Shown here: positions 1 through 64,000 of the stretch, one piece after another
How the letters are laid out: each line of letters begins with the position of its first letter
How positions within the stretch are numbered: position 1 is the first letter of the stretch
Assembly: GCA_016185945.1 (NCBI GenBank)
Contig: JACPMR010000002.1
Span: 10,999-74,998, forward strand
Length of the DNA stretch: 64,000 nt
Origin: Candidatus Woesearchaeota archaeon
GTDB taxonomy: Archaea > Nanobdellota > Nanobdellia > Woesearchaeales > GW2011-AR4
Reading direction: 5' to 3'
The notes under the pieces: generated by a model
The model's database searches: none
The model's input: only the letters and a program-made list of their open reading frames with translations
Told to the model about the DNA's origin: nothing
Translations under genes and position numbers: made by a program

Positions 1-1455
1 TTCCAGCTCTTTTTCAGTTTCAACGACATTTTTTATTTTGTACAAAAACCACTTGTCGATTTTTGTCAACTCATAAATTTTATCGATTGATATGCCTCTT
101 TTGATTGCCTCGACAATCACAAGCAGCCTTTTGTCTGTTGGAGTTTTCAGTTCTTTCTCGATGTCATTAAAAGTCAGATTGTTTCCAACAAGCCCATGAA
201 GATTTATGCCAAGCATTCTTATTGCCTTTTGAACTGTTTCCTCAAATTTCCTGCCGATTGCCATTACTTCCCCAACGCTTTTCATCTCAGAGCCAATCTC
301 AAAGCTCACATTCCTGAACTTCTGCAAGTCCCATCTCGGGATTTTGACGACAATATAGTCCAATGCCGGCTCGAAGCAGCTTTTTGTCACTTTTGTTATT
401 TGATTTTCTAATTCAATTAAAGAATATCCCAAAGCTAATTTTGCAGCTACAAATGCCAGCGGATAGCCTGTTGCCTTTGATGCAAGCGCAGAGCTTCTTG
501 ATAATCTTGCATTTACTTCTATGATTCTGTAATCCTCAGAGTAAGGGTCAAGGGCAAACTGTATATTGCATTCCCCGACAATTCCAAGATGCCTTATGAC
601 TTTGATTGAAATTTCCCTTAATTTATGGTATTCATTGTTTGTCAGAGTTTGAGATGGAGCAACAACAATGCTTTCTCCTGTATGGATTCCCATGGGATCA
701 AAGTTTTCCATGTTGCAGACGGTGATGCAGTTGTCGTAAGCATCCCTTACAACTTCATACTCAATTTCTTTCCAGCCGCCAAGGTATTTTTCAACAAGAA
801 CTTGAGAAGAGTAAGCAAAAGCGCGCTTTGCTTTGTTTATTAATTCTTCTTCATTCAATGCAGTTCCAGAGCCCTGCCCGCCTAAAGCGTAAGCAACCCT
901 TAGCATTATCGGATATTTTAGTTTTCTGGCAACATCAACTGCTTCTTCGACGCTTGTAACTGCTTCACTTTCAGGCACTTTAAGGTTTATTTCATTCAAT
1001 TTTTTGACAAATAATTCCCTATCCTCAGTATTTTTTATTGCATCAATCTGTGTGCCTAAAACTTTTACGTTGCATTTTTCAAAAATACCATTGTCTGCCA
1101 GTGCAACTCCGCAGTTCAATAACTTTTTCAACAAAATATGGGGTAACAGGAAGAAAATAGATTTTGTCTGCCATGCCTTCGCTAGATTGAATAGTAGCTA
1201 TATTTGGATTTATCAAAATACTCTTTATCCCTTCTTCCTTTAGTGCTTTTAGGCATTGAGAACCGGAGTAGTCGAATTGGCGTCTTTAGCAGATCTCGCC
1301 GGCCTCTCCGATTTTGACTTTGCCTAGATTAAATGCCTAATCTAATGTGCACCGCTGCCTAAGACAAGCACTTTTCTGGGCTTTTTTATCACATCGTTTA
1401 CCTCCGTTCTTAACTTATCAAATCTTTGTAAAAGGGCATAGTCTTTCTTTATCAT
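1..1455 (-). CDS. carB: carbamoyl-phosphate synthase large subunit (CarB), N-terminal ~480 codons; runs off window at position 1; 5' region frame-disrupted (see findings)
   Basis: ATG at 1455 overlaps carA stop (ATGA). N-terminus [36 protein letters not shown]. Then FDYSGSQ...[16 protein letters not shown]. One continuous frame from ~1118 to 1 with motifs [42 protein letters not shown]. In-frame stops in all frames between ~1262-1345 and a frame change near 1090-1118. Confidence 0.75.
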
Positions 1456-2528
1456 TTCCTCCTCTTCACAAACTCATCAAACAGAAACTCTGTATCATAA
1501 GGGCCGGGAGTGCTTTCTGGATGAAATTGACAAGAAAAAAAAGGCTTTGTATTATGCCTTATTCCTTCATTCGTGCCGTCGTTTGCATTAATAAAAAATT
1601 CCTGCCACTCATTGCTTAAAGATTCCATGTCAACAGCAAATCCATGATTTTGGGTTGTGATAAAACATCTTTTTGTCCCAACAAGTGTACAAGGTTGGTT
1701 TTGCGAGCGATGCCCATACTTTAGTTTGTAAGTATCGCCACCTGCTGCCAGCGCCATCAATTGGTTGCCAAGGCAGATTCCAAATGTTGGGATATTTTGA
1801 TTTAGGGCTTTGCTCACATTCTCTATTGTTTTCTTGCACATTTTAGGGTCGCCAGGACCATTGGAAATCAATAATCCATCAAAATCTAGTTTCAGAAAAT
1901 CATAGTCATATGGGACCCTCACAACAGTCAAATCTCTCTTAATCAAATTTCTGATTATGTTATTTTTAATGCCACAGTCAACAACAACGATTTTTTTGTT
2001 TACATTTTTTTCATTATAAACAATTGGCTTTTCTAGTGTGACTTCTTTTACAATATCTATTACGTTTGGATCATAAAAGTTAATATCCTCATTTTCAAAA
2101 ACTATTTTTCCAAGCATTGCGCCTTTCTCCCTTAATGTTTTTGTTAATTTTCTTGTATCAATGCCATAAATTGCTGGAATATTTTCTTCTTTTAGCCAGT
2201 CAGCCAAACTTTTTTTTGCATTCCAATGTGAATACTCAAAAGAATAGTCGGAAATAACTAATGCCTGAACTTGAATTTTATCGGATTCAAAATTCTTTAA
2301 CAGGCTATCCTCTTTTTCTTTTCCAGGCACGCCATAATTCCCGATTAATGGATAAGTTAAAGCAAGAATCTGCCCTTTATAGCTTGGGTCGGTCAATGAC
2401 TCAGGATAGCCGACCATTCCTGTGTTAAAAACTGCTTCGCCTGAAACAGAATGCTCCGCTCCAAAAGAAAAACCATTGAACTCGTCGCCGTTTTCTAGAA
2501 TAAGCTTGACTTCTTTAATGCCGTCCAT
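1452..2528 (-). CDS. carA: carbamoyl-phosphate synthase small subunit (glutamine amidotransferase)
   Basis: 358 aa. CarA N-domain followed by a class I GATase region (GICLGNQLMALAAGG, FHPES). Confidence 0.9.
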   Translation of the reverse strand: MDGIKEVKLILENGDEFNGFSFGAEHSVSGEAVFNTGMVGYPESLTDPSYKGQILALTYPLIGNYGVPGKEKEDSLLKNFESDKIQVQALVISDYSFEYSHWNAKKSLADWLKEENIPAIYGIDTRKLTKTLREKGAMLGKIVFENEDINFYDPNVIDIVKEVTLEKPIVYNEKNVNKKIVVVDCGIKNNIIRNLIKRDLTVVRVPYDYDFLKLDFDGLLISNGPGDPKMCKKTIENVSKALNQNIPTFGICLGNQLMALAAGGDTYKLKYGHRSQNQPCTLVGTKRCFITTQNHGFAVDMESLSNEWQEFFINANDGTNEGIRHNTKPFFSCQFHPESTPGPYDTEFLFDEFVKRRK

Positions 2529-2688
2529 TAAAAAAGGGAGATAGTATGAAGTTGTTAATAAAGGTTGCGGTTTATCTTTTTTAAGGTGCCAAAATGAGTG
2601 AAAAATTATATAGAAATTAGTGTTATTATTACTTTTTAGTAAATAATTAAAAAAGATTTATAAATTGATTATGCTAAATCATAGGTAA

Positions 2689-3615
2689 ATGACAAGTCAA
2701 ACTACTTTAAATCGGAGATATACTACTGATAGATTATATGATATAGTTTTGGCTGAAGCCAAAAATTTCCTAGTCCTTCCTGACGACGTGGCAAAATTGT
2801 GCTTGCAGGACGAACAAAGAACCAAAGCTTTGATGGATATAATATCTGAAACAACGTTGCCTGATACATTAGGAGCAGATATTGGCGCAGGTTCCGGAAT
2901 ACTAGGCTTTGCTTTTCTTAATGCGGGTGGTAGGTATTTGTTCAGTGTTGAAAAATCACCTAGATGGGCTGATTTTATTCGAAAACTCGCTTATCAATTA
3001 GGGTTTCATGAACAAATGAAAGTTTATACCGCCGATGCAACAACTGTTAGGCTGGAACCACACCCTCCAATTGATTATGTTATTGCCGAACTTGTCAGTA
3101 CTGGCTTAAGCCGTGAGCCATTGGTACAGGCTGTGAAAAATATAAGGCAGTATGCTTCTCCTAATGCAATCTATTTACCTTTATGGGTTATTTCAGAAAT
3201 TGTAGTTCATACCGGACGAAGGAGCGGAAATGGTTCAAAACCTCTTACAAAACCAAAAATATATGACGTGGTTCATATGCCTTCTGTATCGGCAACAGGA
3301 GTGGATTGCGAAGTCGAATTAGAAGCAATTAATGAAGGAAAGCCAGAGCATGTTGCTTTAGATACAACTCTTATAGGCCCAAATGGATTGCCAATAGGAA
3401 AATTTGATACACTCTGTGGCTCTTTTTCAGTTCCCTTAAGCTTCGAAGATCCTTCAGCTTCTTTGCTTGTAAAAATGGCAGGTCCATTTACTACTCCAAA
3501 GGTCTCGATTGGGCAAAGGATTATTGTTCGTATTGATTATCAATATGGTGAAGTAATAGATTGTGAATATGGCAGGCCACAAAAAACATTTCGATGGTCT
3601 TGTAGAAAGTTGTAA
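2689..3615 (+). CDS. class I SAM-dependent methyltransferase with PRMT-like architecture (MTase fold plus C-terminal beta domain)
   Basis: Motif I DIGAGSGILGFAF, post-I FSVEKSP, motif II IDYVIAELVSTGL. 308 aa, similar length and order to protein arginine methyltransferases. Opposite strand to the flanking car/arg genes. Confidence 0.5.
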   Translation: MTSQTTLNRRYTTDRLYDIVLAEAKNFLVLPDDVAKLCLQDEQRTKALMDIISETTLPDTLGADIGAGSGILGFAFLNAGGRYLFSVEKSPRWADFIRKLAYQLGFHEQMKVYTADATTVRLEPHPPIDYVIAELVSTGLSREPLVQAVKNIRQYASPNAIYLPLWVISEIVVHTGRRSGNGSKPLTKPKIYDVVHMPSVSATGVDCEVELEAINEGKPEHVALDTTLIGPNGLPIGKFDTLCGSFSVPLSFEDPSASLLVKMAGPFTTPKVSIGQRIIVRIDYQYGEVIDCEYGRPQKTFRWSCRKL

Positions 3616-3648
3616 CTAATAAAGTGCTTCTATAATTTTTAAGAAATT

Positions 3649-4983
3649 TTATTTGAAATTTGAAGGTTTTTTCTGCATATAATTGACGGCTTTTTCCGCT
3701 TCTCCAAAAGTTAATCCTATCCAATATCCGGCATACAATTCTCCATCCACACCAATAAATTTCTGGCTTCCATCTGCTATTTTTCGATATAATATTTCGG
3801 TCGCATCTCTGGAGAATTTTGTTCTCCAAAAAACTTTTGGCCCTATGCGATGTATTATATCAGTGGCTAAGCCATTTCCCCTGTAGCCATTATCTGTAAC
3901 AAGTATATCAAGATAAGGTATTCCATCCACAGCATTGAGCATTACTATACCTAATCCTTTGGCGTGTCTTTCTAAGTAAACAAATTTTTGCCCATTTACA
4001 AAATAATCATCCACAAGTTTTTGCCCAAAATTTCTTTCTGTTATATCTTTGATAACTCTTTGATTTACATTTGCTAAAGATATAGGTTCATTAATAACAT
4101 AACCCAATCTCACCAAAGTTCCCTTACCTTTATGTGTAAATAATTCAAAAGGTATATCACCTGGCTTTGTTATTTGTACACTTTTATCATCACCATTAAT
4201 CCTCATTTCCAAGCTTCTTTTAGCTTCTATTACTTTCTTTAGAGCTCCCTGAGTTACAATTCCTTGCTCTACCAATCTTTCAAAATCTCTTCTTAGTACA
4301 ATTTCATCGATTGTACGTCCTATTGCAACATCTGGATTGTCAAGAATCCCATGTGTTGAAGTCAACAAAAGGTATTTAACTGGGTCAATCGCTTCTACTA
4401 ATTTTGCGCCTACTGTATCTCCGTTAATATTAAACAGCTTAACCCCGCCAGCTGAAACTCCAATAGGAGAAAGAACAGGTATCATGGCTTGTGAAGCCAA
4501 CTGCAGTAATGGTTGTGGATTAATAAGGACAATTTCTCCATTATGGGCGCCATAGCCAGAGTCCTGTTTATCTTTTGTGATTATAACCTTTGCTTCGTAT
4601 TCTACACCAGCCACAGGAGTTCCTTTTGATGCTATAGCTTTTACCAGCCTTTGTCTCGTTTCAGAAGCAACTTCTAAAACATGTGGAAATACCTCCTCAT
4701 CAGTATATCTATCTTCCTCGGGGGTGAAAACTGTTGCTATCCCTTTTGCCTCCAATCTCTTTGTTAAAGTTTTGCCCCATCCATGAACAACAATCGGAAT
4801 TAAGCCCAGTTTTGACAGAAACGCCAAATCATTAGCTATGCTTTCGAGGTCATTTTCTAAACACTCTCCACCTATTTTCAGAACTGCGAATCTCCCAGGT
4901 TGTGCCTGTCTGAAGAGACTCCAGTAATAAAATGCTTCTTCATGTTTTATTCTTCCCAGCAAATCTACTACATTATCAATCAT
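3649..4983 (-). CDS. argA: amino-acid N-acetyltransferase (N-acetylglutamate synthase, two-domain bacterial type: amino-acid kinase domain plus GNAT)
   Basis: AAK-fold motifs VLKIGGE, VVHGWG. C-terminal GNAT motif YRGNGLATD. 444 aa. Confidence 0.7.
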   Translation of the reverse strand: MIDNVVDLLGRIKHEEAFYYWSLFRQAQPGRFAVLKIGGECLENDLESIANDLAFLSKLGLIPIVVHGWGKTLTKRLEAKGIATVFTPEEDRYTDEEVFPHVLEVASETRQRLVKAIASKGTPVAGVEYEAKVIITKDKQDSGYGAHNGEIVLINPQPLLQLASQAMIPVLSPIGVSAGGVKLFNINGDTVGAKLVEAIDPVKYLLLTSTHGILDNPDVAIGRTIDEIVLRRDFERLVEQGIVTQGALKKVIEAKRSLEMRINGDDKSVQITKPGDIPFELFTHKGKGTLVRLGYVINEPISLANVNQRVIKDITERNFGQKLVDDYFVNGQKFVYLERHAKGLGIVMLNAVDGIPYLDILVTDNGYRGNGLATDIIHRIGPKVFWRTKFSRDATEILYRKIADGSQKFIGVDGELYAGYWIGLTFGEAEKAVNYMQKKPSNFK

Positions 4984-6331
4984 TTTTATTTACTAATGAT
5001 TTAGCTTTAGAACTAAATTTTTCAATTTCAGTGTCAATTTTCTTTTGCAATAATTTAATTTTCTCCTTTATCTTCTCCAACCCCAAATTTCCAGTTGCTC
5101 CAATATGTTTTTTTGATTGAATATTTTTTATTGGGTTGATTTTTGGCAATTTGTTTATGTTCTTTGCAGTTTGCTTATAGGCATCTCTAAACGGAATTCC
5201 TTTTTTTACTAATTCATAAGCATGCTCTGTGGCAAATAAGTCTGGTGTGCATGCTGAAATACACTTGTCTTTGTTGACTTGGATTTTCTCAATGACTATT
5301 TTGAATATATTTAATGCTGAAAGTGCAATTTCAAAACTTTCCATAAGCGGCTCTTTTGTTAGCTGCAAATCCCTATTGTAGCCAGACTGCAATTTTGATA
5401 TGATGCTCTTTACTAAATATAAGTTTGAATCAACTTTTGCTGCTTTTGCGCGTGTTAATTCAAATACGTCAGGATTTTTCTTTTGAGGCATTATAGAACT
5501 GCCTGTGCAGAATTCATCTGGAAGCTTGAAAAATCCAAATCCATCCATACTGAATAATATTAAATCATTCGATAATCTTGCCAAATCATTCATTACATTG
5601 CTTAATGCGAAGATCGTAACAGATTCGAATTTGCCTCTACTATTTTGAACGTAAAGAACATTATTCTGAACTTTTTCAAACCCGAGCAAGTCTGCAACTA
5701 ATTGCCTATCTACATTCAAAGACAAACCATAACCTGCTCCGCTGCCTAATGGAGATTGATTATTGAGGTTATAGGCTTCTTCCAATAATCCCGAATCATC
5801 AATTAACGATTCTGCAAAGCTTCCAAAATACAATCCAACGGAGCTTGGCATTGCCTTTCTTGAATGAGTGTAACCTGGCATAGGAATATCTTTGTATTTT
5901 TCTGCAGCATTAACTAGAACAGATGCTAATTCTAAAGTCAGTTTTTGAACTTCAAGCAGTTTTTCTTTTGAATATAATCTTATATCAACTAGAACTTGGT
6001 CGTTTCTTGAGCGGGCAGTATGGATTTTCTTGCCCAAATCTCCCAATTTTTTTATAAGGTAGTTTTCTATTGATGTATGAACATCTTCATCTTCAAGTTT
6101 TATCTCAAATTGATTTTTTTGATGCAATTCCATAATTTCAATCAATGCTTTTTTCAATTTTTGAAGTTCATTTTTTGATAGAATTCCGATTTTTTCCAGC
6201 ATTATTGCATGCGCAATGCTTCCATAAACATCATATTTCACTAGATTTTTGTCTATTAAAAAATCATTTCCAACAGTGAATTTTTCAATTTCTTTGTTTA
6301 AGCTGTAGTCCTTTTGCCAGAGTTTTGACAT
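4976..6331 (-). CDS. argH: argininosuccinate lyase
   Basis: Fumarase/ASL signature GSSIMPQKKNPD. 451 aa. Confidence 0.9.
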   Translation of the reverse strand: MSKLWQKDYSLNKEIEKFTVGNDFLIDKNLVKYDVYGSIAHAIMLEKIGILSKNELQKLKKALIEIMELHQKNQFEIKLEDEDVHTSIENYLIKKLGDLGKKIHTARSRNDQVLVDIRLYSKEKLLEVQKLTLELASVLVNAAEKYKDIPMPGYTHSRKAMPSSVGLYFGSFAESLIDDSGLLEEAYNLNNQSPLGSGAGYGLSLNVDRQLVADLLGFEKVQNNVLYVQNSRGKFESVTIFALSNVMNDLARLSNDLILFSMDGFGFFKLPDEFCTGSSIMPQKKNPDVFELTRAKAAKVDSNLYLVKSIISKLQSGYNRDLQLTKEPLMESFEIALSALNIFKIVIEKIQVNKDKCISACTPDLFATEHAYELVKKGIPFRDAYKQTAKNINKLPKINPIKNIQSKKHIGATGNLGLEKIKEKIKLLQKKIDTEIEKFSSKAKSLVNKND

Positions 6332-6336
6332 TTTAT

Positions 6337-7176
6337 TTAATGTACAAGTTCTGCCACCCTCGAAAGTATCTCAACATTTGTGGCTATAATTCTTGCTTGA
6401 TCAGCTAGATTATATCTGCCATCAGCAATAAATACAGCGGGGACTTCAAGTGCAAAGTTGACTGTGCGATGCTCTTTTGCAAACTCTAGTATAGTGAAGT
6501 CATTATGCGCTGGTGCATATACATGTTTTCGTATTTCTTGAAAACCACTTGCTATTGGTACACATCCCTCTCGAATAGGATTCCCATTTGCTCTGATAAC
6601 TTCGATTAACAATCTTTCTATTTCTCTTTGCAGTTCTGATTCAATAGGTGCCGTAATTATAATATAAGGTTCGCCTACACAATTATGAATGTCTATTACA
6701 ACTAACGAGTTAGCTACTATATGTTCAATCTCTCCAATAAAAGATGGTTTTTGAACATGACTTCCGTAGCCCCAGTGACCCCACTTAGGATATAAATTAC
6801 CTATATTTTCGCTTTCTAAAAATTGATAAAACATAAAGTTTAACAAATTTTGGTCGCCATCACTTAATGCTCTAGTTTTTCCAACTTTTTTGTACATAGT
6901 ATCAAACATGTCAGCGTTAACCACAGGCGCAGCACTCATTGGAGCTCCGCTTGCAAGTGTCTCCAATACCGACTGATAAGTACCAAAAATTTCATTTGCG
7001 TGATGCATTGCAGTAACACATAGTCTTCCTCCAGCCCTAAATAAGTAAACTCTTTGCTCCTCTCCTTTTCCAGCGTCAATTAATTTTCCTTTTCCAGAGA
7101 CTGCAAGTCTTTTCAAAGGCTCGACAACAAATCTTTGATAATAACTCATTTTAATCAGCTTTTTTATGCGCTTCAT
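6337..7176 (-). CDS. succinylglutamate desuccinylase/aspartoacylase (AstE/AspA) family zinc deacylase-like protein
   Basis: VTAMHHANEIFG resembles the GxHGNE zinc-binding motif of the AstE/AspA (M14-like) family. 279 aa. Sits between argH and argG with an overlapping stop/start at 7176. Confidence 0.4.
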   Translation of the reverse strand: MKRIKKLIKMSYYQRFVVEPLKRLAVSGKGKLIDAGKGEEQRVYLFRAGGRLCVTAMHHANEIFGTYQSVLETLASGAPMSAAPVVNADMFDTMYKKVGKTRALSDGDQNLLNFMFYQFLESENIGNLYPKWGHWGYGSHVQKPSFIGEIEHIVANSLVVIDIHNCVGEPYIIITAPIESELQREIERLLIEVIRANGNPIREGCVPIASGFQEIRKHVYAPAHNDFTILEFAKEHRTVNFALEVPAVFIADGRYNLADQARIIATNVEILSRVAELVH

Positions 7177-8396
7177 TATCTCTTATTCCTCAGAGAACTA
7201 GCCTTTAATCTCAAAGCATTTAATCTGATAAAACCTAAAGCATCTTTTTGGTCGTAGCCGCCTAAAACATCCATGCTGCTTAAGTCCTGATTGTATAATG
7301 ATTCATTTGATTCTCTGCCTATAACCATGCAGTTTCCTTTGTACAAAGACAAATGGACTGTTCCACTTACATGCTCTTGGCTTTTGTCGAATGCTGCTCT
7401 CAAAAAGTCCATCTCAGGAGAGTACCAAAATCCATAGTAGATTAATTCTGCAAACTTTGGCATTAGCATTTCACGCAGATGCATCACTTCTCTGTCTAAT
7501 GTAATGCCTTCTATATCGCGATGCGCGATGTGCAATATTGTCCCTGCCGGCGTCTCATAAACTCCCCTTGACTTCAGGCCCACAAAGCGGTTTTCAACCA
7601 TGTCAATCCTGCCAATGCCGTTTTCGCCGCCAATTTTGTTCAAATATTGGAATAACTCCAATGGCTTTGCCTTTATAGTGCCATCATTTTTGTTTGTCAC
7701 CTTTACCGGATTTCCACTCTTAAATTCAATCTCTATTATTGTTTCCTGATCGGGCGCATCTTTCGGGCTTTTGGTCATCTCAAACATTTCTTCGCTTGGC
7801 GTTAAATTCGGGTCTTCCAAAATGCCTGCTTCATAACTGATATGCATTAAGTTTGCATCTGTGCTGTAAGGAGCTTCTTTAGTTGCTTTCACTGGAATTC
7901 CGTTTTTATTGGCAAATTCTATCATATCAGAGCGCCCTTTGAATTGTGACAAGAATTCTGCATCCTTCCAAGGCGCAATAATTTTTATTTTTGGGTTTAA
8001 TTTCATATAAGTAAGCTCAAATCTGACTTGGTCATTGCCTTTGCCAGTAGCGCCATGGCTTACGTATTCAGCATTTTCTTTTTCTGCAATTTCTATTTGC
8101 TTTTTTGCAATCAATGGTCTTGCCAAAGAAGTTCCCATTAGGTAGCGTCCTTCATAAACGGCATTTGCCCTTATTGCTGGAAATATGAAATCTGTGACAA
8201 ACTCTTCTTTCACATCTTCAATGTAAACTTTTGAAGCGCCTAATTTCAATGCCTTTTCCTTTGCTGCATCAAAATCTTCATTTTGCCCCAAATCAGCTAC
8301 AAATGCAACTACATCAAAGCCTTTATTAATCAACCATTTCAGGATTACAGATGTGTCCAAGCCCCCACTATAGGCTAAAACTACCTTTTGCTTCAT
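7176..8396 (-). CDS. argG: argininosuccinate synthase
   Basis: N-terminal PP-loop [10 protein letters not shown]. 406 aa. Confidence 0.92.
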
Positions 8397-8783
8397 TTAT
8401 CTATTAACTCCCCACTTGCATTGTCCAAATCCTCTGCCAGCAAATTATCAAAAAAATCTCCAGTTTTTGCAGAGTGAATTTTCGCGTTTTGTTTCATCAA
8501 ACATTACAGCATTAAATCTATTTTTAAATATGATGCCCGAACCAAAACAAAAATAAACAAAAATGTCCAAAACAAAACATTTAAATATTTGAATTGATTT
8601 TTATATTAAATGTGTAGTTTCGACACAATCAAAATATCAAAAACAAAATCAACAAACACGAGAGCGACTTTTGTATGCACAGCATGATAAAAGTGAACCG
8701 CTTGCGACAGTTCGCTTATATATTTACAATGGATAGGCGAAGGGGTTAAATGCCCCTGAGCAGTATCTTTTGCCGAAGGCAGT

Positions 8784-9455
8784 TTGAAAATATTAAAAAA
8801 ATTTAAAGTCTCCCTTAAAATGCCAAACATAACAAAATTAACAGAACAATACATTTTAGAACATCCTTCCATTAAAGATTGCCTGAAGAATGGCTTGATT
8901 AATTATTCCTCTTTATCACGACAGATTACCAGCGAATTGAATTTGAACTTAAAGAAAAACTTTGACGCGATATTGATAGCATGCCGCAGATTTAAATCCA
9001 AATTAAGGAAGGGGGAAGTTCATGAAAAAGAGATTTTGAAAATATTGAAGGACAGCAAGATTGAGATTAAGAACAAAATAGTGGCTGTGGTGCTGGAAAA
9101 GGATATTTACTTTGGGCATTTAATAAGCCTGGAAAAGGAAATCAAAAAGCAAAATGAAATTTTCAGAGTGATTGAGGGAGTTTCCGCAATAACAATAATA
9201 ACAACCGAGGAATTTTTAGATTCAATCAAAAAATATTTTAGGAACAAGATAATCCTGGAGAACAAAAATCTTGCGGAAATAACAATAAAAAGCCCAAAGG
9301 AAATTGAAACAACTCCTGGAACTTACGCTTATATGTCCTCATTATTTGGAGAAAACAACATAAATATAGTTGAAAGCTTAAGCTGCTGGACTGACACGAT
9401 TTTCCTTGTAAAAGAGGAGGATGCCGGGAAAGTGATTGGCTTGCTGAGATTTTGA
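8784..9455 (+). CDS. ACT-domain-containing putative amino-acid-binding regulatory protein (start more likely the internal Met near 8820)
   Basis: Two ACT-like beta-alpha-beta-beta-alpha-beta segments after an N-terminal helical region. Divergent from the arg genes. Confidence 0.4.
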   Translation: MKILKKFKVSLKMPNITKLTEQYILEHPSIKDCLKNGLINYSSLSRQITSELNLNLKKNFDAILIACRRFKSKLRKGEVHEKEILKILKDSKIEIKNKIVAVVLEKDIYFGHLISLEKEIKKQNEIFRVIEGVSAITIITTEEFLDSIKKYFRNKIILENKNLAEITIKSPKEIETTPGTYAYMSSLFGENNINIVESLSCWTDTIFLVKEEDAGKVIGLLRF

Positions 9456-9500
9456 TATAATCTGAATAAGTTTTTAAAGCTAGATTGGTTATTTTATGTA

Positions 9501-9983
9501 ATGCCAGTCCAAATAGGGGAATTATCTGATATAGTCGGACAAGATATTGCTAGTCATTTAGTATGTCAGGGTATATGTTCTGGCAGTTATTACGATTTTC
9601 TATTTTACATTCGGGAAGTTGATGACAAATTAATGCTTATAGGCGAAGCTTTGGTTCAAATAGACAGAACTAGAAAAGTAATAAGCTGGGAAAATTTTTA
9701 TCCGTTTCAACTGTTAAGGGGGTACGAAGGAAAAAAAGGTTGGGGAACATTGGCGCATGTATTAATTCTCCAGATGCTAATTGAAAATGAAGGCAATTTG
9801 ACTGGTTATATTGTAGAACATTCTAACAGCTTGGAAATTCAACGTATTGGACAGCTGGAAGCTATTGGTATTATACAAAAGGATGGTGTTTTTGCTGAAG
9901 AATTTTCATCCTACTACAGAAAATCAATTGACTATTTAAGAAGTAAGGGAATTAATTTTAAGCCAATCCAACTTGCACCCTAA
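9501..9983 (+). CDS. hypothetical protein (possible GNAT-like fold)
   Basis: 160-aa ORF. RGYEGKKGWGTLA resembles GNAT motif A, weakly. Confidence 0.3.
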   Translation: MPVQIGELSDIVGQDIASHLVCQGICSGSYYDFLFYIREVDDKLMLIGEALVQIDRTRKVISWENFYPFQLLRGYEGKKGWGTLAHVLILQMLIENEGNLTGYIVEHSNSLEIQRIGQLEAIGIIQKDGVFAEEFSSYYRKSIDYLRSKGINFKPIQLAP

Positions 9984-9984
9984 T

Positions 9985-10590
9985 TCAGTTGACAACCCCC
10001 CTCTCCTCCAGATAATGCCCTAGCTTTTCTTTTTTTGTTTTTAGATATCTTTTGTTGATTTTAGTAGGTTTTATTATAATTGGAACTCTTTCAACAATCT
10101 CCAAGCCGTATTTTTCAATGCCTTCAATTTTTCTAGGGTTATTGGTTAATAATCTTATTTTTGACAATCCTAAATCAGCAAGAATCTGCGCTCCTATAGT
10201 ATAATCCCTCGCATCTGCCTTGAAGCCGAGCTTTAAGTTTGCCTCAACCGTATCCATGCCGTGATCCTGCAAGTGATAAGCGGCGATCTTGTTCATCAAA
10301 CCGACTCCCCTGCCTTCCTGCGCCATGTAAAGAAGAACTCCGCCTTGCTTTCCTATTATTTTAAGAGATTTCTCAAGCTGCGTGCCGCAGTCGCATCTTA
10401 ACGAGCCAAGCGTGTCTCCTGTCAGGCATTCTGAATGCACTCTGACGAGAACATTTTTTTTGCCTTTTACGTTGCCCTTGACAAGGGCAAGGTGCTGTCC
10501 CTTGTTGCAGTCCTCATAGCAAATAACCCTGAAATTTCCGTATTTTGTAGGAAGATTTGCTTCGACTGTTTTTCTGACAAGTTCTTTCAT
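9985..10590 (-). CDS. ribA: GTP cyclohydrolase II (bacterial RibA type)
   Basis: [10 protein letters not shown]...RCDCGTQL zinc motif and EGRGVGL. Confidence 0.85.
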
Positions 10591-10669
10591 AGAAAACGCA
10601 ATTTTATGTTTTTATTTAAACCTTTGCAAAAACTTAAAGTTTATATACTAGAATAACATTACAGCAATT

Positions 10670-10846
10670 GATGCAAATAAACAAGACAATTTTAGTGGGA
10701 ATTTACGTAATTATTGGGCTTTATTTCCTGTACAGATTATTGTTTAATAGAAACCCTTATCAAGAAGAATATGAAAGATTATACAATGAGATTCTGACTT
10801 CGAAGAAGTACAAGGTAAAGGGGCAGTATGACAGGGAAGAGTGATT
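10670..10846 (+). CDS. small single-pass membrane protein (58 aa), not in ORF track
   Basis: ATG 10670 to TGA 10844-10846. One hydrophobic helix ILVGIYVIIGLYFLYRLLF followed by a charged tail. Confidence 0.3.
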
Positions 10847-10913
10847 TCTATAGAAAGATTTAAATAAACTTATAAAGTTTAATGCATTTTTGGGGTAGGT
10901 TGAAATCAGACAA

Positions 10914-12203
10914 TTGATTGCATTTCTATTGCTTATAGCTATTATTCTTATTGGTTGTGCTGAAAATAAAACTGATACTGGAAAGACTATTCCAACTGCT
11001 CAGGTAGTCGCGAGTAGCGAAAAAATTGCCAACAATGTATCAACTCCTGAAAAGATTAAACCGAAAGTAGAAACAAAGCCAAAACAAGTTGAGATTAAAA
11101 AAAAGCTGGCAGAAGAAGTGCCAAAAAACAAGACGACTGCTACAATATACGACCTCAATAAGTTAGAGGATGATATAAACAATGTAATGGGAAGCTTGTA
11201 CAGGTTCCACAGAGATCCCACACATACAAATTATGTTCGCTCGAATGAGTTAAAGTACTATGTAATAAACGTGATTCCTGATAAGAAGGAATTTATCAAA
11301 AATTCCGAAGATTTCTGCATGAAATATTGTGCAGAACACTGGGATGGCTGGAAGTACTTCTTTAATATGAGCAGTTTTAATGCTCTAATCCCTCTTCTAG
11401 GAAAGGAGAATTTCTCGACAGATCAGCAGTATAACGATTATACAAAAGAGGTTATATTTGTCAATTTCACTGTAGAGGAGAACGTTTTTGAATTAGAAAA
11501 TGGAAAAGTTCTGGAATACCAAGCATTGCCTTGGATACAAACACCATTCGGATACTTTGAAGGCGCCTATGAGGACACTTTGCTGATTTACAAGATTTAC
11601 TGCACGCCAAACTTAACCATTTTTATAAGACCAAAATGGGATATTTTTAAAGTGTCATTTCCAGCAGCCAAATCTGAGGATGTGTACAAAACATGGTTAA
11701 ATTATATCTATCCTATACGGAAAGAATTACTTAACATGTCCAATGAACTTCTTAGGAAATGCAATGTAAAAAAAGAATTTTTTGATACCTATCCCTTTGA
11801 AAGTTATTATAAATCTGAAGTGTTGACAGTACACTGGCGCCCGTACCTAAAATCTTTCTTGAACTTATCAAGAAATGTGAGCATCGGTGTAGAACCCTTT
11901 TCTAGTGTTGGGGAGCTGGTGTTAAAGGAAATCAATGTTTCATTTATAAATCATGAAGAGTTTGAGTTATATGGTTTGTCTCTAAGAATTATAGTAATCC
12001 CTGATGACATGCCTGAAGTTGTTTATTATGACAATCCATTTACAAATTATCTTGCACAGGGTAAAGCTTTTAGCAGGAGTTTCAGCAAAGACGTTAAATT
12101 TACAGACAATCTAAAGATTGATGTTGTTTTATATACAACTGAGCAAAAAGGAGAAATTAGACCCTTAGAATTAACTTACTCCAGAAAAGATTTTGTAAAG
12201 TAA
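10914..12203 (+). CDS. secreted/lipoprotein-like hypothetical protein
   Basis: N-terminal LLLIAIILIGCAEN (signal peptide plus lipobox-like Cys). 429 aa. No recognisable catalytic motifs. Confidence 0.55.
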   Translation: MIAFLLLIAIILIGCAENKTDTGKTIPTAQVVASSEKIANNVSTPEKIKPKVETKPKQVEIKKKLAEEVPKNKTTATIYDLNKLEDDINNVMGSLYRFHRDPTHTNYVRSNELKYYVINVIPDKKEFIKNSEDFCMKYCAEHWDGWKYFFNMSSFNALIPLLGKENFSTDQQYNDYTKEVIFVNFTVEENVFELENGKVLEYQALPWIQTPFGYFEGAYEDTLLIYKIYCTPNLTIFIRPKWDIFKVSFPAAKSEDVYKTWLNYIYPIRKELLNMSNELLRKCNVKKEFFDTYPFESYYKSEVLTVHWRPYLKSFLNLSRNVSIGVEPFSSVGELVLKEINVSFINHEEFELYGLSLRIIVIPDDMPEVVYYDNPFTNYLAQGKAFSRSFSKDVKFTDNLKIDVVLYTTEQKGEIRPLELTYSRKDFVK

Positions 12204-12216
12204 TAACATGATCTGG

Positions 12217-12483
12217 TTAGTTTGTTTTAAAGAATCTCAAACCAAAAAACAGCCAAAATAAAAACAAAACTAATGAAAGTAATGTAATAAACCAAACAAA
12301 ATTCTTGTCGTTGCCGAAGCCGAATGGTATAGGGCCGATAAAGCCGCCTACTGCAACTTTTGTTTTTGATGATGTTGATGTTTGCTTAGCAGCTAATAAA
12401 AAAGTTCCAATAAAAACTATGATAAAGCCGATAAAAATTAATAATATCCCTAAACTGATTAATTGTTCCATTTTGAAAGGCAT
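12217..12483 (-). CDS. small two-TM membrane protein
   Basis: 88 aa with two hydrophobic helices. Confidence 0.45.
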   Translation of the reverse strand: MPFKMEQLISLGILLIFIGFIIVFIGTFLLAAKQTSTSSKTKVAVGGFIGPIPFGFGNDKNFVWFITLLSLVLFLFWLFFGLRFFKTN

Positions 12484-12795
12484 GATAAGATAATAATATG
12501 CAAAATAGTACTTAAATATTTTCTATTTTTTAATTTATATTTTCCAGCCCCCAGTTTCCAGTATATACAAAAACCGAAAGATATATAAAGGTGTAATATA
12601 CAAAAAAGTATACTGGTATATCGAAATATAAAAAAGATATACTAGTGTATCAAAAAAGAGGCAAAACGCGCATGTCTTGGTGAACCGAGTGACTCGTCAC
12701 TCTTCCCAAGCTACGGCGCATTTGCTTGGAAGGCAAAGAAACAATCGCTTGTAGCCTTTGAAGAACTGCCTCTTTTTTGAGATTATAGGTGGAAG

Positions 12796-13056
12796 ATGCA
12801 TACTGAATTCGAGACATTCAGGGAAAATGTGGATTCTTGGATAAAGCAGATTAGAAGGGAGTTTACAGAGTTTTCTGACTTACCCAACATAGTAAATGAA
12901 AATACTGACAACATACAACACAATTATGAGTTAATCTATGAGTTAAAGGATGAGATTGAGGAATTGAAGCAGGAGATAAATGCCTTGAAATTAATCCAGA
13001 TAATAAGCCTGAAGCAGAAAATGGGGCAGAAAGCAGAAGAAACCCAGCAAACTTAA
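12796..13056 (+). CDS. small coiled-coil protein
   Basis: 86 aa with heptad-like ELKDEIEELKQEINALK. Confidence 0.4.
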   Translation: MHTEFETFRENVDSWIKQIRREFTEFSDLPNIVNENTDNIQHNYELIYELKDEIEELKQEINALKLIQIISLKQKMGQKAEETQQT

Positions 13057-13086
13057 AATATTGGAGTTCTTTTAAATCTTTAAATT

Positions 13087-13255
13087 TTCAATCCGTCTGC
13101 GACGCATTTTACTGCGCGTCGGCATTCTGATGTTGAGGAAGCATTCTTTTGTGCTCCTCCTCCGCGCCTATTTATTAAATAATTTCAGGCAAACTTTCCT
13201 GAGCTGGGTTCCCATTCCACCCTTGCTTTTGTTGGGAAGCGACGTTGATTGAATT
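13087..13255 (+). repeat. dispersed GC-rich element copy A (subfamily 1)
   Basis: TTCAATCCG, hairpin, conserved blocks cggcattctgatgtt / gtgctcctcc / cctatttatt / ttcctgagctgggttccca / tgggaagcgacgtt. Confidence 0.6.
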
Positions 13256-13301
13256 ATTTTTTTATGTTATAATTTTGAAAGAGTTAGTATTTTGTTGATT
13301 T

Positions 13302-13610
13302 TTAATCCAATTCACTAACTATTCTTTTCAATGCGTCGTCAACTGCAACAAATAGATTTCTATCTATAGCTTCTGAAGCATAAACTTTCCCATTGTCGAC
13401 AATCTTGACATGCACTTCATATTTTTCGCTTTTCTCTCTTTGGTGTATGGGCTTTAAAGTTACATGCAAAGACTCCATTTTTTCACATAATTCAGAAATT
13501 CTTTTGGCATGGTTGCCTATAATTTTCTTCAAAACTATCATTGAAGAGCTATCAATATCTCTGAAGCCAGTCAACTGGATATTGCCGCCAAGTCTTAAAT
13601 CGTCTTCCAT
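13302..13610 (-). CDS. ribosome hibernation-promoting factor / RaiA (S30AE) family-like protein
   Basis: 102 aa. The C-terminal half YEVHVKIVDNGKVYASEAIDRNLFVAVDDALKRIVSEL parallels E. coli HPF ATLHVNGGEIHASAEGQDMYAAIDGLIDKLARQL. The N-terminal NIQLTG parallels LNITGNN. Confidence 0.45.
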   Translation of the reverse strand: MEDDLRLGGNIQLTGFRDIDSSSMIVLKKIIGNHAKRISELCEKMESLHVTLKPIHQREKSEKYEVHVKIVDNGKVYASEAIDRNLFVAVDDALKRIVSELD

Positions 13611-14081
13611 GAGGCGCTATCTAATTTCAGGATTATAAAAAGATTTTGGTTTTGAAAATAAAAAAAGTTATTCAGAAGCCGGGTTTGCTTCCTTACTTTA
13701 GCCATTATTCCTTTCTATATAGAAGAAAAATAGATTTAAATCCTATTGATGATTTACAAAGTGTATTGTTCTAATTACGCAAGGTCAAAGGCTGCCTTCA
13801 GGGCAATCCAGCCAATATTTCGTACATTTTACCTATGGGAGCATAAGATGTTATAAAGGGAATAATAAAGTTAGAGTTATTCCAACTGCAGAATTAATTC
13901 AATTAGCTTCAAATCCAGATACATTAAAGCAATCGCTTGAAGAAAGATTATTGTTAAAAGGAGAGGAATTGGGGATAGTGGCTGATACTATAAGAGAAAT
14001 GTATGTGGATGGCTCATTGATTGCATATTTATAACTATTCTTGTATAAATATTTATATTATAGACATCATTACTTAGTAAT

Positions 14082-14378
14082 ATGAACATTGCCGATTTAG
14101 TTAAAGAACTTTTCCCAAGTCATGACTTAGACAGGTTAGAGAGCGCTAAAAATCCACGACAATTGTTCTTGAACTACATGGCTAATCTCCCAAAACATGC
14201 GATTAGGGGCGGAGCGCTTGGTGCCGTAATTGGCCCAGTTGTTATTCCATTGATATATGACTTCTTTGGTGTGGACTTATCAGGTGATCCTACTTTTGAC
14301 AGAGCAGGAGGCGCTTTTTGGGTTGCATTAATTGATATGGCACAATATGTTGCACGTGCATATAGATTTGCTAAATAA
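14082..14378 (+). CDS. hypothetical small protein with a Gly/Ala-rich hydrophobic segment
   Basis: 98-aa ORF. Confidence 0.35.
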   Translation: MNIADLVKELFPSHDLDRLESAKNPRQLFLNYMANLPKHAIRGGALGAVIGPVVIPLIYDFFGVDLSGDPTFDRAGGAFWVALIDMAQYVARAYRFAK

Positions 14379-14423
14379 AATATTGATTATCATTCACAAA
14401 GATAAAAATATAAATAGGAATAA

Positions 14424-15827
14424 GTGACAACTTGCATCATGGCTTTGGTTGAATCGTTTTCTGGAATTAGGGGCATATACGACAAGGACTTGACAGAAAG
14501 CATTTCTGTAAAATATGCACATTCTTATTTGACGTTTTTAAGGAAGAAAACGGAAAAGAATAATCCTACAATTGTTATTGGCATGGATACAAGGCCTTCT
14601 GGCGTTAAATTAAGCGATGCAATAATGGGAATTCTTGACTGCAACTTTATTGATGTGGGGATTGCCCCTACTCCTGCTGTCGAATTTGCTGTGAGGCACT
14701 TCGATGCGGACGGAGGGATTATAATAACAGCATCACATAATGAGCCATACTGGAACGGCTTCAAGTTTTTAAGCAGTGATGGCGGTATTTTAAATGAAAA
14801 AGAGATGAACTTGGTTATTAATGGTTCTAGACATTTACAAAATTTCCACAAGATACAAGAAAGAAGAATAGTGGAAAAAAACAAGGAAACTATTGAAAAA
14901 TATAAGGAATTTATTTATAGCATCATCGGCAAAGAAAATATAGCAAGAATAAAAGAATCAAGGCAAAAAATTGTGCTTGACCCAAATGGCGGAGCCGGAA
15001 TAATCGCAAAGAAATTTCTTGAAGACATTGGTGTTGAGGTTATTGGCGTCAACATGCAGTATGGCGAATTCAACAGGGCAGTTGAGCCGACAGAGGATTC
15101 ATTAATCTATTTGAAAAATATAATCGATGAAAACAAGGCAGATTTTGCTGCAGGGTTTGACTGCGATGCTGACAGGGTTGAGATTTTATTGAAAAACGGA
15201 CAACTTTTGTCAGGAAATTATATTCTCGCATTAATTGCTGATGACACACTTTCAGGTGCAAATAATCCTGAAAGACAAATTGTTGTTGTAAATGATGCAA
15301 CCTCAAATGTAGTTAGAGATGTTGTTAAAAAATTCGGCGCAAGAATAAAGGAAGTTGAGGTAGGCGAAACAAATGTCGTGCAGGAGATATACAAATCAAA
15401 AGCAATTGTTGGAGGAGAGGGCTCGAGCGGAGGAGCAATTATGCCACCTTCTAGATGCAGGGACGGGATTTTGACTTTGCTGGCAGTTTTGTCAATAACC
15501 GCGAAGAAAGACAAAAAATTGATTGACATAGTGGAGGAATTGCCGAAATATTACACATTGAGAAAAAAGATAGAATTTGATTCCAAAAAACATGATAGCA
15601 TAAAAAAATATTTAAAAGATTACTACTCGAAAAAAGGTTTTGAGATAGGGGAAACTGGCGGAATAAAAGGCGGATTGAAAATTATTACAGCAAAAAACTC
15701 ATTTGTATGGTTCAGAGCTTCAAAGACAGAGGGGAATGTCTTCAGGATAATAAGCGACTCTGACAAAAAAGGAGAGGCGGAAGGATTGATTGAAGAGGCA
15801 GTTAAAGTTTTCGAGAAAATAAAATGA
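14424..15827 (+). CDS. phosphohexomutase (phosphoglucosamine/phosphoglucomutase/phosphomannomutase family)
   Basis: GIRGI N-terminal motif. Active-site TASHNEPYWNGFK (SHN phosphoserine loop). Confidence 0.85.
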   Translation: MTTCIMALVESFSGIRGIYDKDLTESISVKYAHSYLTFLRKKTEKNNPTIVIGMDTRPSGVKLSDAIMGILDCNFIDVGIAPTPAVEFAVRHFDADGGIIITASHNEPYWNGFKFLSSDGGILNEKEMNLVINGSRHLQNFHKIQERRIVEKNKETIEKYKEFIYSIIGKENIARIKESRQKIVLDPNGGAGIIAKKFLEDIGVEVIGVNMQYGEFNRAVEPTEDSLIYLKNIIDENKADFAAGFDCDADRVEILLKNGQLLSGNYILALIADDTLSGANNPERQIVVVNDATSNVVRDVVKKFGARIKEVEVGETNVVQEIYKSKAIVGGEGSSGGAIMPPSRCRDGILTLLAVLSITAKKDKKLIDIVEELPKYYTLRKKIEFDSKKHDSIKKYLKDYYSKKGFEIGETGGIKGGLKIITAKNSFVWFRASKTEGNVFRIISDSDKKGEAEGLIEEAVKVFEKIK

Positions 15828-16681
15828 ACGAGACAACAAATGAAGGATTTATTGAAACACAAAAAAATCAAAGATTTTTTGTGCCCCAAAATTCTGAAAG
15901 AATTTTTAGGGAAATAGAATCTCAATTATTATCTGTACTATTCAATTACGCAATCCCGTTTATAGACAATAAAATAAAACAACCGCAAATAAAGCCAAAA
16001 CAACAAGCAAATAATTTAGAAAATATTGTCAATAACGCAAAGCCAAAAATTGATTTTGCAGATATTAAAGAGCTGGAAAAATTATTATTGCAAAATTTGA
16101 GCCGAAATGTGAAAGTAAGTAAAAAGGCAAGTTTGGACTCGAAACATGTAGTCTATTCAATAAATTTAAGACGGCAAAAATCGAAAAATGAAAAGTTAAG
16201 CAATTATTCGATATCTATAAAATACGAGGAAAATGAAAGTGGAGAAAAGTTAAGAGTTTCCGTCAAGAAAGACGGAAGGGAAGTTTATTCAACAGAAATA
16301 ACAGAAAACAAAGAGCAAAAAGACAAAATTGCTCCTTATGGCGTAGTAATAGCCTATGAAGATCGTTACGCAGAAGAAAGATTAACAATTACTTATAAAC
16401 AACAACTAAAAAATTACATGAAAAAACATGTTGAAGAAAAAGAAGATATGACTAATAGGGTTCCATTGAAATGGCTCAACATATTGCCTGAAACAATGAT
16501 GGGCGGAGTTCTTGGATTTACTTATTTGGGGGAAAACTTCATGGGCAGAAGAGCGGATTTAATAGGCAAAACTGCAAGAATGGTAGACATTCATGAAAGC
16601 ATACATACCCCTGATGAGTATGAAACAAGAGTTCTGACAAGCTGGATAATGGATAGGGTTAGGGGTAAGTATGTTAAGTAA
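15824..16681 (+). CDS. hypothetical protein with HExxH motif (putative metal-dependent hydrolase)
   Basis: MVDIHESIHTPDEYE near the C-terminus. K/N/E-rich N-terminal half. Confidence 0.35.
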   Translation: MNETTNEGFIETQKNQRFFVPQNSERIFREIESQLLSVLFNYAIPFIDNKIKQPQIKPKQQANNLENIVNNAKPKIDFADIKELEKLLLQNLSRNVKVSKKASLDSKHVVYSINLRRQKSKNEKLSNYSISIKYEENESGEKLRVSVKKDGREVYSTEITENKEQKDKIAPYGVVIAYEDRYAEERLTITYKQQLKNYMKKHVEEKEDMTNRVPLKWLNILPETMMGGVLGFTYLGENFMGRRADLIGKTARMVDIHESIHTPDEYETRVLTSWIMDRVRGKYVK

Positions 16682-16694
16682 AAATTGGTTAAAA

Positions 16695-17063
16695 TTAAGA
16701 AGTGACACGCCCTTCAATTCCGAACCTTTGAAGCAGGACCTTCAATTCATCTGGAGGGATACGCTGGTAATTTTCTACAACATTTCTGAGTTGCTTCCCT
16801 AGTTTGCTTCCACTATACCCAAAAATTTCTAGTACTTCGCTTAAAAAATCATCGATAGAAAGTTCGCCTTTTAAAACTTCTAAAGGGATAGGAGCCACAT
16901 TTCCATTTACTATACGTTCAATATACCCCTTCCTTCTTTTGTCAGTTGGTATTATCTCCACTAATCTTACCTCGCCGACCTGCCCATCATAAAGTACCAT
17001 CCCAGAATAAATATCGAGATGCGGCTGGTATATTGCCGGCTCCCCAACTTTGATGCCTTCCAT
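16695..17063 (-). CDS. hypothetical protein (small beta domain plus C-terminal HhH-like motif)
   Basis: 122-aa ORF. C-terminal GSKLGKQLRNVV...LLQRFGIEG. Confidence 0.35.
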   Translation of the reverse strand: MEGIKVGEPAIYQPHLDIYSGMVLYDGQVGEVRLVEIIPTDKRRKGYIERIVNGNVAPIPLEVLKGELSIDDFLSEVLEIFGYSGSKLGKQLRNVVENYQRIPPDELKVLLQRFGIEGRVTS

Positions 17064-17181
17064 AAGAATAAAATAAGGGTTTTATACTTATAAATTTTGC
17101 GTCGACGACAATTAAAACTGATTTAAAACCAGCAAAAATCCTGTTTTCAGATAAAAACCTTTAAATCCACTAATTGATTTC

Positions 17182-18474
17182 TTGACTTTCATGGCAAATG
17201 TGCACTTAATTACACAGGGATGCAGCAGCAATCTGAGGGAATCGGAAATAATGACTGGGCTGTTGCAGAATTCCGGCTATGAGATAGTTAATGATGAAAA
17301 TGATGCAGAGGTTAATGTAGTTAATATCTGCACAGTTAAAGGCGACACAACTGCCTTGAGGGAAATTAGAAGGCTGAAAAAATCAAATCCCAATAAAAAG
17401 CTGATTGTTGCAGGCTGCATAACAGAAAGCATTGTGCCGAAGATAAAGCAAATTGATGAAAATATAAGTTTTGTTAATACACATAATTTCGGAAAAATAT
17501 CGGCTGTTGTAGAGAATTTTTTAAATGGAACAATCCTTGAACTTCTGGACAAGAAATATGAGCAAAAAGTTAATCTGCCATCTGTAAGAAAAAATCCAGT
17601 TGTGGGGATAGTTCCTATCCTGAATGGCTGCAATTATTTCTGCACATTCTGCTCGACAAAACTAGTCAAGGGAAAATTGTTTTCCTATCCGATGTATGCA
17701 ATAAGGCAGGATGTCAAAGAGCATTTGAAAGCAGGCTGCAGGGAAATATGGGTTACATCAAATGACACTGGCGCTTACATGGTTGAGCAGGGCGGAAAGC
17801 AGAGGCTGGTAGAACTGTTAGAGCAGATTTTATCAGTGCCAATTGATTTTAAACTAAGATTGGGAATGTTGAATCCCGGCAACACAATGCCAATACTTAA
17901 TGAATTGATTGAAGCTTACAAGCATCCAAAAATGTTCAAGTTTTTGCATATCCCTATACAGTCGGGAAACAACGAAATATTAAAATTGATGAACAGGCAG
18001 TATAAGGCTGAAGATTTTATTAAAGTAGTTGAGGCATTCCGAAAAGAAATTCCGGAGATAACAATTTCCACCGACATCATTGTGGGGTTTCCCTCTGAAA
18101 CAGAGCAGCAGTTTGAAGATTCATTGAATTTGCTCAAAAAAATTAAGCCCGATGTTTTGAATTTGTCAAGGTATGCTGCACGGGAAGGGACCATTGCTGC
18201 TAAAATGAAGCAACTGGCGACAAACACCCTGAAGGATAGGTCCAGAATGATGACAAAAATTTATAAAGAAATCGCGCTTTCGAACAACAAAAAATGGGTT
18301 GGGTGGCAGGGCAAAATTCTAATTGACGAGAAAGGTAAAAATGATTCGTGGGTCGGAAGGAATTATTGCTATAAGCCAGTTGTGATAAAAGGAGATTTTA
18401 AGTTGGGAGATGAAATTCAAGTGAAAATAACGGATGCTACAAGCTTTGATTTGAGGGGAGAAATGTGGAATTAG
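17182..18474 (+). CDS. radical-SAM methylthiotransferase (MiaB/RimO/CDKAL1-like tRNA MTTase)
   Basis: N-terminal MTTase Cys cluster. Radical-SAM GCNYFCTFCS. C-terminal TRAM-like region. Confidence 0.85.
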   Translation: MTFMANVHLITQGCSSNLRESEIMTGLLQNSGYEIVNDENDAEVNVVNICTVKGDTTALREIRRLKKSNPNKKLIVAGCITESIVPKIKQIDENISFVNTHNFGKISAVVENFLNGTILELLDKKYEQKVNLPSVRKNPVVGIVPILNGCNYFCTFCSTKLVKGKLFSYPMYAIRQDVKEHLKAGCREIWVTSNDTGAYMVEQGGKQRLVELLEQILSVPIDFKLRLGMLNPGNTMPILNELIEAYKHPKMFKFLHIPIQSGNNEILKLMNRQYKAEDFIKVVEAFRKEIPEITISTDIIVGFPSETEQQFEDSLNLLKKIKPDVLNLSRYAAREGTIAAKMKQLATNTLKDRSRMMTKIYKEIALSNNKKWVGWQGKILIDEKGKNDSWVGRNYCYKPVVIKGDFKLGDEIQVKITDATSFDLRGEMWN

Positions 18475-18800
18475 AGAGAATATTATCTCCACAAGAATCG
18501 GAAGAAATTTGGGGATTGGTAAACTTGGGCACGATTAGGCACCATGCTGACGCAAGGGCAGCTAAAGAAACTGTCTATGAATTATTGAGAAGAATGTACA
18601 TTCTATCCAAAGCTATACATGATAGACAAAAACCACAAATAGGTATTATAAATATGGTGGCGTTCGATTCTGCTTTAAGAGAGTTAGAAATGTTGCCACA
18701 ATTTTCAAATTTCAGATCAAGACATCCTAATGCGGTTCAAATACTTAGACAAGCATATACTGTTATTCAAAATTATGTACTATCTCCTTCAACTCCATAA
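18465..18800 (+). CDS. hypothetical protein
   Basis: 111-aa ORF overlapping the MTTase stop by 10 nt. No motifs. Confidence 0.3.
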   Translation: MELERILSPQESEEIWGLVNLGTIRHHADARAAKETVYELLRRMYILSKAIHDRQKPQIGIINMVAFDSALRELEMLPQFSNFRSRHPNAVQILRQAYTVIQNYVLSPSTP

Positions 18801-19899
18801 ATTTATCCATTAAATTCAGCGCTTCTGCAACTGGCTTAAATGTGATATGCCCCTTGTATGTGTTGACACCTTTCGCGAACCCTGCATCATTTTCCATTGC
18901 ATTCTCGAATCCGTCATTTGCAAGCTTCAATGCATAAGGCAATGTGGCTGCTGTCAGCGCAATTGTCGATGTCCTAGGGTAAGCTCCCGGCATGTTGGTG
19001 ACGCAATAATGGGTTACTCCGTGCTTGACAAAAACAGGATCAGAGTGCTTTGTGGGCTTTGAAGTTTCTATACACCCTCCTTGGTCGATGCTGACGTCAA
19101 CAATCACTGAGCCGAGCTGCATTGTCTTTACCATTTCTTCTGTCACGACATGGGGCGCTTTTGCGCCTGTGACAAGGACTGCTCCCACAACCAAGTCAGC
19201 ATCCTTGATATGCTCTGAAATATTTTCAGGAGTGGAAAGCAGTATATGGGCTTTTCTCCCTATAAACTCTTTCAGGTTGTCCATTCTTTCCTGGTGCCTT
19301 CCAAAAACATAAACATTGGCGCCCATCCCATAAGCGGTTTTTGCAGCGTGCCTTCCCACAACGCCGTCTCCTACAACAACAACCTTGCCATAGAAATGCC
19401 CCATAACCTCGCCGAGCTGCATTCCCCTGCCATTGTTAAATTTCGCAAGATAGTAAGAGCCGATTGTGACAGCCATGTTGCCTGCAACCGCGCTCATAGG
19501 AGCAAGCAAAGGCAATCTGTGGTAAGCGTCTTCAACTGTCTCATATGCGATGCCTGTTGTCTTGTTTTTTAGCAATGCCTCTGTCAATGTTTTTGTGACT
19601 CCGGCAAGATGCAGATAAGTGAATAGAATCTGGTTTTCTTTTAAGAAATAGTACTCACTTTCCAGCGGCTCTTTTACTTTAAGAACAAGCTCCACATTCC
19701 AAGATTCTACAGTGCTTACAATCTTTGCGCCTGCATCTGCATACTCCCCATCACTGAATCCGCTGCCAATTCCTGCATTTTTCTCAACCAAAACTTCATG
19801 CTTGTGGGAAACTAGCTGCTTTGCTCCCTCTGGTGTCAGCGCAACCCTGTTCTCTTTGTCCTTTATCTCCTTCGGTACTCCTATTATCAATTGAATCAC
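18763..19899 (-). CDS. ald: alanine dehydrogenase
   Basis: N-terminal IGVPKEIKDKENRVALTP. NAD-binding VVVGDGVVG. 378 aa. GTG start. Confidence 0.85.
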   Translation of the reverse strand: MIQLIIGVPKEIKDKENRVALTPEGAKQLVSHKHEVLVEKNAGIGSGFSDGEYADAGAKIVSTVESWNVELVLKVKEPLESEYYFLKENQILFTYLHLAGVTKTLTEALLKNKTTGIAYETVEDAYHRLPLLAPMSAVAGNMAVTIGSYYLAKFNNGRGMQLGEVMGHFYGKVVVVGDGVVGRHAAKTAYGMGANVYVFGRHQERMDNLKEFIGRKAHILLSTPENISEHIKDADLVVGAVLVTGAKAPHVVTEEMVKTMQLGSVIVDVSIDQGGCIETSKPTKHSDPVFVKHGVTHYCVTNMPGAYPRTSTIALTAATLPYALKLANDGFENAMENDAGFAKGVNTYKGHITFKPVAEALNLMDKFMELKEIVHNFE

Positions 19900-19926
19900 C
19901 TTTTAAATTTTTAATTTGATTTTTTA

Positions 19927-20140
19927 TTATTTTAAATTCCAATCCGTTGCTTCGCAACATTAGTTACTGCTCGGCTTTCGCTCCCCTGCCAGTGACATGC
20001 GAGGCTCGCGAAGAGACTCGCTCGCCAGTCACCCGCTCAAGCCTCGCCTATTTATTTAATAAATTCAGGCAAACATTCCTGAGCTGGGTTCCCATATCAC
20101 CTAGGTAGATGCTGGGAAGCGACGTTTTTGAAATATTTTT
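19927..20140 (+). repeat. element copy B (subfamily-1 3' part, with a ~50-nt internal GC hairpin module)
   Basis: ttccaatccg GTTGC-TTCG-GCAAC. Internal module ccagtgacatgcgaggctcgcgaagagactcgctcgccagtcac. Confidence 0.6.
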
Positions 20141-20228
20141 ATTATTGTTTTTTTTTGAAATTTTTTAATGCGGTTTTTGAAAAATTCGATTTTTTATTTA
20201 TTGAATTATTTTATTTAATTATTGATTT

Positions 20229-21245
20229 TTATTTTATCCCAAATGTTCTATTTGTCATTTGCATTGACTTTTCCCCGTCCTTGAAGCCAGTCATTGCACG
20301 AATGCAGTCAATGTTTTCGGGGATTACATCTGATTCCTGGTGAACTGCCTGCATATAGAGTAATTTGTTGTGGGCGTTTGAGGTTATCCCAACCGCTTCC
20401 TGCCATACACAGATTTCAGGCATGTCCCCCCTTAGCCTGCCCATGTCCCTTGCAAATTCCATAATCTCTGCTGTCGAACGGAGATGCTCTGCATTCCTTA
20501 CAACCCTTACCCTTGTGGTATTCTTGAACAACTCAATCGCATCCTCAACATTTATCCTTTTCTTCAAGTCAACAGTCAAGGTGTGCAAATGCATCAAGGT
20601 TGATGGAACGCTCAATGCTGTTGTAAAAATCTCGACATTGTGCAACACACTCTGAACATCTGGGCCATGATGGCTTGGCATCTCCAAAACTGGAACAATC
20701 GCATTTATCGGCCCATGGTAAATGTCGCCAGGGTCTGCTCCTCGCCTTATCATTGTTGCGTGAACGCTTTCAATGCCATATGCCTTGTCAACAGCATGCA
20801 AGGTCCTGCAAAGTCCTGTTGTATTACAGCTTACAATCCTAACATAATCCTTGTTCAGTGCCTCCTTATAGTTGCACTGCGCGACAAAGCTTGTGCCTGT
20901 TGTTTCATGCTTCTCGCCGCCCTGCACGATTGCCTTGACTTTTTTCAGTTTGTACAGTTTTTCTAAGTTTTCCTTTCCAATTTTTTTTGGTGTTGCATCT
21001 ACAATAATATCAACATTGTCAAGCAGGTTGTTTATGTCGCCGTCTGGCTTTATGCCATTTGTTTTTAATTCCGAAGAATCTCCAACGCTAAAAATCTTGT
21101 AGCCCTTTGACTTTGCAACCTCTGTGTTAAAGCTATACGAATGCGCTGTAACTCCAACAAGCTTCATGTCTCTTTGCATTGCGACTGCATCAGCAACTCT
21201 CTTGCCGATTGTTCCGTAGCCGACAATCCCAACCTTAATTGCCAT
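20229..21245 (-). CDS. gap: glyceraldehyde-3-phosphate dehydrogenase, archaeal type II
   Basis: VGIVGYGTIGKRVA. Active-site VSCNTTGL. Confidence 0.88.
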   Translation of the reverse strand: MAIKVGIVGYGTIGKRVADAVAMQRDMKLVGVTAHSYSFNTEVAKSKGYKIFSVGDSSELKTNGIKPDGDINNLLDNVDIIVDATPKKIGKENLEKLYKLKKVKAIVQGGEKHETTGTSFVAQCNYKEALNKDYVRIVSCNTTGLCRTLHAVDKAYGIESVHATMIRRGADPGDIYHGPINAIVPVLEMPSHHGPDVQSVLHNVEIFTTALSVPSTLMHLHTLTVDLKKRINVEDAIELFKNTTRVRVVRNAEHLRSTAEIMEFARDMGRLRGDMPEICVWQEAVGITSNAHNKLLYMQAVHQESDVIPENIDCIRAMTGFKDGEKSMQMTNRTFGIK

Positions 21246-21251
21246 TTTTCA

Positions 21252-22268
21252 TTACTCTTCGTTTTCCATTTCTTCTTTGTATTTTCCCATTGTTGCCAAG
21301 CTATTTAACTTGGCGCGCTTTACGAATGCCTTTTGGGCTTTTGGGATGTTTTCATCCTTGCCCTGCCATGCCTTCAAAGCAGGATCCTGCAATGCCCTTG
21401 CATAGGAAAAGCTGACATACCATGGCAAATCCTCTCCTAAAGTGTGTATCCTGTTTAAGTGGGCTGTTGCTTCCTGCGGAGTCTGCCCGCCTGAAAGAAA
21501 ATTAATGCTTGGCAGCTCTTCGGGCACTGTTGCTTTCAGGCATTTCACTGTTCTTCTTGCAACCTCGTCAACGCCTGCCCTGCTATTTGCCTCTTTCCCA
21601 GAAATCACCATGCTCGGCTTCAATATGGCACAATCAATTATCACATTTTCTTTGTTCAATGCGTCAAACACCGCCCTCAAAACTTTTTCATTAACTTTAT
21701 GGCATGCATCGATAGAGTGGGTGCCGTCAATCAAAACTTCCGGCTCGACAATAGGCACAAAGCCATGCTGCTGGCATATTTTTGCATATTTTGCCAAGTC
21801 ATGCGCGTTTCTCTGGATTAATTTTTCAGTTGGTGTGTTTTCTGAAATAGAATAAACTGCGCGCCATTTGGCAAACCTCGTCCCAGCTTCTTTGTATTTT
21901 TCCAGCCTGTCCCCTAATCCATCGAGCCCTCTTGTGTACTGCTCTGCAGAGCTGTCAAAGTCAGCAAGCCCTTCGTCTACTTTAATACCTGGAACAATGC
22001 CTTTGCTGCTCAGCACTTCAGGAAATAAAATGCCATCATTTGACTTTTGATGCAGGGTTTCTTCATATAAAATAACTCCGCAAATGTATTTTTCCATTCC
22101 GGGAGCAGCCAGCATTACATTCCTGTACTGCCTTCTTGTCTCTTCTGTTGATTCAACGCCAATGCTTGCCAACCTTTTTGTTGCAGTCTTAACGCTTTCA
22201 TCAGCAGCCAAAATTCCCTTTCCGACAATTACCATGTCCTTTATTGTCTGTTTAAGCTCTTGGCTCAT
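21252..22268 (-). CDS. fba: fructose-bisphosphate aldolase, class I (eukaryotic/glycolytic-type fold)
   Basis: GILAADES, ILFPEVL and SGGQ motifs typical of class I FBA (PF00274-like). 338 aa. Confidence 0.85.
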   Translation of the reverse strand: MSQELKQTIKDMVIVGKGILAADESVKTATKRLASIGVESTEETRRQYRNVMLAAPGMEKYICGVILYEETLHQKSNDGILFPEVLSSKGIVPGIKVDEGLADFDSSAEQYTRGLDGLGDRLEKYKEAGTRFAKWRAVYSISENTPTEKLIQRNAHDLAKYAKICQQHGFVPIVEPEVLIDGTHSIDACHKVNEKVLRAVFDALNKENVIIDCAILKPSMVISGKEANSRAGVDEVARRTVKCLKATVPEELPSINFLSGGQTPQEATAHLNRIHTLGEDLPWYVSFSYARALQDPALKAWQGKDENIPKAQKAFVKRAKLNSLATMGKYKEEMENEE

Positions 22269-22323
22269 AACTATTTCACCTTTTGATTTTTAAGTGATTT
22301 TGATTTTTATTCGACGACTAATC

Positions 22324-22465
22324 TTTCAATCCGGCTTTGCCAAATTCTAGTGCTCGGCAAAACTTCCCTTTCAATCAGTTTTGCCTCGCCTATATATTCA
22401 ATAAAAAATAAAAAGCGGTTTACTTTCTTCACGCTTACATCCAAAAGTCGCTCTCGTTTTTTTGA
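22324..22465 (+). repeat. element copy C (subfamily 2)
   Basis: ttcaatccg, then ctcGGCAAAACT...AGTTTTGCCtcgcctatatattcaataaaa...aaagtcgctctcg. Confidence 0.6.
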
Positions 22466-22550
22466 TTTAAATTTTTTAATGAGTTTTAGTATTGTTTTAA
22501 TTTTTATTGATGAATTTTTTATTGATATTTGTTTTGAAATCTTTTTTAAC

Positions 22551-23507
22551 TTAATAATCGGGAAAATGCTCGAACTTGTGCCTTGCCTCGATAAATCTGA
22601 CTGTCTTTGTCTTTGCGCGCATTACAATTGAGTGTGTTTTTGCCCCGCCGCTCAGGAATTGCACTCCTTTGAGGATTGTTCCGTCTGTAACTCCTGTTGC
22701 CGCGAACATCGCCTCGTCGCTTTTAACCAATTCATTCATTGCAAGCTTTTTGTCAAAGTCAGTTATCCCCATTTTTCTAGCTCTTGCCTTTTCTTCCTCG
22801 TTCCTGAAATTTAATCTGCCCTGAATTTCGCCGCCAAGGCACTTAAGCGCAACTGCTGCGATGACGCCTTCCGGAGCCCCCCCGATTCCCATTAAAATAT
22901 CAACCCCTGAATCCTCGATTGCAGGCGCCAATGCTCCTGCTATATCCCCGTCTCTTATCAACTTGATTCTTGAGCCGCATTTTCTGATTTTTTCAATCAT
23001 TTCTTTATGCCTGTCTCTATCCAAGATTATTACAGTTACCTCGTCAATCGGCTTATCTAACTTCTCAGCAACTGCTTTAAGATTCTCTTCAACAGAAGCA
23101 TCCAAATCGACAGTGCCAACACATTCAGGGCCGACAGCGATCTTGTCCATGTAAGTGTCAGGGGCATTTAACAAGCAACCAGAAGGAGCAGCGGCAAAAA
23201 CAGACATCGCATTTGGGTCTCCTCTTGCTGTGATTGTTGTGCCTTCAAGAGGGTCTACAGCAATATCGAGCTTTGTGTTTCTGCCTGTGCCAACTTTTTC
23301 ACCAATAAAAAGCATTGGGGCTTCATCTCTTTCGCCTTCACCGATGACAATCGTGCCGTCCATGTCAATAATGCTGAAAGATTTTCGCATTGCCTCAACT
23401 GCAGCTTGGTCTGCTGCCTTTTCATTGCCTTTTCCCATCCAGTAAGCTGAGCTTATTGCAGCCGCCTCTGTGGCTCTTACAAAGTCCAAAGCAAGATTCC
23501 TGTCCAT
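22551..23507 (-). CDS. glpX: fructose-1,6-bisphosphatase class II (GlpX type)
   Basis: GlpX-like sequence throughout (GEGERDEAP, DPLEGTT, MGIGGAPEGV). Confidence 0.85.
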   Translation of the reverse strand: MDRNLALDFVRATEAAAISSAYWMGKGNEKAADQAAVEAMRKSFSIIDMDGTIVIGEGERDEAPMLFIGEKVGTGRNTKLDIAVDPLEGTTITARGDPNAMSVFAAAPSGCLLNAPDTYMDKIAVGPECVGTVDLDASVEENLKAVAEKLDKPIDEVTVIILDRDRHKEMIEKIRKCGSRIKLIRDGDIAGALAPAIEDSGVDILMGIGGAPEGVIAAVALKCLGGEIQGRLNFRNEEEKARARKMGITDFDKKLAMNELVKSDEAMFAATGVTDGTILKGVQFLSGGAKTHSIVMRAKTKTVRFIEARHKFEHFPDY

Positions 23508-23617
23508 CTAACCCCCAATCGGGTGTTTTTTTCACGTTATATATAAATCTTTCCATTTGTCATATCTCATCATACAAAAAACAAAAACTTTATAAATGAG
23601 CTTAAAAATAACCCCAA

Positions 23618-24499
23618 TTGAGGGTGGTGAATTTCGTGAAAGAGCGCATTACTATAACCCTTGACAAGAATCTGATAAATCAGATAGACAAAAGGATAGA
23701 CGGCATTGATATAAAGAACAGGTCGCAGGAGGTAGAGTTTCTACTTGCAGAGGCGCTTGGCACGCACATTCCTAGCAAAGCAGTTCTCTTGGTTGGAGGC
23801 AGAGGCACGAGATTAAGGCCTTTGACAGACAAAACGCCAAAAGCATTGCTTGAGGTGCAGGGCAAAACCATTACAGAACATTTGTTTGATTTGCTGAAAA
23901 AATACGGGATAAGGGAATGTATTTTATGCACAGGTTATCTGAAAGATAAAATAAAGGAGCACTTTGGAGACGGCAGCAAATTTGGAATGAGCATAACCTA
24001 TGTTGAAGAGGATGAACCATTGGGAACGGCTGGACCATTAAAATTGGCTAAAAAATACCTGAATGACAGCTTTATTGTCTCTAATGGGGACGAGTTGAAG
24101 AACATCAACATTCCAAGGATGTTTAGATTGCATAAGAGAAAAAACGCATTGTCTACAATTGCACTTACAACAGTCGATGATCCTTCACATTACGGGGTTG
24201 CACGGCTTGACGGCTCCAGAATCGTTGAGTTTGTTGAAAAACCAAGCAGTCCACCTTCTAATTTAATAAATGCGGGGTTTTATATACTCGAGCCAGAGGT
24301 TATTGACACTATTCCACATGGCTTTGCAATGCTTGAGAAGGATGTTTTCCCAAAGCTTGCACAGCTCGGCAGATTAAGGGGGTTTCCATTTGCAGGGCAG
24401 TGGTTTGACATCGGCAATATAGAAAGGTACAAGATTGCAGAAAAGAGATGGGGAGGCATTGTCCCATTCGAGGAAGACGAGATGGACATCAGGGAATAG
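23618..24499 (+). CDS. sugar-1-phosphate nucleotidyltransferase with N-terminal ribbon-helix-helix-like segment (start uncertain; TTG/GTG start)
   Basis: LVGGRGTRLRPLT pyrophosphorylase loop. N-terminal ERITITLDKNLINQIDKRI...EVEFLLAEAL resembles a CopG/RHH fold. Confidence 0.75.
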   Translation: MRVVNFVKERITITLDKNLINQIDKRIDGIDIKNRSQEVEFLLAEALGTHIPSKAVLLVGGRGTRLRPLTDKTPKALLEVQGKTITEHLFDLLKKYGIRECILCTGYLKDKIKEHFGDGSKFGMSITYVEEDEPLGTAGPLKLAKKYLNDSFIVSNGDELKNINIPRMFRLHKRKNALSTIALTTVDDPSHYGVARLDGSRIVEFVEKPSSPPSNLINAGFYILEPEVIDTIPHGFAMLEKDVFPKLAQLGRLRGFPFAGQWFDIGNIERYKIAEKRWGGIVPFEEDEMDIRE

Positions 24500-24533
24500 A
24501 AAAATAGTTAAATAAAAAAATGGTAATTTCTTT

Positions 24534-25880
24534 ATGCTCTCAGAAATATTCAAAGCATACGATGTAAGGGGGATTTACGGGCAAAATCTTACTGAGGAAA
24601 CAGCTTATAAAATCGGTAGGGCTTTTGTCTGCTTTCTCAAGTGCAAAGACGTGATTGTAGGGACTGACATGAGAGAATCCTCGCCAAAACTCAGCAAGGC
24701 ATTCATGAAGGGTGTTGCAGAACAAAGAGCAAATGCAGTTTTCATAGGAGAGGTTTGCACAGATGCCGTTTATTTTGCCTCGGGATTTTTGAATAAGCCG
24801 GCTGTGATGTTTACTGCCTCTCACAATCCACCCCAATGGAATGGAATTAAATTCTGCAGAGAAAATGCAATACCCATAAATGAAGACACCGGATTAAAAA
24901 GGATAAAGTCAATAATTGAAAATAATGAATATAGTAAAAAAACGGCAAAAAAACAAGGAAAAATAATCAAAAGAGATGTATTAAAAAACTATGTAGCTCA
25001 CGTCAGGAAATTTATTGATATTAAAAAACTGGGAAAATTAAAGATTGCAGTTGATGCGGGCAATGGGATGGCTGGAAAGATGATTCCATTGGTTTATAAA
25101 AATCTTCCAATTAAGATTATTCCTATTTATTTCAAACTCGACGGGACTTTCCCGAACCATCCTGCTGACCCGTCAAAATATGAAAACCTTGTTGAATTGC
25201 AGAAAATTGTAAGAGAGCAAAACTGCGACTTTGGAATAGCTTTTGATGGCGATGCCGACAGGATATTTTTCGTAGATGAAAATGGACATGTAATAAACAG
25301 TTCTCTTATATCGGCATTGATAATAAAAAATATATTAGCAATTAGCAATAAGCAAAAAATAATTTACAATGCAGTGTGCAGCCATATAGTGCCTGAGACG
25401 ATAAAAAAATACGGAGGCACCCCGATCATCGAAAGAGTGGGACATTCCTTCATAAAGGAAACGATGAGAAAAACAAAGGCGATTTTTGCATGTGAGCATT
25501 CAGCACATTATTATTACAAGGGGAATTTCCGGGCTGACTCCGGCATAATAACAAGCTTGATTATGTCCGAGATTATCTCAAAGGATAATAAGCCATTGTC
25601 ACAATTGCTGGAGGAATTCGGGGTTTACCATACAATAGAAGAAACCAATGTGGATGTAAAAGACAAAAGTGCAAAATTGAGGGAAATCGAAAACATTTAC
25701 AAAAAACAAGACCCTAAAAAAATATCAAAGCTCGACGGTATCACTATTGAATTTGATGCCTGGTGGTTCAATGTCAGGCCTAGCAATACAGAGCCATTGC
25801 TGAGGTTAAATTTAGAAGCGGATTCTGAGGAATTGATGAAAGAGAAAAAAGAGGAATTGCTTAATTTAATGAGAAGTTAA
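24534..25880 (+). CDS. phosphomannomutase/phosphoglucomutase
   Basis: YDVRGIY N-terminus. Active-site TASHNPPQWNGIKF. Confidence 0.88.
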   Translation: MLSEIFKAYDVRGIYGQNLTEETAYKIGRAFVCFLKCKDVIVGTDMRESSPKLSKAFMKGVAEQRANAVFIGEVCTDAVYFASGFLNKPAVMFTASHNPPQWNGIKFCRENAIPINEDTGLKRIKSIIENNEYSKKTAKKQGKIIKRDVLKNYVAHVRKFIDIKKLGKLKIAVDAGNGMAGKMIPLVYKNLPIKIIPIYFKLDGTFPNHPADPSKYENLVELQKIVREQNCDFGIAFDGDADRIFFVDENGHVINSSLISALIIKNILAISNKQKIIYNAVCSHIVPETIKKYGGTPIIERVGHSFIKETMRKTKAIFACEHSAHYYYKGNFRADSGIITSLIMSEIISKDNKPLSQLLEEFGVYHTIEETNVDVKDKSAKLREIENIYKKQDPKKISKLDGITIEFDAWWFNVRPSNTEPLLRLNLEADSEELMKEKKEELLNLMRS

Positions 25881-26865
25881 ATGTTTTTGTAGATATTGGT
25901 ATTGTTAAAAAATTATTTGGATTATATTGAAATATTGCAGGAACTGGTTTAACAAGGTGATCTATGGTATATTGTTGGCTCAAAGATTTTTGAGCTTGCA
26001 TATCAAATCCATAATAAGACGAGTCACTAGCATTTCTCCTAGGAGTAAAGCGTCCTCGCAAATAGTCACTGATAAATTCGGCAATTATCTCTCCATGGTT
26101 GAATGCGAAATTGCCAGCCTCAATGTTCTTGACAACCTTTTCAAGCGACATGACGGCAGGTATGCCTGCGTCAGGCGCCATTCCTGAAGAAGAAACTGCT
26201 TTCCAGTCTTCCTTCGATTTCACTTGTATAACATAAACAAAATTATTTGATTCGTATCCATTGAAGTAATCCTTGGCAACATAAACCGGCTTCGGATTTT
26301 CCTTCAAAGAGTCTAGCAATATTGTCTGCGCCTTTTTGTTAACTATTTCTTCCTTTATTTCCCTTACAAGCGCTTCCAAGCTTGATTCATTTTCTTCAAT
26401 GCCTCCTCCGACAAGCGAAAACTTCCCTATTTCGCTTTTTATTGGATAATCATACGACTTAATCTCCAAGTAGAATTTAATTTTGCCTGTCTTGGGGTCC
26501 CTGTAGAGAATTACTGCAATTGCCCCGTCAATATTCTCGTACTTAACTTGATTTTCTTTTTTGTTTGATTTTCTGTAGTTTCGTGAAGAACCTTCATTTT
26601 TGTAAGGAGATTTATCGTCTTGTTCTTTTCTATCTTTTCTGTGATTGACATGCCTACCAGATTTGGAGCCATTGGAAGTGTCTTTATCTTCATTAGCTGT
26701 TCTTCTTTCTGCTCTTGAGGATTTGGACTCGTAATTTTTATCGTTTAGCCTGCGCTCTATACCTCTTCTTTCATTAGGGGTGTTAGTCCTATGGCTATCT
26801 CCAGCATCTTCTTCTACTCTTTCTTCCAGCCCTTCACGCTCTGCAACTTCAGCAGCTTCTTCCAT
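25861..26865 (-). CDS. Nudix hydrolase with ~115-aa highly charged disordered N-terminal extension
   Basis: Nudix box GGGIEENESSLEALVREIKEEIV. N-terminal E/R/K/S/N-rich low-complexity region. Confidence 0.7.
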   Translation of the reverse strand: MEEAAEVAEREGLEERVEEDAGDSHRTNTPNERRGIERRLNDKNYESKSSRAERRTANEDKDTSNGSKSGRHVNHRKDRKEQDDKSPYKNEGSSRNYRKSNKKENQVKYENIDGAIAVILYRDPKTGKIKFYLEIKSYDYPIKSEIGKFSLVGGGIEENESSLEALVREIKEEIVNKKAQTILLDSLKENPKPVYVAKDYFNGYESNNFVYVIQVKSKEDWKAVSSSGMAPDAGIPAVMSLEKVVKNIEAGNFAFNHGEIIAEFISDYLRGRFTPRRNASDSSYYGFDMQAQKSLSQQYTIDHLVKPVPAIFQYNPNNFLTIPISTKTFNFSLN

Positions 26866-26934
26866 TTTTGCAAAAATTTGATTATTATATAGTGGTAAAT
26901 ATGCATTAAGGAATTTAAAAATTTATCGTTGTTT

Positions 26935-27024
26935 TAGAAAATGACATTAATTATTGGACATTTGTGTCATTTTCTAAGATAGTAAGTGACAAATAAATGC
27001 CCTAAAACTTGTGTCACTTACTAT
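26935..27024. promoter_or_regulatory. two adjacent perfect long-spacer palindromes (AGAAAATGACA-N20-TGTCATTTTCT and TAGTAAGTGACA-N20-TGTCACTTACTA) upstream of the Pop5/exosome superoperon
   Basis: Read directly. Both share a TGACA...TGTCA core. About 120-210 bp upstream of the ATG at 27144. Confidence 0.5.
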
Positions 27025-27143
27025 TTGGCTGACTTTTACCAAATAAAACTACAAAACCCAAAACTTTAAATACTATTTAATAATACTCCAGCCTAACAGA
27101 GAGAAGAGAATGGCGTTATTATATTTCTTCTCATAATAGTGAG

Positions 27144-27509
27144 ATGATAAAGACAAAATTAAAGCCTATTTTGCCAAGCCTGAGGGAAAAAAAGCGCTAT
27201 CTGGTATTCGAGATAATTTCAAAAGAGAGGGTAGAAGACGCTGGCGCTGTTTCAAACGCAATATGGGGCTGTGCATTGAAGTTTCTGGGACAGCTTGGCA
27301 CTGCCAAAGCAGGAATTATGGTGCTTAACAACAAGTGGAATGCAAAGCTTCAGAGAGGCGTCATAAAAGTCAGCCACAAGCATGTCGATGCCTTAAAGGC
27401 GGCATTGATTTTTGCTGGCGGGATTGACAACACAGAGGTTATATTTAAGAGTGTGGGCGTGTCGGGCATATTAAGAAAAGCCGAACGAAAATATTTAAAT
27501 GCTTTGTGA
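27144..27509 (+). CDS. rnp2: RNase P protein component 2 (Pop5/Rnp2)
   Basis: LPSLREKKRYLVFEI matches the archaeal Pop5 N-terminus. Position in the exosome superoperon. Confidence 0.75.
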   Translation: MIKTKLKPILPSLREKKRYLVFEIISKERVEDAGAVSNAIWGCALKFLGQLGTAKAGIMVLNNKWNAKLQRGVIKVSHKHVDALKAALIFAGGIDNTEVIFKSVGVSGILRKAERKYLNAL

Positions 27510-27554
27510 ATTATGGTTACTTAAAAAGAATTAACAAACGAGGTGCAATAAAAA

Positions 27555-28304
27555 ATGCAACAGCCAATGCCGCATCAATTGATGGGATACGACAGGGCAA
27601 TCACAATGTTCAGCCCTGATGGAAGATTACTTCAAGTAGAGTATGCCAAAAAGACTGTAAGACAAGGCTCTACAGCCATAGGAATGGTATGCTCTGACGG
27701 GGTTCTGCTGGTTGCCGACAAGAGAGTTGTTGACTCATTAGTTGTCCCGGAATCTGTTGAGAAAATATGGCAGATTGACGAGCATATAGGAGCTGCTGCT
27801 TCAGGGATTTTGAGCGATGCCAGAGTGCTGATTGACAGGGCTCAATTAAGAGCGCAGCAAAACAGGGTAACTTATGATTCTGAAATCGATACTTTGACGA
27901 TTGTCAAGGACATGTGCGACTTAAAGCAGATTTGCACCCAAAGCGGCGGCTTGAGGCCATTTGGTGTTTCTGTTCTGGTTGCAGGCATCGACAACCATAC
28001 CCCCAAGCTCTTTGAGACAGACCCGATAGGAATTTACTTTCAATACAGGGCAACGGCAATAGGCGAGGGCGAAATTGAGGTAGAGGAAATATTGCACAAC
28101 GAATACAAGCAGGACTCTACAATAGAAGAGGGCTTGAAATTGTCGTTAAAAGCCCTGAAAAAGGTGCTCGGAGAGAATTTTAACATAGAGAGAATCGATG
28201 CAGCATACATCAACTCGGCAGATAAAAAATTCAGAAGATTCGCAAAACAAAGATTAGAGAAAGTAGCGTCAGAGTTAAAGGATGAGAAAAAAACAAAGAA
28301 ATGA
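27555..28304 (+). CDS. psmA: proteasome alpha subunit
   Basis: YDRAITMFSPDGRLLQVEYA signature. Confidence 0.92.
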   Translation: MQQPMPHQLMGYDRAITMFSPDGRLLQVEYAKKTVRQGSTAIGMVCSDGVLLVADKRVVDSLVVPESVEKIWQIDEHIGAAASGILSDARVLIDRAQLRAQQNRVTYDSEIDTLTIVKDMCDLKQICTQSGGLRPFGVSVLVAGIDNHTPKLFETDPIGIYFQYRATAIGEGEIEVEEILHNEYKQDSTIEEGLKLSLKALKKVLGENFNIERIDAAYINSADKKFRRFAKQRLEKVASELKDEKKTKK

Positions 28305-28312
28305 CGGGATAG

Positions 28313-29017
28313 ATGATGGTTACAGTTGATCAGGCGATAATTGCAAGGTTAAAGGCGCATGGGCAAAGCTTTGAGATTCTTGTTGACTGCAACAATGCGC
28401 TTGCCCTGAGGGACGGCAGGGAAATGGACATGCGCGACATTCTTGCAGCCATGCAGATTTTCTCTGATGCCAAAAAGGGCTTGGTTGCTTCTGAAAACGC
28501 AATGCGGCAGATTTTCGGCACAAGCGAAGTTGATGATGTTGCAAGGCAGATTATACAGAAAGGAGAGATACAATTAACGCAGGAGTACAGGGAAAAATTA
28601 AGGGAGGAAAAAAGAAAGCAAATCATCGCAATAATTCATAGAAACGGCGTTGACCCAAAAACGCATTTGCCGCATCCTCCGCAAAGGATTGAGAACGCAT
28701 TTGAGGAAGCAAAGCTCCATGTTGACGAGTTCAGGTCCGTGCAGGAGCAGGTGCAGGAAGCGTTAAAGAAGCTAAGGCCGATTTTGCCGATTAAATTTGA
28801 GGTCAAGGAGATCGCAATCAAGATTCCGCCGGAGTATGCCCCAAAATGCTATGCCCCTGCAAAGCAATTCGGCACGATATTGAGAGAAGAGTGGCAAAGC
28901 AATGGCTACTGGGTTGCTGTTGTCGAGCTGCCAGGCGGCATGGAAAATGACCTTTACGACAGGTTAAACAAGATATGCCATGGAAATGTGGAAAGCAAGG
29001 TTTTGAAGATTAAGTGA
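28313..29017 (+). CDS. sdo1: ribosome maturation protein SBDS/Sdo1
   Basis: SBDS-family sequence. Conserved superoperon position. Confidence 0.8.
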   Translation: MMVTVDQAIIARLKAHGQSFEILVDCNNALALRDGREMDMRDILAAMQIFSDAKKGLVASENAMRQIFGTSEVDDVARQIIQKGEIQLTQEYREKLREEKRKQIIAIIHRNGVDPKTHLPHPPQRIENAFEEAKLHVDEFRSVQEQVQEALKKLRPILPIKFEVKEIAIKIPPEYAPKCYAPAKQFGTILREEWQSNGYWVAVVELPGGMENDLYDRLNKICHGNVESKVLKIK

Positions 29018-29112
29018 TTGAAAATTTAAGAATATGCAATATCAACGAAAAATAATATAAAAAGTAATATTCAAACGACAAAAACAATAAAAATTCAAAA
29101 TATCAAGCATAG

Positions 29113-29823
29113 GTGAAAACAAAAATGTCAAAAATAATTGCAAAGGACAAGGAAATAGCAGTGCCTGGAGAGACACTGGCTAAAGGGATGGAAGTTCTGC
29201 CGGGAATCGGCACTTGCAGGGACGGAGAAAATATAATGGCTAACCGCCTTGGATTAGTCATGATTGAAGGAAGGACAATAAAGCTTATCCCATTATCGGG
29301 AAGGTATATACCGAAAACAGGAGACACAATAATATGCAAAGTCGTTGATGTCAGCTTCAACGGCTGGCGACTTGACACAAACTCTGCCTATTCAGCGATG
29401 CTGTCGATGAAAGATGCGACTTCTGACTTCATTGCAAGAGGGGCTAACTTAACACAATATTATGACTTAGGAGATTATGTCGTATGTAAAATTGTCAATG
29501 TCACGAGCCAGAAACTCATTGATGTGACAATGAAAGGGCCTGGATTAAGGAAGCTGAAGGGCGGCAGGATAATTGAAGTTAATCCTCACAAAGTGCCTCG
29601 TATAATAGGAAAGCAGGGCTCAATGGTTGTGATGATAAAAGATGCAACAAGGTGCAACATTGTTGTCGGGCAAAATGGCTTGATATGGATTGACGGCGAG
29701 CCATTGAATGAGCTGCTTGCCATCCAAACAATCAGAAAGATTGAAAGGGAAAGCCATTTGAGCGGCTTGACTGACAAGATAAAGGAATTTTTGGAAAAAA
29801 ATGGCGGGAAATTAACAGGGTGA
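29113..29823 (+). CDS. rrp4: exosome complex RNA-binding subunit Rrp4 (S1 plus KH)
   Basis: S1 domain followed by KH (IIGKQGSMVVMI). Confidence 0.85.
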   Translation: MKTKMSKIIAKDKEIAVPGETLAKGMEVLPGIGTCRDGENIMANRLGLVMIEGRTIKLIPLSGRYIPKTGDTIICKVVDVSFNGWRLDTNSAYSAMLSMKDATSDFIARGANLTQYYDLGDYVVCKIVNVTSQKLIDVTMKGPGLRKLKGGRIIEVNPHKVPRIIGKQGSMVVMIKDATRCNIVVGQNGLIWIDGEPLNELLAIQTIRKIERESHLSGLTDKIKEFLEKNGGKLTG

Positions 29824-29830
29824 TATTAAC

Positions 29831-30541
29831 ATGGCTTACAAGCAAAGAATAGACGGAAGGGGCTTTGACGAGACAAGGCCTATAGAAGCGAAAGTTGGAG
29901 TGATTCAAAGGGCAGACGGCTCTGCAATGTTCAAGATAGGCAACACATGGGCATATGCTGCAGTGTACGGACCGAGAAACCTGCATCCTAAGTTTTTGCA
30001 GGACCCCCAAAGAGGAATTTTAAGATGCAACTATAACATGATGCCTTTTTCGAGCTCTGGCGAAAGGGTAAGGCCAGGCGGCTCAAGAAGATCAAAGGAA
30101 ATATCCCTTGTCACGGAAAAGGCGCTATTGCCTGTGCTTGACTTGGAGGAATTTCCTAATTCTGTGGTTGACGTCTTTATTGAATTGCCCCAGACAGAGG
30201 CTGGCTCAAGATGCGCTGGCATATGCGCTGCGTCAATGGCGCTGGCAGATGCAGGATTGAACATGAAGGATTTGGTTTGTGCAGTTTCTTTAGGAAGGGT
30301 TGACGACAAATTGCTTATTGACCTGGATTATTCGGAGGAGAGCTATAAAGACGGGCCAGTTGCAGACATTCCAATTGCAATGATGCCGAATTCCAGCAAG
30401 GTTACATTGCTGCAGATGGACGGCGAAATAAGCAAGGAAGAGCTGATGGAGCTGCTTGAAAAGAGCAGGAAAGTTTTGATGGATATTTACGAAGTCCAGA
30501 AAAGGGCATTGAAGGAAAAATATCACGAGGTTGAGGTATGA
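29831..30541 (+). CDS. rrp41: exosome complex exonuclease Rrp41 (RNase PH-like)
   Basis: RNase PH fold (RADGSAMFKIGNT). Confidence 0.88.
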   Translation: MAYKQRIDGRGFDETRPIEAKVGVIQRADGSAMFKIGNTWAYAAVYGPRNLHPKFLQDPQRGILRCNYNMMPFSSSGERVRPGGSRRSKEISLVTEKALLPVLDLEEFPNSVVDVFIELPQTEAGSRCAGICAASMALADAGLNMKDLVCAVSLGRVDDKLLIDLDYSEESYKDGPVADIPIAMMPNSSKVTLLQMDGEISKEELMELLEKSRKVLMDIYEVQKRALKEKYHEVEV

Positions 30542-31314
30542 TGCATAGGGAATTGAGAAATCACATAATCGGGCTTCTTAATGCTGACATAAGGCTTGAC
30601 GGAAGAAAGCTTACAGAGTACAGGAAGCCGATTGAAGTTGAATATGGAGTTGTAAAGACAGCAGAGGGCTCTGCAAGAGTCAAGATTGGCGAAACCGATG
30701 TCATTGTTGGAGTCAAACTTGATGTTGGCGAGCCGTACCCTGACACTCCTGATGAAGGCACAATTATTGTGGGAGCAGAATTATTGCCATTATCCAATCC
30801 AGAGTTTGAGCTTGGCCCGCCCGGGATTCAAGCGATTGAACTTGCAAGGGTTGTTGACAGGGGCATTCGGGAAAGCAAGGCGCTTGACTTCAAGAAGCTC
30901 TGCATCACCCCAAGCGAGAAGATATGGATGGTAATAATTGACATATGCCCGATAAATGATGCAGGCAATTTGTTTGATGCAGCGTCACTGGCTGCTCTTG
31001 CCGCCTTAAAGGACACAAAATATCCTGCATTTGACGGTGAGAAAATAGACTACAAGGCAAAGACGGACAAAAAGCTTGGGCTGGAAAAGATGCCGATAGC
31101 CGTGACTGTAATAAAAATCGGCAGCAAGTTCATTGTGGATCCTGACATAGAGGAGGAGAAGGCAATTGATGCAAGGCTGACGGTTTCCTCCATAGAAGAC
31201 GGCACTTTGTGCGCCATGCAGAAAGGCGGCGATTTTCCATTGTCAATCGAGGACATAGACAAGATGCTTGACATCGGGATTGAGAAGGCAAAGGAGTTGA
31301 GGAAGTATTTGTGA
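30538..31314 (+). CDS. rrp42: exosome complex subunit Rrp42
   Basis: RNase PH-like, inactive-type. Overlapping start with rrp41. Confidence 0.85.
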   Translation: MMHRELRNHIIGLLNADIRLDGRKLTEYRKPIEVEYGVVKTAEGSARVKIGETDVIVGVKLDVGEPYPDTPDEGTIIVGAELLPLSNPEFELGPPGIQAIELARVVDRGIRESKALDFKKLCITPSEKIWMVIIDICPINDAGNLFDAASLAALAALKDTKYPAFDGEKIDYKAKTDKKLGLEKMPIAVTVIKIGSKFIVDPDIEEEKAIDARLTVSSIEDGTLCAMQKGGDFPLSIEDIDKMLDIGIEKAKELRKYL

Positions 31315-31363
31315 TTGTTAAAACGAAAGATTTTTATAGTTTTATCACTTCTTAATAACTAAA

Positions 31364-31813
31364 ATGCAAAGGGTATTAAGATTGGAAGAAGCTGTTGTAG
31401 TATTGTTCAATCGAATGCATGGCACAGAAATATGGGATTTGATGTTGGATGAAGTTGAAAGATTTAATGAACGACGAGTTTTGGAAGGACCACTCCCCCT
31501 ATATATTCTTGGTACCCAACTATTAAAGTCTATTTATAAATTATCAATTCCGCTAGAGATACCAAAAAGTGACTATCAAGCTCTTGCTGAACTCACAGAT
31601 CCGTTAGGTTTTCACATTATTGGAGTGGCTGGAAAAGAAGTCTATCTGCAATTTCTAGAGGCGATCGGAGAGACAGCACAAGGAATATATCAATCAACAA
31701 GAAGTATGCAAATTACAATGGCCGAACAGTTAGCAGCTAGAACATTGACTACACATCCGTTAGCCCCGGTGGTTAATTTGCAACAATACCGACAAAAAAG
31801 GGCTAATCAATGA
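31364..31813 (+). CDS. hypothetical protein inserted after rrp42
   Basis: 149-aa ORF with locally higher GC. No motifs. Confidence 0.4.
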   Translation: MQRVLRLEEAVVVLFNRMHGTEIWDLMLDEVERFNERRVLEGPLPLYILGTQLLKSIYKLSIPLEIPKSDYQALAELTDPLGFHIIGVAGKEVYLQFLEAIGETAQGIYQSTRSMQITMAEQLAARTLTTHPLAPVVNLQQYRQKRANQ

Positions 31814-31820
31814 CTAAAAA

Positions 31821-32093
31821 ATGCAATCCCTTGAACAAAAACTCCAAAAATATTTTGAGCTTACTTCAAAAGCTCTTAAAAAAGTAAAAATCGTCGAGAA
31901 GCATAGGAAACAAGCAGAAGATATTCTTGACTTGGCAAAAAGATATTTTGATGACGCAAAATATTTTGAGAAGAAAGGCGATTTAGTAAATGCTTTTGGC
32001 GCAGTTGTCTATTCACATGCTTTTCTTGATGCAGGAGCCAGATTGGGGTTCTTTGACGTAGGGAAAGATAATGAGTTGTTTATGGTGGATTAA
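31821..32093 (+). CDS. DUF357-like small archaeal protein
   Basis: 90 aa. Helical. Confidence 0.45.
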   Translation: MQSLEQKLQKYFELTSKALKKVKIVEKHRKQAEDILDLAKRYFDDAKYFEKKGDLVNAFGAVVYSHAFLDAGARLGFFDVGKDNELFMVD

Positions 32094-32485
32094 CCCGCAA
32101 AAGGGAATATAAACAGCCATACAACATTTGCAATTACAAGAAACATACCGAGCCCCGGAATAATTGAAGGGTTCTGCAAATAAGGCACCAGGTAAGTTGT
32201 AATGTAGGGAATGTTCCAACCGGAGAAAAATGATATAAAAGTAAGTGAAATTACTAGATCAACAATGTTGTGCAGAATTGCCCCTCCTACAAAGAAGAAA
32301 TGCCTTGCCAAATCAGAAAATTCATTTACAATGTCCAAGAGGATAAAGATTATAAAAATAATAAAAACAAGAACATAGACAAAGTTCGGCAGCTTCAATG
32401 TGAAGAATTTCCCCGTGTAACCAAGAAGTAGAAGCCCGCATGCAATGCCTACAATTGCATCTTCTGCCTCGAATATTCCTTTCAT
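32090..32485 (-). CDS. integral membrane protein, hypothetical
   Basis: 131 aa with 3-4 hydrophobic helices. Confidence 0.5.
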   Translation of the reverse strand: MKGIFEAEDAIVGIACGLLLLGYTGKFFTLKLPNFVYVLVFIIFIIFILLDIVNEFSDLARHFFFVGGAILHNIVDLVISLTFISFFSGWNIPYITTYLVPYLQNPSIIPGLGMFLVIANVVWLFIFPFAG

Positions 32486-32526
32486 CGAGAATTTTATGAA
32501 ATAACTTGTTTATAAAGATTATTAAA

Positions 32527-32904
32527 TTATTTCCTTCCAAAATAAAAGAACTTGTCTATGCTCACATCATCCGGCTGATAATCTCCGTATCTTGGCTTTA
32601 TGGGCTCTGAGTTTTTTGCAGCTCCGCTTTGGAATTCTTCCTTTCTTTCATCTTCAGGTCTGCAGTCAACAATTCCCACCTCTTTTTTTGGTTTGATACT
32701 CGGCTCTTCTATGAGTTTTTTCTGGACAGAATGTTGGGGCTGGAATTGCAATCTAGAAATCTGGCTTTTCAATGAGCCAATCTCGCTGTTCAAGGAAACA
32801 ACATACTCCTTTAATGCTTGAATCTCCTGCTGCAGCTTCTTTGTCGCCATCTCAATCATTAACTCAAATCTTTTCTGAGTGAAAGCATCAAGCTGTTGTT
32901 CCAT
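32527..32904 (-). CDS. coiled-coil protein, hypothetical
   Basis: 125 aa. N-terminal heptads. Confidence 0.4.
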   Translation of the reverse strand: MEQQLDAFTQKRFELMIEMATKKLQQEIQALKEYVVSLNSEIGSLKSQISRLQFQPQHSVQKKLIEEPSIKPKKEVGIVDCRPEDERKEEFQSGAAKNSEPIKPRYGDYQPDDVSIDKFFYFGRK

Positions 32905-32943
32905 TTTTGTTAACCTTTTGATAACCTTATTTATTTAAATATA

Positions 32944-33146
32944 TTCAATCCGTTGCTTCGCAACAATATTTAGTGCTCACCCTCACTTTTCTGCCAGTGG
33001 CATGCGAGGCTCGCGAAGAGACTCGCTCGCCAGTCACCCGTTCGGGCTCGCCTATCATTCAATAACAAAATCAAAAGCTGGTCTCCTTCATCGCTTGGGG
33101 AATCTAAAGGAAGCTCTCGTGATTGTTTTGAATTAGTTTATTGTTA
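32944..33146 (+). repeat. element copy D (subfamily-2 3' end plus the internal module)
   Basis: ttcaatccg GTTGC-TTCG-GCAAC. Same internal module as B with gtggc in place of gtgac. Confidence 0.6.
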
Positions 33147-33201
33147 TTATTTAATTGTATTTTATATTTACCTCTAATTCTTGGTATATGAAATCAAAAA
33201 A

Positions 33202-33963
33202 TTAAAAGCTAGATAGTTTGTTGCCGAAGTTTTCCCTTATGAACTGCACCATCATGTCGTTGCCTGCTAAAGAGTATGCCTTTAGTGCAGTTGCAAGCAG
33301 CCCTTCCCTCAAGCAGACATCTCCAAGTCCACTTAATTTTTCCTTGTCGTGTGCCAGCTCATACGCCTTTGCAGCATATCCAATCTGCCTTTCCCTCAGG
33401 CATTTGTCGCCAATCTCTACAAGTTTGTGGGGCAAGTTGATTGCGCTGAAAATCTCAATGGCATAGTCCCATTTGCCTTTCTGGAAGCATTCATCTCCTA
33501 CTTTTGCAAGGCTTTCAACGTTATTGCAAAGCCTAAATGCTTTTATTGCATCTGCAAAATGCCCATTTTCCAGGCATTTCCTGCCGATTTTCAAAAGCTG
33601 CTCGTTTGCATCCGCTAATCTGTAAGTGTCAATTGCATTGCCGAATAGCCCGACTTCTTCATAATGCTCGCCGACTTCAACCAATCTTTGCCTGTTGCCT
33701 GCAAGAATGAATGCCTTCACAGCATCGTTCATGTTGCCTCTCCTTGTGTACTCTTCCCCAAGGGCATTCAAAAGCTTTGATTTTGTTCCTTCATCAAACA
33801 TCGAAAGGTTGACATTGTCTATACCTTTCTCCAAAAGAACCGGCACAATTCTCTTGAAATTTTCAATATCCTGTGGATGGCTCATGAACTTCTCATTAGA
33901 ATCCGCAATTTCAGCCACCATCTTTTTGACTATTTTGTCTTCGTCTACTGACATTAGTATCAC
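33202..33963 (-). CDS. tandem-repeat helical protein (six ~29-aa repeats, consensus xxAIKAFxLAxxxExLxKxGDxCLxxG)
   Basis: Internal periodicity read from the translation. Confidence 0.5.
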   Translation of the reverse strand: MILMSVDEDKIVKKMVAEIADSNEKFMSHPQDIENFKRIVPVLLEKGIDNVNLSMFDEGTKSKLLNALGEEYTRRGNMNDAVKAFILAGNRQRLVEVGEHYEEVGLFGNAIDTYRLADANEQLLKIGRKCLENGHFADAIKAFRLCNNVESLAKVGDECFQKGKWDYAIEIFSAINLPHKLVEIGDKCLRERQIGYAAKAYELAHDKEKLSGLGDVCLREGLLATALKAYSLAGNDMMVQFIRENFGNKLSSF

Positions 33964-33978
33964 CTTTTTTAATTGTGT

Positions 33979-34212
33979 TTATTCAAACGCTAGCGAAAGT
34001 TTCAGTTTGGCAAACTCTGAGATGAATTTTTCTTTTTCCTCGGCAAGTTTCATGCCCATTGCTTCTTTTAGATGTTCCACAACCCATCGGTCTAACTCTA
34101 TAATCACTTTTCCCTGACCAAAACTAGCAGGTATCGCTGAAAAAATTTTTACGCCTTTGTTAGGCTGATTAAAAGTGAGCCTAAATTCACTTTTATTAAA
34201 AAGGGGTATCAT
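33979..34212 (-). CDS. small hypothetical protein immediately downstream of ftsZ
   Basis: 77-aa ORF, co-oriented, 30-nt gap to ftsZ. Confidence 0.35.
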   Translation of the reverse strand: MIPLFNKSEFRLTFNQPNKGVKIFSAIPASFGQGKVIIELDRWVVEHLKEAMGMKLAEEKEKFISEFAKLKLSLAFE

Positions 34213-34242
34213 TTTTGCCTCAATAAAAATAAAAAATAAAGA

Positions 34243-35322
34243 TTACTCCGTAAAGTAGTCAATTCCAAGCTCGTCGCTGAATCTTTTGGCTTCAATGACT
34301 CTTGACTTCTTGTCCGCTTTGCCGAGTATCCATGGAGAGTTGACTCCTGTGATAATTGTCATAACAGCAACCTTTCCTTTCATGCTGTCTGAGACTCTTG
34401 CTCCCCAGATTACATTTGCGTCATGGTCCAAGCTTTCTGTCACCAGCTCGCCGATTTTGTTGACCTCGTCAAGTGTCATGTCAGGCCCGCCTTCAACATG
34501 AATTAAGGCTCCTGTTGCACCCTTGTAGCTAATCTCAAGCAGAGGATTGCTTAATGCTCCTTTTACAGCTTCTTCCACTCTGTTTGTTGTGTCAGAAACT
34601 CCAACTCCTATTGCTGCAACTCCACCATCCTGCATTATGGCTTTTACATCAGCATAGTCTAGATTAACCAATGATGGCACTGCAATTGTCTCCACTATTC
34701 CCCTTATCATTGTTGCCACAAGCTCGTTTGCAACTGCAAATGCCTGCTGAACCGGCAGATTGCCTGCGATGTTAACAAGGCGATTGTTGTCAATCACGAT
34801 AACTGTATCTGAGGTTTGCCTTAATTGCTGCAATCCGAATTCTGCCTTGTCTATTCTTGCCCTTTCAATCTTGAAAGGCATTGTCACTGTGCCGATTACA
34901 ATTGCGCCTGAGTCCTTTGCAACCTGCGCTACAACTGGAGATGCGCCTGTTCCTGTGCCGCCTCCCATTCCAGCGCATACAAAGACCATGTCAGAGCCTT
35001 TCAGGACTTCCTTGATTTCCTGTATGTTTTCCTGAGCTGCCTTGTTTCCCTTGTCCGGGAATCCTCCGCAGCCAAGCCCTCTTGTAAGCTCTCTTCCGAT
35101 TAGAAATCTCTTGTCAGATTCTGTGATTTCCAGATGCTGCTTGTCTGTGTTGCAGGCAATAATCTCAGCTCCCCTTATTCCTTTCCTGTAGAGCCAGCTC
35201 ACCATGTTGCTGCCTGCTCCTCCGCAGCCGATAACCTTTATGTTGGCATGCCCAACCTGCAAGTCCTCTTTTTGCGCAACGCCTTGCTTAAGCGCGCTTT
35301 CAATTACAAAATCCATTCCCAT
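34243..35322 (-). CDS. ftsZ: cell division GTPase FtsZ
   Basis: Tubulin signature GGGTGTG. 359 aa. Confidence 0.93.
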
Positions 35323-35617
35323 CCTTATTCACCTCAGATTTTTTTGTCTAATTAAAAATTGGAGTATAACCAGATATGAACTAGTATATAAATATTACTA
35401 TTTTGTATACTGGTATAGTTTTTCAAAATTTAAGGAATCCCAATTTTTTTCTATATTGAAAGATAATAAAGGGGTTTATAAATGAATAGTAGTTCATTAG
35501 GAAGTGGTGAAAAGTTTTATATTTTGAAGAAGATTTCGGTCAGAAGATAAGATAATATCAAACTAGAAACGGTTCTTATCGGTGGGTATTCGGTGTCAAG
35601 TAGTGATTAAAAACAAT

Positions 35618-35956
35618 TCAATAATCAAACCTTGGATCCATAGAATCTTTAATCAAATCATTCTCGTCTTTGTACTTCTTGACATGCATCAATCTTGTCT
35701 TGCCGCAGTATGGGCACCTTAATTCTTTAGGAGAACCTTTTCTTACGGAGAACTTGAATCTGCAGTTTACGCAGATAAAGTCAACTTTCTGCCCTTCATC
35801 GGCTTTTTCAATGCTCAGCTTTTCTTTCTTCTCTATTTTCTGCTGCTTTTCAAGGCAGTTTATGCAAATAATCCTGTTGTCAGAGTCGTATTTGATATGG
35901 TCGAAGTCAAACTCGTTCCTGCAACGAGAGCACGTATACATTGTAGTTAGAGGCAT
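35618..35956 (-). CDS. double zinc-ribbon protein, hypothetical
   Basis: CSRC...CINC and CVNC...CPYC. Confidence 0.5.
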   Translation of the reverse strand: MPLTTMYTCSRCRNEFDFDHIKYDSDNRIICINCLEKQQKIEKKEKLSIEKADEGQKVDFICVNCRFKFSVRKGSPKELRCPYCGKTRLMHVKKYKDENDLIKDSMDPRFDY

Positions 35957-36090
35957 TTTAACTCTAAACTTAATTCATTATTTTAGAATTATAAATAATT
36001 TTTGGTTTTTGTAAAGTAAGTTCTAGATTTTTTGATTTAATTTTTAATGTGTTTTTATTGAGTTTTTATTTTATCTTAATGTTGTATTAA

Positions 36091-37629
36091 CTATTTCCTA
36101 ACCTTTCCTTTCTCAATCTCCTCTGCAATATGCTCTATCTCGTGCATATTAGTCAATTCGTGCTTCTCTTTTTTTGGCGAAATATTTTTATCAATATACT
36201 TCAACAATCTTTTTTTGTAAGCCTCTGCTTCTTTTTTGTCGATTGTTTTCTGTTTTTTTGGTTTTATTTTAGTTAGTGTTTGCTTTATTTTTTCCTTTGC
36301 CTTTCTGTATTTTCCAATAACCTCGTAGACAAGCCCTTCGCTTGGCCTTATTGTGAGATATTTCTTGAAGAAAGAATGCCCTACATCTAATTCTATCAAC
36401 CTTGCCTCCTTCAGAGTTGGAAGTAGCGTAAGCGATGCAATCAATCTCAAAATTCCAGAAATTAAAAACACAATAGGGATGCTAGAAATAAAAATCCATG
36501 CAGGCAGTTTGCCTATCAGAAATCCTCCGAGCAAAGCGCCTGCGAAGGTTGCAATGCCTTCAAAGAACTTGTAGTATGCTATGCATCTTACCCTGTTTTC
36601 CGGCTTCACCGAATCAAATATAAAATTGGAGGAGCTTAAATTGAAACCAGCCCATGCAATGCCCGAGAATATTTCAATTGCAATCAAATAATAAAGATTA
36701 GAGGAAAAAAGCCAGAGCAATGGCACAATTGGAGTTAGCATGCCTGTAACATACAAAACAAGTTTTGTGCCTCGAGTATCGATAAGATTGCCCCAAATGC
36801 CAAGTGCCAAGAAACTCGCAATCATCTCTGCCGCAAGTATAAAAGTGAACTGTAAGTAACTCAATCCCAAGTCTTTTAGCATGTATACGGCAAAAAACGG
36901 CGCTGCTATGTTTACAGCAAACTTAAACAAGGTTATGTAAATGACAAAATGCCCGTAATTGGTTTTGTCCATTCTCTTTACAAAATCAATAAGAGAGAAC
37001 TTTTCTGCATGCTCCAAATCAGGAGGGAGATTATGCATCATGCCCTTAAAAATACCAGAAACCAATCTTGCGAAAAATGCTACTGAGAAAAGTATAGTAA
37101 AGCCGAGGAAAGGGTGCTTTGGCGAGAAATGGTTTAAAATAAAGCCGGCAATCAGCGCAGCAACAAATGAAGTTGCTCCAACAATTCTATTGCGAAGCCC
37201 AAAAAACCTGCCCCTTTCATACTTTGGCACTAAGTCGCCCATTAAGGAGTTCCAAACGGGGTTGATTAATTGCGCAAAGATTGTCTGCAAGGTAACATAA
37301 ACTATTAACAAATATTTCTGGCTTGGAGTTACGTATGGGATAAGCAAGAGCGGAATCCATAAAATTGCATGAAAAAAAGAGCTTGCAACAAGTATTTTTC
37401 TCCTGTCCTTTAAAATCTCGACAAGCTTTGTTGCGAAAAGCTGGATAAATGCGCCTACTAATTGAGGAACATAAGTTAAAGCTGCAATCAAATTAACAGA
37501 CGCGTTTAACGCAACAGCAAAAGGTGTAAGGAAAGAAGCGGTAAAGCCGTCCATTACTGCAAAAGCTGCTCCATCATAAATTGAATACCTCAAACTCTTT
37601 TTGATATTATCTTCTGTCATTTTAATCAC
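36091..37629 (-). CDS. MFS transporter with C-terminal K/E-rich tail
   Basis: 12 TM pattern. 512 aa. Confidence 0.7.
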   Translation of the reverse strand: MIKMTEDNIKKSLRYSIYDGAAFAVMDGFTASFLTPFAVALNASVNLIAALTYVPQLVGAFIQLFATKLVEILKDRRKILVASSFFHAILWIPLLLIPYVTPSQKYLLIVYVTLQTIFAQLINPVWNSLMGDLVPKYERGRFFGLRNRIVGATSFVAALIAGFILNHFSPKHPFLGFTILFSVAFFARLVSGIFKGMMHNLPPDLEHAEKFSLIDFVKRMDKTNYGHFVIYITLFKFAVNIAAPFFAVYMLKDLGLSYLQFTFILAAEMIASFLALGIWGNLIDTRGTKLVLYVTGMLTPIVPLLWLFSSNLYYLIAIEIFSGIAWAGFNLSSSNFIFDSVKPENRVRCIAYYKFFEGIATFAGALLGGFLIGKLPAWIFISSIPIVFLISGILRLIASLTLLPTLKEARLIELDVGHSFFKKYLTIRPSEGLVYEVIGKYRKAKEKIKQTLTKIKPKKQKTIDKKEAEAYKKRLLKYIDKNISPKKEKHELTNMHEIEHIAEEIEKGKVRK

Positions 37630-37872
37630 TCAAAAAAGAGAGAACTAGCAAAAATCATTCATATTTAAATTCGCTTCTTTTTTCAATGTCATTTTTGTAT
37701 TAATGTTTCTCCGCATTCGGGGCAATACCGCTCCTCTGAACCAATTTCTGCTCCGCATAAAGGGCATTCAAGCGCTTGTTTCATAATAAATTATTTTATA
37801 AAACAAGTATTTAAAGTTAGCGATTAAAATTCCAAAAATATACTTAAACTACATAAAATTTCAACAATAAAA

Positions 37873-38043
37873 ATATTTCAAACAACTTCGCTTCCCAGCA
37901 TCTGCAAAGGTTAGTGGGAGCCCAGCTCAGGAATTTTTGCCTATCCATTTCAAATATATAGGCGCCGAGGGGGAGCACAAAATAATGCAACTTTAACATC
38001 TAAATGCCGAGGCGCACTAGAATTCGCCGAAGGCGAATTGAAA
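37873..38043 (-). repeat. element copy E (subfamily 1, reverse orientation)
   Basis: Reverse complement reads ttcaattcg CGCC-TTCG-GCG ... cctatatatttg ... ttcctgagctgggctccca ... tgggaagcgaagtt. Confidence 0.6.
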
Positions 38044-38473
38044 TTTTAAGATTATAAAAGATTAAAAACAAAATCAATAAGTTGATAGAGCAGATTGAAT
38101 CAAAGATTTAAAATCATAAGAAAATCTTAAAATAAATTTATAAAAAAGCCACCCCCAACACCAAGCTGGGGGCAACCACACACAAAGAGGTTTTGAGTCA
38201 AAAGAGGGTTACTGACTCTTTGCCTATGCTTATAAATTATTCATCACCTTTAACTTATCACCTCCGATTTTTTAATCGCCTTCCAAACCAATGAAAATAA
38301 AAAGCACCTCATAAAGAGGTGCCACACACTTGGAGATGTTTTGATGATATCTAGGCAATAGCTTAAACGAGGGTTTATAAATACCCTGTGAAAGGCTGTT
38401 AGAGAGAAAACCTACAGAACTATCTTTCATAAGCTTTTTAAATGGATGTTTTTAAGCTGCCTGTGTGGGTTAA

Positions 38474-39208
38474 GTGGTAAAGCTCGTATATTCTCCGCAA
38501 TGGTTTTATGGAAAGGACATATTGATTGATTTAGTTAGCATTTTTGTTCTGTGTATGATAGCGCTGTTCAGCATAAAATCATATAAAATCAGGAAAAACA
38601 GGAATTACTTGTATTTGGCACTATCGTTTGGGCTTTTAGCTGTGTCTTTCTTGTTTAAGATATTAATGAATTTTAACATTTATTTTAAGTTTCTTGAAAA
38701 AAGTCAGCTTGGAGCAATAACAGAAACCTACCACGCAATGAGGGCGTCAAATTCTATCTTTCCAATATCATTCTTGTTTTACTGGCTTTTGACTCTTTTT
38801 GCCGTCTATGTGCTTTATTCCATATATGAAAAGCAGTCGATATCAAATCACCTGCTTAATATTTATCTTATATTCGTATCAACTTATCTTAGCTATCCCG
38901 ATTATTACGTATTCCACATCACGCTTTTGGTTCTGCTGGCTTTGGTAACCTTTGTTTATTCAAGAAAGTATTTAAACACAAAACATTTTGCTACTAAACT
39001 AGCGGCATACAGCTTCGGCATAATTGCAGCAAGCCAGATATTTTTTATATTAGTGAACATAAGCAATTACTTTTATGTGGTAGGCGAGCTTGTTCAATTG
39101 ATTGGGTATGCTGTTTTGCTCTCCACTTTTATCATGGTGCTAAAGTATGGCAGAACGAAGGACACGCACAGACATAATAGGCGATATGCTTACTTCTATA
39201 CTAGATAA
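38474..39208 (+). CDS. polytopic membrane protein, hypothetical
   Basis: 244 aa with ~7 hydrophobic helices. Confidence 0.5.
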   Translation: MVKLVYSPQWFYGKDILIDLVSIFVLCMIALFSIKSYKIRKNRNYLYLALSFGLLAVSFLFKILMNFNIYFKFLEKSQLGAITETYHAMRASNSIFPISFLFYWLLTLFAVYVLYSIYEKQSISNHLLNIYLIFVSTYLSYPDYYVFHITLLVLLALVTFVYSRKYLNTKHFATKLAAYSFGIIAASQIFFILVNISNYFYVVGELVQLIGYAVLLSTFIMVLKYGRTKDTHRHNRRYAYFYTR

Positions 39209-39419
39209 AGGAGGGAAAATCAAGCCAACCCACCTTATGTATAAGTCGAATCTTGCCCATAGCCAGATGATTGGCTACCTTAATGAGCTCATTGAAAAGG
39301 ATTTGGTAAAGAAGGTAAAGACAGAAAAGGGCGAAGTTATAACCATAACCGACAAAGGATGCGAGTTAGTGAAGAAACTGAAAGAGATTAAAGAGTTTGA
39401 GAAGGCGTTTGGGCTGTAG
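39147..39419 (+). CDS. small winged-helix DNA-binding protein (start probably an internal Met)
   Basis: 90 aa, helix-turn-helix-like. Overlaps the upstream ORF end by ~60 nt in another frame. Confidence 0.4.
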   Translation: MAERRTRTDIIGDMLTSILDKGGKIKPTHLMYKSNLAHSQMIGYLNELIEKDLVKKVKTEKGEVITITDKGCELVKKLKEIKEFEKAFGL

Positions 39420-39420
39420 T

Positions 39421-40420
39421 TTAAGTTATTTTATAAGTTCCCGGCTTCATAAACACCTTTTCCGTTTTGACAGCAAGTCCTTTTTCTCCAAGCATTTCCT
39501 TTGAGTTCATTTGTGATGTACCAAGTGCTATTAGCTCATTTTTTAGAGTCATTATAGCCACTACGCTATTCTGATTTATTCCACTTTCTACTTTACTTAT
39601 TCCAGGCACTTTCAAGTCAACGCCGTGGCATAAACTTTCAACAGTTGTGTCGAAAACCCAGATTTTTGGAAGGTGATTTACGCCATTTTCAACCAGCTGG
39701 ATTACTTTTCTGATGAATCTCTCATTGTTTTCTTCCTTCCAGAAATGATATGCGTCCTGAAGTTCGTGCAGCGTGAATAAAGTTGATTCGTCAAAAGGGC
39801 CTGCTTTTGTTCTTCTCAATTCAGCCATATGCGCGCCTGTGCCAAGTTTTTTTCCGATGTCGTGAATCAATTTTCTTATGTAAGTGCCTGCCTCTGTGCC
39901 GACTTTGAACAAAACATCCTTTCCGTCAATTTCAAGAATGTCAAGATAATAAACTGTTCTTGTCCTTAACTGCCTTTTGACAGAGCTTTTAATAGGGGGC
40001 AACTGCTCAATTTTTCCGATGAAATGCTTTTGAATTGTTTCCCTTAATTTTTCCTCTTCGACTTCCTTGTGCAAGTGCATTATTGCAACATACTCCTTGC
40101 CTGCTGTCAAAAGCGCTTGCACAATCCTTGTTGCTCTGCCTAAAGCAATTGGAAGAACTCCGGTTACTGCGGGATTTCTCTGATTTTTACTCTAGAGTCC
40201 CAGAGTGACCAGATTTAGTTATTCCGAGTATTTTTTGCACGTAGTCAGCGACCTGATGGCTTGTTGGACCTTTCGGTTTATCTATGTTTATGATTCCATA
40301 ATTTATTATCCCTTCTGTTTTCCTGTCCTCAGGTTTACAACCATATCCTTCGCCTGTCTCTGCTTCTTTCCGAACAAGGACTTTTCTTTCTATTCTTTCA
40401 AATGGTAACAGATTTTTCAT
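39421..40420 (-). CDS. cbf5: tRNA/rRNA pseudouridine synthase Cbf5 (TruB family), interrupted: exon 1 40191-40420, exon 2 39421-40174 (327 aa if 16 nt removed)
   Basis: Track ORFs 40187-40420 (...KSGHSGTLE*) and 39421-40122 are contiguous Cbf5. Removing 40175-40190 restores [23 protein letters not shown] with the catalytic Asp. Confidence 0.8.
40175..40190 (-). other. 16-nt intervening sequence in cbf5 (candidate bulge-helix-bulge-type archaeal intron; alternatively an indel)
   Basis: Pre-mRNA GGGACUCUAGA|GUAAAAAUCAGAGAAA|UCCCGCAG. GGGA pairs with UCCC and CUCU with AGAG, leaving an AAA bulge at the 3' junction. Confidence 0.45.
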
Positions 40421-40459
40421 ATAGAAAAAGAAAGTTTATTCTTTTAAAAATTTATTCAA

Positions 40460-40996
40460 TCAAACACTTCTAGGAGCAGTCGGATGCGTTTCCTGCATCT
40501 TCGGCTTTTGGGGGGCTTTCGGAGCATGTACTTTTGGATGCTCTTTCTTCAGTTCTTTAATTTCTTCCTGCTCAATTTTCTTTGCCTCTTCTGCTTTTTC
40601 CTCTTTTATCTCCTCGACTTGTTTTTCAAGTTTCTCTTCCGGTTTTTCTTCCGCCTTTTTCTCTTCTTTCTTAACTACTTTCTTTTTTTCCTCTGCCTTC
40701 GGCTCTTCTTTTGGCGCCCCCACAAGCTCGACAAAAACTTTGCCTTTGTCGTCTTTGGCTGCGTTCACTTTAACTTTGTGTGGCGGGTTTTTTGCGCCAT
40801 GGTTCCACACAGCAAGGTTCAGATATTTGCCGATAACGACATTATCGGATTTCATGTGCCTCGAGATGAAAGCCCTTATTGTCTTGACTGCTTTGTTTGC
40901 TTTCTTGAACGGAGGAACTTTCAGAGTTTCCCTTCTAAGCGGGATTATGTAAACTCTTTCCAACACCAGTTTTGGGGTTTCTTCTTTTTTTGGCAT
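40460..40996 (-). CDS. rpl31e: ribosomal protein L31e with ~90-aa K/E/A-rich C-terminal extension
   Basis: RVYIIPLRR...AVWNHGAKNPPHKVKV core, followed by a low-complexity tail. Confidence 0.8.
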   Translation of the reverse strand: MPKKEETPKLVLERVYIIPLRRETLKVPPFKKANKAVKTIRAFISRHMKSDNVVIGKYLNLAVWNHGAKNPPHKVKVNAAKDDKGKVFVELVGAPKEEPKAEEKKKVVKKEEKKAEEKPEEKLEKQVEEIKEEKAEEAKKIEQEEIKELKKEHPKVHAPKAPQKPKMQETHPTAPRSV

Positions 40997-41007
40997 CTTA
41001 TGCTTTC

Positions 41008-41171
41008 GTCTTGTTCCTTCTCCAGCTTCGCTTTAGTTTTGTGTGCCTGCCCGGATGGATTTTTCGAGTTTTGCCGTATATTTTTGGCACTGTCCAAAAA
41101 GGAGCCCATCTTGTCTGCTTCCTGAATCTTGCCAATCTTTTCTTCCTGCTTGGATGCTTGTAGCGTGCCAT
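41008..41171 (-). CDS. rpl39e: ribosomal protein L39e (53 aa; absent from ORF track)
   Basis: MARYKHPSRKKRLARFRKQTRWAPFWTVPKIYGKTRKIHPGRHTKLKRSWRRNKTKA. Stop TAA one nucleotide before the L31e ATG. Confidence 0.75.
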
Positions 41172-41204
41172 TTTTATTTTTTGATTTTAATTATATTTTT
41201 TATT

Positions 41205-41352
41205 TTTTCAATCCGTCCCTTCGGGACAATGTTTACTGCTCGGCAAAACTTTCCCTTTCAATCAGTTTTGCCTCGCCTATAAATCCAATAAAACGTCAAA
41301 AGCTGGTCTCCTTTATTATGATTACTTTCAAAGGACGCTCTCGTGATTGTTT
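41205..41352 (+). repeat. element copy F (subfamily 2)
   Basis: ttcaatccg GTCCC-TTCG-GGAC, then the same core as C. Confidence 0.6.
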
Positions 41353-41391
41353 GAATTTTTTAATTTTGTAAATTATCGTATATTTTTTGCT

Positions 41392-41727
41392 TTAAACTCT
41401 CTTGATTTTGATTTCCTTCTTCCTTGGAGTCATCTGCCCCAAAAGTTTTTTCAATGTTGAATCATCAATCTTGCCTTGAACCTGCCCTTTTTGTATTGCC
41501 TGAAACAAGACAACAAGCAGCTGCAGTGCTTTCTCTCGATGCGCTACCTTCAAATTTCCGTATCTTGCCAGTGCCTCTTTTGTGAAAAACTGCCTTACGA
41601 TATTTTCCATCGCCTCTATCTGCTGCTGTATCTGCGCCTGCTCTTGTGCCTGCTGCTGTAATTTTTCTTGCTGCAGCCTCATCAATTCTTCGAGCTTCTT
41701 TTTCCTTATTTCATCAAGGGTCGGCAT
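41392..41727 (-). CDS. PDCD5/TFAR19-like dsDNA-binding protein
   Basis: 111 aa with the family's helical pattern. Conserved neighbourhood with S19e/L39e/L31e. Confidence 0.6.
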   Translation of the reverse strand: MPTLDEIRKKKLEELMRLQQEKLQQQAQEQAQIQQQIEAMENIVRQFFTKEALARYGNLKVAHREKALQLLVVLFQAIQKGQVQGKIDDSTLKKLLGQMTPRKKEIKIKRV

Positions 41728-41732
41728 TTGGC

Positions 41733-42269
41733 TTATTCTTTCTTTTCCTCTGCTTTCTTGACAGCTTTTTGTTCCTGCTTAACTTCGGCCACTTCTTTTT
41801 TAGCTTCAACTATTTCAGGAACTTTTATTTCGTGCTTTGGCTTAATGCCTTGAATTTGAACTGCAATCTTGTCCAAAAATGACTTGCCTTTTGGTGTAAC
41901 AACTCTTCCTTTATGAACACCTTTTTCTACAAATTTAACAAAGCCCGCTTTCTCAAGCTGCTGCAGTGATTTTCTCAAAATGTTTCCTGAGCCCTTGTAG
42001 AAATGCTCCTTTTTATGCCCCCTGTTTTTTTTGCCGCCATACTTTGCCCTCAGCTTCGAAACTCCGACAGGACCAAGCCGATAAATAGCTCTAAGAACAG
42101 AAGCTGCCCTTACATACCACCAGTCATTATTCACAGGAGGGCGTTCCTTGTGCATTCCTGTCTTTACAAATGAAGCCCAAACAGGGGGATTTATCTCAGG
42201 AACTTTTTTCAGCTCTTCGGCTGTCTTTGAAACCAATTCCTGCGCATCAACATCGTACATTGTTGTCAT
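41733..42269 (-). CDS. rps19e: ribosomal protein S19e with K/E-rich C-terminal extension
   Basis: [22 protein letters not shown] core. ~40-aa low-complexity tail. Confidence 0.85.
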
Positions 42270-42315
42270 TTTTTTGTTAAATTTTTTATTTGATTTTTAA
42301 TTATTATTTTTTAAT

Positions 42316-42457
42316 ATTTCAATCCGCTCACTTCGTTCGCAAACTTTACTGCTCGGCGAAATTTGCCTGCCACTAAATTTCGCCTCGCCCATATATGCAC
42401 TAAAATCATCAAAAGCGGTTTACTTTAATCACTTGCTACATATAAAAGTCGCTCTTG
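42316..42457 (+). repeat. element copy G (subfamily 2, compensatory variant)
   Basis: ttcaatccg. Core hairpin GGCGAAATTT/AAATTTCGCC in place of GGCAAAACT/AGTTTTGCC. Confidence 0.55.
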
Positions 42458-42710
42458 GGATTGAATTATTTTGTTTTTATTGATTTAATTATTATTGAAT
42501 TTTAAAATTGTTTTTCTTTACACCTTGCGGTGTTAGAATGGCTAATTTGTATTAGCACAAAAGAATGGTATTTTGCTGTATTTATAAATATTATGTCCAA
42601 ATTAAAAAATCAAAGATTTTATAAATTTCTCCACATTATCATTAATGAGCAATTAAACTAACTACATTTATTTTCCATATAGAAATAAAACAACTGTATT
42701 TGATGTAAAA

Positions 42711-45314
42711 ATGATAGAATACTTAGAAAAACCCTACAAACCAGAGCAAATCAGGCACATTCTGAATCCTATTGTAGATAAATGGTTCTTCACAAGGTTC
42801 AAGGAATTCTCTTTGCCACAATTATTTGGGGTTATGGAAATACACTCAAGGAACAATATTCTCGTGAGCGCTCCGACCGGCGCGACAAAAACTTTGACTG
42901 CTTTCTTGTCAATTTTAAACGAACTGATTGACTCAAGCGAAAAAGGAATTTTGGAGGATAGGGTTTATTGCGTTTATGTGTCACCATTAAAGGCATTGAG
43001 CAATGACATTCATGTCAATCTTGTCGAGCCGCTGAAAGAGATGGAAAAGATTGCCGGAAAAAAATTAAACATAAGGGCTGCAGTAAGGACAGGCGACACA
43101 TCAGCTTCTGAGAAAGCAAAGATGCTGAAGCATCCTCCACATATTTTGATTACAACTCCTGAAAGTTTGGCAATCATGCTTTCATCAATAAAATTCAGGG
43201 AATTATTGAAAAATGTTGAATGGCTTATTGTAGACGAGATTCATGCACTGGCAGAAAACAAAAGAGGGGTGCACTTGTCATTGTCTGTGGAAAGATTAAA
43301 TAAAATTTCACCTTCAATGGCAAGAATCGGCTTGAGCGCAACTATTGCCCCGCTTGACGAAATAGCAAAATTCCTTGCCGGATATGAAAACGGAAAGCTG
43401 AGAAACTGCAAGATTGTGGATGTGCAGTTCATAAAAAACATGGACCTGAAAGTCCTATCGCCAGTCCCTGACTTGGTTGACATGGAGCATGCAATGATGC
43501 ACGATGCAATGTATAATTTAATCGACGATTTAATCCAAAGCCACAGGACAACTTTAATTTTCACAAACACACGTTCAGCAACTGAAAGAGTTGTCCATCA
43601 CTTGAAAGAAAAATTCCCGAAAAAATACACTGAAAATATAGGGGCGCATCACGGCTCATTGTCAAAGACATTAAGGCACAACATAGAGAATAGATTGAGA
43701 AAAGGCGAATTGAAGGTTATTGTGTCAAGCACGTCTTTGGAGTTGGGCATCGACATCGGCTACATAGACTTGGTTATATGCCTTGGCTCGCCTAAATCAG
43801 TCTCTAGATTCTTGCAGAGAGCAGGGCGTTCAGGGCATCGCCTTCATGACACGGTGAAAGCAAGGATAATTGTCCTGGACAGGGATGATTTGGTGGAATG
43901 TGCTGTTCTTCTCAAATCAGCAATCGAGAAAAAAATTGACAAAATTCATATTCCAAAAAACTGCCTTGATGTCCTTGCGCAGCAAATTCATGGGATGTCG
44001 CTTGAGCAGAAATGGAGGATAAGGGAAGTTTTTGAATTGATAAAGCAAAGCTACTGCTTTCATGAGATTGAATGGAAGGATTTCATGGAGATTTTGGATT
44101 ACCTCTCAGGAAAATACATCTCCTTGGAGGACAGGCACATTTATGCAAAAATATGGCATGATGATGAGACAGGCGAGCTTGGAAGAAAGGGCAAGATGAG
44201 CAGGGTAATTTACATGACAAACATTGGCACTATCCCTGAAGAATCTTTCATAACTGTAAAAGTCGGCGAGCAGATTATTGGGCATATTGACGAGGCGTTC
44301 CTTGAAAGGCTGAAGAAAAATGATGTTTTTGTTTTAGGCGGGGAAAGGTACGAATTTCTGCACGCAAAGGGGATGGTTGCTTATGTAAACGCATCTGTCT
44401 ACAGGCCGCCTACAATCCCCTCGTGGTTTTCCGAAATGCTGCCATTAAGCTTTGACTTGGCTTTGGACATCGGAAGGTTCAGAAAACTGATGAATGAGAT
44501 GTTTTGCGCTAATAAATCAAAAAGCGAAATTTTGGATTTTATTAACATGTACCTATACGTTGACAAAAATGCTGCTGAATCAGTTTATGATTATTTTTAC
44601 GAGCAGTTTAATTATGCGGAAATTCCTTCTCATTCAAGGATTATTGTTGAGCATTATACTGATGCAAAAAGCAAGAGAAAATATGCAATTTTTCACACGC
44701 TTTACGGAAGAAGAGTAAATGACTGCCTGTCAAGGGGAGTTGCATTTGCAATTGCAAGAACGCAGCACAGGGACGTAGAGATTGGAATAAATGACAATGG
44801 ATTTTATATCGCGTCAGAGAAAAGCGTAAATGTTATGCAGGCATTCAATTTAGTGAAGTCAAAGGAAATGAGAAAAGTTTTGGATATGGCAATCGAGCAC
44901 ACAGAAGTCCTGAAAAGGAGATTCAGGCACTGCGCTACTCGGGCAATGATGATACTGCGCAGCTACATGGGGCACCAGAAAAGGGTTGGAAGACAGCAGG
45001 TAAGCTCAATGATATTGATGAACGCTGTAAAGAGAATTGATCCAAATTTCTGCATTTTAAAAGAAGCAAGAAGGGAAGTTTTGGAGGATTTGATGGACAT
45101 AGAAAATGCGCAGAAAATAATCGAGGGCATCGAGCAGAAAAAGATTTTAATAAAGGAGATAAACACTAATCTGCCATCGCCGTTTGCCTTCAACTTAATA
45201 TTGCAAGGTTTTACTGATTTAATGAAGATAGAGGACAAGGTTGAATTTGTCAGGAGAATGCACGAGCAGATAATGGCGAAGATAAGTGTGGAGAAAATTT
45301 CATCCGAAAAATAA
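42711..45314 (+). CDS. lhr: Lhr-type ATP-dependent DEAD/DEAH-box helicase
   Basis: Walker A APTGATKT, DEIH box, Lhr-core length of 867 aa. Confidence 0.85.
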   Translation: MIEYLEKPYKPEQIRHILNPIVDKWFFTRFKEFSLPQLFGVMEIHSRNNILVSAPTGATKTLTAFLSILNELIDSSEKGILEDRVYCVYVSPLKALSNDIHVNLVEPLKEMEKIAGKKLNIRAAVRTGDTSASEKAKMLKHPPHILITTPESLAIMLSSIKFRELLKNVEWLIVDEIHALAENKRGVHLSLSVERLNKISPSMARIGLSATIAPLDEIAKFLAGYENGKLRNCKIVDVQFIKNMDLKVLSPVPDLVDMEHAMMHDAMYNLIDDLIQSHRTTLIFTNTRSATERVVHHLKEKFPKKYTENIGAHHGSLSKTLRHNIENRLRKGELKVIVSSTSLELGIDIGYIDLVICLGSPKSVSRFLQRAGRSGHRLHDTVKARIIVLDRDDLVECAVLLKSAIEKKIDKIHIPKNCLDVLAQQIHGMSLEQKWRIREVFELIKQSYCFHEIEWKDFMEILDYLSGKYISLEDRHIYAKIWHDDETGELGRKGKMSRVIYMTNIGTIPEESFITVKVGEQIIGHIDEAFLERLKKNDVFVLGGERYEFLHAKGMVAYVNASVYRPPTIPSWFSEMLPLSFDLALDIGRFRKLMNEMFCANKSKSEILDFINMYLYVDKNAAESVYDYFYEQFNYAEIPSHSRIIVEHYTDAKSKRKYAIFHTLYGRRVNDCLSRGVAFAIARTQHRDVEIGINDNGFYIASEKSVNVMQAFNLVKSKEMRKVLDMAIEHTEVLKRRFRHCATRAMMILRSYMGHQKRVGRQQVSSMILMNAVKRIDPNFCILKEARREVLEDLMDIENAQKIIEGIEQKKILIKEINTNLPSPFAFNLILQGFTDLMKIEDKVEFVRRMHEQIMAKISVEKISSEK

Positions 45315-45454
45315 AATTTAAATTCCAATCAATTCTATCGAAGCAAATCCATATATCTTATCAACGAAGTATCCGGAAGTTTCTTCCAATGAGTATGATG
45401 GGATGTCTCTGGAATAAGTATTAATATTTTGTCAGAATTTTTAGATAATAGATT

Positions 45455-46123
45455 CTAAGTCTCCTTATTTACTATACTTAAACACATATCATATAATGCG
45501 TCCTTCTGGTAATCCTTGCCCCATTTTTCACAGTATTGCAGTGCTTGTTCCTTATTTTTTATCATTATTTTTCGTACCCCAATCATAAAACAATTAAATC
45601 CCATATAAAATTGCTCTTTATCTTCTACACAATAATTAATAAGTTCTTTATACGACATAGAGTCTTTAATCTCTGCTTCCATCTTATCAAAACCCGTTAG
45701 CTCCTTTTCTTTAGGTTGTTCTTCAAGTTCTTTTTTTTCAAATTCACATCCATATTTGCTTTTTAATTCCTTAAATTCTTCTAAATATTCAGGTTCAAAA
45801 CTCATAATCCATCTTTGATAACCCATTTCGCAAGCATTTGCATAATAAGAATTTTTTTGTTTTCTGCAGTAGTTCAAATCATGTGTTAAACTGGTTACGA
45901 ATGATAAACAAAAAGCTTTGTTGGATTGTCTTTCATTTGTATCATCGGGCATTCGTTCACATAAATCAAAATCTTTATTTTTACAAACTAATTTTAGAAA
46001 ACAATCTTTTTCAGCTTCGCTATCTTTGTTCGTACAACTATTAATTTCTACCTTGTTTGTGTTTGAACAACCACTTAAGATAAATGTAACAACAAATAGA
46101 AATACAATCGTTTTTGAATTCAT
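45455..46123 (-). CDS. Cys-rich secreted/lipoprotein-like hypothetical protein
   Basis: Signal peptide plus LSGCS lipobox-like motif. 16 Cys. Confidence 0.5.
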   Translation of the reverse strand: MNSKTIVFLFVVTFILSGCSNTNKVEINSCTNKDSEAEKDCFLKLVCKNKDFDLCERMPDDTNERQSNKAFCLSFVTSLTHDLNYCRKQKNSYYANACEMGYQRWIMSFEPEYLEEFKELKSKYGCEFEKKELEEQPKEKELTGFDKMEAEIKDSMSYKELINYCVEDKEQFYMGFNCFMIGVRKIMIKNKEQALQYCEKWGKDYQKDALYDMCLSIVNKET

Positions 46124-46284
46124 ATGTCCACTTAGGAATCACTTGTTTATTAACTTTTTGATATATTCAGAAATATTTTCCTTGAAAATAATAAAAAAGA
46201 ACCCAAATTTATTGAACGACATTTCTCAAGTTCAATGTGAAAATAACATATTGGATACCCTAAACGAAGTATTTAAATATTGAG

Positions 46285-46908
46285 TTGTCTTCTTTGTCTC
46301 AAATAAAAATGACAACAATAATCGGCATAACCGGCTCAATCAGCTCAGGTAAGACAGTAGCAGCAAAAATATTCAGCAGGCACTGGTACAATAGAATTGA
46401 TGCAGATGAAATCGGGCATCAGATACTACAGAAAAATTCTGATGCTTATAGAAGAGTAATCAAAGAGTTTGGAAACGAAATTCTCGATAAAAACAGAAAT
46501 ATTGACAGAAAAAAATTGGGAGATGTTGTTTTTAATGATGATAAAAAACTGAAAAAATTGAACTCAATAACGCATCCGATGATACTCAATGAAATAAGAA
46601 AACAAATAAAAAAAATTCAAAAAAAATGTGGCAATAAGACAAAAATAATAATTGATGCTCCTTTATTGCTTGAAACAAAGGCAAAAGATTTGATTGATAA
46701 GATTATTGTCGTCAAGACGGATAAAAAAAATATTTATGAAAGGGCTGGAAAAAAATATCCAAGAGAAAAAATAGAAAAGATTTTAAAGAGCCAGATGCCT
46801 CTTGAGGAGAAGCTGAAACGTGCGGATTTTGTGATCGATAATAATAAAGATTTAAGGCATTTGGAAAAACAAATTTTGGGGATAATACAAAATATCGAGA
46901 AAAAATGA
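46285..46908 (+). CDS. coaE: dephospho-CoA kinase (bacterial type)
   Basis: IGITGSISSGKT P-loop and DADEIGH. Confidence 0.8.
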   Translation: MSSLSQIKMTTIIGITGSISSGKTVAAKIFSRHWYNRIDADEIGHQILQKNSDAYRRVIKEFGNEILDKNRNIDRKKLGDVVFNDDKKLKKLNSITHPMILNEIRKQIKKIQKKCGNKTKIIIDAPLLLETKAKDLIDKIIVVKTDKKNIYERAGKKYPREKIEKILKSQMPLEEKLKRADFVIDNNKDLRHLEKQILGIIQNIEKK

Positions 46909-47387
46909 AAACAGCAGTTTACCCGGGAACTTTTGACCCTGTTACAAACGGGCACATTGACATAATTGAAAGGGCTTTGAAGTTATTCGACAAACTGTAC
47001 ATTCTTGTCGGCGAAAATCCCCAAAAAGCCACTACTTTCTCCGCAGAAGAAAGGGTTGAAATGCTGAAACAGGCATTGAAAAAGCACAACAACAAAATAG
47101 AAGTTGAGCATTTTGACGGCTTGCTTCTGAATTATGTGAGGAAAAAGAAATCAAATGTGATTGTCAGGGGATTAAGGGCTATCTCTGATTTCGAGTTTGA
47201 ATTCCAGCGAGCACAATTTAACAGGGAGTTTGCAAAGGACATTGAAACTATCTTTATTATGACAAAAGACGACTATGCATTCTTGAGCTCCAGCATCATC
47301 AAGGAGATAGCAATGTTCGGCGGCTCGGTTAAAGGGTTTGTGCCAGCAATTGTCGAGAAAAAGTTGAAGGAGAAGTTTGTGAAATAA
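46905..47387 (+). CDS. coaD: phosphopantetheine adenylyltransferase (bacterial type)
   Basis: AVYPGTFDPVTNGH. Overlaps the coaE stop. Confidence 0.88.
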   Translation: MKTAVYPGTFDPVTNGHIDIIERALKLFDKLYILVGENPQKATTFSAEERVEMLKQALKKHNNKIEVEHFDGLLLNYVRKKKSNVIVRGLRAISDFEFEFQRAQFNREFAKDIETIFIMTKDDYAFLSSSIIKEIAMFGGSVKGFVPAIVEKKLKEKFVK

Positions 47388-47393
47388 AATTCA

Positions 47394-47645
47394 CTAATAA
47401 AACTTGCTCAAGTCCTCTTCCTGCATCCTTCTTCTGGGCTGGGTTTCGCTTATTGCTTTCTGCTTCATCAACCTTGCCGTGTAACCTGCTATCATGTTCC
47501 TGAGCTTTGCAGAAGCAACTGTAGTATATTTATCAACAATTTCCTTGTTCTTATCGAATTCAGAAGTAAATTCTTGCTCATGCTCTTTGATTAGCTTTCT
47601 TGCAACGCTCTTAACCAAAGTAGTTTTTATCCTGCCCATGTTCAC
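47394..47645 (-). CDS. rps17e: ribosomal protein S17e
   Basis: [18 protein letters not shown]-terminus. Confidence 0.8.
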
Positions 47646-47890
47646 TCAAGCTTTGTCTGGTCAAATGCCTTTGTAGCTGCCTCTTTCTTAAGTGTGCCTG
47701 GGATGGGCCTTTTAACTGTTATTGGTATCAAGCCCTGCTTGAATTCCAGCTTTGCTATCTCTATTGTGTTGTAGCCGAGCTTCTTAAGCTCATCATCACT
47801 TAGTTTGACCAAAATCGGGGCTCCCATAGAAATCTGCAATGCTCTTGTCCCTATAATCCTTGCCTGCTCGTATTTTGTGTAATCTTCCAT
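47642..47890 (-). CDS. rpoK: DNA-directed RNA polymerase subunit K (Rpb6 homologue)
   Basis: [19 protein letters not shown]. Confidence 0.85.
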
Positions 47891-47999
47891 TTTTCACTTA
47901 ATTGTAACTCCGCTTACTAATCTTCGCCGTCTTCGTCGCCCCAACCGTCTCCTTCATCATCAAAATAGATTCTCATATTTCTCACCCCAAAAAATGACA

Positions 48000-48110
48000 T
48001 TAAAGCACTTCATCATTATCAATAAAGCTCTCTCCGCATGAAGGGCACTCTTCCTCGCCTTCTTCAAGGATTGTACCACAATTAGGACATTCCCTTTGCT
48101 CTTCCTCCAT
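48000..48110 (-). CDS. 36-aa acidic zinc-ribbon peptide (not in ORF track)
   Basis: MEEEQRECPNCGTILEEGEEECPSCGESFIDNDEVL. Co-oriented downstream of rpoK. Confidence 0.35.
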   Translation of the reverse strand: MEEEQRECPNCGTILEEGEEECPSCGESFIDNDEVL

Positions 48111-48573
48111 TTTTCACCTCAGAACCTTATTGTGGCTTTATAAGGCATGGCTCGGCAGAATATTAAAAGGTGGTATTTAAATGTATCGTAAAAAATTAGA
48201 GAGAATATGTATCTAAAGTCTTTTGTTAAAAGATGTTCTCAAACCCTTTCTTATACTTTCCTTTTTAGTATGGTTTATACCTTTTAAAATACCAAAAAAT
48301 CTTAATATGTTATGTTTCTTTTTCATTGTTGTAGTTACAGCTTTCTTTGCAAGGAAATTGACATATATCACAAGTTGTTATAAGGTGTCTTCATATTTAA
48401 ATATTTTTAGTTGCAGAGTTATTTAAGTTGTAAATCGGAATTTGATTGCGTTATTGCTGCATCGTTTATAGCAAATGGTGTTGATAAAATACTGACTAAA
48501 AATCCAAAACATTTTGAAAATATTAAGCAGTTAAAAGTATTGAGTTATTGATTTATATGGCATCTGCCCTATA

Positions 48574-48873
48574 CTATCCGCCCTTCTTCCTCAAAGAATT
48601 CAACCTTGTCCTCAGCTTCTTGACAGCAGATTCCTTGTCCCTCGAGCTCAGCAAGTCATTTGCAAGCTTCTGGTCGCCTATGACATCTGAAATCCATTTG
48701 CTGAAATCGTTCTTCTCGCTGTTCACATGATGAATGTAAGTTTCATCGCTCATCTGCGGCAATGTGTCTGCCAATTCTTCAATGTTTTTCAGTATAGGGC
48801 CGTTATTCACCCAGAAGCATTGCTCAGGCTGGGTGTTGCCAAGGTATTTTCTTGCTTCATCTTTTGTAACCAT
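48574..48873 (-). CDS. hypothetical protein, paralogue A of a tandem pair
   Basis: Shares FxVxxGxxLKNIxELADxLxxMSxExxxHHxNxxxNDFSxWxxDV with the neighbouring ORF. Confidence 0.5.
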   Translation of the reverse strand: MVTKDEARKYLGNTQPEQCFWVNNGPILKNIEELADTLPQMSDETYIHHVNSEKNDFSKWISDVIGDQKLANDLLSSRDKESAVKKLRTRLNSLRKKGG

Positions 48874-48875
48874 TT

Positions 48876-49226
48876 TTACATCAGCTCTTTTACTAATCTT
48901 CTTAATACTGCAATCTGTGTTTCAAGGCGGTTTTTTGCTCTTGATATGTCTTCTGCAAGGCTATGATCGTAAAAAACATCTTTGACCCATGTACTGAAGT
49001 CATTCTTGAATTCATTGGCATGATGCCTGAAGATTTCCTCGCTCATGGTTTCAAGCGCATCTGCAAGCTCTATGATGTTTTTCAGCTTTCTGCCGTCTGC
49101 AACAACAAAATGATGCTCTTCGGGAGCTTCTCCGAGAACTTTTTTTCTTATTATTACTTCGACTGATTGCAATGGCTTTTTAGAATCAGACTTATTTTTA
49201 GCTGTTCTGCCTCTTTTTTTAACCAT
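48876..49226 (-). CDS. hypothetical protein, paralogue B (basic N-terminal tail)
   Basis: Same motif block as 48574-48873. Confidence 0.5.
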   Translation of the reverse strand: MVKKRGRTAKNKSDSKKPLQSVEVIIRKKVLGEAPEEHHFVVADGRKLKNIIELADALETMSEEIFRHHANEFKNDFSTWVKDVFYDHSLAEDISRAKNRLETQIAVLRRLVKELM

Positions 49227-49289
49227 TCTATCACCAATTAGAATGTTATTTGCCTTGTTATTTTTATAATTTGCGGTTTTTGGCTAGAA

Positions 49290-49658
49290 TTATTCAAGTT
49301 GGCAACCGCTTAACTGGCTTAATTGTTCCAAAGTTAATTCGCCTTCTATTCTTTGCCCTATAAATTCCCACGTTGGATAAGCCCTTATGCCGGCATCATT
49401 GCAAAACTGAGTTTGCCCTGCCTGGTTTGGCAGAGAACATTCAATATAGTTTATGTATTGCCTGCTTTCTCCAAACATTTCTTTTTGGCTATTGCAATGT
49501 GGGCACCAATATGCGCCATACATCTTGGCTCCAGAGTTTGTCAGGCATTTGGCAAAATCATCATATTTTGAAGATTTAACAACATTGCCTGTTGTATTAG
49601 TGCAACTGGCAATCAGAAGCCCAGTGACAAATAAGAAAATCATTGTTTTTAGGTTCAT
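49290..49658 (-). CDS. thioredoxin-fold lipoprotein (CxxC thiol-disulfide oxidoreductase-like)
   Basis: Signal peptide LLIASCT. WCPHC motif. Confidence 0.6.
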   Translation of the reverse strand: MNLKTMIFLFVTGLLIASCTNTTGNVVKSSKYDDFAKCLTNSGAKMYGAYWCPHCNSQKEMFGESRQYINYIECSLPNQAGQTQFCNDAGIRAYPTWEFIGQRIEGELTLEQLSQLSGCQLE

Positions 49659-49719
49659 AGAGCTGCTAATATTTTTGGTTATTTAAATGTGAGGTATATA
49701 GAGTATGAGAAAAAGATAA

Positions 49720-50925
49720 CTATCTTTCAACCTTCACTTCGCTCAACTTGTTCGCCTTAATCCTGAAATCATTAAGAATGTTCATGTAAGCAATGAAAGC
49801 TTCGTATGGGCTGTCGTATGGATTAAAATATTTATGCACATCGCCATCATTAAACCACTTAGTGCACATGTAATAGAAGTGGTCGCTTGTCTGCAAGTTT
49901 CTCCATTCATCGATTAAAGCAGGATTGTTTGACAGCTTCACATGCGGCTCCAGAGCATAGATTTCTTTTGTTGCTTCATGCTGCATTTTGTTGCCGAGCC
50001 ATGCGCTCAAGTCCCTTTCAATGTCTGCCCAGCTTACATAATGCGGGAAATCAATTTCAGCAATTGGCTCGTATCTCTTAATGGCTTCGCTTGGTGTTAC
50101 AAAATCATTATCGGGATGCTTTAGTATCTCAGAAGGCAAATGCTTCAGGAAATCAAAAATTCCCTTGTCTTCCCATTGGTGCTCGCCAAAGGTTTCATAG
50201 TCCATGAACAGATTTACAACATTGCCATTGCCGTTAATCTGGCTTATCCATTTGGCATATTTTGGAGCTGTCAACGGAAACTCTTTCCAGCTTTTCTCTG
50301 AAAACCTGAATGCAACATCATCTGACAACCTGTAGTTTTTGAGAAGCAATTTTATGCTGCTCAGCCCTTTTGGCTTGTAGACAAAATTCGGGCTTCTCCA
50401 CTGCAAAATATGGTCAGCTCCTTCTGCAAGAATGCCCTTGTAGCCCATTTTCTCAATGAAGGAGGCTATCTCGTTGCTGAAGACAAGCTCGGTGTTCCTG
50501 AAAACCTTTGGCTTGTAATTGAATAATTGTCTTATTTTTTGGTTATGTAATTGAATTTGTTCTTTAAATTCCTCCTTTGAGTAAAGAAAAGCCAATGTAT
50601 GATTATAAGTTTCATCCAGAATCTCTACACAGCCAGTATCAACAAGCTCTTTGAAGCTGTCTATAACCTCAGGAGCGTATTTTTCCAGCTGCTCAAGCAC
50701 AATGCCTGTCATGCTGTAGGCAACCTTGAATTTTCCATCGGTTTTATTGATTAAGTCAAGAATTATATTGTTGGCTGGCAGATAGCACTTGCGGGTTACT
50801 TTCCTTATGATTGCCTCGTTCTTGTGCTCGTCAAAGTAGCTATTGTGCTGCCCGATTTCAAACACAGAGTACTTTCTAAGCCTTGGCGGCTGGTGAACTT
50901 GAAAGTAAAAACATACGCTTACCAT
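49720..50925 (-). CDS. glycoside hydrolase family 57 protein (alpha-glucan active)
   Basis: CFYFQVHQPPR N-terminus and FMDYETFGEHQ. Confidence 0.75.
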   Translation of the reverse strand: MVSVCFYFQVHQPPRLRKYSVFEIGQHNSYFDEHKNEAIIRKVTRKCYLPANNIILDLINKTDGKFKVAYSMTGIVLEQLEKYAPEVIDSFKELVDTGCVEILDETYNHTLAFLYSKEEFKEQIQLHNQKIRQLFNYKPKVFRNTELVFSNEIASFIEKMGYKGILAEGADHILQWRSPNFVYKPKGLSSIKLLLKNYRLSDDVAFRFSEKSWKEFPLTAPKYAKWISQINGNGNVVNLFMDYETFGEHQWEDKGIFDFLKHLPSEILKHPDNDFVTPSEAIKRYEPIAEIDFPHYVSWADIERDLSAWLGNKMQHEATKEIYALEPHVKLSNNPALIDEWRNLQTSDHFYYMCTKWFNDGDVHKYFNPYDSPYEAFIAYMNILNDFRIKANKLSEVKVER

Positions 50926-50976
50926 TTTTGTTTTTGAGTTTTTGATTTGTTTTTAATCTTGCTTATTAAAAATTTC

Positions 50977-51075
50977 TTCAATCCGTCGTGCTTCGCACGA
51001 CAATATCTTGGCGCCTCGGCATTCTGATGTGAAGGCAACATTTATTTGTGCTCCTCCTCGGCGCCTATACATTTA
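50977..51075 (+). repeat. element copy H (subfamily 1, 3'-truncated)
   Basis: ttcaatccg GTCGTGC-TTCG-GCACGAC, then cggcattctgatgtg...gtgctcctcctcggcgcctatacattt. Confidence 0.55.
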
Positions 51076-51079
51076 ATCC

Positions 51080-52018
51080 TTACTTCTTAAATGCTGTTTT
51101 CATGCTCCAGTTGAATCCAATGTCCTCAATGGTTATTGAATTATTGTTCAAAGAGTCCAAAAACTTAAACTTTTCGTTTTTCTCAAAGCAGCTTCTATGC
51201 CACCATGAAGCACTATCGGAGTTTACAGCTTCTATAACCCTTGCATAGGCTCCTGCATCAAAGTGTATGTACTCAACTACAAGCTTTCCATCATCAGCTA
51301 CGGTGCATCTTGCCACAAACGGCTCTGCAGTCCTTTCCAAAACTGGAGAGTTTGCCTGCAACGCTCCATAGTAGACAGTTCCTGTAATGTTAGCATTACC
51401 GGCGACCATCAATCTCTGGTTTGGGGCAGTTGTGCCTATGCCGACGTTGCCTGCCTCGCTGATTCTCATTCGCTCATTATTGTCGGCGTTGCCTCCCGTA
51501 TAAAACCGAATAACTGCTGCCCCATTGGTGGAGGTGATTGACATCCCTCCTGCTCCGTTAGTTGCCAGTTCTGCGCCAGCCTGCTTTGCCGAGCCGCTAG
51601 AAGTATACGCAGAGCCATAATGATTGAAGAAGTTGGCCGTGACATCATCGGTAACCTGAATTATTGCGCTGGAAGATGTGCCTCCTCCTTGATTTGTAAC
51701 TTTTAATCTCGTCGATGCATCTTGGTCATGTCTTACTTCCAGCCGCTGTGAAGGGCTCGCTGTACCAATGCCCACCTTGTTGTTTGTTGAGTCAACAAAC
51801 AATGTATCCGTATCAATGAATAAGTTGTTTGAAACGTTTAAAGCACCATTTTCCGCTGTAATGCCTGCTCCGCTTATGAGGATGGCTGCCATTACGAATA
51901 GAGCTAACGCTAGGCAGAGCTTTAATATTTGGGTAAAATAGGAGTTCAATCTGGAAAATCTGTTCAAAACAAATCTTTCTTTTTTATTTTTCCTGTATGT
52001 ATTTCTTCTTTTTTCCAT
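51080..52018 (-). CDS. membrane-anchored protein with two copies of a VGIGT(A/T)xPxQRLxV tail-fibre-like motif; GC-rich relative to surroundings
   Basis: TM helix LCLALALFVMAAILISGAG. KVGIGTASPSQRLEV and NVGIGTTAPNQRLMV. A start at the internal Met (52018) avoids overlap with the upstream gene. Confidence 0.55.
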   Translation of the reverse strand: MEKRRNTYRKNKKERFVLNRFSRLNSYFTQILKLCLALALFVMAAILISGAGITAENGALNVSNNLFIDTDTLFVDSTNNKVGIGTASPSQRLEVRHDQDASTRLKVTNQGGGTSSSAIIQVTDDVTANFFNHYGSAYTSSGSAKQAGAELATNGAGGMSITSTNGAAVIRFYTGGNADNNERMRISEAGNVGIGTTAPNQRLMVAGNANITGTVYYGALQANSPVLERTAEPFVARCTVADDGKLVVEYIHFDAGAYARVIEAVNSDSASWWHRSCFEKNEKFKFLDSLNNNSITIEDIGFNWSMKTAFKK

Positions 52019-52028
52019 TCCATTCACC

Positions 52029-54122
52029 TCATGGACTGCCATTCTGTGTTAAAGTTCCTTTCAAAAATACGTATCCAGTCTCATTCACAAAAGCAACTAG
52101 ATTGCTTGAATTGTCCTTTATCCTGAAGTCATTTTTATTTGTGTCAGAGGTTAAAGTACCTTGATTTTCAAATAAAGTTCCATCAATGTACATGCTTCCA
52201 TTGTTTTCTATGATTAAGACATCATTTAGATTGTTTCTTATTTTAAAGGCAAAGTTGTCTGTTGCCTGGAAGTTGGAGTTTTGTTCCAAATTTCCTTTAA
52301 TCACAACATTGCCTGCATCTCCAAACCATGCTATGTTGCTTCCGCTTGAGTTTTTGATGAGGAATTTGTTTATGTCTGGAAGAGAGGTTGAGTTAACTTT
52401 AAAAGTAAAATTAATATCAGCCCAGTCACTCATAGAATTATTATCAAAAGCCAAACAATTCCAAATATAATTTCCATTGGGGATGTTATTAACTATAAAA
52501 GTTTCATAGTCAGAAGTTCCTGTTATATTTTTTGTTTCATCAGCTGCCCATACACCAGAAATATTATGGTATAAAGTAATATTCTTCAGATTCTCATTGA
52601 AATCAGTTGCTGAACAATTGAATATTAGGTTTCCTGTTGTGCTTATGTTGTTGTTTAATGGACTTACTAACGTTACGATTGGTGGTACTGGATTGGATAT
52701 TGTGAATGTTCCAGTGGTGTCATTTCCAGTATTTATACCATCTGTAGCTAGGATTTTTATTTTATATTCATGTGAATTGATAAAGTTAGATGAATTCAAT
52801 AATAAAGTAGTGTTTGGGTAATCAATTTCTATGGTTGATAAACTACTACCATTATCACTTGATATTAATATTGCATATTGGATTGTATCATTGTCTAAGT
52901 CGGAAGCGTTCCATGTTATATTAAAGGATTTGTCGAAGACTTCACTGCCTGTTGGGAAGGTTATTGTGATATTGGGTGTGTTTTGGGACACATTTATCTC
53001 AGATTTTATTACTGTTTCATTTTCTTTTATCATAATCGTGGTCACGTTATCTGTATATGGTAAGACAAAAGCGAAAGCTGTAACGTTTGTTTCGATTGTA
53101 TCACCACCAATCTCCGTTATCGTAAAATCAACATCAAATGTGTGATTGTAAAAAAGAGTACCATTAGATTCGAGAATAATAGAAAAATTACCCGATGAAG
53201 TCTGGTTTTCAATGCTCTGCTCATCTAAAATGTAAGAAATATCTGTAATTAAAGTTCCATTTTTAAGTATGGTTCCACTAAACAAAATTGCTTTCTCGAC
53301 ATTCAATAATTCAGAAGGTTCTTCTAGTTGTTCAAGTAAATGAATGTAAGTTAAGTTATCAATCCATCTATTATTTTGATCGCCTGCATTTCCCATAAAA
53401 TTAAAAAGATTGATTGTGTCATTTTGTGCTTTCCAAGGAACTAGTTTTCCTATAGTACTTGTATCACAACCTGTACTTTCATCTAAACAAGAAGCATCTA
53501 AAGAATTATCATTATCTAAATCGCCATTTGGACAAAAACCAGATATGAAAATAAATCTTGTATCTTGATTTTCCCAAACAGTATCGTTATATTCATCACA
53601 TATGCCAAAAGTGTGTGCCAATTCATGTGCACTTCCATGTCTAAATCCTTCTTCGATAATGACTGCTTTTATGTTAGCAGTTTTTAATGCATTATTTTTA
53701 TAACTTATATATGTATACCCTTTTGTATTATTTTGTCCATGGTTAAAAAACCATCCTTGAGGGACTATTCCAACTACTCTATCTGTTTTATTACTAAGTC
53801 TTCCCTCCTTGTATAATTCTTTAAGGAGATCGAACTTTTCAATTGTACTTAATGTACTTCCTATATTTGAACTAGAAATTCCACGTCTAACATTAGTGAT
53901 AAGTCCTGTATCAGAAAGTGGATAAGTCCTATTTATGAATTGTATACTATTCCCCAATCTCTGATCAAATTCAGAAGATTTTTCATCTATTGCCACAAAA
54001 TCTATTTTTAGTTGTCTTGTTTCTATTACATTTACATGGGTAGTTTTAGAAATAGCTACAACATTATTGATTACTATCATAAATATTATTACTTTTAATA
54101 TAAGTTTGATTATTTTTTTCAT
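52029..54122 (-). CDS. secreted zinc metalloprotease (HExxH) with many N-glycosylation sequons and a C-terminal cassette shared with 56730-58742
   Basis: Signal peptide. GSAHELAHTFGICDEY. Dozens of NxS/T. C-terminal ~110 aa near-identical to the other protein. Confidence 0.7.
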   Translation of the reverse strand: MKKIIKLILKVIIFMIVINNVVAISKTTHVNVIETRQLKIDFVAIDEKSSEFDQRLGNSIQFINRTYPLSDTGLITNVRRGISSSNIGSTLSTIEKFDLLKELYKEGRLSNKTDRVVGIVPQGWFFNHGQNNTKGYTYISYKNNALKTANIKAVIIEEGFRHGSAHELAHTFGICDEYNDTVWENQDTRFIFISGFCPNGDLDNDNSLDASCLDESTGCDTSTIGKLVPWKAQNDTINLFNFMGNAGDQNNRWIDNLTYIHLLEQLEEPSELLNVEKAILFSGTILKNGTLITDISYILDEQSIENQTSSGNFSIILESNGTLFYNHTFDVDFTITEIGGDTIETNVTAFAFVLPYTDNVTTIMIKENETVIKSEINVSQNTPNITITFPTGSEVFDKSFNITWNASDLDNDTIQYAILISSDNGSSLSTIEIDYPNTTLLLNSSNFINSHEYKIKILATDGINTGNDTTGTFTISNPVPPIVTLVSPLNNNISTTGNLIFNCSATDFNENLKNITLYHNISGVWAADETKNITGTSDYETFIVNNIPNGNYIWNCLAFDNNSMSDWADINFTFKVNSTSLPDINKFLIKNSSGSNIAWFGDAGNVVIKGNLEQNSNFQATDNFAFKIRNNLNDVLIIENNGSMYIDGTLFENQGTLTSDTNKNDFRIKDNSSNLVAFVNETGYVFLKGTLTQNGSP

Positions 54123-54478
54123 CTTATTCTAATAAATTTTCTATAAATAATTGTCAGCAAACAAGACACTAAATAATAATATGCTAACAAAACAATAAAA
54201 ACTAATATAAGTGAAGATGTGAAACCATATCTTTCTATATCTATGCTAATATTTGTTATATCTGTAATAAAAATTAAAGGATAAATTGGGCCAGTAACTA
54301 AAAAAGACGGTTTTGATACAATAACGTCTCCAACCTGAGTGTAATAAGCAAAAGGTACTATCCCAAAGAATCCTAAAGTAGCTATAATGATAAATATTAA
54401 GGTGGTTAATATTTTCCATTTCGTCGGTCTAAAAAACTCAACTAAAAACTCATAAATCTTAAATTGTTTTTTTTCCAT
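54119..54478 (-). CDS. small membrane protein
   Basis: 119 aa with 3 hydrophobic segments. Confidence 0.4.
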   Translation of the reverse strand: MEKKQFKIYEFLVEFFRPTKWKILTTLIFIIIATLGFFGIVPFAYYTQVGDVIVSKPSFLVTGPIYPLIFITDITNISIDIERYGFTSSLILVFIVLLAYYYLVSCLLTIIYRKFIRIR

Positions 54479-54551
54479 TTTAGTTCACCTTGACCTTGCA
54501 AGTTGCTACAGTTTCACTCATTTTCACCACCTTTTTTATTTTTTATTTAAA

Positions 54552-56558
54552 TTAAGTAACTTCCACTCTAATCTCTTTATTACTTCCAGCAACATCAGGA
54601 ACAAAATTTAAATCAATATTTTTTTCTTGTCCAGCATTTATAGTTTCTATTGTAGAATTTTTTAGGGTATTTTCAAAAAACAAACTAATAGTAATATTTT
54701 TATTATCTATAAAATTGTTTTTTATAACAGATCTTACTAAAGTAGTTTTACCTTTAACCAAATCGACATCTTTTATGACTTGAATAGGAATGATCTCTTG
54801 AATAGTGAATCCTATTGTTAAATTTGATTCATACCATATTACTTTATCATCATTTTGTGATGCGCTTAACACATCTGTATCATTATCTTTATCGATATCT
54901 ATTGCAAATACAGACCATGCACCATCTGCAGTGATTGATATATTATGTGGTATAAAATTTGGAGGAACACTACCATTGTTCTCGTACCAAGCTATTTTGT
55001 CATCAAATTCAGAAGCACTTAATACATCAATATCATTATCCTTGTCTAAATCTATTGCAAATACTGATCTTGCTCCATTTGCATCAGTTGCTATAATTCT
55101 AGTAGTCCAATTTGGAATTGAACTACCATTATTTTCGTACCATGCTATTTTATTATCATCAACTGATACACTAACTACATCAATATCATTATCACCATCG
55201 ATGTCTATAGCAAATACCGAAGATGCACCTGCAGCAGATGTTGTTATATTATGAACTGTCCAATTCGGTGGAGAACTGCCATTATTTTCATACCAAGTAA
55301 TTCTGTTATCATCCAATGAAGCACTTACCACGTCTATATCATTATCTTTATCTATATCTTTCGCATATACAGACCATGCATTGTTAACATTTGTTGAGAT
55401 TATGTGTGTGGTCCAATTTAGAGGTGATCCTCCTTTATTCTCGTACCATTCTATCCTATCATTAAAACTTGATTCACTAACCACATCAATGTCGCTATCA
55501 TTGTCTATGTCTATTGCATATAGGCCTCCAGGGTCTTTAACAGAACTTATAATATGGCTTACCCAATTTATTGGTGAACCCCCTATATTTTCATACCATT
55601 CAATTCTGTCAAGACCATCTAGAGTGGCGATTACATCAGTATCATTATCTTTATCTAAATCTATCGCAAACACGGCAATAGGTCTGTCGGCATCTGTCTT
55701 TATTGTATAATTTGTCCAGCTTGGAGTGGATCCACCATTATTTTGATACCATTCTATTTTATTGTCAAAATTGACTGAGCTAATAACATCAATATCTTGG
55801 TCATTATCTAGGTCAGCGGCATAGACAGATAATGCTCCATTGGCTGTAACACTTATATTTCGTGCTGTCCACCCGATTACCGGATCAATAAACAATTCTT
55901 CTAATCCTTCAAGTTCTTTATTTACCTCTAAATTAATATAATTTTTATTATTGAAAGAATAAACAGAAACAGAGTAATTTAAATCAGTGATATCCTTAAA
56001 ATTATAATAATTATTTCCAAATGTTAATGTATGTCCTGTTAAAGAACTTTTATTTAAACCTGGAAACTTTCCTTTTGTAACTTCAAACGCTTTAAAGTAA
56101 ATAGGTTTTTTGCTAACAACGTATTTTGTTCTATTCCAAACAACAAAATCAGAATCTATTTCATACAGAATATTTAATTTTGTATTCTTGTTGGTATTTA
56201 ATAAATTTCTAAGAATATAACTCTGTTTTATTGGTCTTTCATCCACATTAAAGAAACTGGTATCAATTTCTTCATAAATGCTTTCAACCTCTATATTTTG
56301 GGATTTAAACTTATTTCTTATTTTTTTTTCAGAAAAAGGAAGAGTTTCTTTATCAAATGCTTCAACAGTGATATTATCATAATCAATGCCAAATCCTATC
56401 TGCTTAAATCTTTTAAGCTGATTAAACTTATCAACAGCTACTATATCATCTATGATTGGTTTTGTTTGATTACCATTTAAACTAACAGCGCTTACAATAA
56501 CAGAGAAAGAAATAACTATAATAAGGAAAGCTATCACCTGCTTTTTGTTTAACTCCAC
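54552..56558 (-). CDS. secreted FG-GAP/VCBS-repeat beta-propeller protein
   Basis: Signal peptide. About 7 repeats of DxDxDxDIDVxS...D.KIxWYENxGGSxxxW. Confidence 0.7.
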   Translation of the reverse strand: MELNKKQVIAFLIIVISFSVIVSAVSLNGNQTKPIIDDIVAVDKFNQLKRFKQIGFGIDYDNITVEAFDKETLPFSEKKIRNKFKSQNIEVESIYEEIDTSFFNVDERPIKQSYILRNLLNTNKNTKLNILYEIDSDFVVWNRTKYVVSKKPIYFKAFEVTKGKFPGLNKSSLTGHTLTFGNNYYNFKDITDLNYSVSVYSFNNKNYINLEVNKELEGLEELFIDPVIGWTARNISVTANGALSVYAADLDNDQDIDVISSVNFDNKIEWYQNNGGSTPSWTNYTIKTDADRPIAVFAIDLDKDNDTDVIATLDGLDRIEWYENIGGSPINWVSHIISSVKDPGGLYAIDIDNDSDIDVVSESSFNDRIEWYENKGGSPLNWTTHIISTNVNNAWSVYAKDIDKDNDIDVVSASLDDNRITWYENNGSSPPNWTVHNITTSAAGASSVFAIDIDGDNDIDVVSVSVDDNKIAWYENNGSSIPNWTTRIIATDANGARSVFAIDLDKDNDIDVLSASEFDDKIAWYENNGSVPPNFIPHNISITADGAWSVFAIDIDKDNDTDVLSASQNDDKVIWYESNLTIGFTIQEIIPIQVIKDVDLVKGKTTLVRSVIKNNFIDNKNITISLFFENTLKNSTIETINAGQEKNIDLNFVPDVAGSNKEIRVEVT

Positions 56559-56729
56559 ACTAACACCCCCAAACTGATTTTTATGATAAAGTACAACTCC
56601 TATTTATATTTTTTCATTTTCTCGTCTATAAATCTTGTATAATCCATTCTATATAAAATATATTTCTTCAATTCTTAAAACTTAATCGAGTTAATAAATT
56701 TTTAACAATAATTCATGTTACATAGTACT

Positions 56730-58742
56730 TTACTTCAAACTCCCCTTCAAAAACAAATAACCACCTTCATTAACAAAAGCAACTAGATTGCTTGAATTGT
56801 CCTTTATCCTGAAGTCATTTTTATTTGTGCCAGAGGTTAAAGTACCTTGATTTTCCTGCAAAGTGCCGTCAATATACATAGAGCCATTGTTTTCTATTAT
56901 CAAGACATCATTTAGGTTGTTTCTTATCTTAAAGGCGAAATTATCTGTCGCTTGGAAGTTTGAGGATTGTTCTAGAACACCTTTTATTACTATATTTCCA
57001 GCATCTCCAAACCATGCTATGTTGCTACCTGAAGAGTTTTTTATGAGGAATTTGTTTATGTCTGGAAGAGAGGTTGTGTTTACAGTGACAGAAGCAGTTA
57101 ATGAAGCAGTTACTGCAGTTGATTCGCTTATTCCAGTTGCATTTGCCTTTACATTGAATGTTCCGCCGCTGCTGAAATTGTAAGCCAGATATACAAATTC
57201 CTTTTCGTTTACAGCTAAAGAGCTTATGTTTATTGTGCTGTTTATCACATTGTTGTTGGCTGTGTCAAACTGCCATTGGACATTTGTGACTGTGTTGCTG
57301 CCGTTGTTCAGAATGACAAATTCAAAGATTTTTAGTGTTCCATTGCTGTACATCTCTGTTATAGATTCTATCTTAAGCGATACAACAACGCTTACATTAT
57401 CCTGTATGTAATAAACACCAAAATCAGATAAATTTAATATACCAAAATTGTTTGAAGAAAATGCCAGAGAGACATTGCAGTAGCCTTCAGAATCCTCGCT
57501 GCAATTTGCTAGAGCATTATTTAATTCCTGATTGAAGTCAAGCACATTTTCTTCATTGCCAAAGTATCCTGTATTATTCCAAGCCTGGCTATTATTTACA
57601 TATAAAATGGGGTTTTGTGTTGCGTTTCTAATTGTAACAGTATTAGCACTTTGTACCTGTGTTCCAAACAACAAACCATCGCTTGGAGTGACTTTGCAAT
57701 ACCATTGATCGCCAGGTGTTAAATTGTTTTTGGCCAATGTTTGAGAGTTTATATTTTGGTTTACACTATTTTTCCACCATTGATAGCTTGAATTTTGCTC
57801 TGTAAAGTTTTCTGGATCGGAATAAGTGTAGTTGCATAATAAGTCTTGTCCAGCATTTGGGATTTCTGGTAGGACACTTACATTAGAAACAGAAGGTGCT
57901 TCATGAGTTCTGTCACAGCTTTGGTCATTGCTTTGATTTATTAAAGTTGATTCATAAACAATATATTTTACACTAGGTGGAGTTACAGCGCCTATCCTGT
58001 TTATGTTTACATAGTCATTGGCGCCCCCTAAATTATCACCGCACTCTGAATCTGTATATAATGTACTATCTGGAGTGCCCTGATCATAATAATAACCTTG
58101 ATGCACATTCAGTATTGTGGCTCTGTTGTAGCAGTCTGTATCGCATATACCACTTCCACCAACCCCTGAGCATGCTACTGTATTCGGAGAGCATAATACC
58201 CCTTCTTTAACTCTGATTTTTGAACGATAAGTGCTGTCGGCATCAGCTTCTGTATGGGCCCTCATTGTCTTAATTAAATAATCAAACTCTGGATCGCCAA
58301 CATTCCCGATATAGTTGTTCATGCCGTTAAACCATGGCGAGCTTCTTTGCGTATCATCCCAAAATCCGCCTATTGCTTCTGAATCACAATCTGGAGAAAC
58401 TGGATCTACTGTAATACTTACCTCATGGTCAGCCATGTGTGTTGCATCATAAGTGAAATTGTAGCATCTTCCTGTATTTGTAGGAGTATAGCTAGAAGAA
58501 ATATCATTATCTTCCACTCTGCTGTTGTCTAAAAATCCAACGTTTGTATCAGAAGCCACTTGAGTCCAATCTTGCTTGCATACTTCCACTGTGCAATTCC
58601 TTACACAAGTTGAGCCTTCGCATTTTACGCCATTATCGGTATAGCCAGAAGGACATGCTGATGTAGTGCAGTTTATGTAAGCCAAAGTATTTGGAATTAT
58701 TAAAAATAATGCTAAAATCCATATTAAATTTATTTTTCTCAT
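56730..58742 (-). CDS. secreted Cys-rich surface protein with shared C-terminal cassette
   Basis: Signal peptide. Cys-rich N-terminus. C-terminal ~110 aa about 90% identical to the tail of 52029-54122. Confidence 0.6.
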   Translation of the reverse strand: MRKINLIWILALFLIIPNTLAYINCTTSACPSGYTDNGVKCEGSTCVRNCTVEVCKQDWTQVASDTNVGFLDNSRVEDNDISSSYTPTNTGRCYNFTYDATHMADHEVSITVDPVSPDCDSEAIGGFWDDTQRSSPWFNGMNNYIGNVGDPEFDYLIKTMRAHTEADADSTYRSKIRVKEGVLCSPNTVACSGVGGSGICDTDCYNRATILNVHQGYYYDQGTPDSTLYTDSECGDNLGGANDYVNINRIGAVTPPSVKYIVYESTLINQSNDQSCDRTHEAPSVSNVSVLPEIPNAGQDLLCNYTYSDPENFTEQNSSYQWWKNSVNQNINSQTLAKNNLTPGDQWYCKVTPSDGLLFGTQVQSANTVTIRNATQNPILYVNNSQAWNNTGYFGNEENVLDFNQELNNALANCSEDSEGYCNVSLAFSSNNFGILNLSDFGVYYIQDNVSVVVSLKIESITEMYSNGTLKIFEFVILNNGSNTVTNVQWQFDTANNNVINSTINISSLAVNEKEFVYLAYNFSSGGTFNVKANATGISESTAVTASLTASVTVNTTSLPDINKFLIKNSSGSNIAWFGDAGNIVIKGVLEQSSNFQATDNFAFKIRNNLNDVLIIENNGSMYIDGTLQENQGTLTSGTNKNDFRIKDNSSNLVAFVNEGGYLFLKGSLK

Positions 58743-61573
58743 GGCGCTAATCCAGTCACTTTTAATTTTGAATAAATCACAGTGGCATTCTTTGGAAGCC
58801 TTATATTAACAGTTAAATTTCCTGGCTGGGTGAAGTTAAGCAATTTATTCGTTAAGCCATCTGTGAATTGGTTTTGTAACTTTGTAGTTTCATTGAAAAC
58901 AATAACGTCAATAAACTGGGTTGTGCTTAAATTGCCGTCAGAAGCCTCTACTAAAATAGAATAGTTGCCAGTGTCATTAATTGTAGTTTGCCATTGACCT
59001 GAAGAGTTAAATGGTGAGCTATAGAAAAAATCTATGCTATTACCTTCCGCATCTGAAGTTGAAATCAATTGGCTTATATTGATTAAATCTCCAGCAATTG
59101 CTGTTACGTTGCTTATCTTTGTTATTTCTGGCGGTGAATTAATATTTGAAACACTAACGAAAACAGTTTCAGGACTTGCTGCTCTTTTGAATGCAATTTC
59201 TGCAACTCCGTCATTATCAAGGTCGGCAATTGCTAGACCGTTGTCTATCAATCCTACTATTTTGTAAGGATCAAACAGTAAGTTTCCATCATTTTTTAAT
59301 ACATAAACGCTTGAGCCTTTGTTTTCGCCTAAAATAATATTGTAATTTCCATCATTGTCTATATCAGCACTGCTGGGACTTATGGCTCCTGGATGTAAGG
59401 TGTTAGAAGCATCATAAATCCATTGCTGTGCTCCGCTCACAGCATCAAAAGCCCTTACAGAGCCAAGACCATCAGGCAAGGTTTTTTCCATTGTAACGAC
59501 TATCTCCATATTTGAATCAGAGTCTAAATTAACTATTGTTGGCGTCGCTCTTGGAATGTCTGTAAAGCTTATAGGAAAGTTTGCATTGTATTCATTGCAA
59601 GTTAAAGGATTAACTACATGCAGTTTATTTTCACAAGTGCTACCTGCAGCGCAAGGTGTATTAGCTGTCACATACACCAATTCATAATCATTATCTTTAT
59701 CAACATCATAAATTACAGCAGAATCCCATAAATAAGCATGCGTGTTGTTGCATAATTTGTTTAATTTTCCAGTGCTTTGATTATATTTAAGGATAATAAT
59801 TCCATATTGAGATGGAACCACAATTTCGGGATAATCATCGCTATCCAGATTTGCTATTGAAACAGAGCCATAAGCTCCTCCATTTCCTATTATATAGCTG
59901 GTTTCATTTGCTCCTGTATTTCCATTAAGAACATAAACCTTTCCTGGCCATTCATCATCGCCATCAAGCAAATCAACAACAATTACTTCTTGTTGCCCGT
60001 CCAAATCAACATCAGCAACAGCGCTTCCTCCATTAAACTTAACTCTAAAGTTAGTGCCATCAAATCTTGGCTCTAAATGATATTGCCATTTTATTGTTGG
60101 CTGTCCGCCATCAAAGTCATAAGCATAGATTGTTCCGTTTCTGTTGCCTGTAATAATTTCTTTCTTTTCATCATTATCTATATCTGCTAAAGTTGGAGGT
60201 CGATAGATTGAGCCGTCTTCGCCGCCTCTTACATTTACAGCATTCCATTTTGGTTTTGTTTCAAAGCCAAGCGGTATTTTCAAGAATGATTTTTTCTTTG
60301 TTTCAGTAGCAAACATTCTTGTAAAGTTGCCCATAACTGGCTTATGGACAAGAATTACAGTGTCCATCAAGCCATTTCCTTCCAAATCAGCAACAGAGGG
60401 CTTAACAACTTGCTGTATGTTGTCGTTTGCTGCGTCTAAGAAGAAATCAACTTGATTTTTTACATCTTTTTTGTCTTTTAAGTCGCCTTTAAGCAAAGTA
60501 AATCCAGTTCTTCTGAAATCATGGTTTTCGGTGGGCCAGTCGAAGAAATTTACTGCACTAAATAAGTCAATTCTTGAGAAGTTTTTACCTGTATCTGGTT
60601 CTAATATTTTCTTACCAGTATTTTTAAGAAGCATCTCGATATCGAATGGTTTTAAAGCAGTATCATATTGTTTTAAGAGCAAAAAAGCCCCAGCTACGTG
60701 TGGTGTAGCAAAACTAGTTCCAATAGTACACCTAAAGTCTGATATTCCCAGTTCACACAAAATCTCATTAAAGAATGTAAAACCTCCTCCTCTTTTAATT
60801 GTTTTTATATAATCTCCAGGTGCCAATAAATCCAAATTGGAACCTACATTTGTGTAACCACTGATAATGTCCTTCTTATTTACAGAACCTACTGGTGTAA
60901 CATTTCCTAAACAAGCAGGAAAATTAATTCCAACCCGACTAAATTCATTTCCCGATGCGAATATAACCGATATTCCCTTAGAAATAGCTTCAGCTACAAC
61001 TTTGGATAAATTAGAATTATAAAGATTTCCACAATTTGTATCATTATAGGTTAAATCACCTAAACTTGCACTAATAGTTGTTATGTTTAATTTTGTGCTG
61101 TTATCAATACACCACTTCATACCCTTTTCTACTCGATTCCAAAATTCTTGGTCTGATGCCGAATCTCCAGTATCTTTAAAGACTTTTATAGATACTATCT
61201 TAGAATTTGGAGCAACACCTGGAAAAATCGCATTAGTAGACGAAATTATCCCAGCAACTGCTGTTCCATGATATTCTACAGCATATGGATTAGAATCGTT
61301 ATCACCAAAATCGTAACCACCTATTACTTTTCCACAACTTTTGTCATTGATATCAGTTGTTATGTTGCATCCACCCAGACTGGGGCGGGTATAATCTATC
61401 CCATCATCAATAATACAAACTGTATTATATTGTCCTGAGATACCACTCAAATATAAATTCCAAGAACCAATTATTCTAGTAGTTGTGGACAAAGCATATG
61501 CAAATTGTACTATAAGTATTAAAGTCATTAAAATTAACAAATTTATTTTAATTCTTTTTATTAATATGGTCAT
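58739..61573 (-). CDS. subtilisin-like serine protease (S8) fused to FG-GAP repeats
   Basis: Catalytic triad contexts IIDDGIDY, HGTAVAGII, GTSFATPHVAG. 944 aa. Confidence 0.8.
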   Translation of the reverse strand: MTILIKRIKINLLILMTLILIVQFAYALSTTTRIIGSWNLYLSGISGQYNTVCIIDDGIDYTRPSLGGCNITTDINDKSCGKVIGGYDFGDNDSNPYAVEYHGTAVAGIISSTNAIFPGVAPNSKIVSIKVFKDTGDSASDQEFWNRVEKGMKWCIDNSTKLNITTISASLGDLTYNDTNCGNLYNSNLSKVVAEAISKGISVIFASGNEFSRVGINFPACLGNVTPVGSVNKKDIISGYTNVGSNLDLLAPGDYIKTIKRGGGFTFFNEILCELGISDFRCTIGTSFATPHVAGAFLLLKQYDTALKPFDIEMLLKNTGKKILEPDTGKNFSRIDLFSAVNFFDWPTENHDFRRTGFTLLKGDLKDKKDVKNQVDFFLDAANDNIQQVVKPSVADLEGNGLMDTVILVHKPVMGNFTRMFATETKKKSFLKIPLGFETKPKWNAVNVRGGEDGSIYRPPTLADIDNDEKKEIITGNRNGTIYAYDFDGGQPTIKWQYHLEPRFDGTNFRVKFNGGSAVADVDLDGQQEVIVVDLLDGDDEWPGKVYVLNGNTGANETSYIIGNGGAYGSVSIANLDSDDYPEIVVPSQYGIIILKYNQSTGKLNKLCNNTHAYLWDSAVIYDVDKDNDYELVYVTANTPCAAGSTCENKLHVVNPLTCNEYNANFPISFTDIPRATPTIVNLDSDSNMEIVVTMEKTLPDGLGSVRAFDAVSGAQQWIYDASNTLHPGAISPSSADIDNDGNYNIILGENKGSSVYVLKNDGNLLFDPYKIVGLIDNGLAIADLDNDGVAEIAFKRAASPETVFVSVSNINSPPEITKISNVTAIAGDLINISQLISTSDAEGNSIDFFYSSPFNSSGQWQTTINDTGNYSILVEASDGNLSTTQFIDVIVFNETTKLQNQFTDGLTNKLLNFTQPGNLTVNIRLPKNATVIYSKLKVTGLAP

Positions 61574-61583
61574 TTTTAATAAT

Positions 61584-61871
61584 TTATTTCAGTCTTTTTA
61601 TAGTACATTGGTTATATCTACAAATTGGAGTTCCAAATCTGCAATCTAATATAGTTCTGCAATCTTTTGTACAACCAACACCATTACAATTTGGAGCATA
61701 TTTTATATTCACAACGTCTTCAGCATGACAACATTTGTTAGGAACACAATCAGTATCTTTTTCACAATACTTTTCTGGAGGGATACTTCCTTTGTTTATT
61801 TTAGTACATGCACTTACAAAAATCATTGTAATCAAAATAAAAATCAATAATTGTTTATATTGAATTTTCAT
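61584..61871 (-). CDS. small secreted Cys-rich protein (14 Cys)
   Basis: Signal peptide plus knottin-like Cys spacing. Confidence 0.45.
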   Translation of the reverse strand: MKIQYKQLLIFILITMIFVSACTKINKGSIPPEKYCEKDTDCVPNKCCHAEDVVNIKYAPNCNGVGCTKDCRTILDCRFGTPICRYNQCTIKRLK

Positions 61872-61913
61872 AATCCAACACCTCCAAAATCACAATAACA
61901 ATTAGTGTATTCC

Positions 61914-62819
61914 TCATTTCCTCTCCACTGAAACATCCACAACATCATAACTTTGATAACCAAAATGGCAAAATCCAGTACCTTCGCAATGATTAAATTT
62001 GACAGAGTTAACTTTCAGCACATAATCACCATCAATATCAAAAGAAGTTACTTTGCTGTTTCCAAATTGCTCAAAGCTTCGAATTTGGGGTATAGGAACA
62101 CCATTTATTCTGAAAGCACAATACTTTCCATTTATCTCGCAGTATAAAATGTCTATTACATAATTCTGATTATTGAGTTTGACGCCTTTTAATCTTTCAT
62201 TTACAGCCCCTACCTTTAACGTGTATTTTGTGTTTCCTGTAATGTTAGTAAACACAACATCAGAAAAATTTTTATTTTTTTGCAAGTAATTGAGTCTGTA
62301 TTCTCTATCAAAATCTAAACTATCTTCATCAAATACTTTTGCTAATCTAGTGGTATTATTAGATAGATTAATGGTCAGATTTTCTACAACAATTGCAGAA
62401 TAATTTAGTATAGTATTATTTAATAAATTAAGCGTCTCATCACTTAAGTTAATACTTTGATTCGGTATTATTGTCCGGTTGCTTATTGAGATATTTGGAA
62501 TCAAATTATCAGTTTCAATTGTAGAAAAATTATCTACGGAAAGAGTTAAATTTATAGTATCATTGCTTATTATTGTTTGATTTTGTGTTTCATTTTCTAT
62601 TGGAATCGTTAAGTTAGTTGTTTCATTGACAGATGTTGTATTTTCAATTATAAAATTATTTACAGGTGAAACATTTAGTAAGGCATCATTCAATGTGTTA
62701 TTAATGCTAGAATTAAGCACCTGCGCACTTACAAAAATAACAGCGCCAAAGAGCAATGCAAGTACTGCAACTAATCCAAACTCGCCTTTCTTGCTCTTTA
62801 AAATGTTATTTTGTTGCAT
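61914..62819 (-). CDS. N-terminally anchored Asn-rich surface protein with >25 NxS/T sequons
   Basis: TM helix followed by NxT/NxS-dense sequence. Confidence 0.5.
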   Translation of the reverse strand: MQQNNILKSKKGEFGLVAVLALLFGAVIFVSAQVLNSSINNTLNDALLNVSPVNNFIIENTTSVNETTNLTIPIENETQNQTIISNDTINLTLSVDNFSTIETDNLIPNISISNRTIIPNQSINLSDETLNLLNNTILNYSAIVVENLTINLSNNTTRLAKVFDEDSLDFDREYRLNYLQKNKNFSDVVFTNITGNTKYTLKVGAVNERLKGVKLNNQNYVIDILYCEINGKYCAFRINGVPIPQIRSFEQFGNSKVTSFDIDGDYVLKVNSVKFNHCEGTGFCHFGYQSYDVVDVSVERK

Positions 62820-64000
62820 TAATCATCAATTCCACTGCTTTGGTTATATTCGCAGTTGTGATGTTGGACATCTCCAGCACATACAATGTAGGAGTCAGAT
62901 TAAGCATATTGACATGCTGTTCTCCCTTAGTCACATAATTGAAAGCCCATACTTTATTGCCTTTCTTAGCCATCCAGTCAAACGTTCCTCTTGCTTGGGC
63001 ATTACTTAAGTTCCTAGAATGCATCTGCTGCGCAGTATAGTTTGTATAGCCATTCAGCAAAGCATTCTGCACTCCTGCTCCAATTGCTGCGTCTCCATTT
63101 GCTTCCAAGCCAGTCACTGTAAGGCTTAATGGCCCGCTTGTGCTTGTGGAATTCATGTTTCCAGAAGTGTCTTTGCAGCTTAGATAAACTATAGAGTCTT
63201 CATAAACCAGTTCATCTTGTGATACTAATTCACAAGCATGCTCTATTGTGCCTTCTCCTACTGTGCAGTTCCTTGAGCTTCCCATTTGAGTGTAATTCCA
63301 ATTGCTTATTCCAATAGCGCAAAAAGCAAACTCGCTTGTGTTGAAGTATAGAGTTGGGGTAGTGTCGCTTGTAGTGCAGGGATTTGAGGGATTTGTATTC
63401 CAGTTTGTGCAGGAAGAGCCTTGATTGCTGTAACCTGTTATAACTGGAGGTGTTGTGTCTATCCCAGCTTCCTGCGCAAGAATCCTTCCTGTTCCATTAT
63501 TGTAAATATGCTCCCAGTCGCTGTCTTTGCCAAAAGTAAGGGATTTGTTAATGATGAAGCATTCATCCATGCCGCCTTGATAAACTTGTGTGCCTGGATT
63601 TTGGCTGTTGCTTCCTACATAGATAGCAGATGGATTGTCTAACGGCTCATTGCTATTCACGCTTAAGGAAGCTTGAGAAGAAGTGCCATTGAAAATATTA
63701 TAGCAATACATTATGTTTGATGTTAAATTACAAGTAAAACCAATCAAATGCCATGTTGCATCATTGGCAAAAATGCCTGCATTGACATAATTGGCATTTG
63801 CCGCATCGCCTCCAGTATTTCCCCTGTAATAAAACTGAACAGTGCTTGTTCCGCCAACTAAAACAAGCTGCCAATCTCCATTGGCATCTGGATTGGCTTG
63901 TCTTGTTATAACTACAAGGCTGCCTGAATTTGAATAATTAACCCAGCAGCCTACTGAAAAATTCTGCATCTTCTTGTACTCGTCAATTGCAGGAAATTTC
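62806..64000 (-). CDS. laminin-G/concanavalin-A-like lectin-domain surface protein, 5' end beyond window
   Basis: The frame stays open upstream of the listed Met (…KFPAIDEYKKMQNF…). LamG-like block WQLVLVGG...WHLIGF...IYVGSN...GGMDECFIINKSL. Confidence 0.6.
   Translation of the reverse strand, partial: KFPAIDEYKKMQNFSVGCWVNYSNSGSLVVITRQANPDANGDWQLVLVGGTSTVQFYYRGNTGGDAANANYVNAGIFANDATWHLIGFTCNLTSNIMYCYNIFNGTSSQASLSVNSNEPLDNPSAIYVGSNSQNPGTQVYQGGMDECFIINKSLTFGKDSDWEHIYNNGTGRILAQEAGIDTTPPVITGYSNQGSSCTNWNTNPSNPCTTSDTTPTLYFNTSEFAFCAIGISNWNYTQMGSSRNCTVGEGTIEHACELVSQDELVYEDSIVYLSCKDTSGNMNSTSTSGPLSLTVTGLEANGDAAIGAGVQNALLNGYTNYTAQQMHSRNLSNAQARGTFDWMAKKGNKVWAFNYVTKGEQHVNMLNLTPTLYVLEMSNITTANITKAVELMINATK

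Follow-up and report, generated by a model that had tools for sequence, protein, structure and literature searches.

Several kinds of small intergenic repeat have been described, among them the Correia elements of Neisseria, which are promoter- or terminator-bearing MITEs, and the modular BOX elements of pneumococci. The REP/BIME sequences of bacteria are short extragenic palindromes that carry the tetranucleotide GTAG or CGTC as a tag at their 5' end (PMC3733652). Among DNA structures, mini-hairpins of the d(GCGNAGC) type greatly exceed the equivalent RNA hairpins in stability and occur in single-strand priming signals (CCGAAGG), and the hairpin promoters of the phage N4 virion RNA polymerase have a 5-bp stem with a GAA or GGA loop (PMC13037366; PMC3201870).

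The window analysed here, a stretch of 64,000 nucleotides, is chromosomal DNA of a Woesearchaeota archaeon, and its repeats do belong to a family of intergenic elements, about 75 bases long and not described before, that occurs in many Woesearchaeota (DPANN archaea). The motif TTCAATCCG occurs seven times in the window against 0.68 expected, and when near-matches are allowed the repeats number nine, spanning 8.6-51.2 kb. The preliminary description had counted eight over a narrower range, copy I being absent from its list. All nine are intergenic, and the genes that flank them are housekeeping genes. A covariance-model search assembled 104 units from the window and from loci of at least 22 other archaeal genome assemblies, and a pattern search of genome contigs returned at least 111 matches, about 70 of them in AT-rich archaeal assemblies (at least 22 genomes). 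Rfam 15 gave no match at the gathering score, and at E ≤ 1 only a weak, unrelated one to sR4.

The core unit, U (about 75 nt), opens with the head TTCAATCCG and hairpin 1, whose stem of 2–6 bp carries a loop of 3 nt. A constant linker of 10 nt and GCTC lead on to hairpin 2, which is about 30 nt long, and TCGCCTAT follows. Hairpin 2 has arms of 9–10 bp and a loop of 10–12 nt that contains YTGCCAYT; it is preceded by GC-TC and followed by TC-GC, after which comes the tail CTAT(A/T)(A/T)AT. The tags CGGATTGAA and AUAGGCGA flank the core. Linker length is 10 nt in 83/104 units and hairpin 2 measures 29–32 nt in 84/99, and the motifs that look single-stranded (head, linker, loop and tail) are highly conserved. 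With its long arms and loop, hairpin 2 is a poor candidate for extrusion from duplex DNA. Units stand alone, form tail-to-tail pairs (11 among the 104 units) or are fused to a V or W module. A direct repeat bounds the unit (TTCAAT-CCG...CCTATWTA-TTCAAT), and composite elements run from TTCAATC to GATTGAA, that is, between inverted heads, with the V-side end often degenerate. The window contains the following features.

8730-8788, minus strand: core U of copy I, head TTCAAACTG at 8788, short hairpin 2 (nhmmer and covariance model, E = 5.7e-5)
8650-8703, minus strand: V module of copy I, hairpin GCG-GTTC-ACTTT...AAAGT-CGC-TCTCG, then a T run
13087-13174, plus strand: core U of copy A, hairpin 1 GTC-TGC-GAC (covariance model, E = 0.0045, and folds)
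13175-13270, plus strand: W module of copy A, TTCAGGCAAACTTTCCTGAGCTGGGTTCCCA...TGGGAAGCGACGTTGATTGAA
19938-20054, plus strand: core U of copy B, head TCCAATCCG, hairpin 1 GTTGC-TTC-GCAAC (covariance model, E = 4e-11, and fold)
20055-20135, plus strand: W module of copy B
22325-22396, plus strand: core U of copy C, hairpin 1 GGC-TTT-GCC, hairpin 2 GGCAAAACT/AGTTTTGCC (covariance model, E = 2.7e-15)
22413-22470, plus strand: V module of copy C, with T7 after it
32905-32943, minus strand: TATA-like spacer from the head of copy D to the ATG at 32904, CGGATTGAA followed by TATATTTAAATAAATAAGG...AAAATG
32944-33058, plus strand: core U of copy D, with an inserted hairpin as in copy B (covariance model, E = 1.5e-11)
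33075-33135, plus strand: V module of copy D, ending in GTGATTGTTTTGAA
37955-38042, minus strand: core U of copy E (start 38042), head TTCAATTCG, hairpin 1 AATTCGCC-TTC-GGCGAATT (covariance model, E = 0.0088, and fold)
37875-37954, minus strand: W module of copy E
41207-41283, plus strand: core U of copy F, hairpin 1 GTCCC-TTC-GGGAC (covariance model, E = 2.4e-17)
41300-41360, plus strand: V module of copy F
42318-42395, plus strand: core U of copy G, hairpin 1 GC-TC-AC-TTC-GT-TC-GC (covariance model, E = 3.2e-15)
42413-42468, plus strand: V module of copy G, ending in GGGATTGAA, an inverted copy of the head motif
50977-51071, plus strand: solo core U of copy H, hairpin 1 GTCGTGC-TTC-GCACGAC (covariance model, E = 0.0035)

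Copy A sits between the convergent ORFs 12796-13056 (plus) and 13302-13610 (minus), and its hairpin 2 is of an expanded type closed by GCGCG-TC...TC-CGCGC; in copy B an additional hairpin is inserted within the loop of hairpin 2. Hairpin 1 of copy G holds a tandem TC/TC internal loop, equivalent to tandem G·A on the reverse strand, and in the computed folds forms on that strand only (-23.9 vs -15.2 kcal/mol forward); the corresponding energies for copy F are -24.9 and -19.2 kcal/mol. The head of copy I lies 32 nt from the ATG (~8820) of a plus-strand gene and that of copy H 52 nt from the ATG of a GH57 gene (49720-50925, minus), while about 9 nt, with no terminator among them, separate the tail of copy H from the stop codon of the gene at 51080-52042 (minus).

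As in REP/BIME sequences, these are short, high-copy extragenic hairpin repeats in which a conserved tag stands beside a variable palindrome, inverted pairs are frequent (104 units, 11 tail-to-tail pairs), the structure of one strand is conserved and the sites lie between transcription units. They differ in their occurrence in DPANN archaea, in a unit of about 75 nt that holds two hairpins at constant spacings and in the tag (CGGATTGAA / AUAGGCGA rather than GTAG or CGTC). Furthermore, the element is tied to promoters whereas REPs are enriched at convergent gene ends, its copies are highly diverged within a genome, and no RAYT transposase was found among 779 ORFs. Small size, modularity, intergenic location, inverted ends, outward promoters and terminators and the capacity to split operons are shared with Correia and BOX elements; in contrast to these, there is no clear target-site duplication, the terminal inverted repeats are just 7–9 bp and often degenerate, and the internal hairpins are kept by covariation with no recent expansion. 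The ends of IS200/IS605 elements and their miniature derivatives also carry subterminal hairpins on one strand, with no long inverted repeats and a pentanucleotide (here TTGAA, folded strand) that occurs at one end and immediately beyond the other. Unlike those, the present copies are old and diverged, their boundaries are putative and no associated tnpA or tnpB was seen. An integron attC site (R''/R', RYYYAAC...GTTRRRY, flanking cassettes) was rejected given the ends TTCAATCCG and CCTATWTAT and the housekeeping neighbours.

Identity between copies averages 0.53 within assemblies (maximum 0.90) and 0.56 between them. There is no sign of recent bursts of spread, and the near-identical copies expected of a recently transposed DDE-type MITE are absent, identity within genomes being no higher than between genomes. 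Comparison with relatives revealed sites with and without the element. The GAPDH–AlaDH spacer that holds copy B is 329 nt here and 38–65 nt in relatives; GlpX and FBA, at the site of copy C, are 282 nt apart here and 19 nt apart or overlapping in L120 and L119; and L001, L002 and L005 have no element at the site of copy D, the two neighbouring genes being separated there by 8–20 nt. Some of these 'empty' sites contain remnants (L118 and L120), that in L118 comprising hairpin 1 and the head at the copy C site. A motif heuristic found no Y1-type (RAYT/HUH) ORF among 779 ORFs (contigs, ~590 kb), a Pfam scan of 30 window ORFs found no transposase of Y1 type, and the AT-rich flanks of the elements contain no clear target-site duplication.

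We then compared the pairing of the stems in all 104 units with controls. Pairing is found in 92.5% of the paired cells against 71.7% in shuffles, double-sided changes number 307 against 86 (none of 500 shuffles reached 307), and slid controls pair at 31–53%. At one site, the orthologous copies of four species have their motifs in common while both stems differ, with compensation. These data show that both hairpins are maintained by compensatory change, also in place at orthologous loci. The preliminary description had proposed a hairpin of differing stem after CCG, which we recover in B and D (GTTGC/GCAAC), F (GTCCC/GGGAC), H (GTCGTGC/GCACGAC) and E ((AATTC)GCC/GGC(GAATT)), and a compensated variant of the second hairpin, which is likewise present (GGCAAAACT/AGTTTTGCC in C and F, GGCGAAATTT/AAATTTCGCC in G). 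Pairing was also preserved far above chance in the wider sampling. Copies A, C and G, described as having no hairpin, one with a different loop and a less regular one respectively, do have regular ones as listed above. Of the proposed RNA-level selection, the part that stands is structure-preserving selection on the stems, with massive covariation and the orthologous site in four species; the UUCG tetraloop signature does not.

The loop of hairpin 1 is 3 nt long in 92/100 units. The TTCG loop reported earlier was written with one G too many, the real form being GTTGC-TTC-GCAAC with a triloop closed by C-G. The letters TTCG after the 5' arm do recall a UNCG (UUCG) tetraloop, but the G is paired. 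We rejected a UNCG tetraloop hairpin RNA on the grounds that the arms are symmetric about TTC; a TTCG loop closed by C-G would leave a 1–2 bp stem, with mismatches at the next positions. The classic UUCG tetraloop is defined by a 4-nt loop closed by C-G. On the reverse strand the loops read G-N-A in 79/100 units (GAA in 72), and the closing pair is C-G in 90/94.

Wobble pairs are a hallmark of RNA helices. In the repeats they are nearly absent from both strands, at 0.4% forward (6/1443) and 0.9% reverse (13/1443), with no significant difference. The non-Watson-Crick cells among the 1443 are T·C/C·T (88), A·C/C·A (13), G·T/T·G (6) and other (8), and the 19 transition-type mismatches, set against the 8 other mismatches, are explicable without wobble tolerance. 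The G·U argument made from copy D (GUGGC/GUCAC) was based on two copies of the inserted module, for which alternative pairings exist, and does not extend to the family. A structured RNA with frequent G·U intermediates was rejected on the same counts, strong as the covariation is. Depletion of G·U is also possible under strong selection on short RNA stems.

The main non-Watson-Crick class, T·C/C·T on the plus strand, corresponds to tandem G·A on the opposite strand. Of the 104 units, 95–101 have a basal TC/TC internal loop; additional tandem TC/TC loops interrupt 11 copies of hairpin 1 and 25 copies of hairpin 2. The reverse strand is the more stable in 96/104 units with RNA parameters and in 98/104 with DNA parameters. 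The recurrent non-canonical features (C-G-closed G-N-A triloops, tandem G·A) would make sense only on the complementary strand, and the folding strand is probably the complement of the one read in the preliminary description, i.e. the sense strand of the downstream gene. Read on this strand, hairpin 1 would become a mini-hairpin with a G-N-A triloop closed by C-G, and the conserved internal loops would all consist of tandem sheared G·A. RNA, too, has tandem G·A and loops closed by G·A.

In archaeal promoters the BRE comes before an A/T-rich TATA box, which lies ~26–30 nt ahead of the start. Of the heads, 67 point at the start of a gene and 28 at the end of one, which means that not every unit can serve a promoter. 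Heads lie 29–40 nt from the ATG of genes without a Shine-Dalgarno sequence (leaderless-type) and 43–50 nt from those with GAGGTG; a tRNA gene in L073 begins 33 nt past a head. Directly past the head the consensus is the TATA-like (A/G)WTTTAAAA. In element-free leaderless genes of the same genomes the TATA hexamers end 20–29 nt before the ATG, and the head geometry agrees with these promoters. These data place the head at a fixed distance of ~31–35 nt from the inferred start of transcription for the gene pointing away, the position of the archaeal BRE.

In co-directional spacers the orientations stand at 40:12, the folded strand being the sense strand in 40/52, a bias also predicted by an RNA element in read-through transcripts. 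A further 12–16 units lie between divergent genes, with no upstream transcript. Given that the core usually lies between terminator-like T runs and a promoter, little transcription is expected there. The sense-strand T runs between V' and U' are mostly just 3–4 T, so that transcripts may continue into U'. A plus-strand RNA hairpin is suggested by the downstream V module alone, which lies 23–25 nt past a TATA-like box, is followed by T5–7 and contains a few (three) U·G pairs. In tail-to-tail pairs, the first paired bases of a unit follow ~30 nt downstream of its partner's TATA-like tail.

These data lead us to favour, tentatively and at a little less than even confidence, a modular, promoter-linked structured repeat of Woesearchaeota that works as DNA mini-hairpins. 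Given the near-absent wobble, the strict 3-nt loops and the place between terminator-like T runs and a promoter, the hairpins would act as single-stranded DNA structures in the promoter-upstream region and not as a UUCG-capped small RNA. They may form a supercoil-dependent or protein-recognised structure that sets up or insulates the adjacent outward promoter, and the V hairpin with T5–7 would cap the TATA-like box that the tail carries. DNA was here judged against RNA from indirect signs. Counting against this reading are the poor fit of hairpin 2 to extrusion, the 28 heads that point at gene ends, and the fact that tandem G·A, depleted G·U, the 40:12 orientation and the weak T runs could also go with an RNA. 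To our knowledge, no archaeal protein or polymerase uses such DNA hairpins.

A serious rival, though on balance improbable, is a cis-acting RNA, transcribed on the strand of the flanking genes and folding into two hairpins with GAA triloops and tandem G·A. Such an RNA would arise by read-through from the upstream gene or from a TTGAA-TAAATAGG box at the tail, and would either stabilise 3' ends or insulate, just ahead of the next promoter, or form a structured leader, in the manner of REP/BIME sequences on bacterial mRNAs. The covariation, orthologous sites included, the better folding of the sense strand, the 40:12 orientation, the weak T runs before U', the stop codon next to copy H and the TATA-like tail upstream of paired units are all consistent with it. 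However, reverse-strand G·U (13/1443) is not significantly above forward G·T (6), the units between divergent genes have no upstream transcript, Rfam holds no match, and 92% of the hairpin 1 loops are 3 nt, whereas selection on RNA usually yields GNRA or UNCG tetraloops (PMC13037366). By comparison, a plus-strand small RNA of 60–200 nt starting at TTCAATCCG with UUCG-capped covarying hairpins, as first proposed, is very improbable. The stems do covary and the V module has the appearance of a plus-strand RNA hairpin, but the loop is the 3-nt TTC, the conserved internal loops would on that strand consist of tandem U·C/C·U, forward G·U accounts for 6 of 1443 cells, the plus strand is the weaker folder in 96/104 units, and upstream of the head lie the promoter and start of a divergent gene.

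Strictly Watson-Crick pairing would also suit a purely selfish mobile element (REP/RAYT, IS200/IS605-derived palindromes or MITEs) whose hairpins are single-stranded DNA recognition sites for a transposase, e.g. Y1 HUH, with promoter and terminator parts that only render insertions harmless. We consider this unlikely. The element-free sites of copies B, C and D with adjacent flanking genes, the direct repeat TTCAAT at both bounds, the subterminal hairpins at fixed spacings on one strand, the eleven BIME-like tail-to-tail pairs and the inverted GATTGAA heads ending the composites all point towards such an origin. Against it, copies are as diverged within a genome as between genomes, with no recent-burst signature, no target-site duplication was established, no Y1-type ORF was found by the motif heuristic or among the Pfam-scanned window ORFs, and TTGAA is no typical promoter target in element-free promoters. 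Remnants at 'empty' sites suggest loss as much as gain. In addition, old copies are still 92.5% paired and orthologues are compensated, which indicates that selection acts at each locus. The least probable of the readings is one without folding, in which the unit is a duplex-DNA platform for transcription factors and the inverted repeats are dyad-symmetric operator sites. The fixed position upstream of the BRE/TATA region and the highly conserved head, linker, loop and tail motifs agree with it, but operators conserve sequence, while here the arms vary freely and complementarity is kept, and where the symmetry fails, it is invariably through the same purine-purine pairs of one strand.

To return to the favoured promoter-linked DNA mini-hairpins, a broader proposal, which we regard as speculative and rather unlikely, is that DPANN archaea use locally maintained single-stranded DNA mini-hairpins (G-N-A triloops, tandem G·A) as the working part of a portable promoter module, flanked by the head promoter and by a divergent promoter at the tail, the latter capped with a terminator of its own. 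If true, cellular TBP/TFB-type transcription would here have a promoter or insulator element that depends on structure, a use so far known only from the phage N4 polymerase and priming signals. The N4 virion RNA polymerase promoter is a template-strand hairpin centred ~11 nt before the start, with a stem of 5–7 bp and a purine loop of 3 nt. Our repeat resembles it in stem and loop, but the hairpin centre is ~45–50 nt upstream of the inferred start rather than at -11, the hairpin is on the non-template strand and the host uses TBP/TFB-type promoters; an N4-type hairpin promoter was rejected by position and strand. The likeness to d(GCGNAGC), as predicted from sequence, lies in a C-G-closed G-N-A triloop on a short G-C-rich stem at a promoter (79/100 loops, 90/94 closing pairs). 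Copies B, D and H contain GCGAAGC exactly, and CCGAAGG is found in many other units.

The repeat family of this window is a promoter-linked, modular, structured element of Woesearchaeota. Its head motif, TTCAATCCG, occurs seven times in the window against 0.68 expected, with six of the seven heading a repeat, and the addition of near-matches and profile searches brings the total to nine copies. About 1 in 7 of the window's intergenic regions bears the element. The repeat reported in the preliminary description is real and bigger than described there, but its specific reading needs correction. The stems that it listed on the + strand (the strand of the unit read head first) are present, while its count of eight omitted copy I.

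Motif starts of the nine copies in the window
Copy I: 8788, minus strand
Copy A: 13087, plus strand
Copy B: 19938, plus strand
Copy C: 22325, plus strand
Copy D: 32944, plus strand
Copy E: 38042, minus strand
Copy F: 41207, plus strand
Copy G: 42318, plus strand
Copy H: 50977, plus strand

Each copy is built on a core of ~75 nt (unit U), downstream of which further modules (V, W) may lie. W is represented by four copies among the sequences analysed, and the alternatives downstream of U are a second inverted unit or other inserts.

Parts of the element, in order on the + strand
Unit U (~75 nt): head TTCAATCCG; hairpin 1; linker AAnnTTWNT; GC-TC; hairpin 2; TC-GC; tail CTAT(A/T)(A/T)AT
Hairpin 2 of unit U: GGC...GCC, with YTGCCAYT in the loop
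V module: AAAAGCGG-TTT-ACTTT...AAAGT-CGC-TCTCG, then a T run
W module: TTCAGGCAAA...CCTGAGCTGGGTTCCCA...TGGGAAGCGACG

A covariance model seeded from 11 gapless units was run over 560 kb and matched 104 units, including all nine window copies. The geometry of the unit is rigid: hairpin 1 has a stem of 2–6 bp and a 3-nt loop in 92/100 units, the linker measures 10 nt in 83/104 and hairpin 2 spans 29–32 nt in 84/99. The loop previously parsed as UUCG is instead a TTC triloop closed by C-G, as in GTTGC TTC GCAAC. Copies A, C and G, thought to be irregular or to lack a hairpin, all have hairpin 1 (A, GTC-TGC-GAC; C, GGC-TTT-GCC), with a TC/TC internal loop splitting the stem in G (GC-TC-AC-TTC-GT-TC-GC). 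Other modules travel with the units after CGCCTAT, namely CCCACTTAACTTGACAGCACC and the hairpin modules CGAAAAT...ATTTTCGAG and ATCGAAAATGC...GCATTTATCGA (loci L110, L034, L064, L061, L073, L087, L029 and L031 of the archaeal assemblies compared), and a GAGCGAAGAGAACTCGCTC-type hairpin sits inside the hairpin 2 loop at L009, L024, L115 and in window copies B and D.

The stem covariation claimed for the family was borne out. Standard pairs fill 92.5% of cells in the 104-unit alignment against 71.7% in column shuffles, a pairing somewhat inflated by fitting the alignment to the model, with a large margin and an alignment-free hairpin parse in agreement. Two-sided changes number 307 cells against 86 in shuffles, none of 500 shuffles reaching 307, and sliding the partner columns lowers pairing to 31–53%. 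Inspection of the units revealed no covariation of the linker (TAGTG/TTGTG/TACTG) with CCAYT in the loop of hairpin 2, and a pseudoknot joining the two was therefore rejected.

By simple ORF calls, the heads of 67 of the 104 units face an outward-pointing gene start, 28 face a gene end and 9 face nothing; in co-directional spacers, orientation with the head towards the downstream gene is favoured 40:12. The head lies 29–40 nt from the ATG of genes without a Shine-Dalgarno sequence (SD) and 43–50 nt from those with GAGGTG. At L073, the unit head at 6513 has an intron-containing tRNA gene (GCGAGGGTGCCCAAGCGG...GGGTTCGAATCCCATCCCTCGC) starting ~33 nt beyond it on the outer side. Directly outside the head is a position-specific consensus, (A/G)WTTTAAAA. 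A set of 240 genes from the same genomes, with neither element nor SD, has the leaderless geometry, their TATA hexamers ending 20–29 nt upstream of the ATG. Together these distances, the consensus and the element-free geometry place CGGATTGAA at the predicted BRE position of an outward promoter, with transcription starts deduced from sequence. The idea that TTGAA is a natural BRE that also serves as the target of insertion was rejected, since the 240 element-free promoters show no enrichment there. A C-box-like cttcATGATG occurs ~10 nt after the head at L051, L111 and L092.

Eleven pairs of units stand tail to tail with both heads outward. The tail carries its own TATA-like box, and the V hairpin starts a fixed 23–25 nt past it. 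On the + strand T5–7 follows V in 27/29 cases, the opposite strand mostly has runs of 3–4 T between V and U, and the few U·G pairs in V form on the + strand. Given this spacing, the T runs and the U·G pairs, V resembles either a terminator hairpin or a tiny RNA of the + strand, fed from the tail box. Units are commonly arranged with the core flanked by terminator-like signals on one side and a promoter on the other.

At sites B, C and D of the window, the element separates genes that are next to each other in relatives: the GlpX-FBA-GAPDH-AlaDH spacers in L119 and L120 measure -4 to 65 nt, and in L001, L002 and L005 only 8–20 nt lie between a TPR gene and a 125-aa gene. The C site in L118 keeps AATGTCCGAAGGACAGATTGAA alone and the B site in L120 a head-like CGGTTTGAA, leftovers that make loss of the element appear as plausible as gain. 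At the end of glpX (window 22551-22570, L118 and L120), the final codons (TTTCCGGATTATTAA or ...TGA) are similar to the head motif CGGATTGAA, right at the position of copy C and its remnant, a likeness that may be due to chance.

The site after an ftsZ-like gene is occupied in four species, with motifs conserved and both stems differing with full compensation. Unit identity there is 66–80%, compared with 74–86% for neighbouring coding and 47–76% for neighbouring non-coding sequence; this divergence lies within the non-coding range, so replacement of orthologous units by other copies need not be invoked. Mean identity is 0.53 between copies within an assembly and 0.56 between assemblies. Compensation in place and the similarity of within- and between-assembly identity indicate that copies are old and individually maintained, which points to function at each locus rather than solely at transposition. 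A ~150-nt non-coding block directly after the stop of an ftsZ-like gene is 84-99% identical in four species and ends in GGTGGCTCAGAAATGGGCCAC then T6. Probably a conserved ncRNA, it has no match in Rfam.

Locations of the ~150-nt block after the ftsZ-like gene
L101: ~6273-6440, minus strand
L114: ~1390-1548, plus strand
L074
L079

We evaluated the folding strand from a tally of pair types over 1443 cells of the alignment.

Pair types in unit stems
Watson-Crick: 1342 cells
T·C or C·T: 88 cells
A·C or C·A: 13 cells
G·T or T·G: 6 cells
Other: 8 cells

Every T·C mismatch belongs to a tandem in which TC faces TC. The base of hairpin 2 almost invariably has one (95–101/104 units), and extra tandems occur inside hairpin 1 in 11 copies and hairpin 2 in 25. 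These are pyrimidine-pyrimidine mismatches on the + strand; on the complementary, gene-sense strand they read as tandem 5'-GA-3'/5'-GA-3' within pyrimidine-GA-purine, a motif well known for its stability. On that strand the hairpin 1 loop is GAA in 72/100 units and G-N-A in 79/100, with a C-G closing pair, and copies B, D and H carry GCGAAGC exactly. RNA parameters predict the complementary strand to be the stabler in 96/104 units, and DNA parameters do so in 98/104. Wobble pairs are near-absent on either strand, and with 19 transition-type mismatches against 8 others no wobble tolerance is needed as an explanation. The d(GCGNAGC) mini-hairpin is extraordinarily stable and its RNA counterpart much weaker, while selection on RNA usually gives GNRA or UNCG tetraloops (PMC13037366, PMC3201870); hairpin 1 likewise presents a C-G-closed G-N-A triloop on the complementary strand. 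Together these features argue against the + strand UUCG RNA proposed initially, which we consider highly improbable; the signals that do favour a + strand RNA, its T runs, U·G pairs and spacing from the tail box, concern V only.

On balance we favour a hairpin of DNA type on the strand complementary to +, and RNA is still compatible with these features. Our preferred reading, held tentatively, is that the hairpins act at the DNA level: gene-sense-strand hairpins resembling DNA mini-hairpins would form part of a portable promoter or insulator module. An RNA element on the sense strand, the strand predicted to fold better under either parameter set, is possible and somewhat doubtful. A purely selfish element recognised by a transposase appears unlikely, as copies are old and kept at each locus. 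A weak motif heuristic over partial genomes revealed no Y1-type transposase. Other structured RNAs were considered and rejected: a tRNA or split tRNA, suggested by the likeness of TTCAATCC to a T-arm (nothing from ARAGORN; no T-stem before the motif); a hammerhead or other ribozyme (CUGAUGA not conserved in A, E and H; no Rfam match); and a K-turn binding L7Ae (tandem G·A without a 3-nt bulge; no Rfam match).

Scanning one genome per prokaryotic species for the exact pattern gave at least 111 stretches. Among the matches listed, ~70 come from archaeal assemblies that are AT-rich and represent at least 22 genomes, mostly labelled Woesearchaeota or Nanoarchaeota and some, by database label, Methanosarcinales; the remaining listed matches are chance occurrences in GC-rich bacteria. 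Virus-borne copies were rejected, as viral contigs gave one chance match only, in a 51% GC contig. The family is not described in the literature searched. In kind it is closest to REP/BIME sequences and promoter-bearing MITEs, here with hairpins resembling DNA mini-hairpins on the gene-sense strand. To our knowledge, gene regulation is almost unknown in Woesearchaeota and other DPANN archaea, which cannot be grown alone. The fixed distance to gene starts and the presence in at least 22 assemblies make the element a handle for promoters and transcription-unit boundaries in Woesearchaeota genomes. It is also a natural test case for DNA-level versus RNA-level structural selection, combining very strong, wobble-free covariation with triloops and tandem G·A confined to a single strand, and a caution for structure-based RNA discovery that covariation alone is silent on the folding strand or nucleic acid.

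The window itself (GC ~37%) is cellular DNA, encoding FtsZ, class I fructose-bisphosphate aldolase, archaeal-type GAPDH, GlpX and alanine dehydrogenase as well as arginine-biosynthesis enzymes, Lhr helicase and an RNase P subunit. Among named relatives, the best for both FtsZ and the aldolase belong to Candidatus Woesearchaeota or Nanoarchaeota, and one protein, encoded on a 121-kb NCBI contig of Woesearchaeota, is listed as 100% identical to the window's FBA. A phage origin was rejected, given these cellular housekeeping genes and a megablast against phage records without match. ARAGORN found no tRNA gene in the window, and an Rfam scan of it gave no family at threshold. The ORF-free stretch listed below may hold unannotated small RNAs and has no significant Rfam match. 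Big repetitive proteins are clustered at 52-61.5 kb.

Further features of the window
38100-38400, minus strand: ORF-free, between copy E and gene 38474+; two GC-rich hairpins then T runs, e.g. ggttgcccccagcttggtgttgggggtggctttttta
45194-45249, plus strand: weak match to sR4 (C/D-box sRNA family), 25.6 bits, E = 0.12, under the gathering score
54828-55825: tandem 153-nt (51-codon) repeats within a large minus-strand ORF, 54552-56558
52051-52350 and 56737-57036: 300-nt repeat, in common with a neighbouring large ORF

Follow-up and report, generated by a model that had tools for sequence, protein, structure and literature searches.

What purpose is served by two palindromes that lie upstream of pop5, and do they control the operon that this gene heads? 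The window, a 64-kb stretch of DNA (64,000 nucleotides) from a Candidatus Woesearchaeota archaeon, contains pop5 at 27144–27509 on the plus strand (RNase P protein subunit, Pfam PF01900) as the first gene of a superoperon. An intergenic region (26866–27143) separates it from an ORF on the minus strand (25861–26865). In a preliminary description, the palindromes in this region were proposed to be tandem operator sites for a dimeric regulator or paired RNA hairpins in a long leader of the operon. They are indeed present, side by side and 120–210 nt upstream of the pop5 ATG at 27144 as described, and an exhaustive scan shows them to be stronger than was claimed. The arms, given as 11–12 bp, are perfect but measure 13 nt in both. 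The reported 20-nt spacer applies to the second palindrome (P2) but not to the first (P1), where it is 18 nt, and the centers are 46 bp apart instead of about 47.

The left arm of P1 (26934–26946, TTAGAAAATGACA) is complementary at 13/13 positions to its right arm (26965–26977, TGTCATTTTCTAA) across a spacer at 26947–26964. In P2, the left arm (26979–26991, ATAGTAAGTGACA) is likewise 13/13 complementary to the right arm (27012–27024, TGTCACTTACTAT), and the spacer occupies 26992–27011. Viewed as half-sites, the arrangement is ->N18<-. ->N20<-, with center-to-center distances of 31 and 33 bp, or about three helical turns. A third, short hairpin of 7 bp, H3 (27022–27045, TATTTGG-CTGACTTTTA-CCAAATA, arms 27022–27028 and 27039–27045 with a loop of 10 nt), is predicted in the folds of both strands. 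It overlaps the end of P2 by 3 nt, and the three stems abut without spacers. P1, P2, and H3 are one contiguous, lineage-specific block (26934–27045) of hairpin-forming inverted repeats. The segment 27026–27038, which comprises the H3 loop and three stem bases, is also the exact reverse complement of pop5 codons at 27364–27376.

The exhaustive scan of the window (perfect inverted repeats, spacer 0–60) returned four repeats with arms of at least 10 nt, about the expected number given a shuffle background of ∼5 per 64 kb. Arms of at least 12 nt occur in P1 and P2 only, which are the longest in the window. In 200 shuffles that kept the local composition (300-nt blocks), arms of at least 13 nt are expected 0.075 times per 64 kb, and two or more were present in 1/200. 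The palindromes are thus beyond chance, as had been stated, by virtue of their 13-nt arms and not of the shared TGACA…TGTCA core. The bare core (TGACA-N16–24-TGTCA) was found twice in the window against 0.8 expected, which alone is not significant. The folding energy of the 121-nt region is −35.8 kcal/mol on the plus strand and −35.6 kcal/mol on the minus strand, compared with shuffle means of −17 and −15, respectively, and the corresponding z-scores are about −6.5 to −6.8 on both strands.

The differences between the two palindromes are informative. The arms of P1 and P2 are the same at 10 of 13 positions and differ at positions 1, 5, and 8 of the left arm; in the right arm the differences fall at the mirrored positions 13, 9, and 6, and all three pairs are fully compensated. 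Six random substitutions on 26 arm positions would yield three complementary pairs with P = 4.6e-5. The loops are only marginally similar (P = 0.07), both ending in TTG before the right arm, and the arms are therefore the constrained part. P1 and P2 look like related units of 44–46 nt, most simply tandem duplicates. Since the arm differences are mirrored, it is intra-strand pairing that has been preserved and not the sequence of a protein half-site; as judged from the sequence, the preserved pairing would be that of an RNA hairpin or of a DNA hairpin or cruciform. A single regulator that recognizes four equivalent half-sites would not be expected to leave such a pattern. The three compensated changes are known from two paralogous copies and not from orthologues, and template switching can mimic such a pattern. 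The simplest history is that a unit of ∼45 nt was duplicated in tandem and the copies then diverged with their pairing retained, which could reflect either selection on the hairpin or homogenization of the arms by template switching.

The sequences next to the arms carry some information on the strand. G.T-type juxtapositions are found around the P1 arms (26947/26964, 26933/26978, 26931/26980, 26929/26982, and 26928/26983) and once beside those of P2 (26978/27025). In a plus-strand RNA they would become G.U pairs, in a minus-strand RNA A.C mismatches, and the plus-strand fold makes use of part of them. There, the P1 helix is extended inward by 26947/26964 and then 26949–51/26960–62, and outward by 26928–26933/26978–26983. 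These flanks mildly favor the plus strand; however, four of the six juxtapositions lie in one run whose pairing is in competition with the P2 left arm.

To relate the block to the operon, the locus was compared with its relatives. The gene content of the superoperon, described as Pop5-proteasome-exosome, is borne out by Pfam: Pop5, proteasome alpha, SBDS, Rrp4, Rrp41, Rrp42, an ORF without a Pfam match, and DUF357. Among NCBI proteins, HYX02_00230 from a Candidatus Woesearchaeota MAG is identical to Pop5, and the next relatives are at most 80% identical. Related pop5 loci numbered 28, with 10 from genomes and 15 from metagenomes through Pop5 searches and 3 from exact look-up; their Pop5 identity is 67%–80%, except for one outlier (L010) at 33%. 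None of the 28 carries P1/P2-like palindromes upstream of pop5, as judged by inspection, perfect-repeat scans, the core pattern, and R1, a covariance model built from P1 and P2.

What the relatives do share is a promoter and a leader hairpin. The BRE/TATA box of the superoperon lies at 27057–27074 on the plus strand (CCCAAAAC TTTAAATA CT; consensus CGCAACCTTTAAATA), with the TATA element at 27064–27072, and TTTA.ATA is invariant in 19 nonredundant relatives (alignment A1). With a position weight matrix (PWM) trained on pop5 promoters, this promoter is the best match in the intergenic region (score 19.2). The leader element at 27095–27132, also on the plus strand, has the form AACAGAGAGAAGAGAA-loop-TTTCTTCTC and contains the hairpin AACAGAGAGA...TTCTTCTC, whose arms are at 27101–27109 and 27124–27132. 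Within it, AACAGAGAGAAGAGAA is almost invariant, the loop contains GGnGTTA, and ACAGAGAGA and TTCTTCTC are invariant. The distance from the TATA element (CTTTAAATA) to the start of AACAGAGAG is 24 nt in nearly all relatives. TATA and leader hairpin are conserved as a pair in 26/28 related loci, the exceptions being the 33%-identical outlier L010 and the contig L030; the leader motif occurs once per related locus and once in the window, and Rfam contains no counterpart of it. The promoter-leader hairpin thereby qualifies as a candidate cis-regulatory element for the RNase P/proteasome/exosome operon of this Woesearchaeota clade.

The usual archaeal spacing from the TATA center to the start site is ∼26 nt, and together with the conserved TATA it places the predicted transcription start site (TSS) of the operon at ∼27095. 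The predicted pop5 leader of ∼50 nt is unusual in this genome, where most genes of the window with a TATA-like string have it 29–42 nt before the start codon. Given these positions of the TATA and TSS, P1, P2, and H3, which end at 27045, are outside a leader made from the conserved promoter. Comparison of the sequences shows that the block is upstream of the conserved TATA and of the predicted TSS, and hence outside the conserved control region of the operon. The proposal that the palindromes are RNA hairpins in the operon leader is therefore not sustained: both end by 27024, ahead of the predicted TSS, and relatives lack them, although an additional promoter farther upstream is conceivable. 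A link to the pop5 operon also lacks support, since 26 of 28 loci conserve another element and 0/28 have the palindromes. As far as computation goes, the motif is absent from the rest of the window and from ∼86 kb of related loci, and transcription is predicted to start downstream of both palindromes. The idea of hairpins as such is upheld by the mirrored compensation and by the fold z-scores of about −6.5 to −6.8, but not that of an operator or leader of the superoperon.

Across the block from pop5, the divergent ORF (25861–26865, minus strand) encodes a 334-residue protein with a Pfam NUDIX domain and a low-complexity N-terminal stretch of 110 aa. It is convergent with the gene for phosphomannomutase (PMM, 24534–25880), whose stop it overlaps by 20 nt. 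A word-indexed search of 5.8 billion proteins, able to reach only relatives with exact 5-residue words in common, found a single homologue of the Nudix protein (59% identity); it is also convergent with PMM, and its contig of 932 nt ends short of the upstream region. In at least eight relatives (L003, L005, L014, L015, L018, L019, L022, and L028), PMM directly precedes the pop5 promoter on the same strand and ends 60–200 nt upstream of the pop5 TATA. In the window, by contrast, PMM and pop5 are separated by the antisense Nudix ORF and the hairpin block, 1.2 kb in all, and the palindromes are therefore part of an insertion specific to this lineage. The distance from the Nudix ATG at 26865 up to the end of P1 is 69 nt, just past two TATA-like strings on the minus strand and ∼6–12 bp upstream of the TATA-like element on this side. 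The two strings, CTATATAA (26893–26886) and TTTTTAAAT (26921–26913), are 20–27 and 48–56 nt upstream of the ATG and, from their sequence only, are candidate core-promoter elements of the Nudix gene (26886–26921). The pop5-trained PWM gave them no score and picked out no promoter other than that of pop5 in the intergenic region. From this layout, a role of the palindromes for the Nudix gene is no less likely than one for pop5. The possibility that the Nudix protein is itself an NrtR-like regulator was rejected, as neither Pfam nor a PDB sequence search revealed a DNA-binding domain.

Further copies of the palindromes were sought widely. The rest of the 64-kb window contains no other TGACA-N16–24-TGTCA site, and the degenerate half-site (TAGWAARTGACA, one mismatch allowed) matched the window at chance level, giving no sites beyond P1 and P2. 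Over the window plus 23 loci, 150 kb in total, R1 recovered only P1 and P2, the best foreign match having E = 7. In ∼86 kb of related loci there are no copies of P1/P2, and the core pattern has a single match, 1.1 kb downstream of the pop5 start in L001. An exact-arm search of viral contigs and blastn against phage and plasmid records gave no match. At gathering thresholds, no Rfam 15 family matched anywhere in the window, a permissive Rfam search (E up to 10) returned only chance hairpin matches with E ≥ 0.5, and the window contains no tRNA. The motif thus lacks further sites in the rest of the window and in the related loci, contrary to what was expected of an operator with a regulon. Exact look-up of Pop5, PsmA, and SBDS found no strain variants on record. 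A 14-nt match of the P1 loop to 57275–57288 is inside a coding region and was treated as chance, and homology to the hairpin modules of the relatives' pop5 leaders was rejected because it amounts to short AT-rich coincidences. In two samples, Logan contigs identical to the window end at 26960, within the P1 loop. Their other ends also coincide between samples, so the break at 26960 is probably an ordinary assembly-graph branch and not a property of the palindrome.

P1, P2, and H3 are tentatively read as a hairpin element that is specific to this lineage and belongs to the divergent Nudix/pop5 region, an assignment held with somewhat less than even confidence. The pairing constraint, the end-to-end stems, and a clade-wide enrichment of hairpins all point to nucleic-acid structure. 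Indeed, perfect hairpins recur in relatives at other positions of the noncoding parts of the operon, either in the 5′ UTR (L015, L016, and L018) or in the pop5–psmA spacer (L006, L010, L028, and L029). The hairpins would act as RNA, with a putative strand and effect. Archaeal TATA boxes often fire both ways, with starts ∼50 bp apart. Both TATA-like elements flanking the block are near-symmetric, that of pop5 being a near-palindromic TTTAAA, and bidirectional firing would be possible. If a minus-strand transcript began ∼50 nt upstream of the pop5 TSS at 27095, its start would fall at ∼27045, the first base of H3, and it would read H3, P2, and P1 toward the Nudix ORF. From the other side, the TATA-like TTATATAG at 26886–26893 could fire a plus-strand RNA from ∼26915 that holds all three hairpins. 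The Nudix mRNA would then carry the hairpins as a structured 5′ leader; alternatively, they would cap or insulate upstream-antisense transcripts between both promoters. The evidence on the strand is conflicting, with the G.U-type flanks indicating the plus strand and the bidirectional-TATA geometry a minus-strand RNA. Against the hairpin reading, loops of 18–20 nt are large for regulatory RNA hairpins, and no oligo-U terminator follows the stems. Upstream-antisense transcripts are generally taken to be nonfunctional noise, and arrays of structured hairpins are not known to have been described on them. In Pyrococcus furiosus, a single TATA box has been shown to initiate transcription both ways, with TSSs 49–50 bp apart (PMC6640164). 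The upstream-antisense transcripts of this organism (PMC6640164) share with the present locus the near-palindromic TTTAAA TATA, and an antisense start placed 50 nt before the predicted pop5 TSS would coincide exactly with the first hairpin of the block.

Perfect stems can also arise without a function. Rather unlikely, but a serious contender, is a neutral origin in which a short inverted repeat was tandemly duplicated and the copies were kept perfect by template switching during replication (quasipalindrome homogenization), with no role of their own, in an intergenic region tolerant of insertions. A single template-switch event can make stems perfect and introduce "compensatory" changes at several bases (PMC8794818), so that mirrored substitutions can appear without selection (PMC8794818). 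The template-switch stems described by Monttinen and Loytynoja (2022; PMC8794818) resemble P1 and P2 in being perfect, in their mirrored multi-base differences, and in having loops that are much less constrained. However, that mechanism explains origin and maintenance and no function, whereas here three hairpins are packed between two promoters; there is also no ancestral sequence here from which to reconstruct a switching event. The uniqueness of the element, absent from 28/28 related pop5 loci, agrees with a neutral origin. So do the many different lineage-specific perfect palindromes that relatives have around pop5, some of which have 1-nt spacers (TCGAAAATCA-A-TGATTTTCGA in L016) and are no RNA hairpins as such; this variety suggests a mutational source. 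On the other hand, DPANN genomes are compact and the intergenic regions of the window mostly short, two perfect 13-bp stems and a third hairpin placed end to end exceed one template-switch event, the arms are better preserved than the loops, and hairpins are enriched specifically in the noncoding parts of the operon across the clade. A neutral origin accounts for the perfection and the uniqueness but not for the packing or the local enrichment of hairpins. If the block were instead a small independent noncoding RNA gene of ∼110–125 nt with two to three hairpins, the abutting hairpins with their strong folding z-scores, the TATA-like strings at plausible distances on both sides, and a T5 run after P1 on the minus strand (26921–26917) would all fit. 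Such a gene is nevertheless highly unlikely, as it has no Rfam match even at E up to 10 and no homologue in related loci, its candidate promoters are unlike the promoter consensus of the genome, and the T5 run doubles as a TATA-like box. Least probable is a remnant or copy of a mobile palindrome (REP, REPIN, or MITE), or a recombination site, that arrived with the Nudix gene. Compared with relatives in which PMM and pop5 are adjacent, the Nudix gene and the palindromes are inserted, and in L028 the same promoter region is interrupted by a MITE-like insertion of ∼125 nt with CGAAAATCA terminal repeats. REP, BIME, REPIN, and MITE sequences are also short intergenic palindromic units that are sometimes in tandem. 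Unlike the two units at this single locus, they are multi-copy and have a transposase, and no copies of P1/P2 exist in the DNA examined (the 64 kb, ∼86 kb of related loci, viral contigs, and phage or plasmid records). Moreover, no transposase or integrase is adjacent, and the Nudix ORF overlaps the end of PMM, leaving no second boundary.

An improbable but not negligible alternative is that P1 and P2 are DNA operators of an oligomeric regulator, with four related half-sites (TAGnAAnTGACA) read by two heads that a large core holds apart, as in NikR or FitAB. Such a protein would control the Nudix promoter abutting P1 and possibly modulate pop5. The location of the block in a divergent promoter region, with P1 beside the Nudix-side TATA-like element, is consistent with this, as are the core common to the four half-sites and the placement of paired half-sites roughly on one helix face. 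The E. coli NikR operator is GTATGA-N16-TCATAC, and FitAB recognizes 8-bp repeats with a 12-bp spacer; these operators likewise have inverted half-sites on one helix face separated by a long, nonconserved spacer. A possible binder is encoded two genes upstream, where a nucleotidyltransferase gene (23636–24499) shares a nucleotide-sugar cluster with those for PMM and the Nudix protein. The first 40 residues of the transferase give a weak ribbon-helix-helix (RHH) match (PF01402, E = 0.013, below the Pfam cut-off), fused to a large enzyme domain. In contrast to those operators, the half-sites here are 13 bp and mirrored even at the positions that vary between P1 and P2, the center-to-center distance is 31–33 bp compared with about 20–22 bp, the RHH match falls below the cut-off, and there is neither a regulon in the 64 kb searched nor conservation. 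One DNA-reading head normally contacts less than an asymmetric half-site of 13 bp. The mirroring of 3/3 variable positions within each palindrome is left unexplained by one protein that reads identical half-sites, the 13/13 symmetry exceeds the need, the spacers of P1 and P2 differ by 2 bp, and no other site occurs in 64 kb or in relatives. The operator of a simple dimeric regulator, as first suggested, is accordingly a poor fit on account of the mirrored positions, the 13-bp half-sites, and the unequal spacers. The wH protein at 39147–39419 that had been named as a candidate regulator is a real HTH_45 protein, but nothing links it to the palindromes. That P1 and P2 are DNA targets of the RHH/nucleotidyltransferase fusion, acting as a NikR-like one-component sensor, has a very slender probability. 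Also against an operator, the fusion is conserved in L006, which is without the palindromes, and the promoter region of its own gene contains no such palindrome. If the sensor reading were true, the enzyme core of the fusion would hold two heads about three helical turns apart, and both the divergent Nudix gene and the adjacent RNase P/proteasome/exosome operon would respond through it to nucleotide-sugar status.

Other classes of element were considered. Intrinsic terminators (a hairpin and a U-tract) are also stable intergenic hairpins. In contrast to them, the stems here are AT-rich, the loops are 18–20 nt long, and there is no U-tract; the flanking genes diverge, so that no gene ends here, and a consensus scan of 26700–27300 found no terminator-like site. 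A replication origin (ORB next to orc1/cdc6) was excluded, the neighbors being the Nudix, PMM, and nucleotidyltransferase genes and the pop5 operon, with changes in GC skew that follow gene orientation. A C/D-box or H/ACA sRNA, an attC site, and a dif/Xer site were ruled out by inspection of the sequence and the gene context. As a lineage-specific hairpin repeat between genes, the element is of an ordinary kind; its signature of preserved pairing is unusually clean.

Had the palindromes been a regulatory site for the essential pop5-proteasome-exosome operon, they would have mattered, but the comparison shows that the conserved control region of the operon is another element and that the palindromes are private to one lineage and tied to an inserted Nudix gene. 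Their main value is as a clean natural case in which two paralogous hairpins have stayed perfectly paired through mirrored substitutions, and this bears on how perfect stems arise and persist, whether by selection or by template switching. The block also marks a region where divergent archaeal promoters may yield structured noncoding transcripts. For follow-up, the pop5 leader hairpin and a multi-copy GC-rich cassette are probably better targets than the palindromes.

This promoter-leader cassette is present in at least eight copies in the window, which precede the genes for S19e, L39e/L31e, aldolase, alanine dehydrogenase, and GH57. In each copy, an upstream box (ACGAGAGCG) and a promoter-like AAACCGCTTTT are followed by AUAGGCG and by helices that carry tandem GA/GA loops; next come GCCGAGCA, a hairpin whose loop is C(GAA)G, CGGAUUGAA, and a spacer rich in A. 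Two further Woesearchaeota genomes conserve the cassette before S19e and L39e, with compensatory changes in its stems.

A promoter and a leader hairpin upstream of pop5 (window 27057-27132) are conserved across relatives and lie at the same place in the related contigs L001-L009, L014-L029 and L031. The conserved form of the promoter, shared by the window and these contigs, is CGCAACCTTTAAATA. Exactly 24 nt past it starts a near-invariant hairpin, AACAGAGAGAAGAGAA-(GGnGTTA loop)-TTCTTCTC, of which each locus carries one copy. All relatives with a Pop5 identity of 67% or more have the pair, the exception being contig L030. The surrounding DNA cannot be aligned between relatives, yet promoter and hairpin are kept. 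The hairpin is a candidate cis-regulatory RNA of the RNase P/proteasome/exosome operon, possibly an autoregulatory one. A search of Rfam with the hairpin returned no match, and because its stems are invariant among relatives, covariation lends it no support. In L028 a MITE-like insertion of ∼125 nt (∼365-490), which is bounded by inverted repeats CGAAAATCA and contains a GC-rich hairpin, interrupts the BRE/TATA region, as is evident from comparison with the otherwise near-identical promoter of L001. Downstream of the insertion, a BRE-like element, CCGCAACC, is regenerated.

Additional modules, each 45-105 nt long and with abundant perfect hairpins, are present in relatives, either in the 5′ UTR of pop5 or past the gene. 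They lie within the stretch from the leader hairpin to the pop5 ATG in L005/L019, L006, L015, L016 and L018, and another lies at 936-1073 of L029; the window has none at the corresponding place. Examples of their hairpins are ATGTCAAAAAT...ATTTTTGACAT, TCGGAAATTT...AAATTTCCGA and TCGAAAATCA-A-TGATTTTCGA. Perfect repeats with arms of at least 10 nt are strongly enriched in the module-bearing non-coding stretches of the relatives compared with the remaining DNA of the loci. In the spacer between pop5 and the proteasome alpha gene psmA of L006 (3505-3613) and L028 (1019-1117), a duplicate of the ribosome-binding and start region of psmA (ATTAAAATGCAAC), a decoy, precedes a perfect inverted repeat of itself (GTTGCATTTTAAT). 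This inverted segment is complementary both to the decoy and to the real psmA start codon 41-42 nt downstream, and alternative pairing with one or the other could gate psmA translation.

Within H3, a short hairpin upstream of pop5, the 13 nt that comprise the loop and three stem bases (27026-27038, TGGCTGACTTTTA) are perfectly reverse-complementary to pop5 codons at 27364-27376 (TAAAAGTCAGCCA). The match could be due to chance, its BLAST E value being ∼0.2, or the two segments could engage in long-range pairing, provided that a single plus-strand RNA covers both sites. The coding segment is also kept in L006 and L014. Besides P1 and P2, the adjacent inverted repeats upstream of pop5, the sole perfect inverted repeat in the window with arms of at least 11 nt is a palindrome at 51780-51802 (11-nt arms, 1-nt spacer, TTGTTTGTTGA-G-TCAACAAACAA).

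Logan contigs of the exact strain of the window (L011, L012, L032 and L033, from three sequencing runs) have identical end positions, at 26960 (26960/26961) in the loop of P1 and at 24391 in a sugar-phosphate nucleotidyltransferase gene. Recurrence of the same ends in three runs suggests that the assembly graph branches at each point owing to co-occurring strain variants.

The nucleotidyltransferase (23636-24499) has an N-terminal extension of ∼45 residues resembling a ribbon-helix-helix DNA-binding domain (KERITITLDKNLINQIDKRI; PF01402, E = 0.013). This fusion, conserved in L006 (131-991), may join an enzyme to a regulator. The Nudix protein (25861-26865, minus strand) is almost an orphan: its one homologue shares 59% identity with it and is without the charged, low-complexity extension of 110 residues that the Nudix protein bears at its N terminus. 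At its 3′ end, the Nudix gene shares 20 nt with PMM, which is convergent with it.

A GC-rich structured cassette of 75-120 nt is present in multiple copies, on the minus strand of the window at 13081-13171, 19932-20051, 22319-22393, 32938-33055, 41201-41280, 42312-42392 and 50971-51068 and on the plus strand at 37957-38053. Related contigs carry it at ∼2390-2465 and 3466-3590 (L034) and at 370-445 and ∼1530-1610 (L037). AUAGGCG is followed by helices with tandem GA/GA loops between them, GCCGAGCAGUAA, a C(GAA)G-loop hairpin and CGGAUUGAA. The cassette motif CGGATTGRA was found 8 times against 0.67 expected. A promoter-like sequence, ACGAGAGCG...AAACCGCTTTT, lies 5′ of the cassette, and an A-rich spacer of 40-55 nt separates the cassette from the start codon. 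Downstream genes include those for alanine dehydrogenase, class-I aldolase, L39e/L31e, S19e and GH57. Rfam held no match to the cassette, which may represent a new 5′-leader family. In front of S19e and L39e it is also conserved in two further genomes of Woesearchaeota, where changes in the stems preserve pairing.

Follow-up and report, generated by a model that had tools for sequence, protein, structure and literature searches.

A probable 16-nt bulge-helix-bulge intron in the catalytic aspartate codon of the cbf5 pre-mRNA of a Woesearchaeota-like DPANN archaeon

The H/ACA pseudouridylation RNP has Cbf5 as its catalytic subunit. The intron found in the pre-mRNA of its gene in Crenarchaeota was reportedly the subject of earlier work by Watanabe et al. 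in 2002 and by Yoshinari et al. in 2006. These introns occur in the Sulfolobales and Desulfurococcales, measure 16–44 bp (16 bp in Desulfurococcus mobilis and D. mucosus, 31 bp in S. tokodaii) and split the catalytic codon, and they are documented by cDNA as well as by cleavage in vitro (PMC2738675). Most of the crenarchaeal cbf5 bulge-helix-bulge (BHB) motifs are relaxed, and cleavage occurs between residues 2 and 3 of each bulge (PMC2738675). Their presence is patchy, implying precise losses, which were proposed for the Desulfurococcales intron by Yokobori et al. (2009, PMC2738675). In reviews of 2020 and 2023, the cbf5 intron is still confined to a small crenarchaeal group. The other reported archaeal mRNA substrate of the tRNA-splicing endonuclease EndA is a BHB intron in the 5′-UTR of Haloferax volcanii HVO_1309 (Schwarz et al. 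2020, PMC7714728). Archaeal tRNA introns range from 11 to 175 nt, as cited in PMC2738675, and so overlap the cbf5 mini-introns in size.

The cbf5 gene described here lies on the minus strand, at positions 39421–40420, of a 64-kb stretch of archaeal DNA, the whole of which is referred to as the window. Two minus-strand ORFs are listed by program at this location, one of 77 aa (ORF1, 40187–40420) and one of 233 aa (ORF2, 39421–40122, listed from its first GTG). The first of these reads ...AAA UCU GGU CAC UCU GGG ACU CUA GAG UAA, or KSGHSGTLE-stop, with the in-frame UAA of the unspliced gene at 40189–40187, directly after GAG; the halt in the frame is thus as described in an earlier note on this DNA. 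The further statement that the frame resumes 64 nt later applies to the first start codon of ORF2, but not to a real gap in the gene, since the exon-2 frame is open straight from the end of the insert, ahead of the listed start.

The insert interrupts the codon for the catalytic Asp of the GHxGTLDP motif. Removal of 40175–40190 or of 40176–40191 produces an identical 984-nt CDS and an identical 327-aa protein in which, as had been claimed, GHSGTLDP is restored. The spliced product matches the Pfam families DKCLD, TruB_N, TruB_C_2 and PUA, i.e. the full Cbf5 domain set, and its residues 3–322 align to Pyrococcus Cbf5 (2aus_C) with an E value of 2.5e-121 and without a gap at the junction. On the minus strand, exon 1 (40192–40420) starts with the ATG at 40420–40418 and supplies residues 1–76 and the G (40192) of Asp77; the putative intron (40176–40191) consists of the 16 nt AGUAAAAAUCAGAGAA; and exon 2 (39421–40175) opens with the AU of the Asp codon, continues with CCC GCA GUA ACC (DPAVTG) and ends with the stop codon at 39423–39421. 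The junction expected in the spliced mRNA is that of ...GGGACUCUAG with AUCCCGCAGUAACC.

An unconstrained fold of 40158–40212 has a free energy of −19.8 kcal/mol (z = −3.79), and only 1 of 200 shuffled sequences was as stable. This minimum free energy (MFE) fold contains an outer exonic stem, a helix h and a central helix H, and on the 3′ side an unpaired AAA separates H from h; the pairing of GGGA with UCCC and of CUCU with AGAG, and the 3-nt AAA bulge, had all been proposed in the earlier note. All of these elements are on the minus strand. In the outer stem, GGUCAC (40205–40210, the Gly-His codons) forms five of six pairs with GUAACC (40162–40167), and a 3×3 internal loop separates this stem from h. 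In h, GGGA (40198–40201, the Gly codon GGG and the first base of the Thr codon) pairs with UCCC (40171–40174), so that the exon-2 pairing strands of both helices lie within 40162–40174. The 4 bp of H are formed by exonic CUCU (40194–40197, Thr bases 2–3 and Leu bases 1–2) and intronic AGAG (40178–40181). The 3′ bulge, AA/A (40175–40177), has the 3′ splice site behind its second base and is unpaired in the MFE fold. The intron interior, GUAAAAAUC (40182–40190), provides an h′ helix of a single G-C pair (G40190–C40182).

The 5′ splice-site triplet, AG/A (40191–40193), forms the 5′ bulge in the canonical two-bulge register, which at −15.8 kcal/mol is approximately 4 kcal/mol costlier than the MFE fold. 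In the latter, only A40193 is bulged on the 5′ side, and G40192 and A40191 are paired with C40182 and U40183. With its 5′ bulge and h′ degenerate in this manner (a 1-nt bulge in the MFE fold and a 1-bp h′), the motif fits the relaxed (hBH/BHL-like) BHB definition and not the strict one; a relaxed geometry had been anticipated, and most crenarchaeal cbf5 introns are alike in this respect.

The choice between the two equivalent deletions is resolved by the published cutting rule. Applied to the 3′ AA/A and, by symmetry, to the 5′ AG/A, that rule places the cuts after G40192 and A40176, takes out 40176–40191 (AGUAAAAAUCAGAGAA) and leaves GAU-CCC in frame. It yields an in-frame junction also at the eight other genome loci and at all of the metagenome loci (at least 120) described below. 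A crude scan of both window strands for BHB motifs with ORF joining recovered the cbf5 intron; 13 further matches from that scan were all situated at the borders of separate genes, and are most likely due to chance.

When one genome of each species was scanned, 57 related cbf5 loci were obtained, and their alignment, which had been suggested in the earlier note, reveals that the position of the insert is conserved. Same-site inserts were found in nine genome loci, i.e. the window and eight others. The Cbf5 proteins of two of these loci, L018 and L020, are approximately 80% identical to that of the window; the L018 insert consists of the identical 16 nt, and that of L020 has the same sequence plus one extra A in the loop. 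At the DNA level, the window is approximately 71–74% identical to these two loci over the aligned stretch (the gene and short flanks) and 92–96% identical around the intron. Inserts at the same nucleotide measure 14 nt in L047, 18 nt in L037 and 17 nt in L039, all labelled Woesearchaeota, and 38 nt in L049, 28 nt in L050 and 29 nt in L051, all labelled Bathyarchaeia. Approximately 40 other DPANN cbf5 loci in the genome scan are uninterrupted.

Metagenomic sequences were searched with a DNA pattern built from the genome cases (GGTCAYNNNGGGACNNTNG, 9–39 nt, AYCCNNNNGTNWCNGG). At least 120 matches were obtained, every one of which is a cbf5 gene that regains GH[G/S/T]GTL-DPxV[T/S]G once 11–39 nt are removed. 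In 117 of the matches listed (at least 120), the open frame that follows downstream has at least 100 codons, and in most cases about 250; in the three shortest cases the ORF meets the end of the contig or, in L102, masked NN. The 19 sequences nearest to the window by best protein match, among the matches listed, have a median intron length of 16 nt, many of them starting with AGUAA, and h′ amounts to 1–2 bp in 15 of these 19 Woesearchaeota-like introns. From its sequences, this lineage appears to have a typical minimal form of the intron, of 14–17 nt with an h′ of about 1 bp. The 104 sequences nearest to a Bathyarchaeia gene, again among the matches listed, have a median of 21.5 nt, an h′ of mostly 3–5 bp and the canonical hBHBh′ form. 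A few of the matches listed are crenarchaeal-like, and the pattern also recovers Sulfolobaceae-like and Aeropyrum-like genes. In one of these contigs (L111) the intron is 31 nt long, as in S. tokodaii, and 42 of 55 residues are identical to the Cbf5 segment that PMC2738675 gives for that species in its supplement. Because the alignments in that supplement omit the intron region, named crenarchaeal species were compared by protein segment and intron length.

Covariation was determined in fixed columns for 121 distinct sequences drawn from the matches listed; the unbiased positions are those of H, h′ and a few of the stem, as the pattern used in the search dictated most outer-stem bases. In H, the two variable pairs (14/28 and 15/27) are formed in 100% and 97% of the sequences, and in h′ the three outermost pairs (20/25, 21/24 and 22/23) in 100%, 90% and 85% (n = 121 among the matches listed, in both cases). 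The observed level of pairing was reached in none of 2000 shuffles for any of these five pairs, a statistic that is inflated by the phylogenetic relatedness of the sequences. Each scored pair is represented by four to five or more standard pair types, including C-G, U-A, U-G, G-C and A-U in H. The pairs of h are formed in 90–100% of the sequences (n = 121 among the matches listed), three of the four being largely set by the search pattern.

The combinations that make up H are varied. Among the matches listed, exonic CUCU occurs with intronic AGAG in 35, CCCU with GGGG in 34, CCUU with AAGG in 14, CCCU with AGGG in eight, and CGUU with AACG, CACU with AGUG and CUUU with GAAG in one each. The Woesearchaeota-like AGUAA group by itself contains four of these exon/intron combinations, and the covariation signal thus goes beyond a difference between two clades. 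The 3′ bulge is AAA in 92 of 122 distinct sequences, and unconstrained folds contain h, H and a 3-nt 3′ bulge in 94 of 124 family members (both counts among the matches listed); 68 of those 94 also have a 3-nt 5′ bulge. It is apparent that the helices of the window-type cbf5 intron are backed by compensatory substitutions.

The exon sides of the stems were also considered in terms of codon usage, with the unbiased genome set. GGU (GGT) is found at the first Gly of the motif in eight of nine intron-bearing genes and in one of 41 intron-less genes, and GGG at the second Gly in nine of nine and four of 41, respectively. The association of these stem-building Gly codons with the presence of the intron is significant (Fisher p ~1e-7), and the resulting stem-adapted exon sequence is GGTCAYNNNGGGACNNTNGAYCCNNNNGTNWCNGG. 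Synonymous codons of a catalytic motif are, on this evidence, under constraint from RNA structure.

These data bear on two readings in which the insert has no function. The 16-nt insertion may have killed cbf5 and left a pseudogene in a reduced DPANN genome, reduced genomes being typical of that group; the unspliced frame does run into UAA right behind GAG, and the genes of L002, L003 and L004, like the best full-length protein matches, are uninterrupted. Both exon frames are intact, however, and dN/dS between the intron-bearing genes (window, L018 and L020) is 0.05–0.10, at dS > 1, with constraint in both exons. The same or nearly the same insert is present in species diverged by approximately 20% in protein, and many insert lengths occur at a single nucleotide, with the motif restored each time. 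Neither covarying helices nor stem-building synonymous codons would be expected in a dead gene, and the elevated identity of the intron and its flanks over that of the remainder of the gene, at such values of dS, is unlike a neutral insertion in a pseudogene. A pseudogene is judged to be very improbable. The 16 nt might, alternatively, be an artefact of sequencing or assembly that is absent from the real genome, the window being apparently from an uncultured, metagenome-derived organism, and a Logan contig from SRR12113420 ending just upstream of the insert. That contig, the product of a different assembler, nevertheless matches the 233-aa second ORF residue for residue and holds the same 16 nt, which is support independent at the assembler level only, as reads may be shared with the window. 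An exact look-up of cbf5 ORF fragments returned this one Logan contig only, and no cluster of similar fragments. The same insert is also found in the unrelated assemblies L018 and L020, and same-site inserts are found on at least 120 other contigs, so that the probability of an artefact is considered to be negligible. The 16-nt mutation or assembly error inactivating Cbf5, which the earlier note had offered as its alternative, is therefore not sustained by the Logan contig, the two related genomes, the dN/dS values or the covariation.

Two further readings would retain a functional gene and dispense with RNA splicing. Gene callers report two ORFs, and polypeptides of 77 and 233 aa could assemble into a split Cbf5; DPANN are known to have split protein genes, and some Nanoarchaeum genes are split into assembling polypeptides. 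Such an arrangement would, however, leave the catalytic Asp-Pro and approximately 22 conserved residues untranslated, as the first start of ORF2 is at 40122, and in relatives the exon-2 frame is conserved from the junction on, not from an internal start. The chances of a split protein are regarded as slim in the extreme. The same holds for ribosomal bypass or frameshifting over the 16 nt of an unspliced mRNA, which the immediate stop codon and the local hairpin would suit, since known bypass sites, for example that in phage T4 gene 60, have both. Against it, the Asp codon is split as G/AU, so that no pair of take-off and landing codons can rebuild Asp; the insert lengths of 11–39 nt span every frame class; and what has been conserved is a BHB geometry whose helices covary rather than a set of matched codons. 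Splicing of the homologous insert of Crenarchaeota has been shown from cDNA sequences (PMC2738675).

If the insert is a BHB intron, as preferred here, cbf5 would be transcribed with the 16 nt retained. The exonic sequence GGUCAC-UCU-GGGA-CUCU pairs with intronic AGAG and with UCCC-GCA-GUAACC of the downstream exon, to produce the exonic stem, the 4-bp central helix, the 3-nt AAA 3′ bulge and the relaxed 5′ junction AG/A, as sequence, folding and covariation show. EndA would then cut after G40192 and A40176, leaving 2′,3′-cyclic phosphate and 5′-OH ends, and RtcB would join the exons and so rebuild GAU (Asp77) within GHSGTLDP. An unspliced mRNA would give only a 77-aa fragment lacking the catalytic Asp, so active Cbf5 would depend on splicing. 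Cutting by EndA, ligation by RtcB and activity from the spliced mRNA only are inferred from what is known of how archaea process BHB motifs, and from the precedent in Crenarchaeota.

Both enzymes are assumed to be encoded in the source genome. In the 64-kb window, neither EndA nor RtcB was found by Pfam scans, which took in approximately 60 of the 71 non-overlapping ORFs that reach 70 aa, or by phmmer searches of every open frame that reaches 90 aa, with sequences of M. jannaschii EndA and E. coli RtcB as queries. One intron-bearing contig of a relative, L153, also encodes EndA (matches to PF01974 and PF02778). In searches with the window protein and with one Bathyarchaeota allele that is well sampled, no full-length match was identical to a spliced product, the best reaching only 87% identity. 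According to published work, EndA types of broad specificity are needed for relaxed motifs, and DPANN EndAs are α4 enzymes with an extra L3 loop that have been linked to more disrupted tRNA genes (PMC5829648). An enzyme of this type would presumably cut the relaxed 5′ site, and the proposal predicts that DPANN endonucleases of the α4 type with the L3 loop can cut a relaxed motif within an mRNA. It may be speculated that the intron controls Cbf5 levels, as has been proposed for Crenarchaeota.

The host, to judge from the genes of the window, is a Woesearchaeota-like DPANN archaeon and not a crenarchaeote. The best full-length Cbf5 matches, which are 80–87% identical, are labelled Candidatus Woesearchaeota or Nanoarchaeota, and the same is true of the related cbf5 loci with an informative label. 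An FtsZ gene is present at 34243–35322, and a non-crenarchaeal host with FtsZ, as stated in the earlier note, agrees with both that gene and the labels of the nearest Cbf5 proteins. The G+C content of the window is 37%. An archaeal exosome/proteasome/SBDS gene cluster is present, and the ribosomal protein genes L31e and S19e adjoin cbf5; a 57-aa ORF between L31e and a DNA-binding-protein gene, with no Pfam match, is presumably L39e. Scans of the window for tRNA genes and Rfam families produced no matches. Several 'binchicken' records that bear the title 'uncultured Methanosarcinales' group with these Woesearchaeota- or Nanoarchaeota-labelled sequences, and such titles look unreliable.

In a crude neighbour-joining tree of Cbf5 proteins, the window sequence falls among interleaved intron-bearing (L018 and L020) and intron-less (L002, L003 and L004) relatives. 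As the three introns are clearly homologous and the tree is interleaved, the simplest reading is that certain relatives have precisely lost the intron, and its lateral spread through recombination is also conceivable.

On balance, the 16-nt insert in the window cbf5 gene is very probably a genuine BHB-type pre-mRNA intron, as the earlier note had suggested; same-site conservation, purifying selection, motif-restoring lengths of 11–39 nt, covariation and agreement with the cutting rule all support that reading. It is part, among the sequences compared, of a much wider and patchy set that includes Woesearchaeota-like DPANN, Bathyarchaeia and crenarchaeal-like lineages. The searchable literature, coverage of which is incomplete so that prior mention elsewhere is possible, contains no report of a cbf5 intron in DPANN or in metagenome-assembled genomes. 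The occurrence of the intron in DPANN and Bathyarchaeia, and its high frequency in metagenomes, thus appear to be unreported. The mechanism is not new, but the known range of archaeal mRNA splicing is clearly widened.

A broader hypothesis, which is put forward only tentatively and is considered rather doubtful, is that the Asp-codon introns of cbf5 represent one ancient or site-specific mobile BHB element that is older than DPANN, Bathyarchaeia and Thermoprotei or has moved between them. It would have been lost precisely many times and would be kept by making Cbf5 synthesis dependent on EndA and RtcB, and in Woesearchaeota-like lineages the GP(T/S)SH motif of cbf5 would have come to host a second BHB intron. 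If this were true, cbf5 would be the first protein gene of archaea whose intron history is deep and spans several phyla. With a same-site intron in at least 120 metagenome contigs and eight genome loci, interleaved with intron-less close relatives, the time and manner in which archaea acquire and lose mRNA introns, an open question in PMC2738675, become testable with comparative data. There may also be a practical consequence for annotation, in that gene callers split such cbf5 genes into two ORFs or call them pseudogenes, and a false loss of H/ACA function could result in metagenome-assembled genomes.

Among known systems, the BHB introns of archaeal tRNAs and rRNAs (hBHBh′ and the relaxed HBh′, hBH and BHL forms) have the same 4-bp helix and bulges, follow the same cutting rule and are presumed to be processed by the same enzymes, EndA and RtcB. 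The cbf5 motif differs in being located in a protein-coding frame. Half of it is made of constrained codons, so that synonymous sites of the exons have been recruited to build the stem. In HVO_1309, the intron is situated in the 5′-UTR and interrupts no codon, whereas removal of the cbf5 intron would be required to form the active site. The splicing of HAC1 and XBP1 in eukaryotes, by Ire1 with RtcB or Trl1, is likewise a frame-changing reaction of an mRNA that involves an endonuclease and a ligase and no spliceosome; Ire1 and the RNA motif differ, and the likeness is one of analogy only.

The closest match is the crenarchaeal cbf5 intron. That cbf5 is the classic host of crenarchaeal mRNA introns, as noted earlier, is correct, and the resemblance is closer than had been pointed out, the published intron also splitting the catalytic codon (PMC2738675). 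The same nucleotide site is used, the catalytic Asp codon is split in both, the 16 nt of the window fall within the published 16–44 bp, the BHB is relaxed and the cutting rule is the same. The window intron is short, ORF-free and set in an unconventional BHB, as are introns of the Watanabe/Yokobori type. Differences are found in h′, which is reduced to 1 bp in the window, and in the endonuclease, an (αβ)2 enzyme with a crenarchaeal loop in Crenarchaeota and, as expected for DPANN, an α4 enzyme with an L3 loop here (PMC5829648). The host, a Woesearchaeota-like DPANN archaeon with FtsZ, also lies outside the published distribution among Desulfurococcales and Sulfolobales. This mismatch concerns the distribution of the intron and not its mechanism; the range of the family is therefore widened, and membership of the window intron in it is not excluded.

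A second putative bulge-helix-bulge (BHB) intron lies within the GP(T/S)SH motif of some Woesearchaeota-like cbf5 genes, as observed in the related cbf5 locus L039 and in the metagenome matches L123 and L137. The element in L039 (L039:3001-4008) is 22 nt in length (AUAGGUUUCAUACCUAAGGCAA), with a central helix H of GCCU/AGGC and a 5-bp intronic helix h′. That in L123 (about 1360-1500, + strand) comprises 13 nt, and that in L137, found on the minus strand upstream of the intron that splits the catalytic Asp codon, comprises 20 nt. A cut after the second bulge base regains GP(S/T)SHQV in all three cases. The cbf5 gene of the window (39421-40420, minus strand) is without a second intron at this motif.

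A tRNA-intron endonuclease gene was found on metagenome contig L153, together with a cbf5 gene bearing a 20-nt intron. The ORF starts near position 1681 on the + strand and encodes a protein of about 187 aa, an alpha-type length, with matches to PF01974 and PF02778.

Both strands of the window were scanned, using a crude search for BHB geometry that also joined two open frames. The cbf5 intron was recovered, and no further convincing introns were detected in the window on either strand; the 13 remaining matches were all situated at ordinary gene boundaries.

The Logan contig from run SRR12113420 (L001), which has the same 16-nt insert as the window, begins with GGGACUCUAG... (L001:1-31), and the entire h-H-intron-h motif (h, exonic helix) is spanned by this first 31-mer. 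The contig breaks just upstream of the motif, probably owing to strain differences at the synonymous site before it or to low coverage. A bubble between intron-containing and intron-less alleles would be expected to give a different pattern.

Other genes of the window were noted as well. Ribosomal protein L31e (40460-40996, minus strand) has 178 aa, of which only residues 13-79 fall within the Pfam match; its last ~100 residues make up a Lys/Glu-rich C-terminal tail (...KEEPKAEEKKKVVKKEEKKAEEKPEEK...) of unusual length for this protein. A conserved archaeal cluster (27144-31314, plus strand) encodes Rpp14/Pop5, proteasome alpha, SBDS, Rrp4, Rrp41 and Rrp42, with FtsZ nearby (34243-35322, minus strand). 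The window also encodes a class-I aldolase together with a GlpX-type FBPase (21252-23507), and the phosphoglucomutase/phosphomannomutase family is represented by two paralogues, one at 14424-15827 and the other at 24534-25880. Three consecutive, very large predicted proteins (54552-61573, minus strand) have 668, 670 and 944 aa. FG-GAP repeats are present in the first and last, the latter having a subtilase domain in addition, and the middle protein has no Pfam match; all three may be located on the surface of this DPANN cell or secreted by it.

The Cbf5 proteins of L002, L003, L018 and other 'binchicken'/'SRP..._co' loci are 81-85% identical to that of the window. Despite the label 'uncultured Methanosarcinales archaeon', these loci group with Woesearchaeota-labelled genomes in terms of Cbf5, and the organism names look like placeholders.

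Among the matches listed, a canonical hBHBh′ Asp-codon intron is very frequent in Bathyarchaeia-type cbf5 genes (L049, L050, L051 and most of L059-L178). Intron presence is patchy in this group too, as cbf5 is intron-less in many Bathyarchaeota relatives (75-87% identity). The canonical Bathyarchaeia-type layout is A + GGC...GCC + AGAG/GGGG + AA.

Follow-up and report, generated by a model that had tools for sequence, protein, structure and literature searches.

The window analyzed here is a stretch of 64,000 nucleotides from a Candidatus Woesearchaeota metagenome-assembled genome (MAG), and the block described below extends from 51080 to beyond 64000. It comprises nine closely spaced ORFs on the minus strand, joined by overlaps of 4–14 nt or separated by gaps of 10–171 nt, in agreement with the single strand and tight packing noted in the original prediction. 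This 13-kb block is not one island but two Woesearchaeota/Nanoarchaeota-specific operons lying side by side, cassette A (from beyond 64000 down to 56730) and cassette B (from 56558 down to 51080), with the following features.

62806..64000, minus strand: LamG-like protein, cassette A gene 1 (3' 397 codons; ORF open at the window end)
about 63469–64000, minus strand: variable Laminin_G_3-like head of the LamG-like protein, from orthologue profile matches
62809–63456, minus strand: conserved Cys-rich C-terminal half of the LamG-like protein, from the homologue alignment
about 62809–63147, minus strand: CTD-2, second shared tail module, ending the LamG-like protein, from shared tails
61914..62819, minus strand: p301, cassette A gene 2; signal peptide, linker, C-terminal domain
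61584..61871, minus strand: p95, cassette A gene 3; small lipobox (VSAC) protein with 11 Cys
58739..61573, minus strand: p944, cassette A gene 4; signal peptide, S8 head, propeller, Ig-like region
about 60611–61429, minus strand: Peptidase_S8 head of p944 (PF00082, residues 49–321)
about 59159–60541, minus strand: FG-GAP/BamB-like propeller of p944 (FG-GAP_3)
58742–59158, minus strand: Ig-like C-terminal region of p944, delimited by conservation
56730..58742, minus strand: p670, cassette A gene 5; Cys-rich chain of beta-sandwich domains
56733..57086, minus strand: triple-repeat C-terminal domain (CTD) of p670, 118 aa
54552..56558, minus strand: p668, cassette B gene 1; signal peptide, propeller, Ig-like C-terminal domain
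about 54819–55856, minus strand: predicted seven-blade FG-GAP propeller of p668 (7 loops, 7 motifs)
54119..54478, minus strand: p119, cassette B gene 2; small multi-TM protein
52029..54122, minus strand: p697, cassette B gene 3; signal peptide, metzincin-fold domain, beta-sandwich (Ig/fn3-like) domains, CTD
about 53313–54020, minus strand: metzincin-fold catalytic domain of p697, from motif and fold
53613–53627, minus strand: HELAH zinc motif (HExxH) of p697
52050–52397, minus strand: CTD of p697, matching the p670 CTD
51080..52042, minus strand: p320; type-II membrane anchor and 'GIGT' repeats resembling phage tail fibres

Each of the eight complete products has a single hydrophobic segment, at the N terminus, except p119, which has at least two TM segments; this agrees with the signal peptides or N-terminal anchors that had been predicted. 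A C-terminal hydrophobic segment is not found in any block protein by the TM scan. The block contains 150 NxS/T sequons in 4,211 aa (3.56 per 100 aa), as compared with 0.44 per 100 aa for the 47 other ORFs of the window, which is an 8-fold enrichment over this background and an about 2-fold enrichment over composition. The sequon excess goes beyond mere composition, because for none of the six large proteins did more than 7 of 1000 residue shuffles reach the observed count, and because the reversed motif [ST]xN is about half as frequent. The description of the proteins as sequon-rich applies to the block as a whole but not to p320, p119 and p95, which are not enriched. The high Asn/Thr/Ser content is also seen (27.1% versus 14.9% in the other window ORFs), as are the Cys-rich proteins, p670 having 18 Cys and the 95-residue p95 having 11. 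The suggested setting of proteins with export signals and a sequon excess in a DPANN archaeon is supported. The GC3 of the block is atypically low, except for p320 (0.44), and tRNA and Rfam scans of the window found nothing. The suggested supply of glycosylation by phosphohexomutase and NTP-transferase genes is weak, since these genes lie 25–37 kb away, in the company of genes of gluconeogenesis (GAPDH, aldolase, FBPase) and close to glycogen-type ones.

The order of cassette A, which encodes the LamG-like protein, p301, p95, the S8-propeller protein p944 and the Cys-rich p670, is kept in at least nine related genomes. The full-length LamG-like product (P0089, 465 aa) is 100% identical to the window part. 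Across 80 homologues its head can be aligned in 6–50% with about 30% identity, and its tail in about 99% with about 60% identity; CTD-2 also terminates P0031 and proteins of loci L011 and L025. The proposed LamG lectin is upheld through orthologues aligned along the full protein, which score 40–45 bits on Laminin_G_3 (cut-off 27.6) across the same region, but not by the window protein itself, as neither the 397-aa fragment nor P0089 has a Pfam match at E up to 1. Among these relatives, P0107 and P0113 (98–100% query coverage, 43–45% identity) match PF13385 at 40.7–42 bits, and a Laminin_G_3 annotation is carried by 17 of 82 homologues. PDB sequence/profile searches with the LamG-like protein gave nothing significant, and there is a weak match to a minor-tail PHROG (E = 1.5e-3). 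In the next protein, p301, a linker that is dense in sequons (23) precedes a C-terminal domain of about 145 aa, which is conserved and has four invariant Cys in an alignment of 10 orthologues; it has no relative in PDB or Pfam searches, and it sits upstream of a big propeller gene at 12 loci. For p95 the sole homologue found is in L014, between two S8 genes, and no match was obtained in Pfam, NCBIfam or PDB searches; a WAP-like protease inhibitor was considered from a motif resemblance by eye and rejected, being backed by none of these searches.

The predicted subtilase–FG-GAP fusion is confirmed in p944, which matches Pfam PF00082 with 123.5 bits (cut-off 21.8; E = 1.4e-35) and FG-GAP_3 (PF13517) with 58.1 bits in three stretches. 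The S8 triad and the oxyanion Asn are complete, with the motifs IIDDGID (D56), HGTAVAG (H102), SGNE (N209) and GTSFATPH (S287), and just four DxDxDG-type loops are found by pattern in the propeller. The best NCBIfam similarity is to a mycosin, an identity that is rejected at 95.8 bits against an equivalog cut-off of 278.75. Residues 337–944 are conserved, with 37–68% identity at at least 10 loci, and relatives have a Zn_dep_PLPC-like domain in place of the S8 head. This alternative head is putatively zinc phospholipase-C-like, as judged from sequence: on PF00882 the heads of L017, L018 and L006 score 28.4, 24.7 and 16.3 bits (cut-off 26.8), a single relative being above threshold, and the heads of L007 and L017 have the zinc-ligand motif LGxxxHLLEDxxVPxH in common. 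The fold of Zn-dependent phospholipase C is also that of the P1/S1 nucleases.

The start of p670 overlaps the stop of p944 (ATGA), and this overlap is kept in eight distinct loci. The N-terminal 540 aa of p670 are conserved (49 homologues), and the AF2 model has a pLDDT of 84, with 39–82 for the CTD part. Comparison with PDB structures gave nothing beyond generic beta-sandwich matches, and no recognisable fold relatives were found for the N-terminal domain.

Cassette B encodes a propeller protein, p119, the metzincin p697 and an anchored fibre. The FG-GAP propeller that had been proposed is p668, with 140.4 bits on FG-GAP_3 (E = 2.8e-41); six stretches are detected by Pfam, and seven blades are suggested by the motif count, which gives seven DxDxDxDxDV loops and seven WY[EQ][NS] (WYEN) motifs with a period of 51 aa. 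In L023 and L026 an orthologue of p668 is encoded upstream of the metzincin, and in L025 the two form one fusion protein (P0081). The stop of p119 overlaps the start of the p697 gene, and the N-terminal 38 aa of p119 correspond to the N terminus of P0063, the metzincin homologue of L026.

The protein p697 is a metzincin-fold enzyme from a family that is absent from Pfam and NCBIfam. Its extended zinc motif HELAHTFGICD conforms to the pattern HExxHxxGxxH/D, and 30 homologues all retain H166, E167 and H170. A near-invariant N241-x-M243-G244, 73 residues past the zinc motif, is a candidate Met-turn by its place in the sequence. The structural neighbours of the predicted catalytic domain are metzincins, not gluzincins. 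No peptidase family is matched in Pfam and NCBIfam at E up to 5 and 1, respectively, and PDB sequence/profile searches are without significant match. The prediction of a metalloprotease thus stands, but its assignment to M6/M60 is rejected, there being no family profile match and the structural neighbours being metzincins. With this enzyme, the S8 protein, the propellers and the orthologue-based LamG assignment, the combination of protease, propeller and lectin is borne out by domain evidence. The last gene, p320, shares 14 nt with the 3' end of p697; its product has a TM segment at residues 39–57 and matches tail-fibre families of PHROG with E down to 3e-14. In L023 and L026 the gene after the metzincin has the same architecture, the L026 gene being weakly similar to p320 (E = 7e-4).

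The CTDs of p670 (residues 553–670) and p697 (residues 576–691) are 92% identical and have no Pfam or NCBIfam match, including dockerin, SLH and T9SS-CTD. This domain is present in 466 representative protein clusters and ends at most 12 aa from the C terminus in 119 of 123 single-copy matches. The carriers include S8 peptidases, Tc/RHS-like proteins, MopE-motif proteins and one cohesin-annotated protein, and woesearchaeotal proteins combining FG-GAP, TcdB_midN and RHS terminate in the same CTD. Conservation is much higher in this domain than in its passengers (79% versus 38% in P0055, for example), and in some relatives of p697 a dockerin is found in its place. A literature search found general Woesearchaeota background, with no description of the CTD or of the cassettes.

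Cassette B recurs without A at three loci; it is kept in L023 and L026, and in L025 it is the single fused gene P0081. Conserved synteny, which the original prediction had named as evidence against it, is found for each operon (A in at least nine genomes, B in three more) but not for the whole block: none of 80 flanking GH57 loci carries any block gene, including a relative in which GH57 is 86% identical. The view of the block as strain-variable accessory content therefore holds for the block as a whole and its position but not for the cassette order. Variation is concentrated in the heads and tails of the proteins. In many genomes the neighbourhoods of the cassettes are ordinary chromosomal, and the cassettes are tandem-duplicated in L006 and L014. 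The blade-fragment ORFs of L007, L008 and L011 were considered as products of a DGR, which is rejected as the substitutions relative to the big gene are of all types and mostly at third codon positions; no reverse transcriptase is listed in these loci.

It is possible, with an about even chance in our judgement, that the block is a modular surface or secreted toolkit for attachment and hydrolysis, acting against the envelopes of partner cells. In cassette A, each of the five Sec-exported proteins combines a conserved with a variable part. Besides p301 and the small Cys-rich lipoprotein p95, these are the LamG-like protein, whose lectin-type head diverges fast upon a conserved Cys-rich base, p944 as a propeller with an exchangeable N-terminal enzymatic head (subtilase here, putatively zinc phospholipase-C-like in relatives), and p670, translationally coupled to p944, which is Cys-rich, built of beta-sandwiches and exchangeable in its C-terminal modules. 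To these, cassette B adds the predicted seven-blade propeller, p119 as a small protein of the membrane, p697 as a zinc protease of metzincin fold, and the fibre-like p320 with its membrane anchor. The proteins are presumably N-glycosylated and disulfide-bonded extracellularly, and their conserved parts may join into surface-attached complexes, with the CTD keeping otherwise soluble passengers on the cell surface much as dockerin or SLH anchors do. Ligands of other cells could be bound by the variable LamG head and the C-terminal modules, and the protease and phospholipase heads could open or digest the proteinaceous envelope and the membrane of the putative partner, so that a DPANN cell in need of lipids and nutrients would gain access to material of its host. 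Most Woesearchaeota are without membrane-lipid synthesis genes and are thought to be partner-dependent (PMC8421398). Genes for arginine biosynthesis and central carbon metabolism are likewise present in the window, so this cell may depend less on a partner than classical episymbionts do. A bolder version, on balance doubtful, is a DPANN-specific glycosylated complex for attachment and breaching, in which the subtilase, the putative zinc phospholipase C and the metzincin would be interchangeable warheads on FG-GAP propeller scaffolds, a hypervariable LamG head would select the partner, and the CTD would tether the complex to the surface of the symbiont, as it would numerous further exoproteins, Tc/RHS-like ones among them. 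If true, this would be machinery by which Woesearchaeota open host envelopes for lipids and peptides.

The alternative of ordinary extracellular enzymes that digest detrital protein and lipid, with propeller, LamG and Ig domains binding substrate or particles and no partner cell, is a possible though tentative one. Secreted proteases by themselves fit simple scavenging equally well. The hydrolases have AxA-type signal peptide ends and are without a membrane anchor, fermentation and central carbon metabolism are both encoded in the genome, and the secretion of peptidases and CAZymes for organic matter decomposition has been proposed for Woesearchaeota (PMC8421398). Digestion, however, leaves unexplained the conserved operons with their translational coupling to non-enzymatic Cys-rich partners, the hypervariable LamG head over a conserved base, the swap of protease and phospholipase-C-like heads on one scaffold and the terminal domain common to Tc/RHS-like proteins. 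These swapped heads, together with the tandem duplications and the CTD shared with FG-GAP, TcdB_midN and RHS proteins, are also what contact-dependent antagonism of the polymorphic-toxin type would show, the heads being weapons and p95, p119 and the ~100-aa TM proteins of relatives being immunity proteins or inhibitors; a small gene lies directly upstream of every hydrolase gene, often overlapping it. Known polymorphic toxin systems have the variable toxin at the C terminus and the immunity gene downstream, whereas here the variable enzyme is N-terminal and the small genes are upstream. Moreover, the small genes fail to track the head type (the S8-headed L010 has a TM-type small gene), and no known toxin or immunity family is matched in Pfam or NCBIfam, which makes this reading improbable.

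Also unlikely is a structural cell envelope, made of S-layer or S-layer-associated glycoproteins with their own maturation proteases. The heavy sequon load, the Ig-like beta-sandwich arrays, the lineage-wide conservation and a haloarchaeal S-layer protein weakly matched by Foldseek (prob 0.47) are in its favour, but a C-terminal TM or PGF-CTERM-type anchor is absent from all block proteins, the enzyme heads are exchangeable, and the low GC3 is not what would be expected of the gene that a cell expresses most strongly. The position is also variable, the block being missing beside GH57 in the closest relative. Such an unconserved position and the atypical GC3, with the PHROG matches of p320 and the LamG-like protein, could point to what is left of a virus or mobile element with genes for host recognition (tail-fibre, LamG). 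This is very improbable, as neither the block nor its immediate surroundings have an integrase, capsid, terminase or tRNA gene, IMG/VR scans with p944 and p320 found no relatives, and many genomes hold the cassettes in ordinary chromosomal contexts.

The proposed partner-directed toolkit bears on the means by which DPANN cells take hold of their partners and draw lipids and metabolites from them; the Woesearchaeota are not known to have a cultured representative. What had been described as a generic island of surface proteins is now resolved into defined units, namely two lineage-wide operons, a head swap and a variable lectin-type head, which are targets for expression, activity and localisation work and for domain curation. 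New to the catalogues are the metzincin family and the widespread extreme-C-terminal domain, both absent from Pfam and NCBIfam, and the cassettes could serve as genomic markers of host-interaction loci in DPANN metagenomes.

Cultivated DPANN episymbionts have large multi-domain surface proteins, such as those of the protease/adhesin type and with LamG domains that have been discussed for Nanohaloarchaeota. These resemble the block in combining an exported serine protease, adhesion-type beta-propeller/Ig domains and LamG, presumably for cell contact. They are single giant proteins, whereas the block spreads its functions over two conserved multi-gene operons and has exchangeable heads (S8 or putatively Zn-PLC-like), a metzincin and a separate shared terminal domain. 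Like bacterial subtilases with FG-GAP/VCBS and mycosin-like S8 proteins, p944 has an S8 domain with a D-H-S triad, but it is without an I9 propeptide, lies in a lineage-specific operon and has an interchangeable head. Archaemetzincin (M54), adamalysin/ADAM (M12B) and fragilysin (M10C) have no Pfam, NCBIfam or PDB sequence match to p697, which, unlike them, is exported, probably glycosylated, continued by beta-sandwich domains and a CTD, and coupled or fused to an FG-GAP propeller. The CTD resembles dockerin–cohesin modules, SLH triple repeats and the Bacteroidota T9SS CTD in being one terminal module on many unrelated exported passengers, with three internal repeats and better conservation than the passengers; it is archaeal, has no sequence match to them and is poorly predicted in fold, the likeness to these families being one of position. 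Tc-toxin TcB/TcC and teneurin-type proteins, whose woesearchaeotal versions carry the CTD, have an FG-GAP propeller beside an enzymatic or toxic payload, as in the block, whereas the block proteins are without an RHS shell or TcdB_midN and have their enzyme heads at the N terminus.

The region 51080-64000 consists of nine ORFs, all co-directional on the minus strand; at each junction, the neighbours either overlap by 4-14 nt or are 10-171 nt apart. The last ORF is cut off by the end of the window; the complete protein that it encodes is P0089 (465 aa), referred to here as the LamG protein, and the other products are named by their length in residues. In the hydropathy scan, each complete product has exactly one N-terminal hydrophobic segment, with extra TM segments in p119, and none has a C-terminal hydrophobic segment; a lipobox is present in p95. 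The island has 150 sequons in 4,211 aa, which is 3.56 per 100 aa, compared with 0.44 per 100 aa for the 47 other ORFs of the window, and this excess is about twofold above the expectation from residue composition. In 1000 shuffles of each large protein (six in all), the observed sequon count is reached no more than 7 times, and the reversed motif occurs at about half the frequency of the sequon; the observation is therefore confirmed and a chance effect is ruled out. The export signals and the sequon density thus bear out the original prediction of a sequon-rich island of secreted proteins. The p670 sequence matches, at 100% identity, the protein HYX02_00420, which is encoded on a 121-kb contig of a Candidatus Woesearchaeota MAG.

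The domain content has been assigned for four of the proteins:

58739-61573, minus strand: p944, Peptidase_S8 domain (1.4e-35) and FG-GAP_3 (Pfam)
54552-56558, minus strand: p668, seven-blade FG-GAP propeller (Pfam E = 2.8e-41)
52029-54122, minus strand: p697, metzincin-fold protease of an uncatalogued family
51080-52042, minus strand: p320, anchored protein (type II) whose repeats resemble those of phage tail fibres (PHROG E = 3e-14)

All four S8 motifs (Asp, His, Ser and Asn) are intact in p944, and p668 has seven DxDxDxDxD loops with a 51-aa period, visible in the DNA as 153-nt repeats, so that the predicted subtilase-FG-GAP fusion and the separate FG-GAP propeller are both confirmed. The p697 protein has no sequence match in Pfam, NCBIfam or the PDB, but H166, E167 and H170 are invariant across 30 homologues, and C175, E177, N241 and M243 are nearly invariant; this makes it a protease with a metzincin fold, from a family that is not catalogued. 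Its earlier description as a metalloprotease is correct, whereas its proposed M6/M60 membership is rejected in favour of the metzincin fold. The lectin assignment is supported only through the orthologues of the LamG protein: the window protein has no adequate Laminin_G_3 match of its own, but orthologues that are alignable over the full length score 40-45 bits (cut-off 27.6), and 17 of 82 homologues are annotated as Laminin_G_3. The p670 protein is a chain of beta-sandwich domains preceded by a Cys-rich N-terminal domain of about 250 aa that has no specific neighbour in the PDB. No fold or family match is found for p301 and p95 in profile-library and PDB searches.

When related genomes are compared, the island is seen to be two conserved operons: cassette A (the LamG protein, p301, p95, p944 and p670) and cassette B (p668, p119, p697 and p320). 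In both cassettes, then, an FG-GAP propeller goes together with a secreted hydrolase. Cassette A was surveyed by scanning an alignment of p944 homologues against one genome per GTDB species and reading back the loci. At least nine distinct genomes of Woesearchaeota/Nanoarchaeota have, at 37-68% identity, a p301-family gene, small ORF(s), a gene whose ~930-aa product has a head, a propeller and an Ig-like tail, and a p670-family gene, in this order. In eight of them, the stop of the propeller gene overlaps the start of the p670-family gene, so that the two are translationally coupled. The LamG-family gene is located upstream or downstream of the other genes.

Within this conserved order, the N-terminal head domains are exchanged as modules. 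Where the window's propeller protein has its S8 head, relatives have a domain like Zn-dependent phospholipase C (28.4 bits at locus L017, with a cut-off of 26.8, and weaker at L018 and L006); the motif HLLEDxxVPxH is common to the heads of L007 and L017, and the heads of L012 and L019 are of other, unassigned kinds. The LamG protein has a similarly variable head: its residues 1-245 align in only 6-50% of 80 homologues (about 30% identity), whereas about 99% of them align to the C-terminal 215 aa, at about 60% identity. Some genomes have cassette A elements in tandem duplicate: at L006 (244-6691), there are two consecutive units of p301, TM and PLC-like-propeller genes, and at L014 (379-3471), two S8 genes are found, one on each side of a p95 homologue.

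In relatives, a small ORF located between the genes for p301 and the large propeller protein is a copy of an internal stretch of 60-80 aa from the propeller of the same locus, and the stretch that is copied differs between relatives:

L007, 9977-10231: propeller-stretch copy ORF
L008, 9977-10252: propeller-stretch copy ORF
L011, 9239-9502: propeller-stretch copy ORF
L016, 10124-10573: propeller-stretch copy ORF
L017, 6529-6837: propeller-stretch copy ORF

Protein identity to the propeller is 83-87% for the copies at L007, L008 and L011, and DNA identity is 76-85%, with mismatches of all types, mostly at third codon positions. This spectrum rejects a role as templates of a diversity-generating retroelement, and these copies look like selected coding mini-genes. 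In the window, this position is occupied by p95.

Cassette B runs from the propeller through a small ORF and the metzincin to the anchored fibre-like protein. It is present without cassette A at L023 and L026, where the gene after the metzincin also has the anchored-fibre architecture of p320; the similarity of the L026 gene to p320 is weak (E = 7e-4). At L025, the propeller and metzincin are fused in a single 1216-aa protein (P0081), and in the homologue P0063, the N-terminus of p119 is incorporated into the metzincin.

The two cassettes also share a C-terminal domain (CTD). The last ~118 aa of p670 and p697, made up of three repeats of about 35 aa, are 87-92% identical, and the remainder of both proteins is unrelated. 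With HMMER run in full against 1.84 billion representatives, 466 clusters match at E <= 1e-3, and the CTD has no matching model in Pfam-A or NCBIfam. In 119 of 123 single-copy matches, the domain ends at most 12 residues from the C-terminus (mode 6). The carrier proteins are 104 to 3191 aa long; among them are a Nanoarchaeia S8 peptidase, MopE-motif proteins, one cohesin-annotated protein and Woesearchaeotal FG-GAP + TcdB_midN + RHS proteins. Two Woesearchaeotal proteins of ~2000-2400 aa (P0210 and P0301) have a Tc-toxin/teneurin-like architecture with one or two CTD copies at the end. The CTD is far better conserved than its passengers (79% versus 38% in P0055). The LamG protein ends in a second tail module of ~110 aa, which also occurs in the p670 homologue P0031 (L009) and in other proteins of L011 and L025. 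In their placement, the terminal domains follow the logic of modules for docking or anchoring, which suggests such a function for them.

The genomic position of the block varies. In 80 metagenomic loci, each with a homologue (60-86% identity) of the GH57 gene that flanks the island, an island gene is never found beside GH57; in the closest of these, L027 (86%), glycogen-synthase-like and debranching-like genes, identified by eye, occupy the island's place. The GC3 is 0.15-0.32 in the cassette genes at 52029-62819, 0.38 in the LamG gene and 0.44 in the adjoining p320 gene (51080-52042), with a mean of 0.40 ± 0.09 elsewhere in the window; in composition, the block is therefore a mosaic, despite the 14-nt overlap between the p320 and metzincin genes. 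Relatives of p670 and p697 have differing end modules (PKD, Laminin_G_3, CARDB, dockerin or beta-helix). The term accessory, as originally proposed, therefore fits the position, composition and domain tips, but not the operon cores, whose gene order is kept.

From these uncultured genomes, we infer that the proteins would be exported by Sec and then N-glycosylated and disulfide bonded outside the cell, where the conserved parts may be assembled into surface complexes. The terminal domains would tether otherwise soluble proteins, the variable LamG head and C-terminal modules would recognise ligands, and the enzyme heads would hydrolyse the envelope proteins and lipids of another cell. Such hydrolysis would fit the report that most Woesearchaeota lack genes for membrane-lipid synthesis and presumably depend on partners (PMC8421398). 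One rival explanation is that the proteins are plain nutritional exo-enzymes, a possibility raised in the same study; others are an antagonism system resembling polymorphic toxins, components of the envelope or S-layer, and a viral remnant, which is the least supported of the four. The domain types and the general idea of surface adhesin and protease proteins in DPANN archaea are already known. In the libraries and literature searched, no description was found of the two operon architectures, the head swap, the LamG protein with variable head and constant base, the metzincin family or the terminal domain family.

The two PGM/PMM genes and the NTP-transferase gene, proposed to feed glycosylation, are real, but a specific link to glycosylation of the island proteins is not supported. 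Their distance from the island is 25-37 kb, and their neighbours are the genes for GAPDH, class-I aldolase and FBPase. One relative (L001/L007) has a link to glycosylation that is closer than any in the window: there, GT2, GT9 and PMT_2/DUF6541-type membrane glycosyltransferase genes are directly upstream of cassette A (L001 1-2803). The GH57 gene adjoining the island points to carbohydrate storage and central metabolism. Four further features of the window are listed here:

10914-12203, plus strand: probable exported protein outside the island, 429 aa, 11 sequons
45455-46123, minus strand: probable exported protein outside the island, 222 aa, 13 Cys, N-terminal hydrophobic segment
48574-49226, minus strand: tandem pair of small DUF5752 genes adjoining GH57
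49290-49658, minus strand: 122-aa lipobox (IASC) protein between GH57 and the DUF5752 pair

Neither of the probable exported proteins has a Pfam match, nor does the 122-aa protein, which is missing at that position in L027. The latter has a thioredoxin-type WCPHC motif, read by eye, and could provide the island's Cys-rich proteins with disulfide chemistry outside the cytoplasm. The DUF5752 pair is kept on the other side of GH57 in 29 of the 80 metagenomic loci, which suggests a functional link to GH57 or glycogen metabolism.
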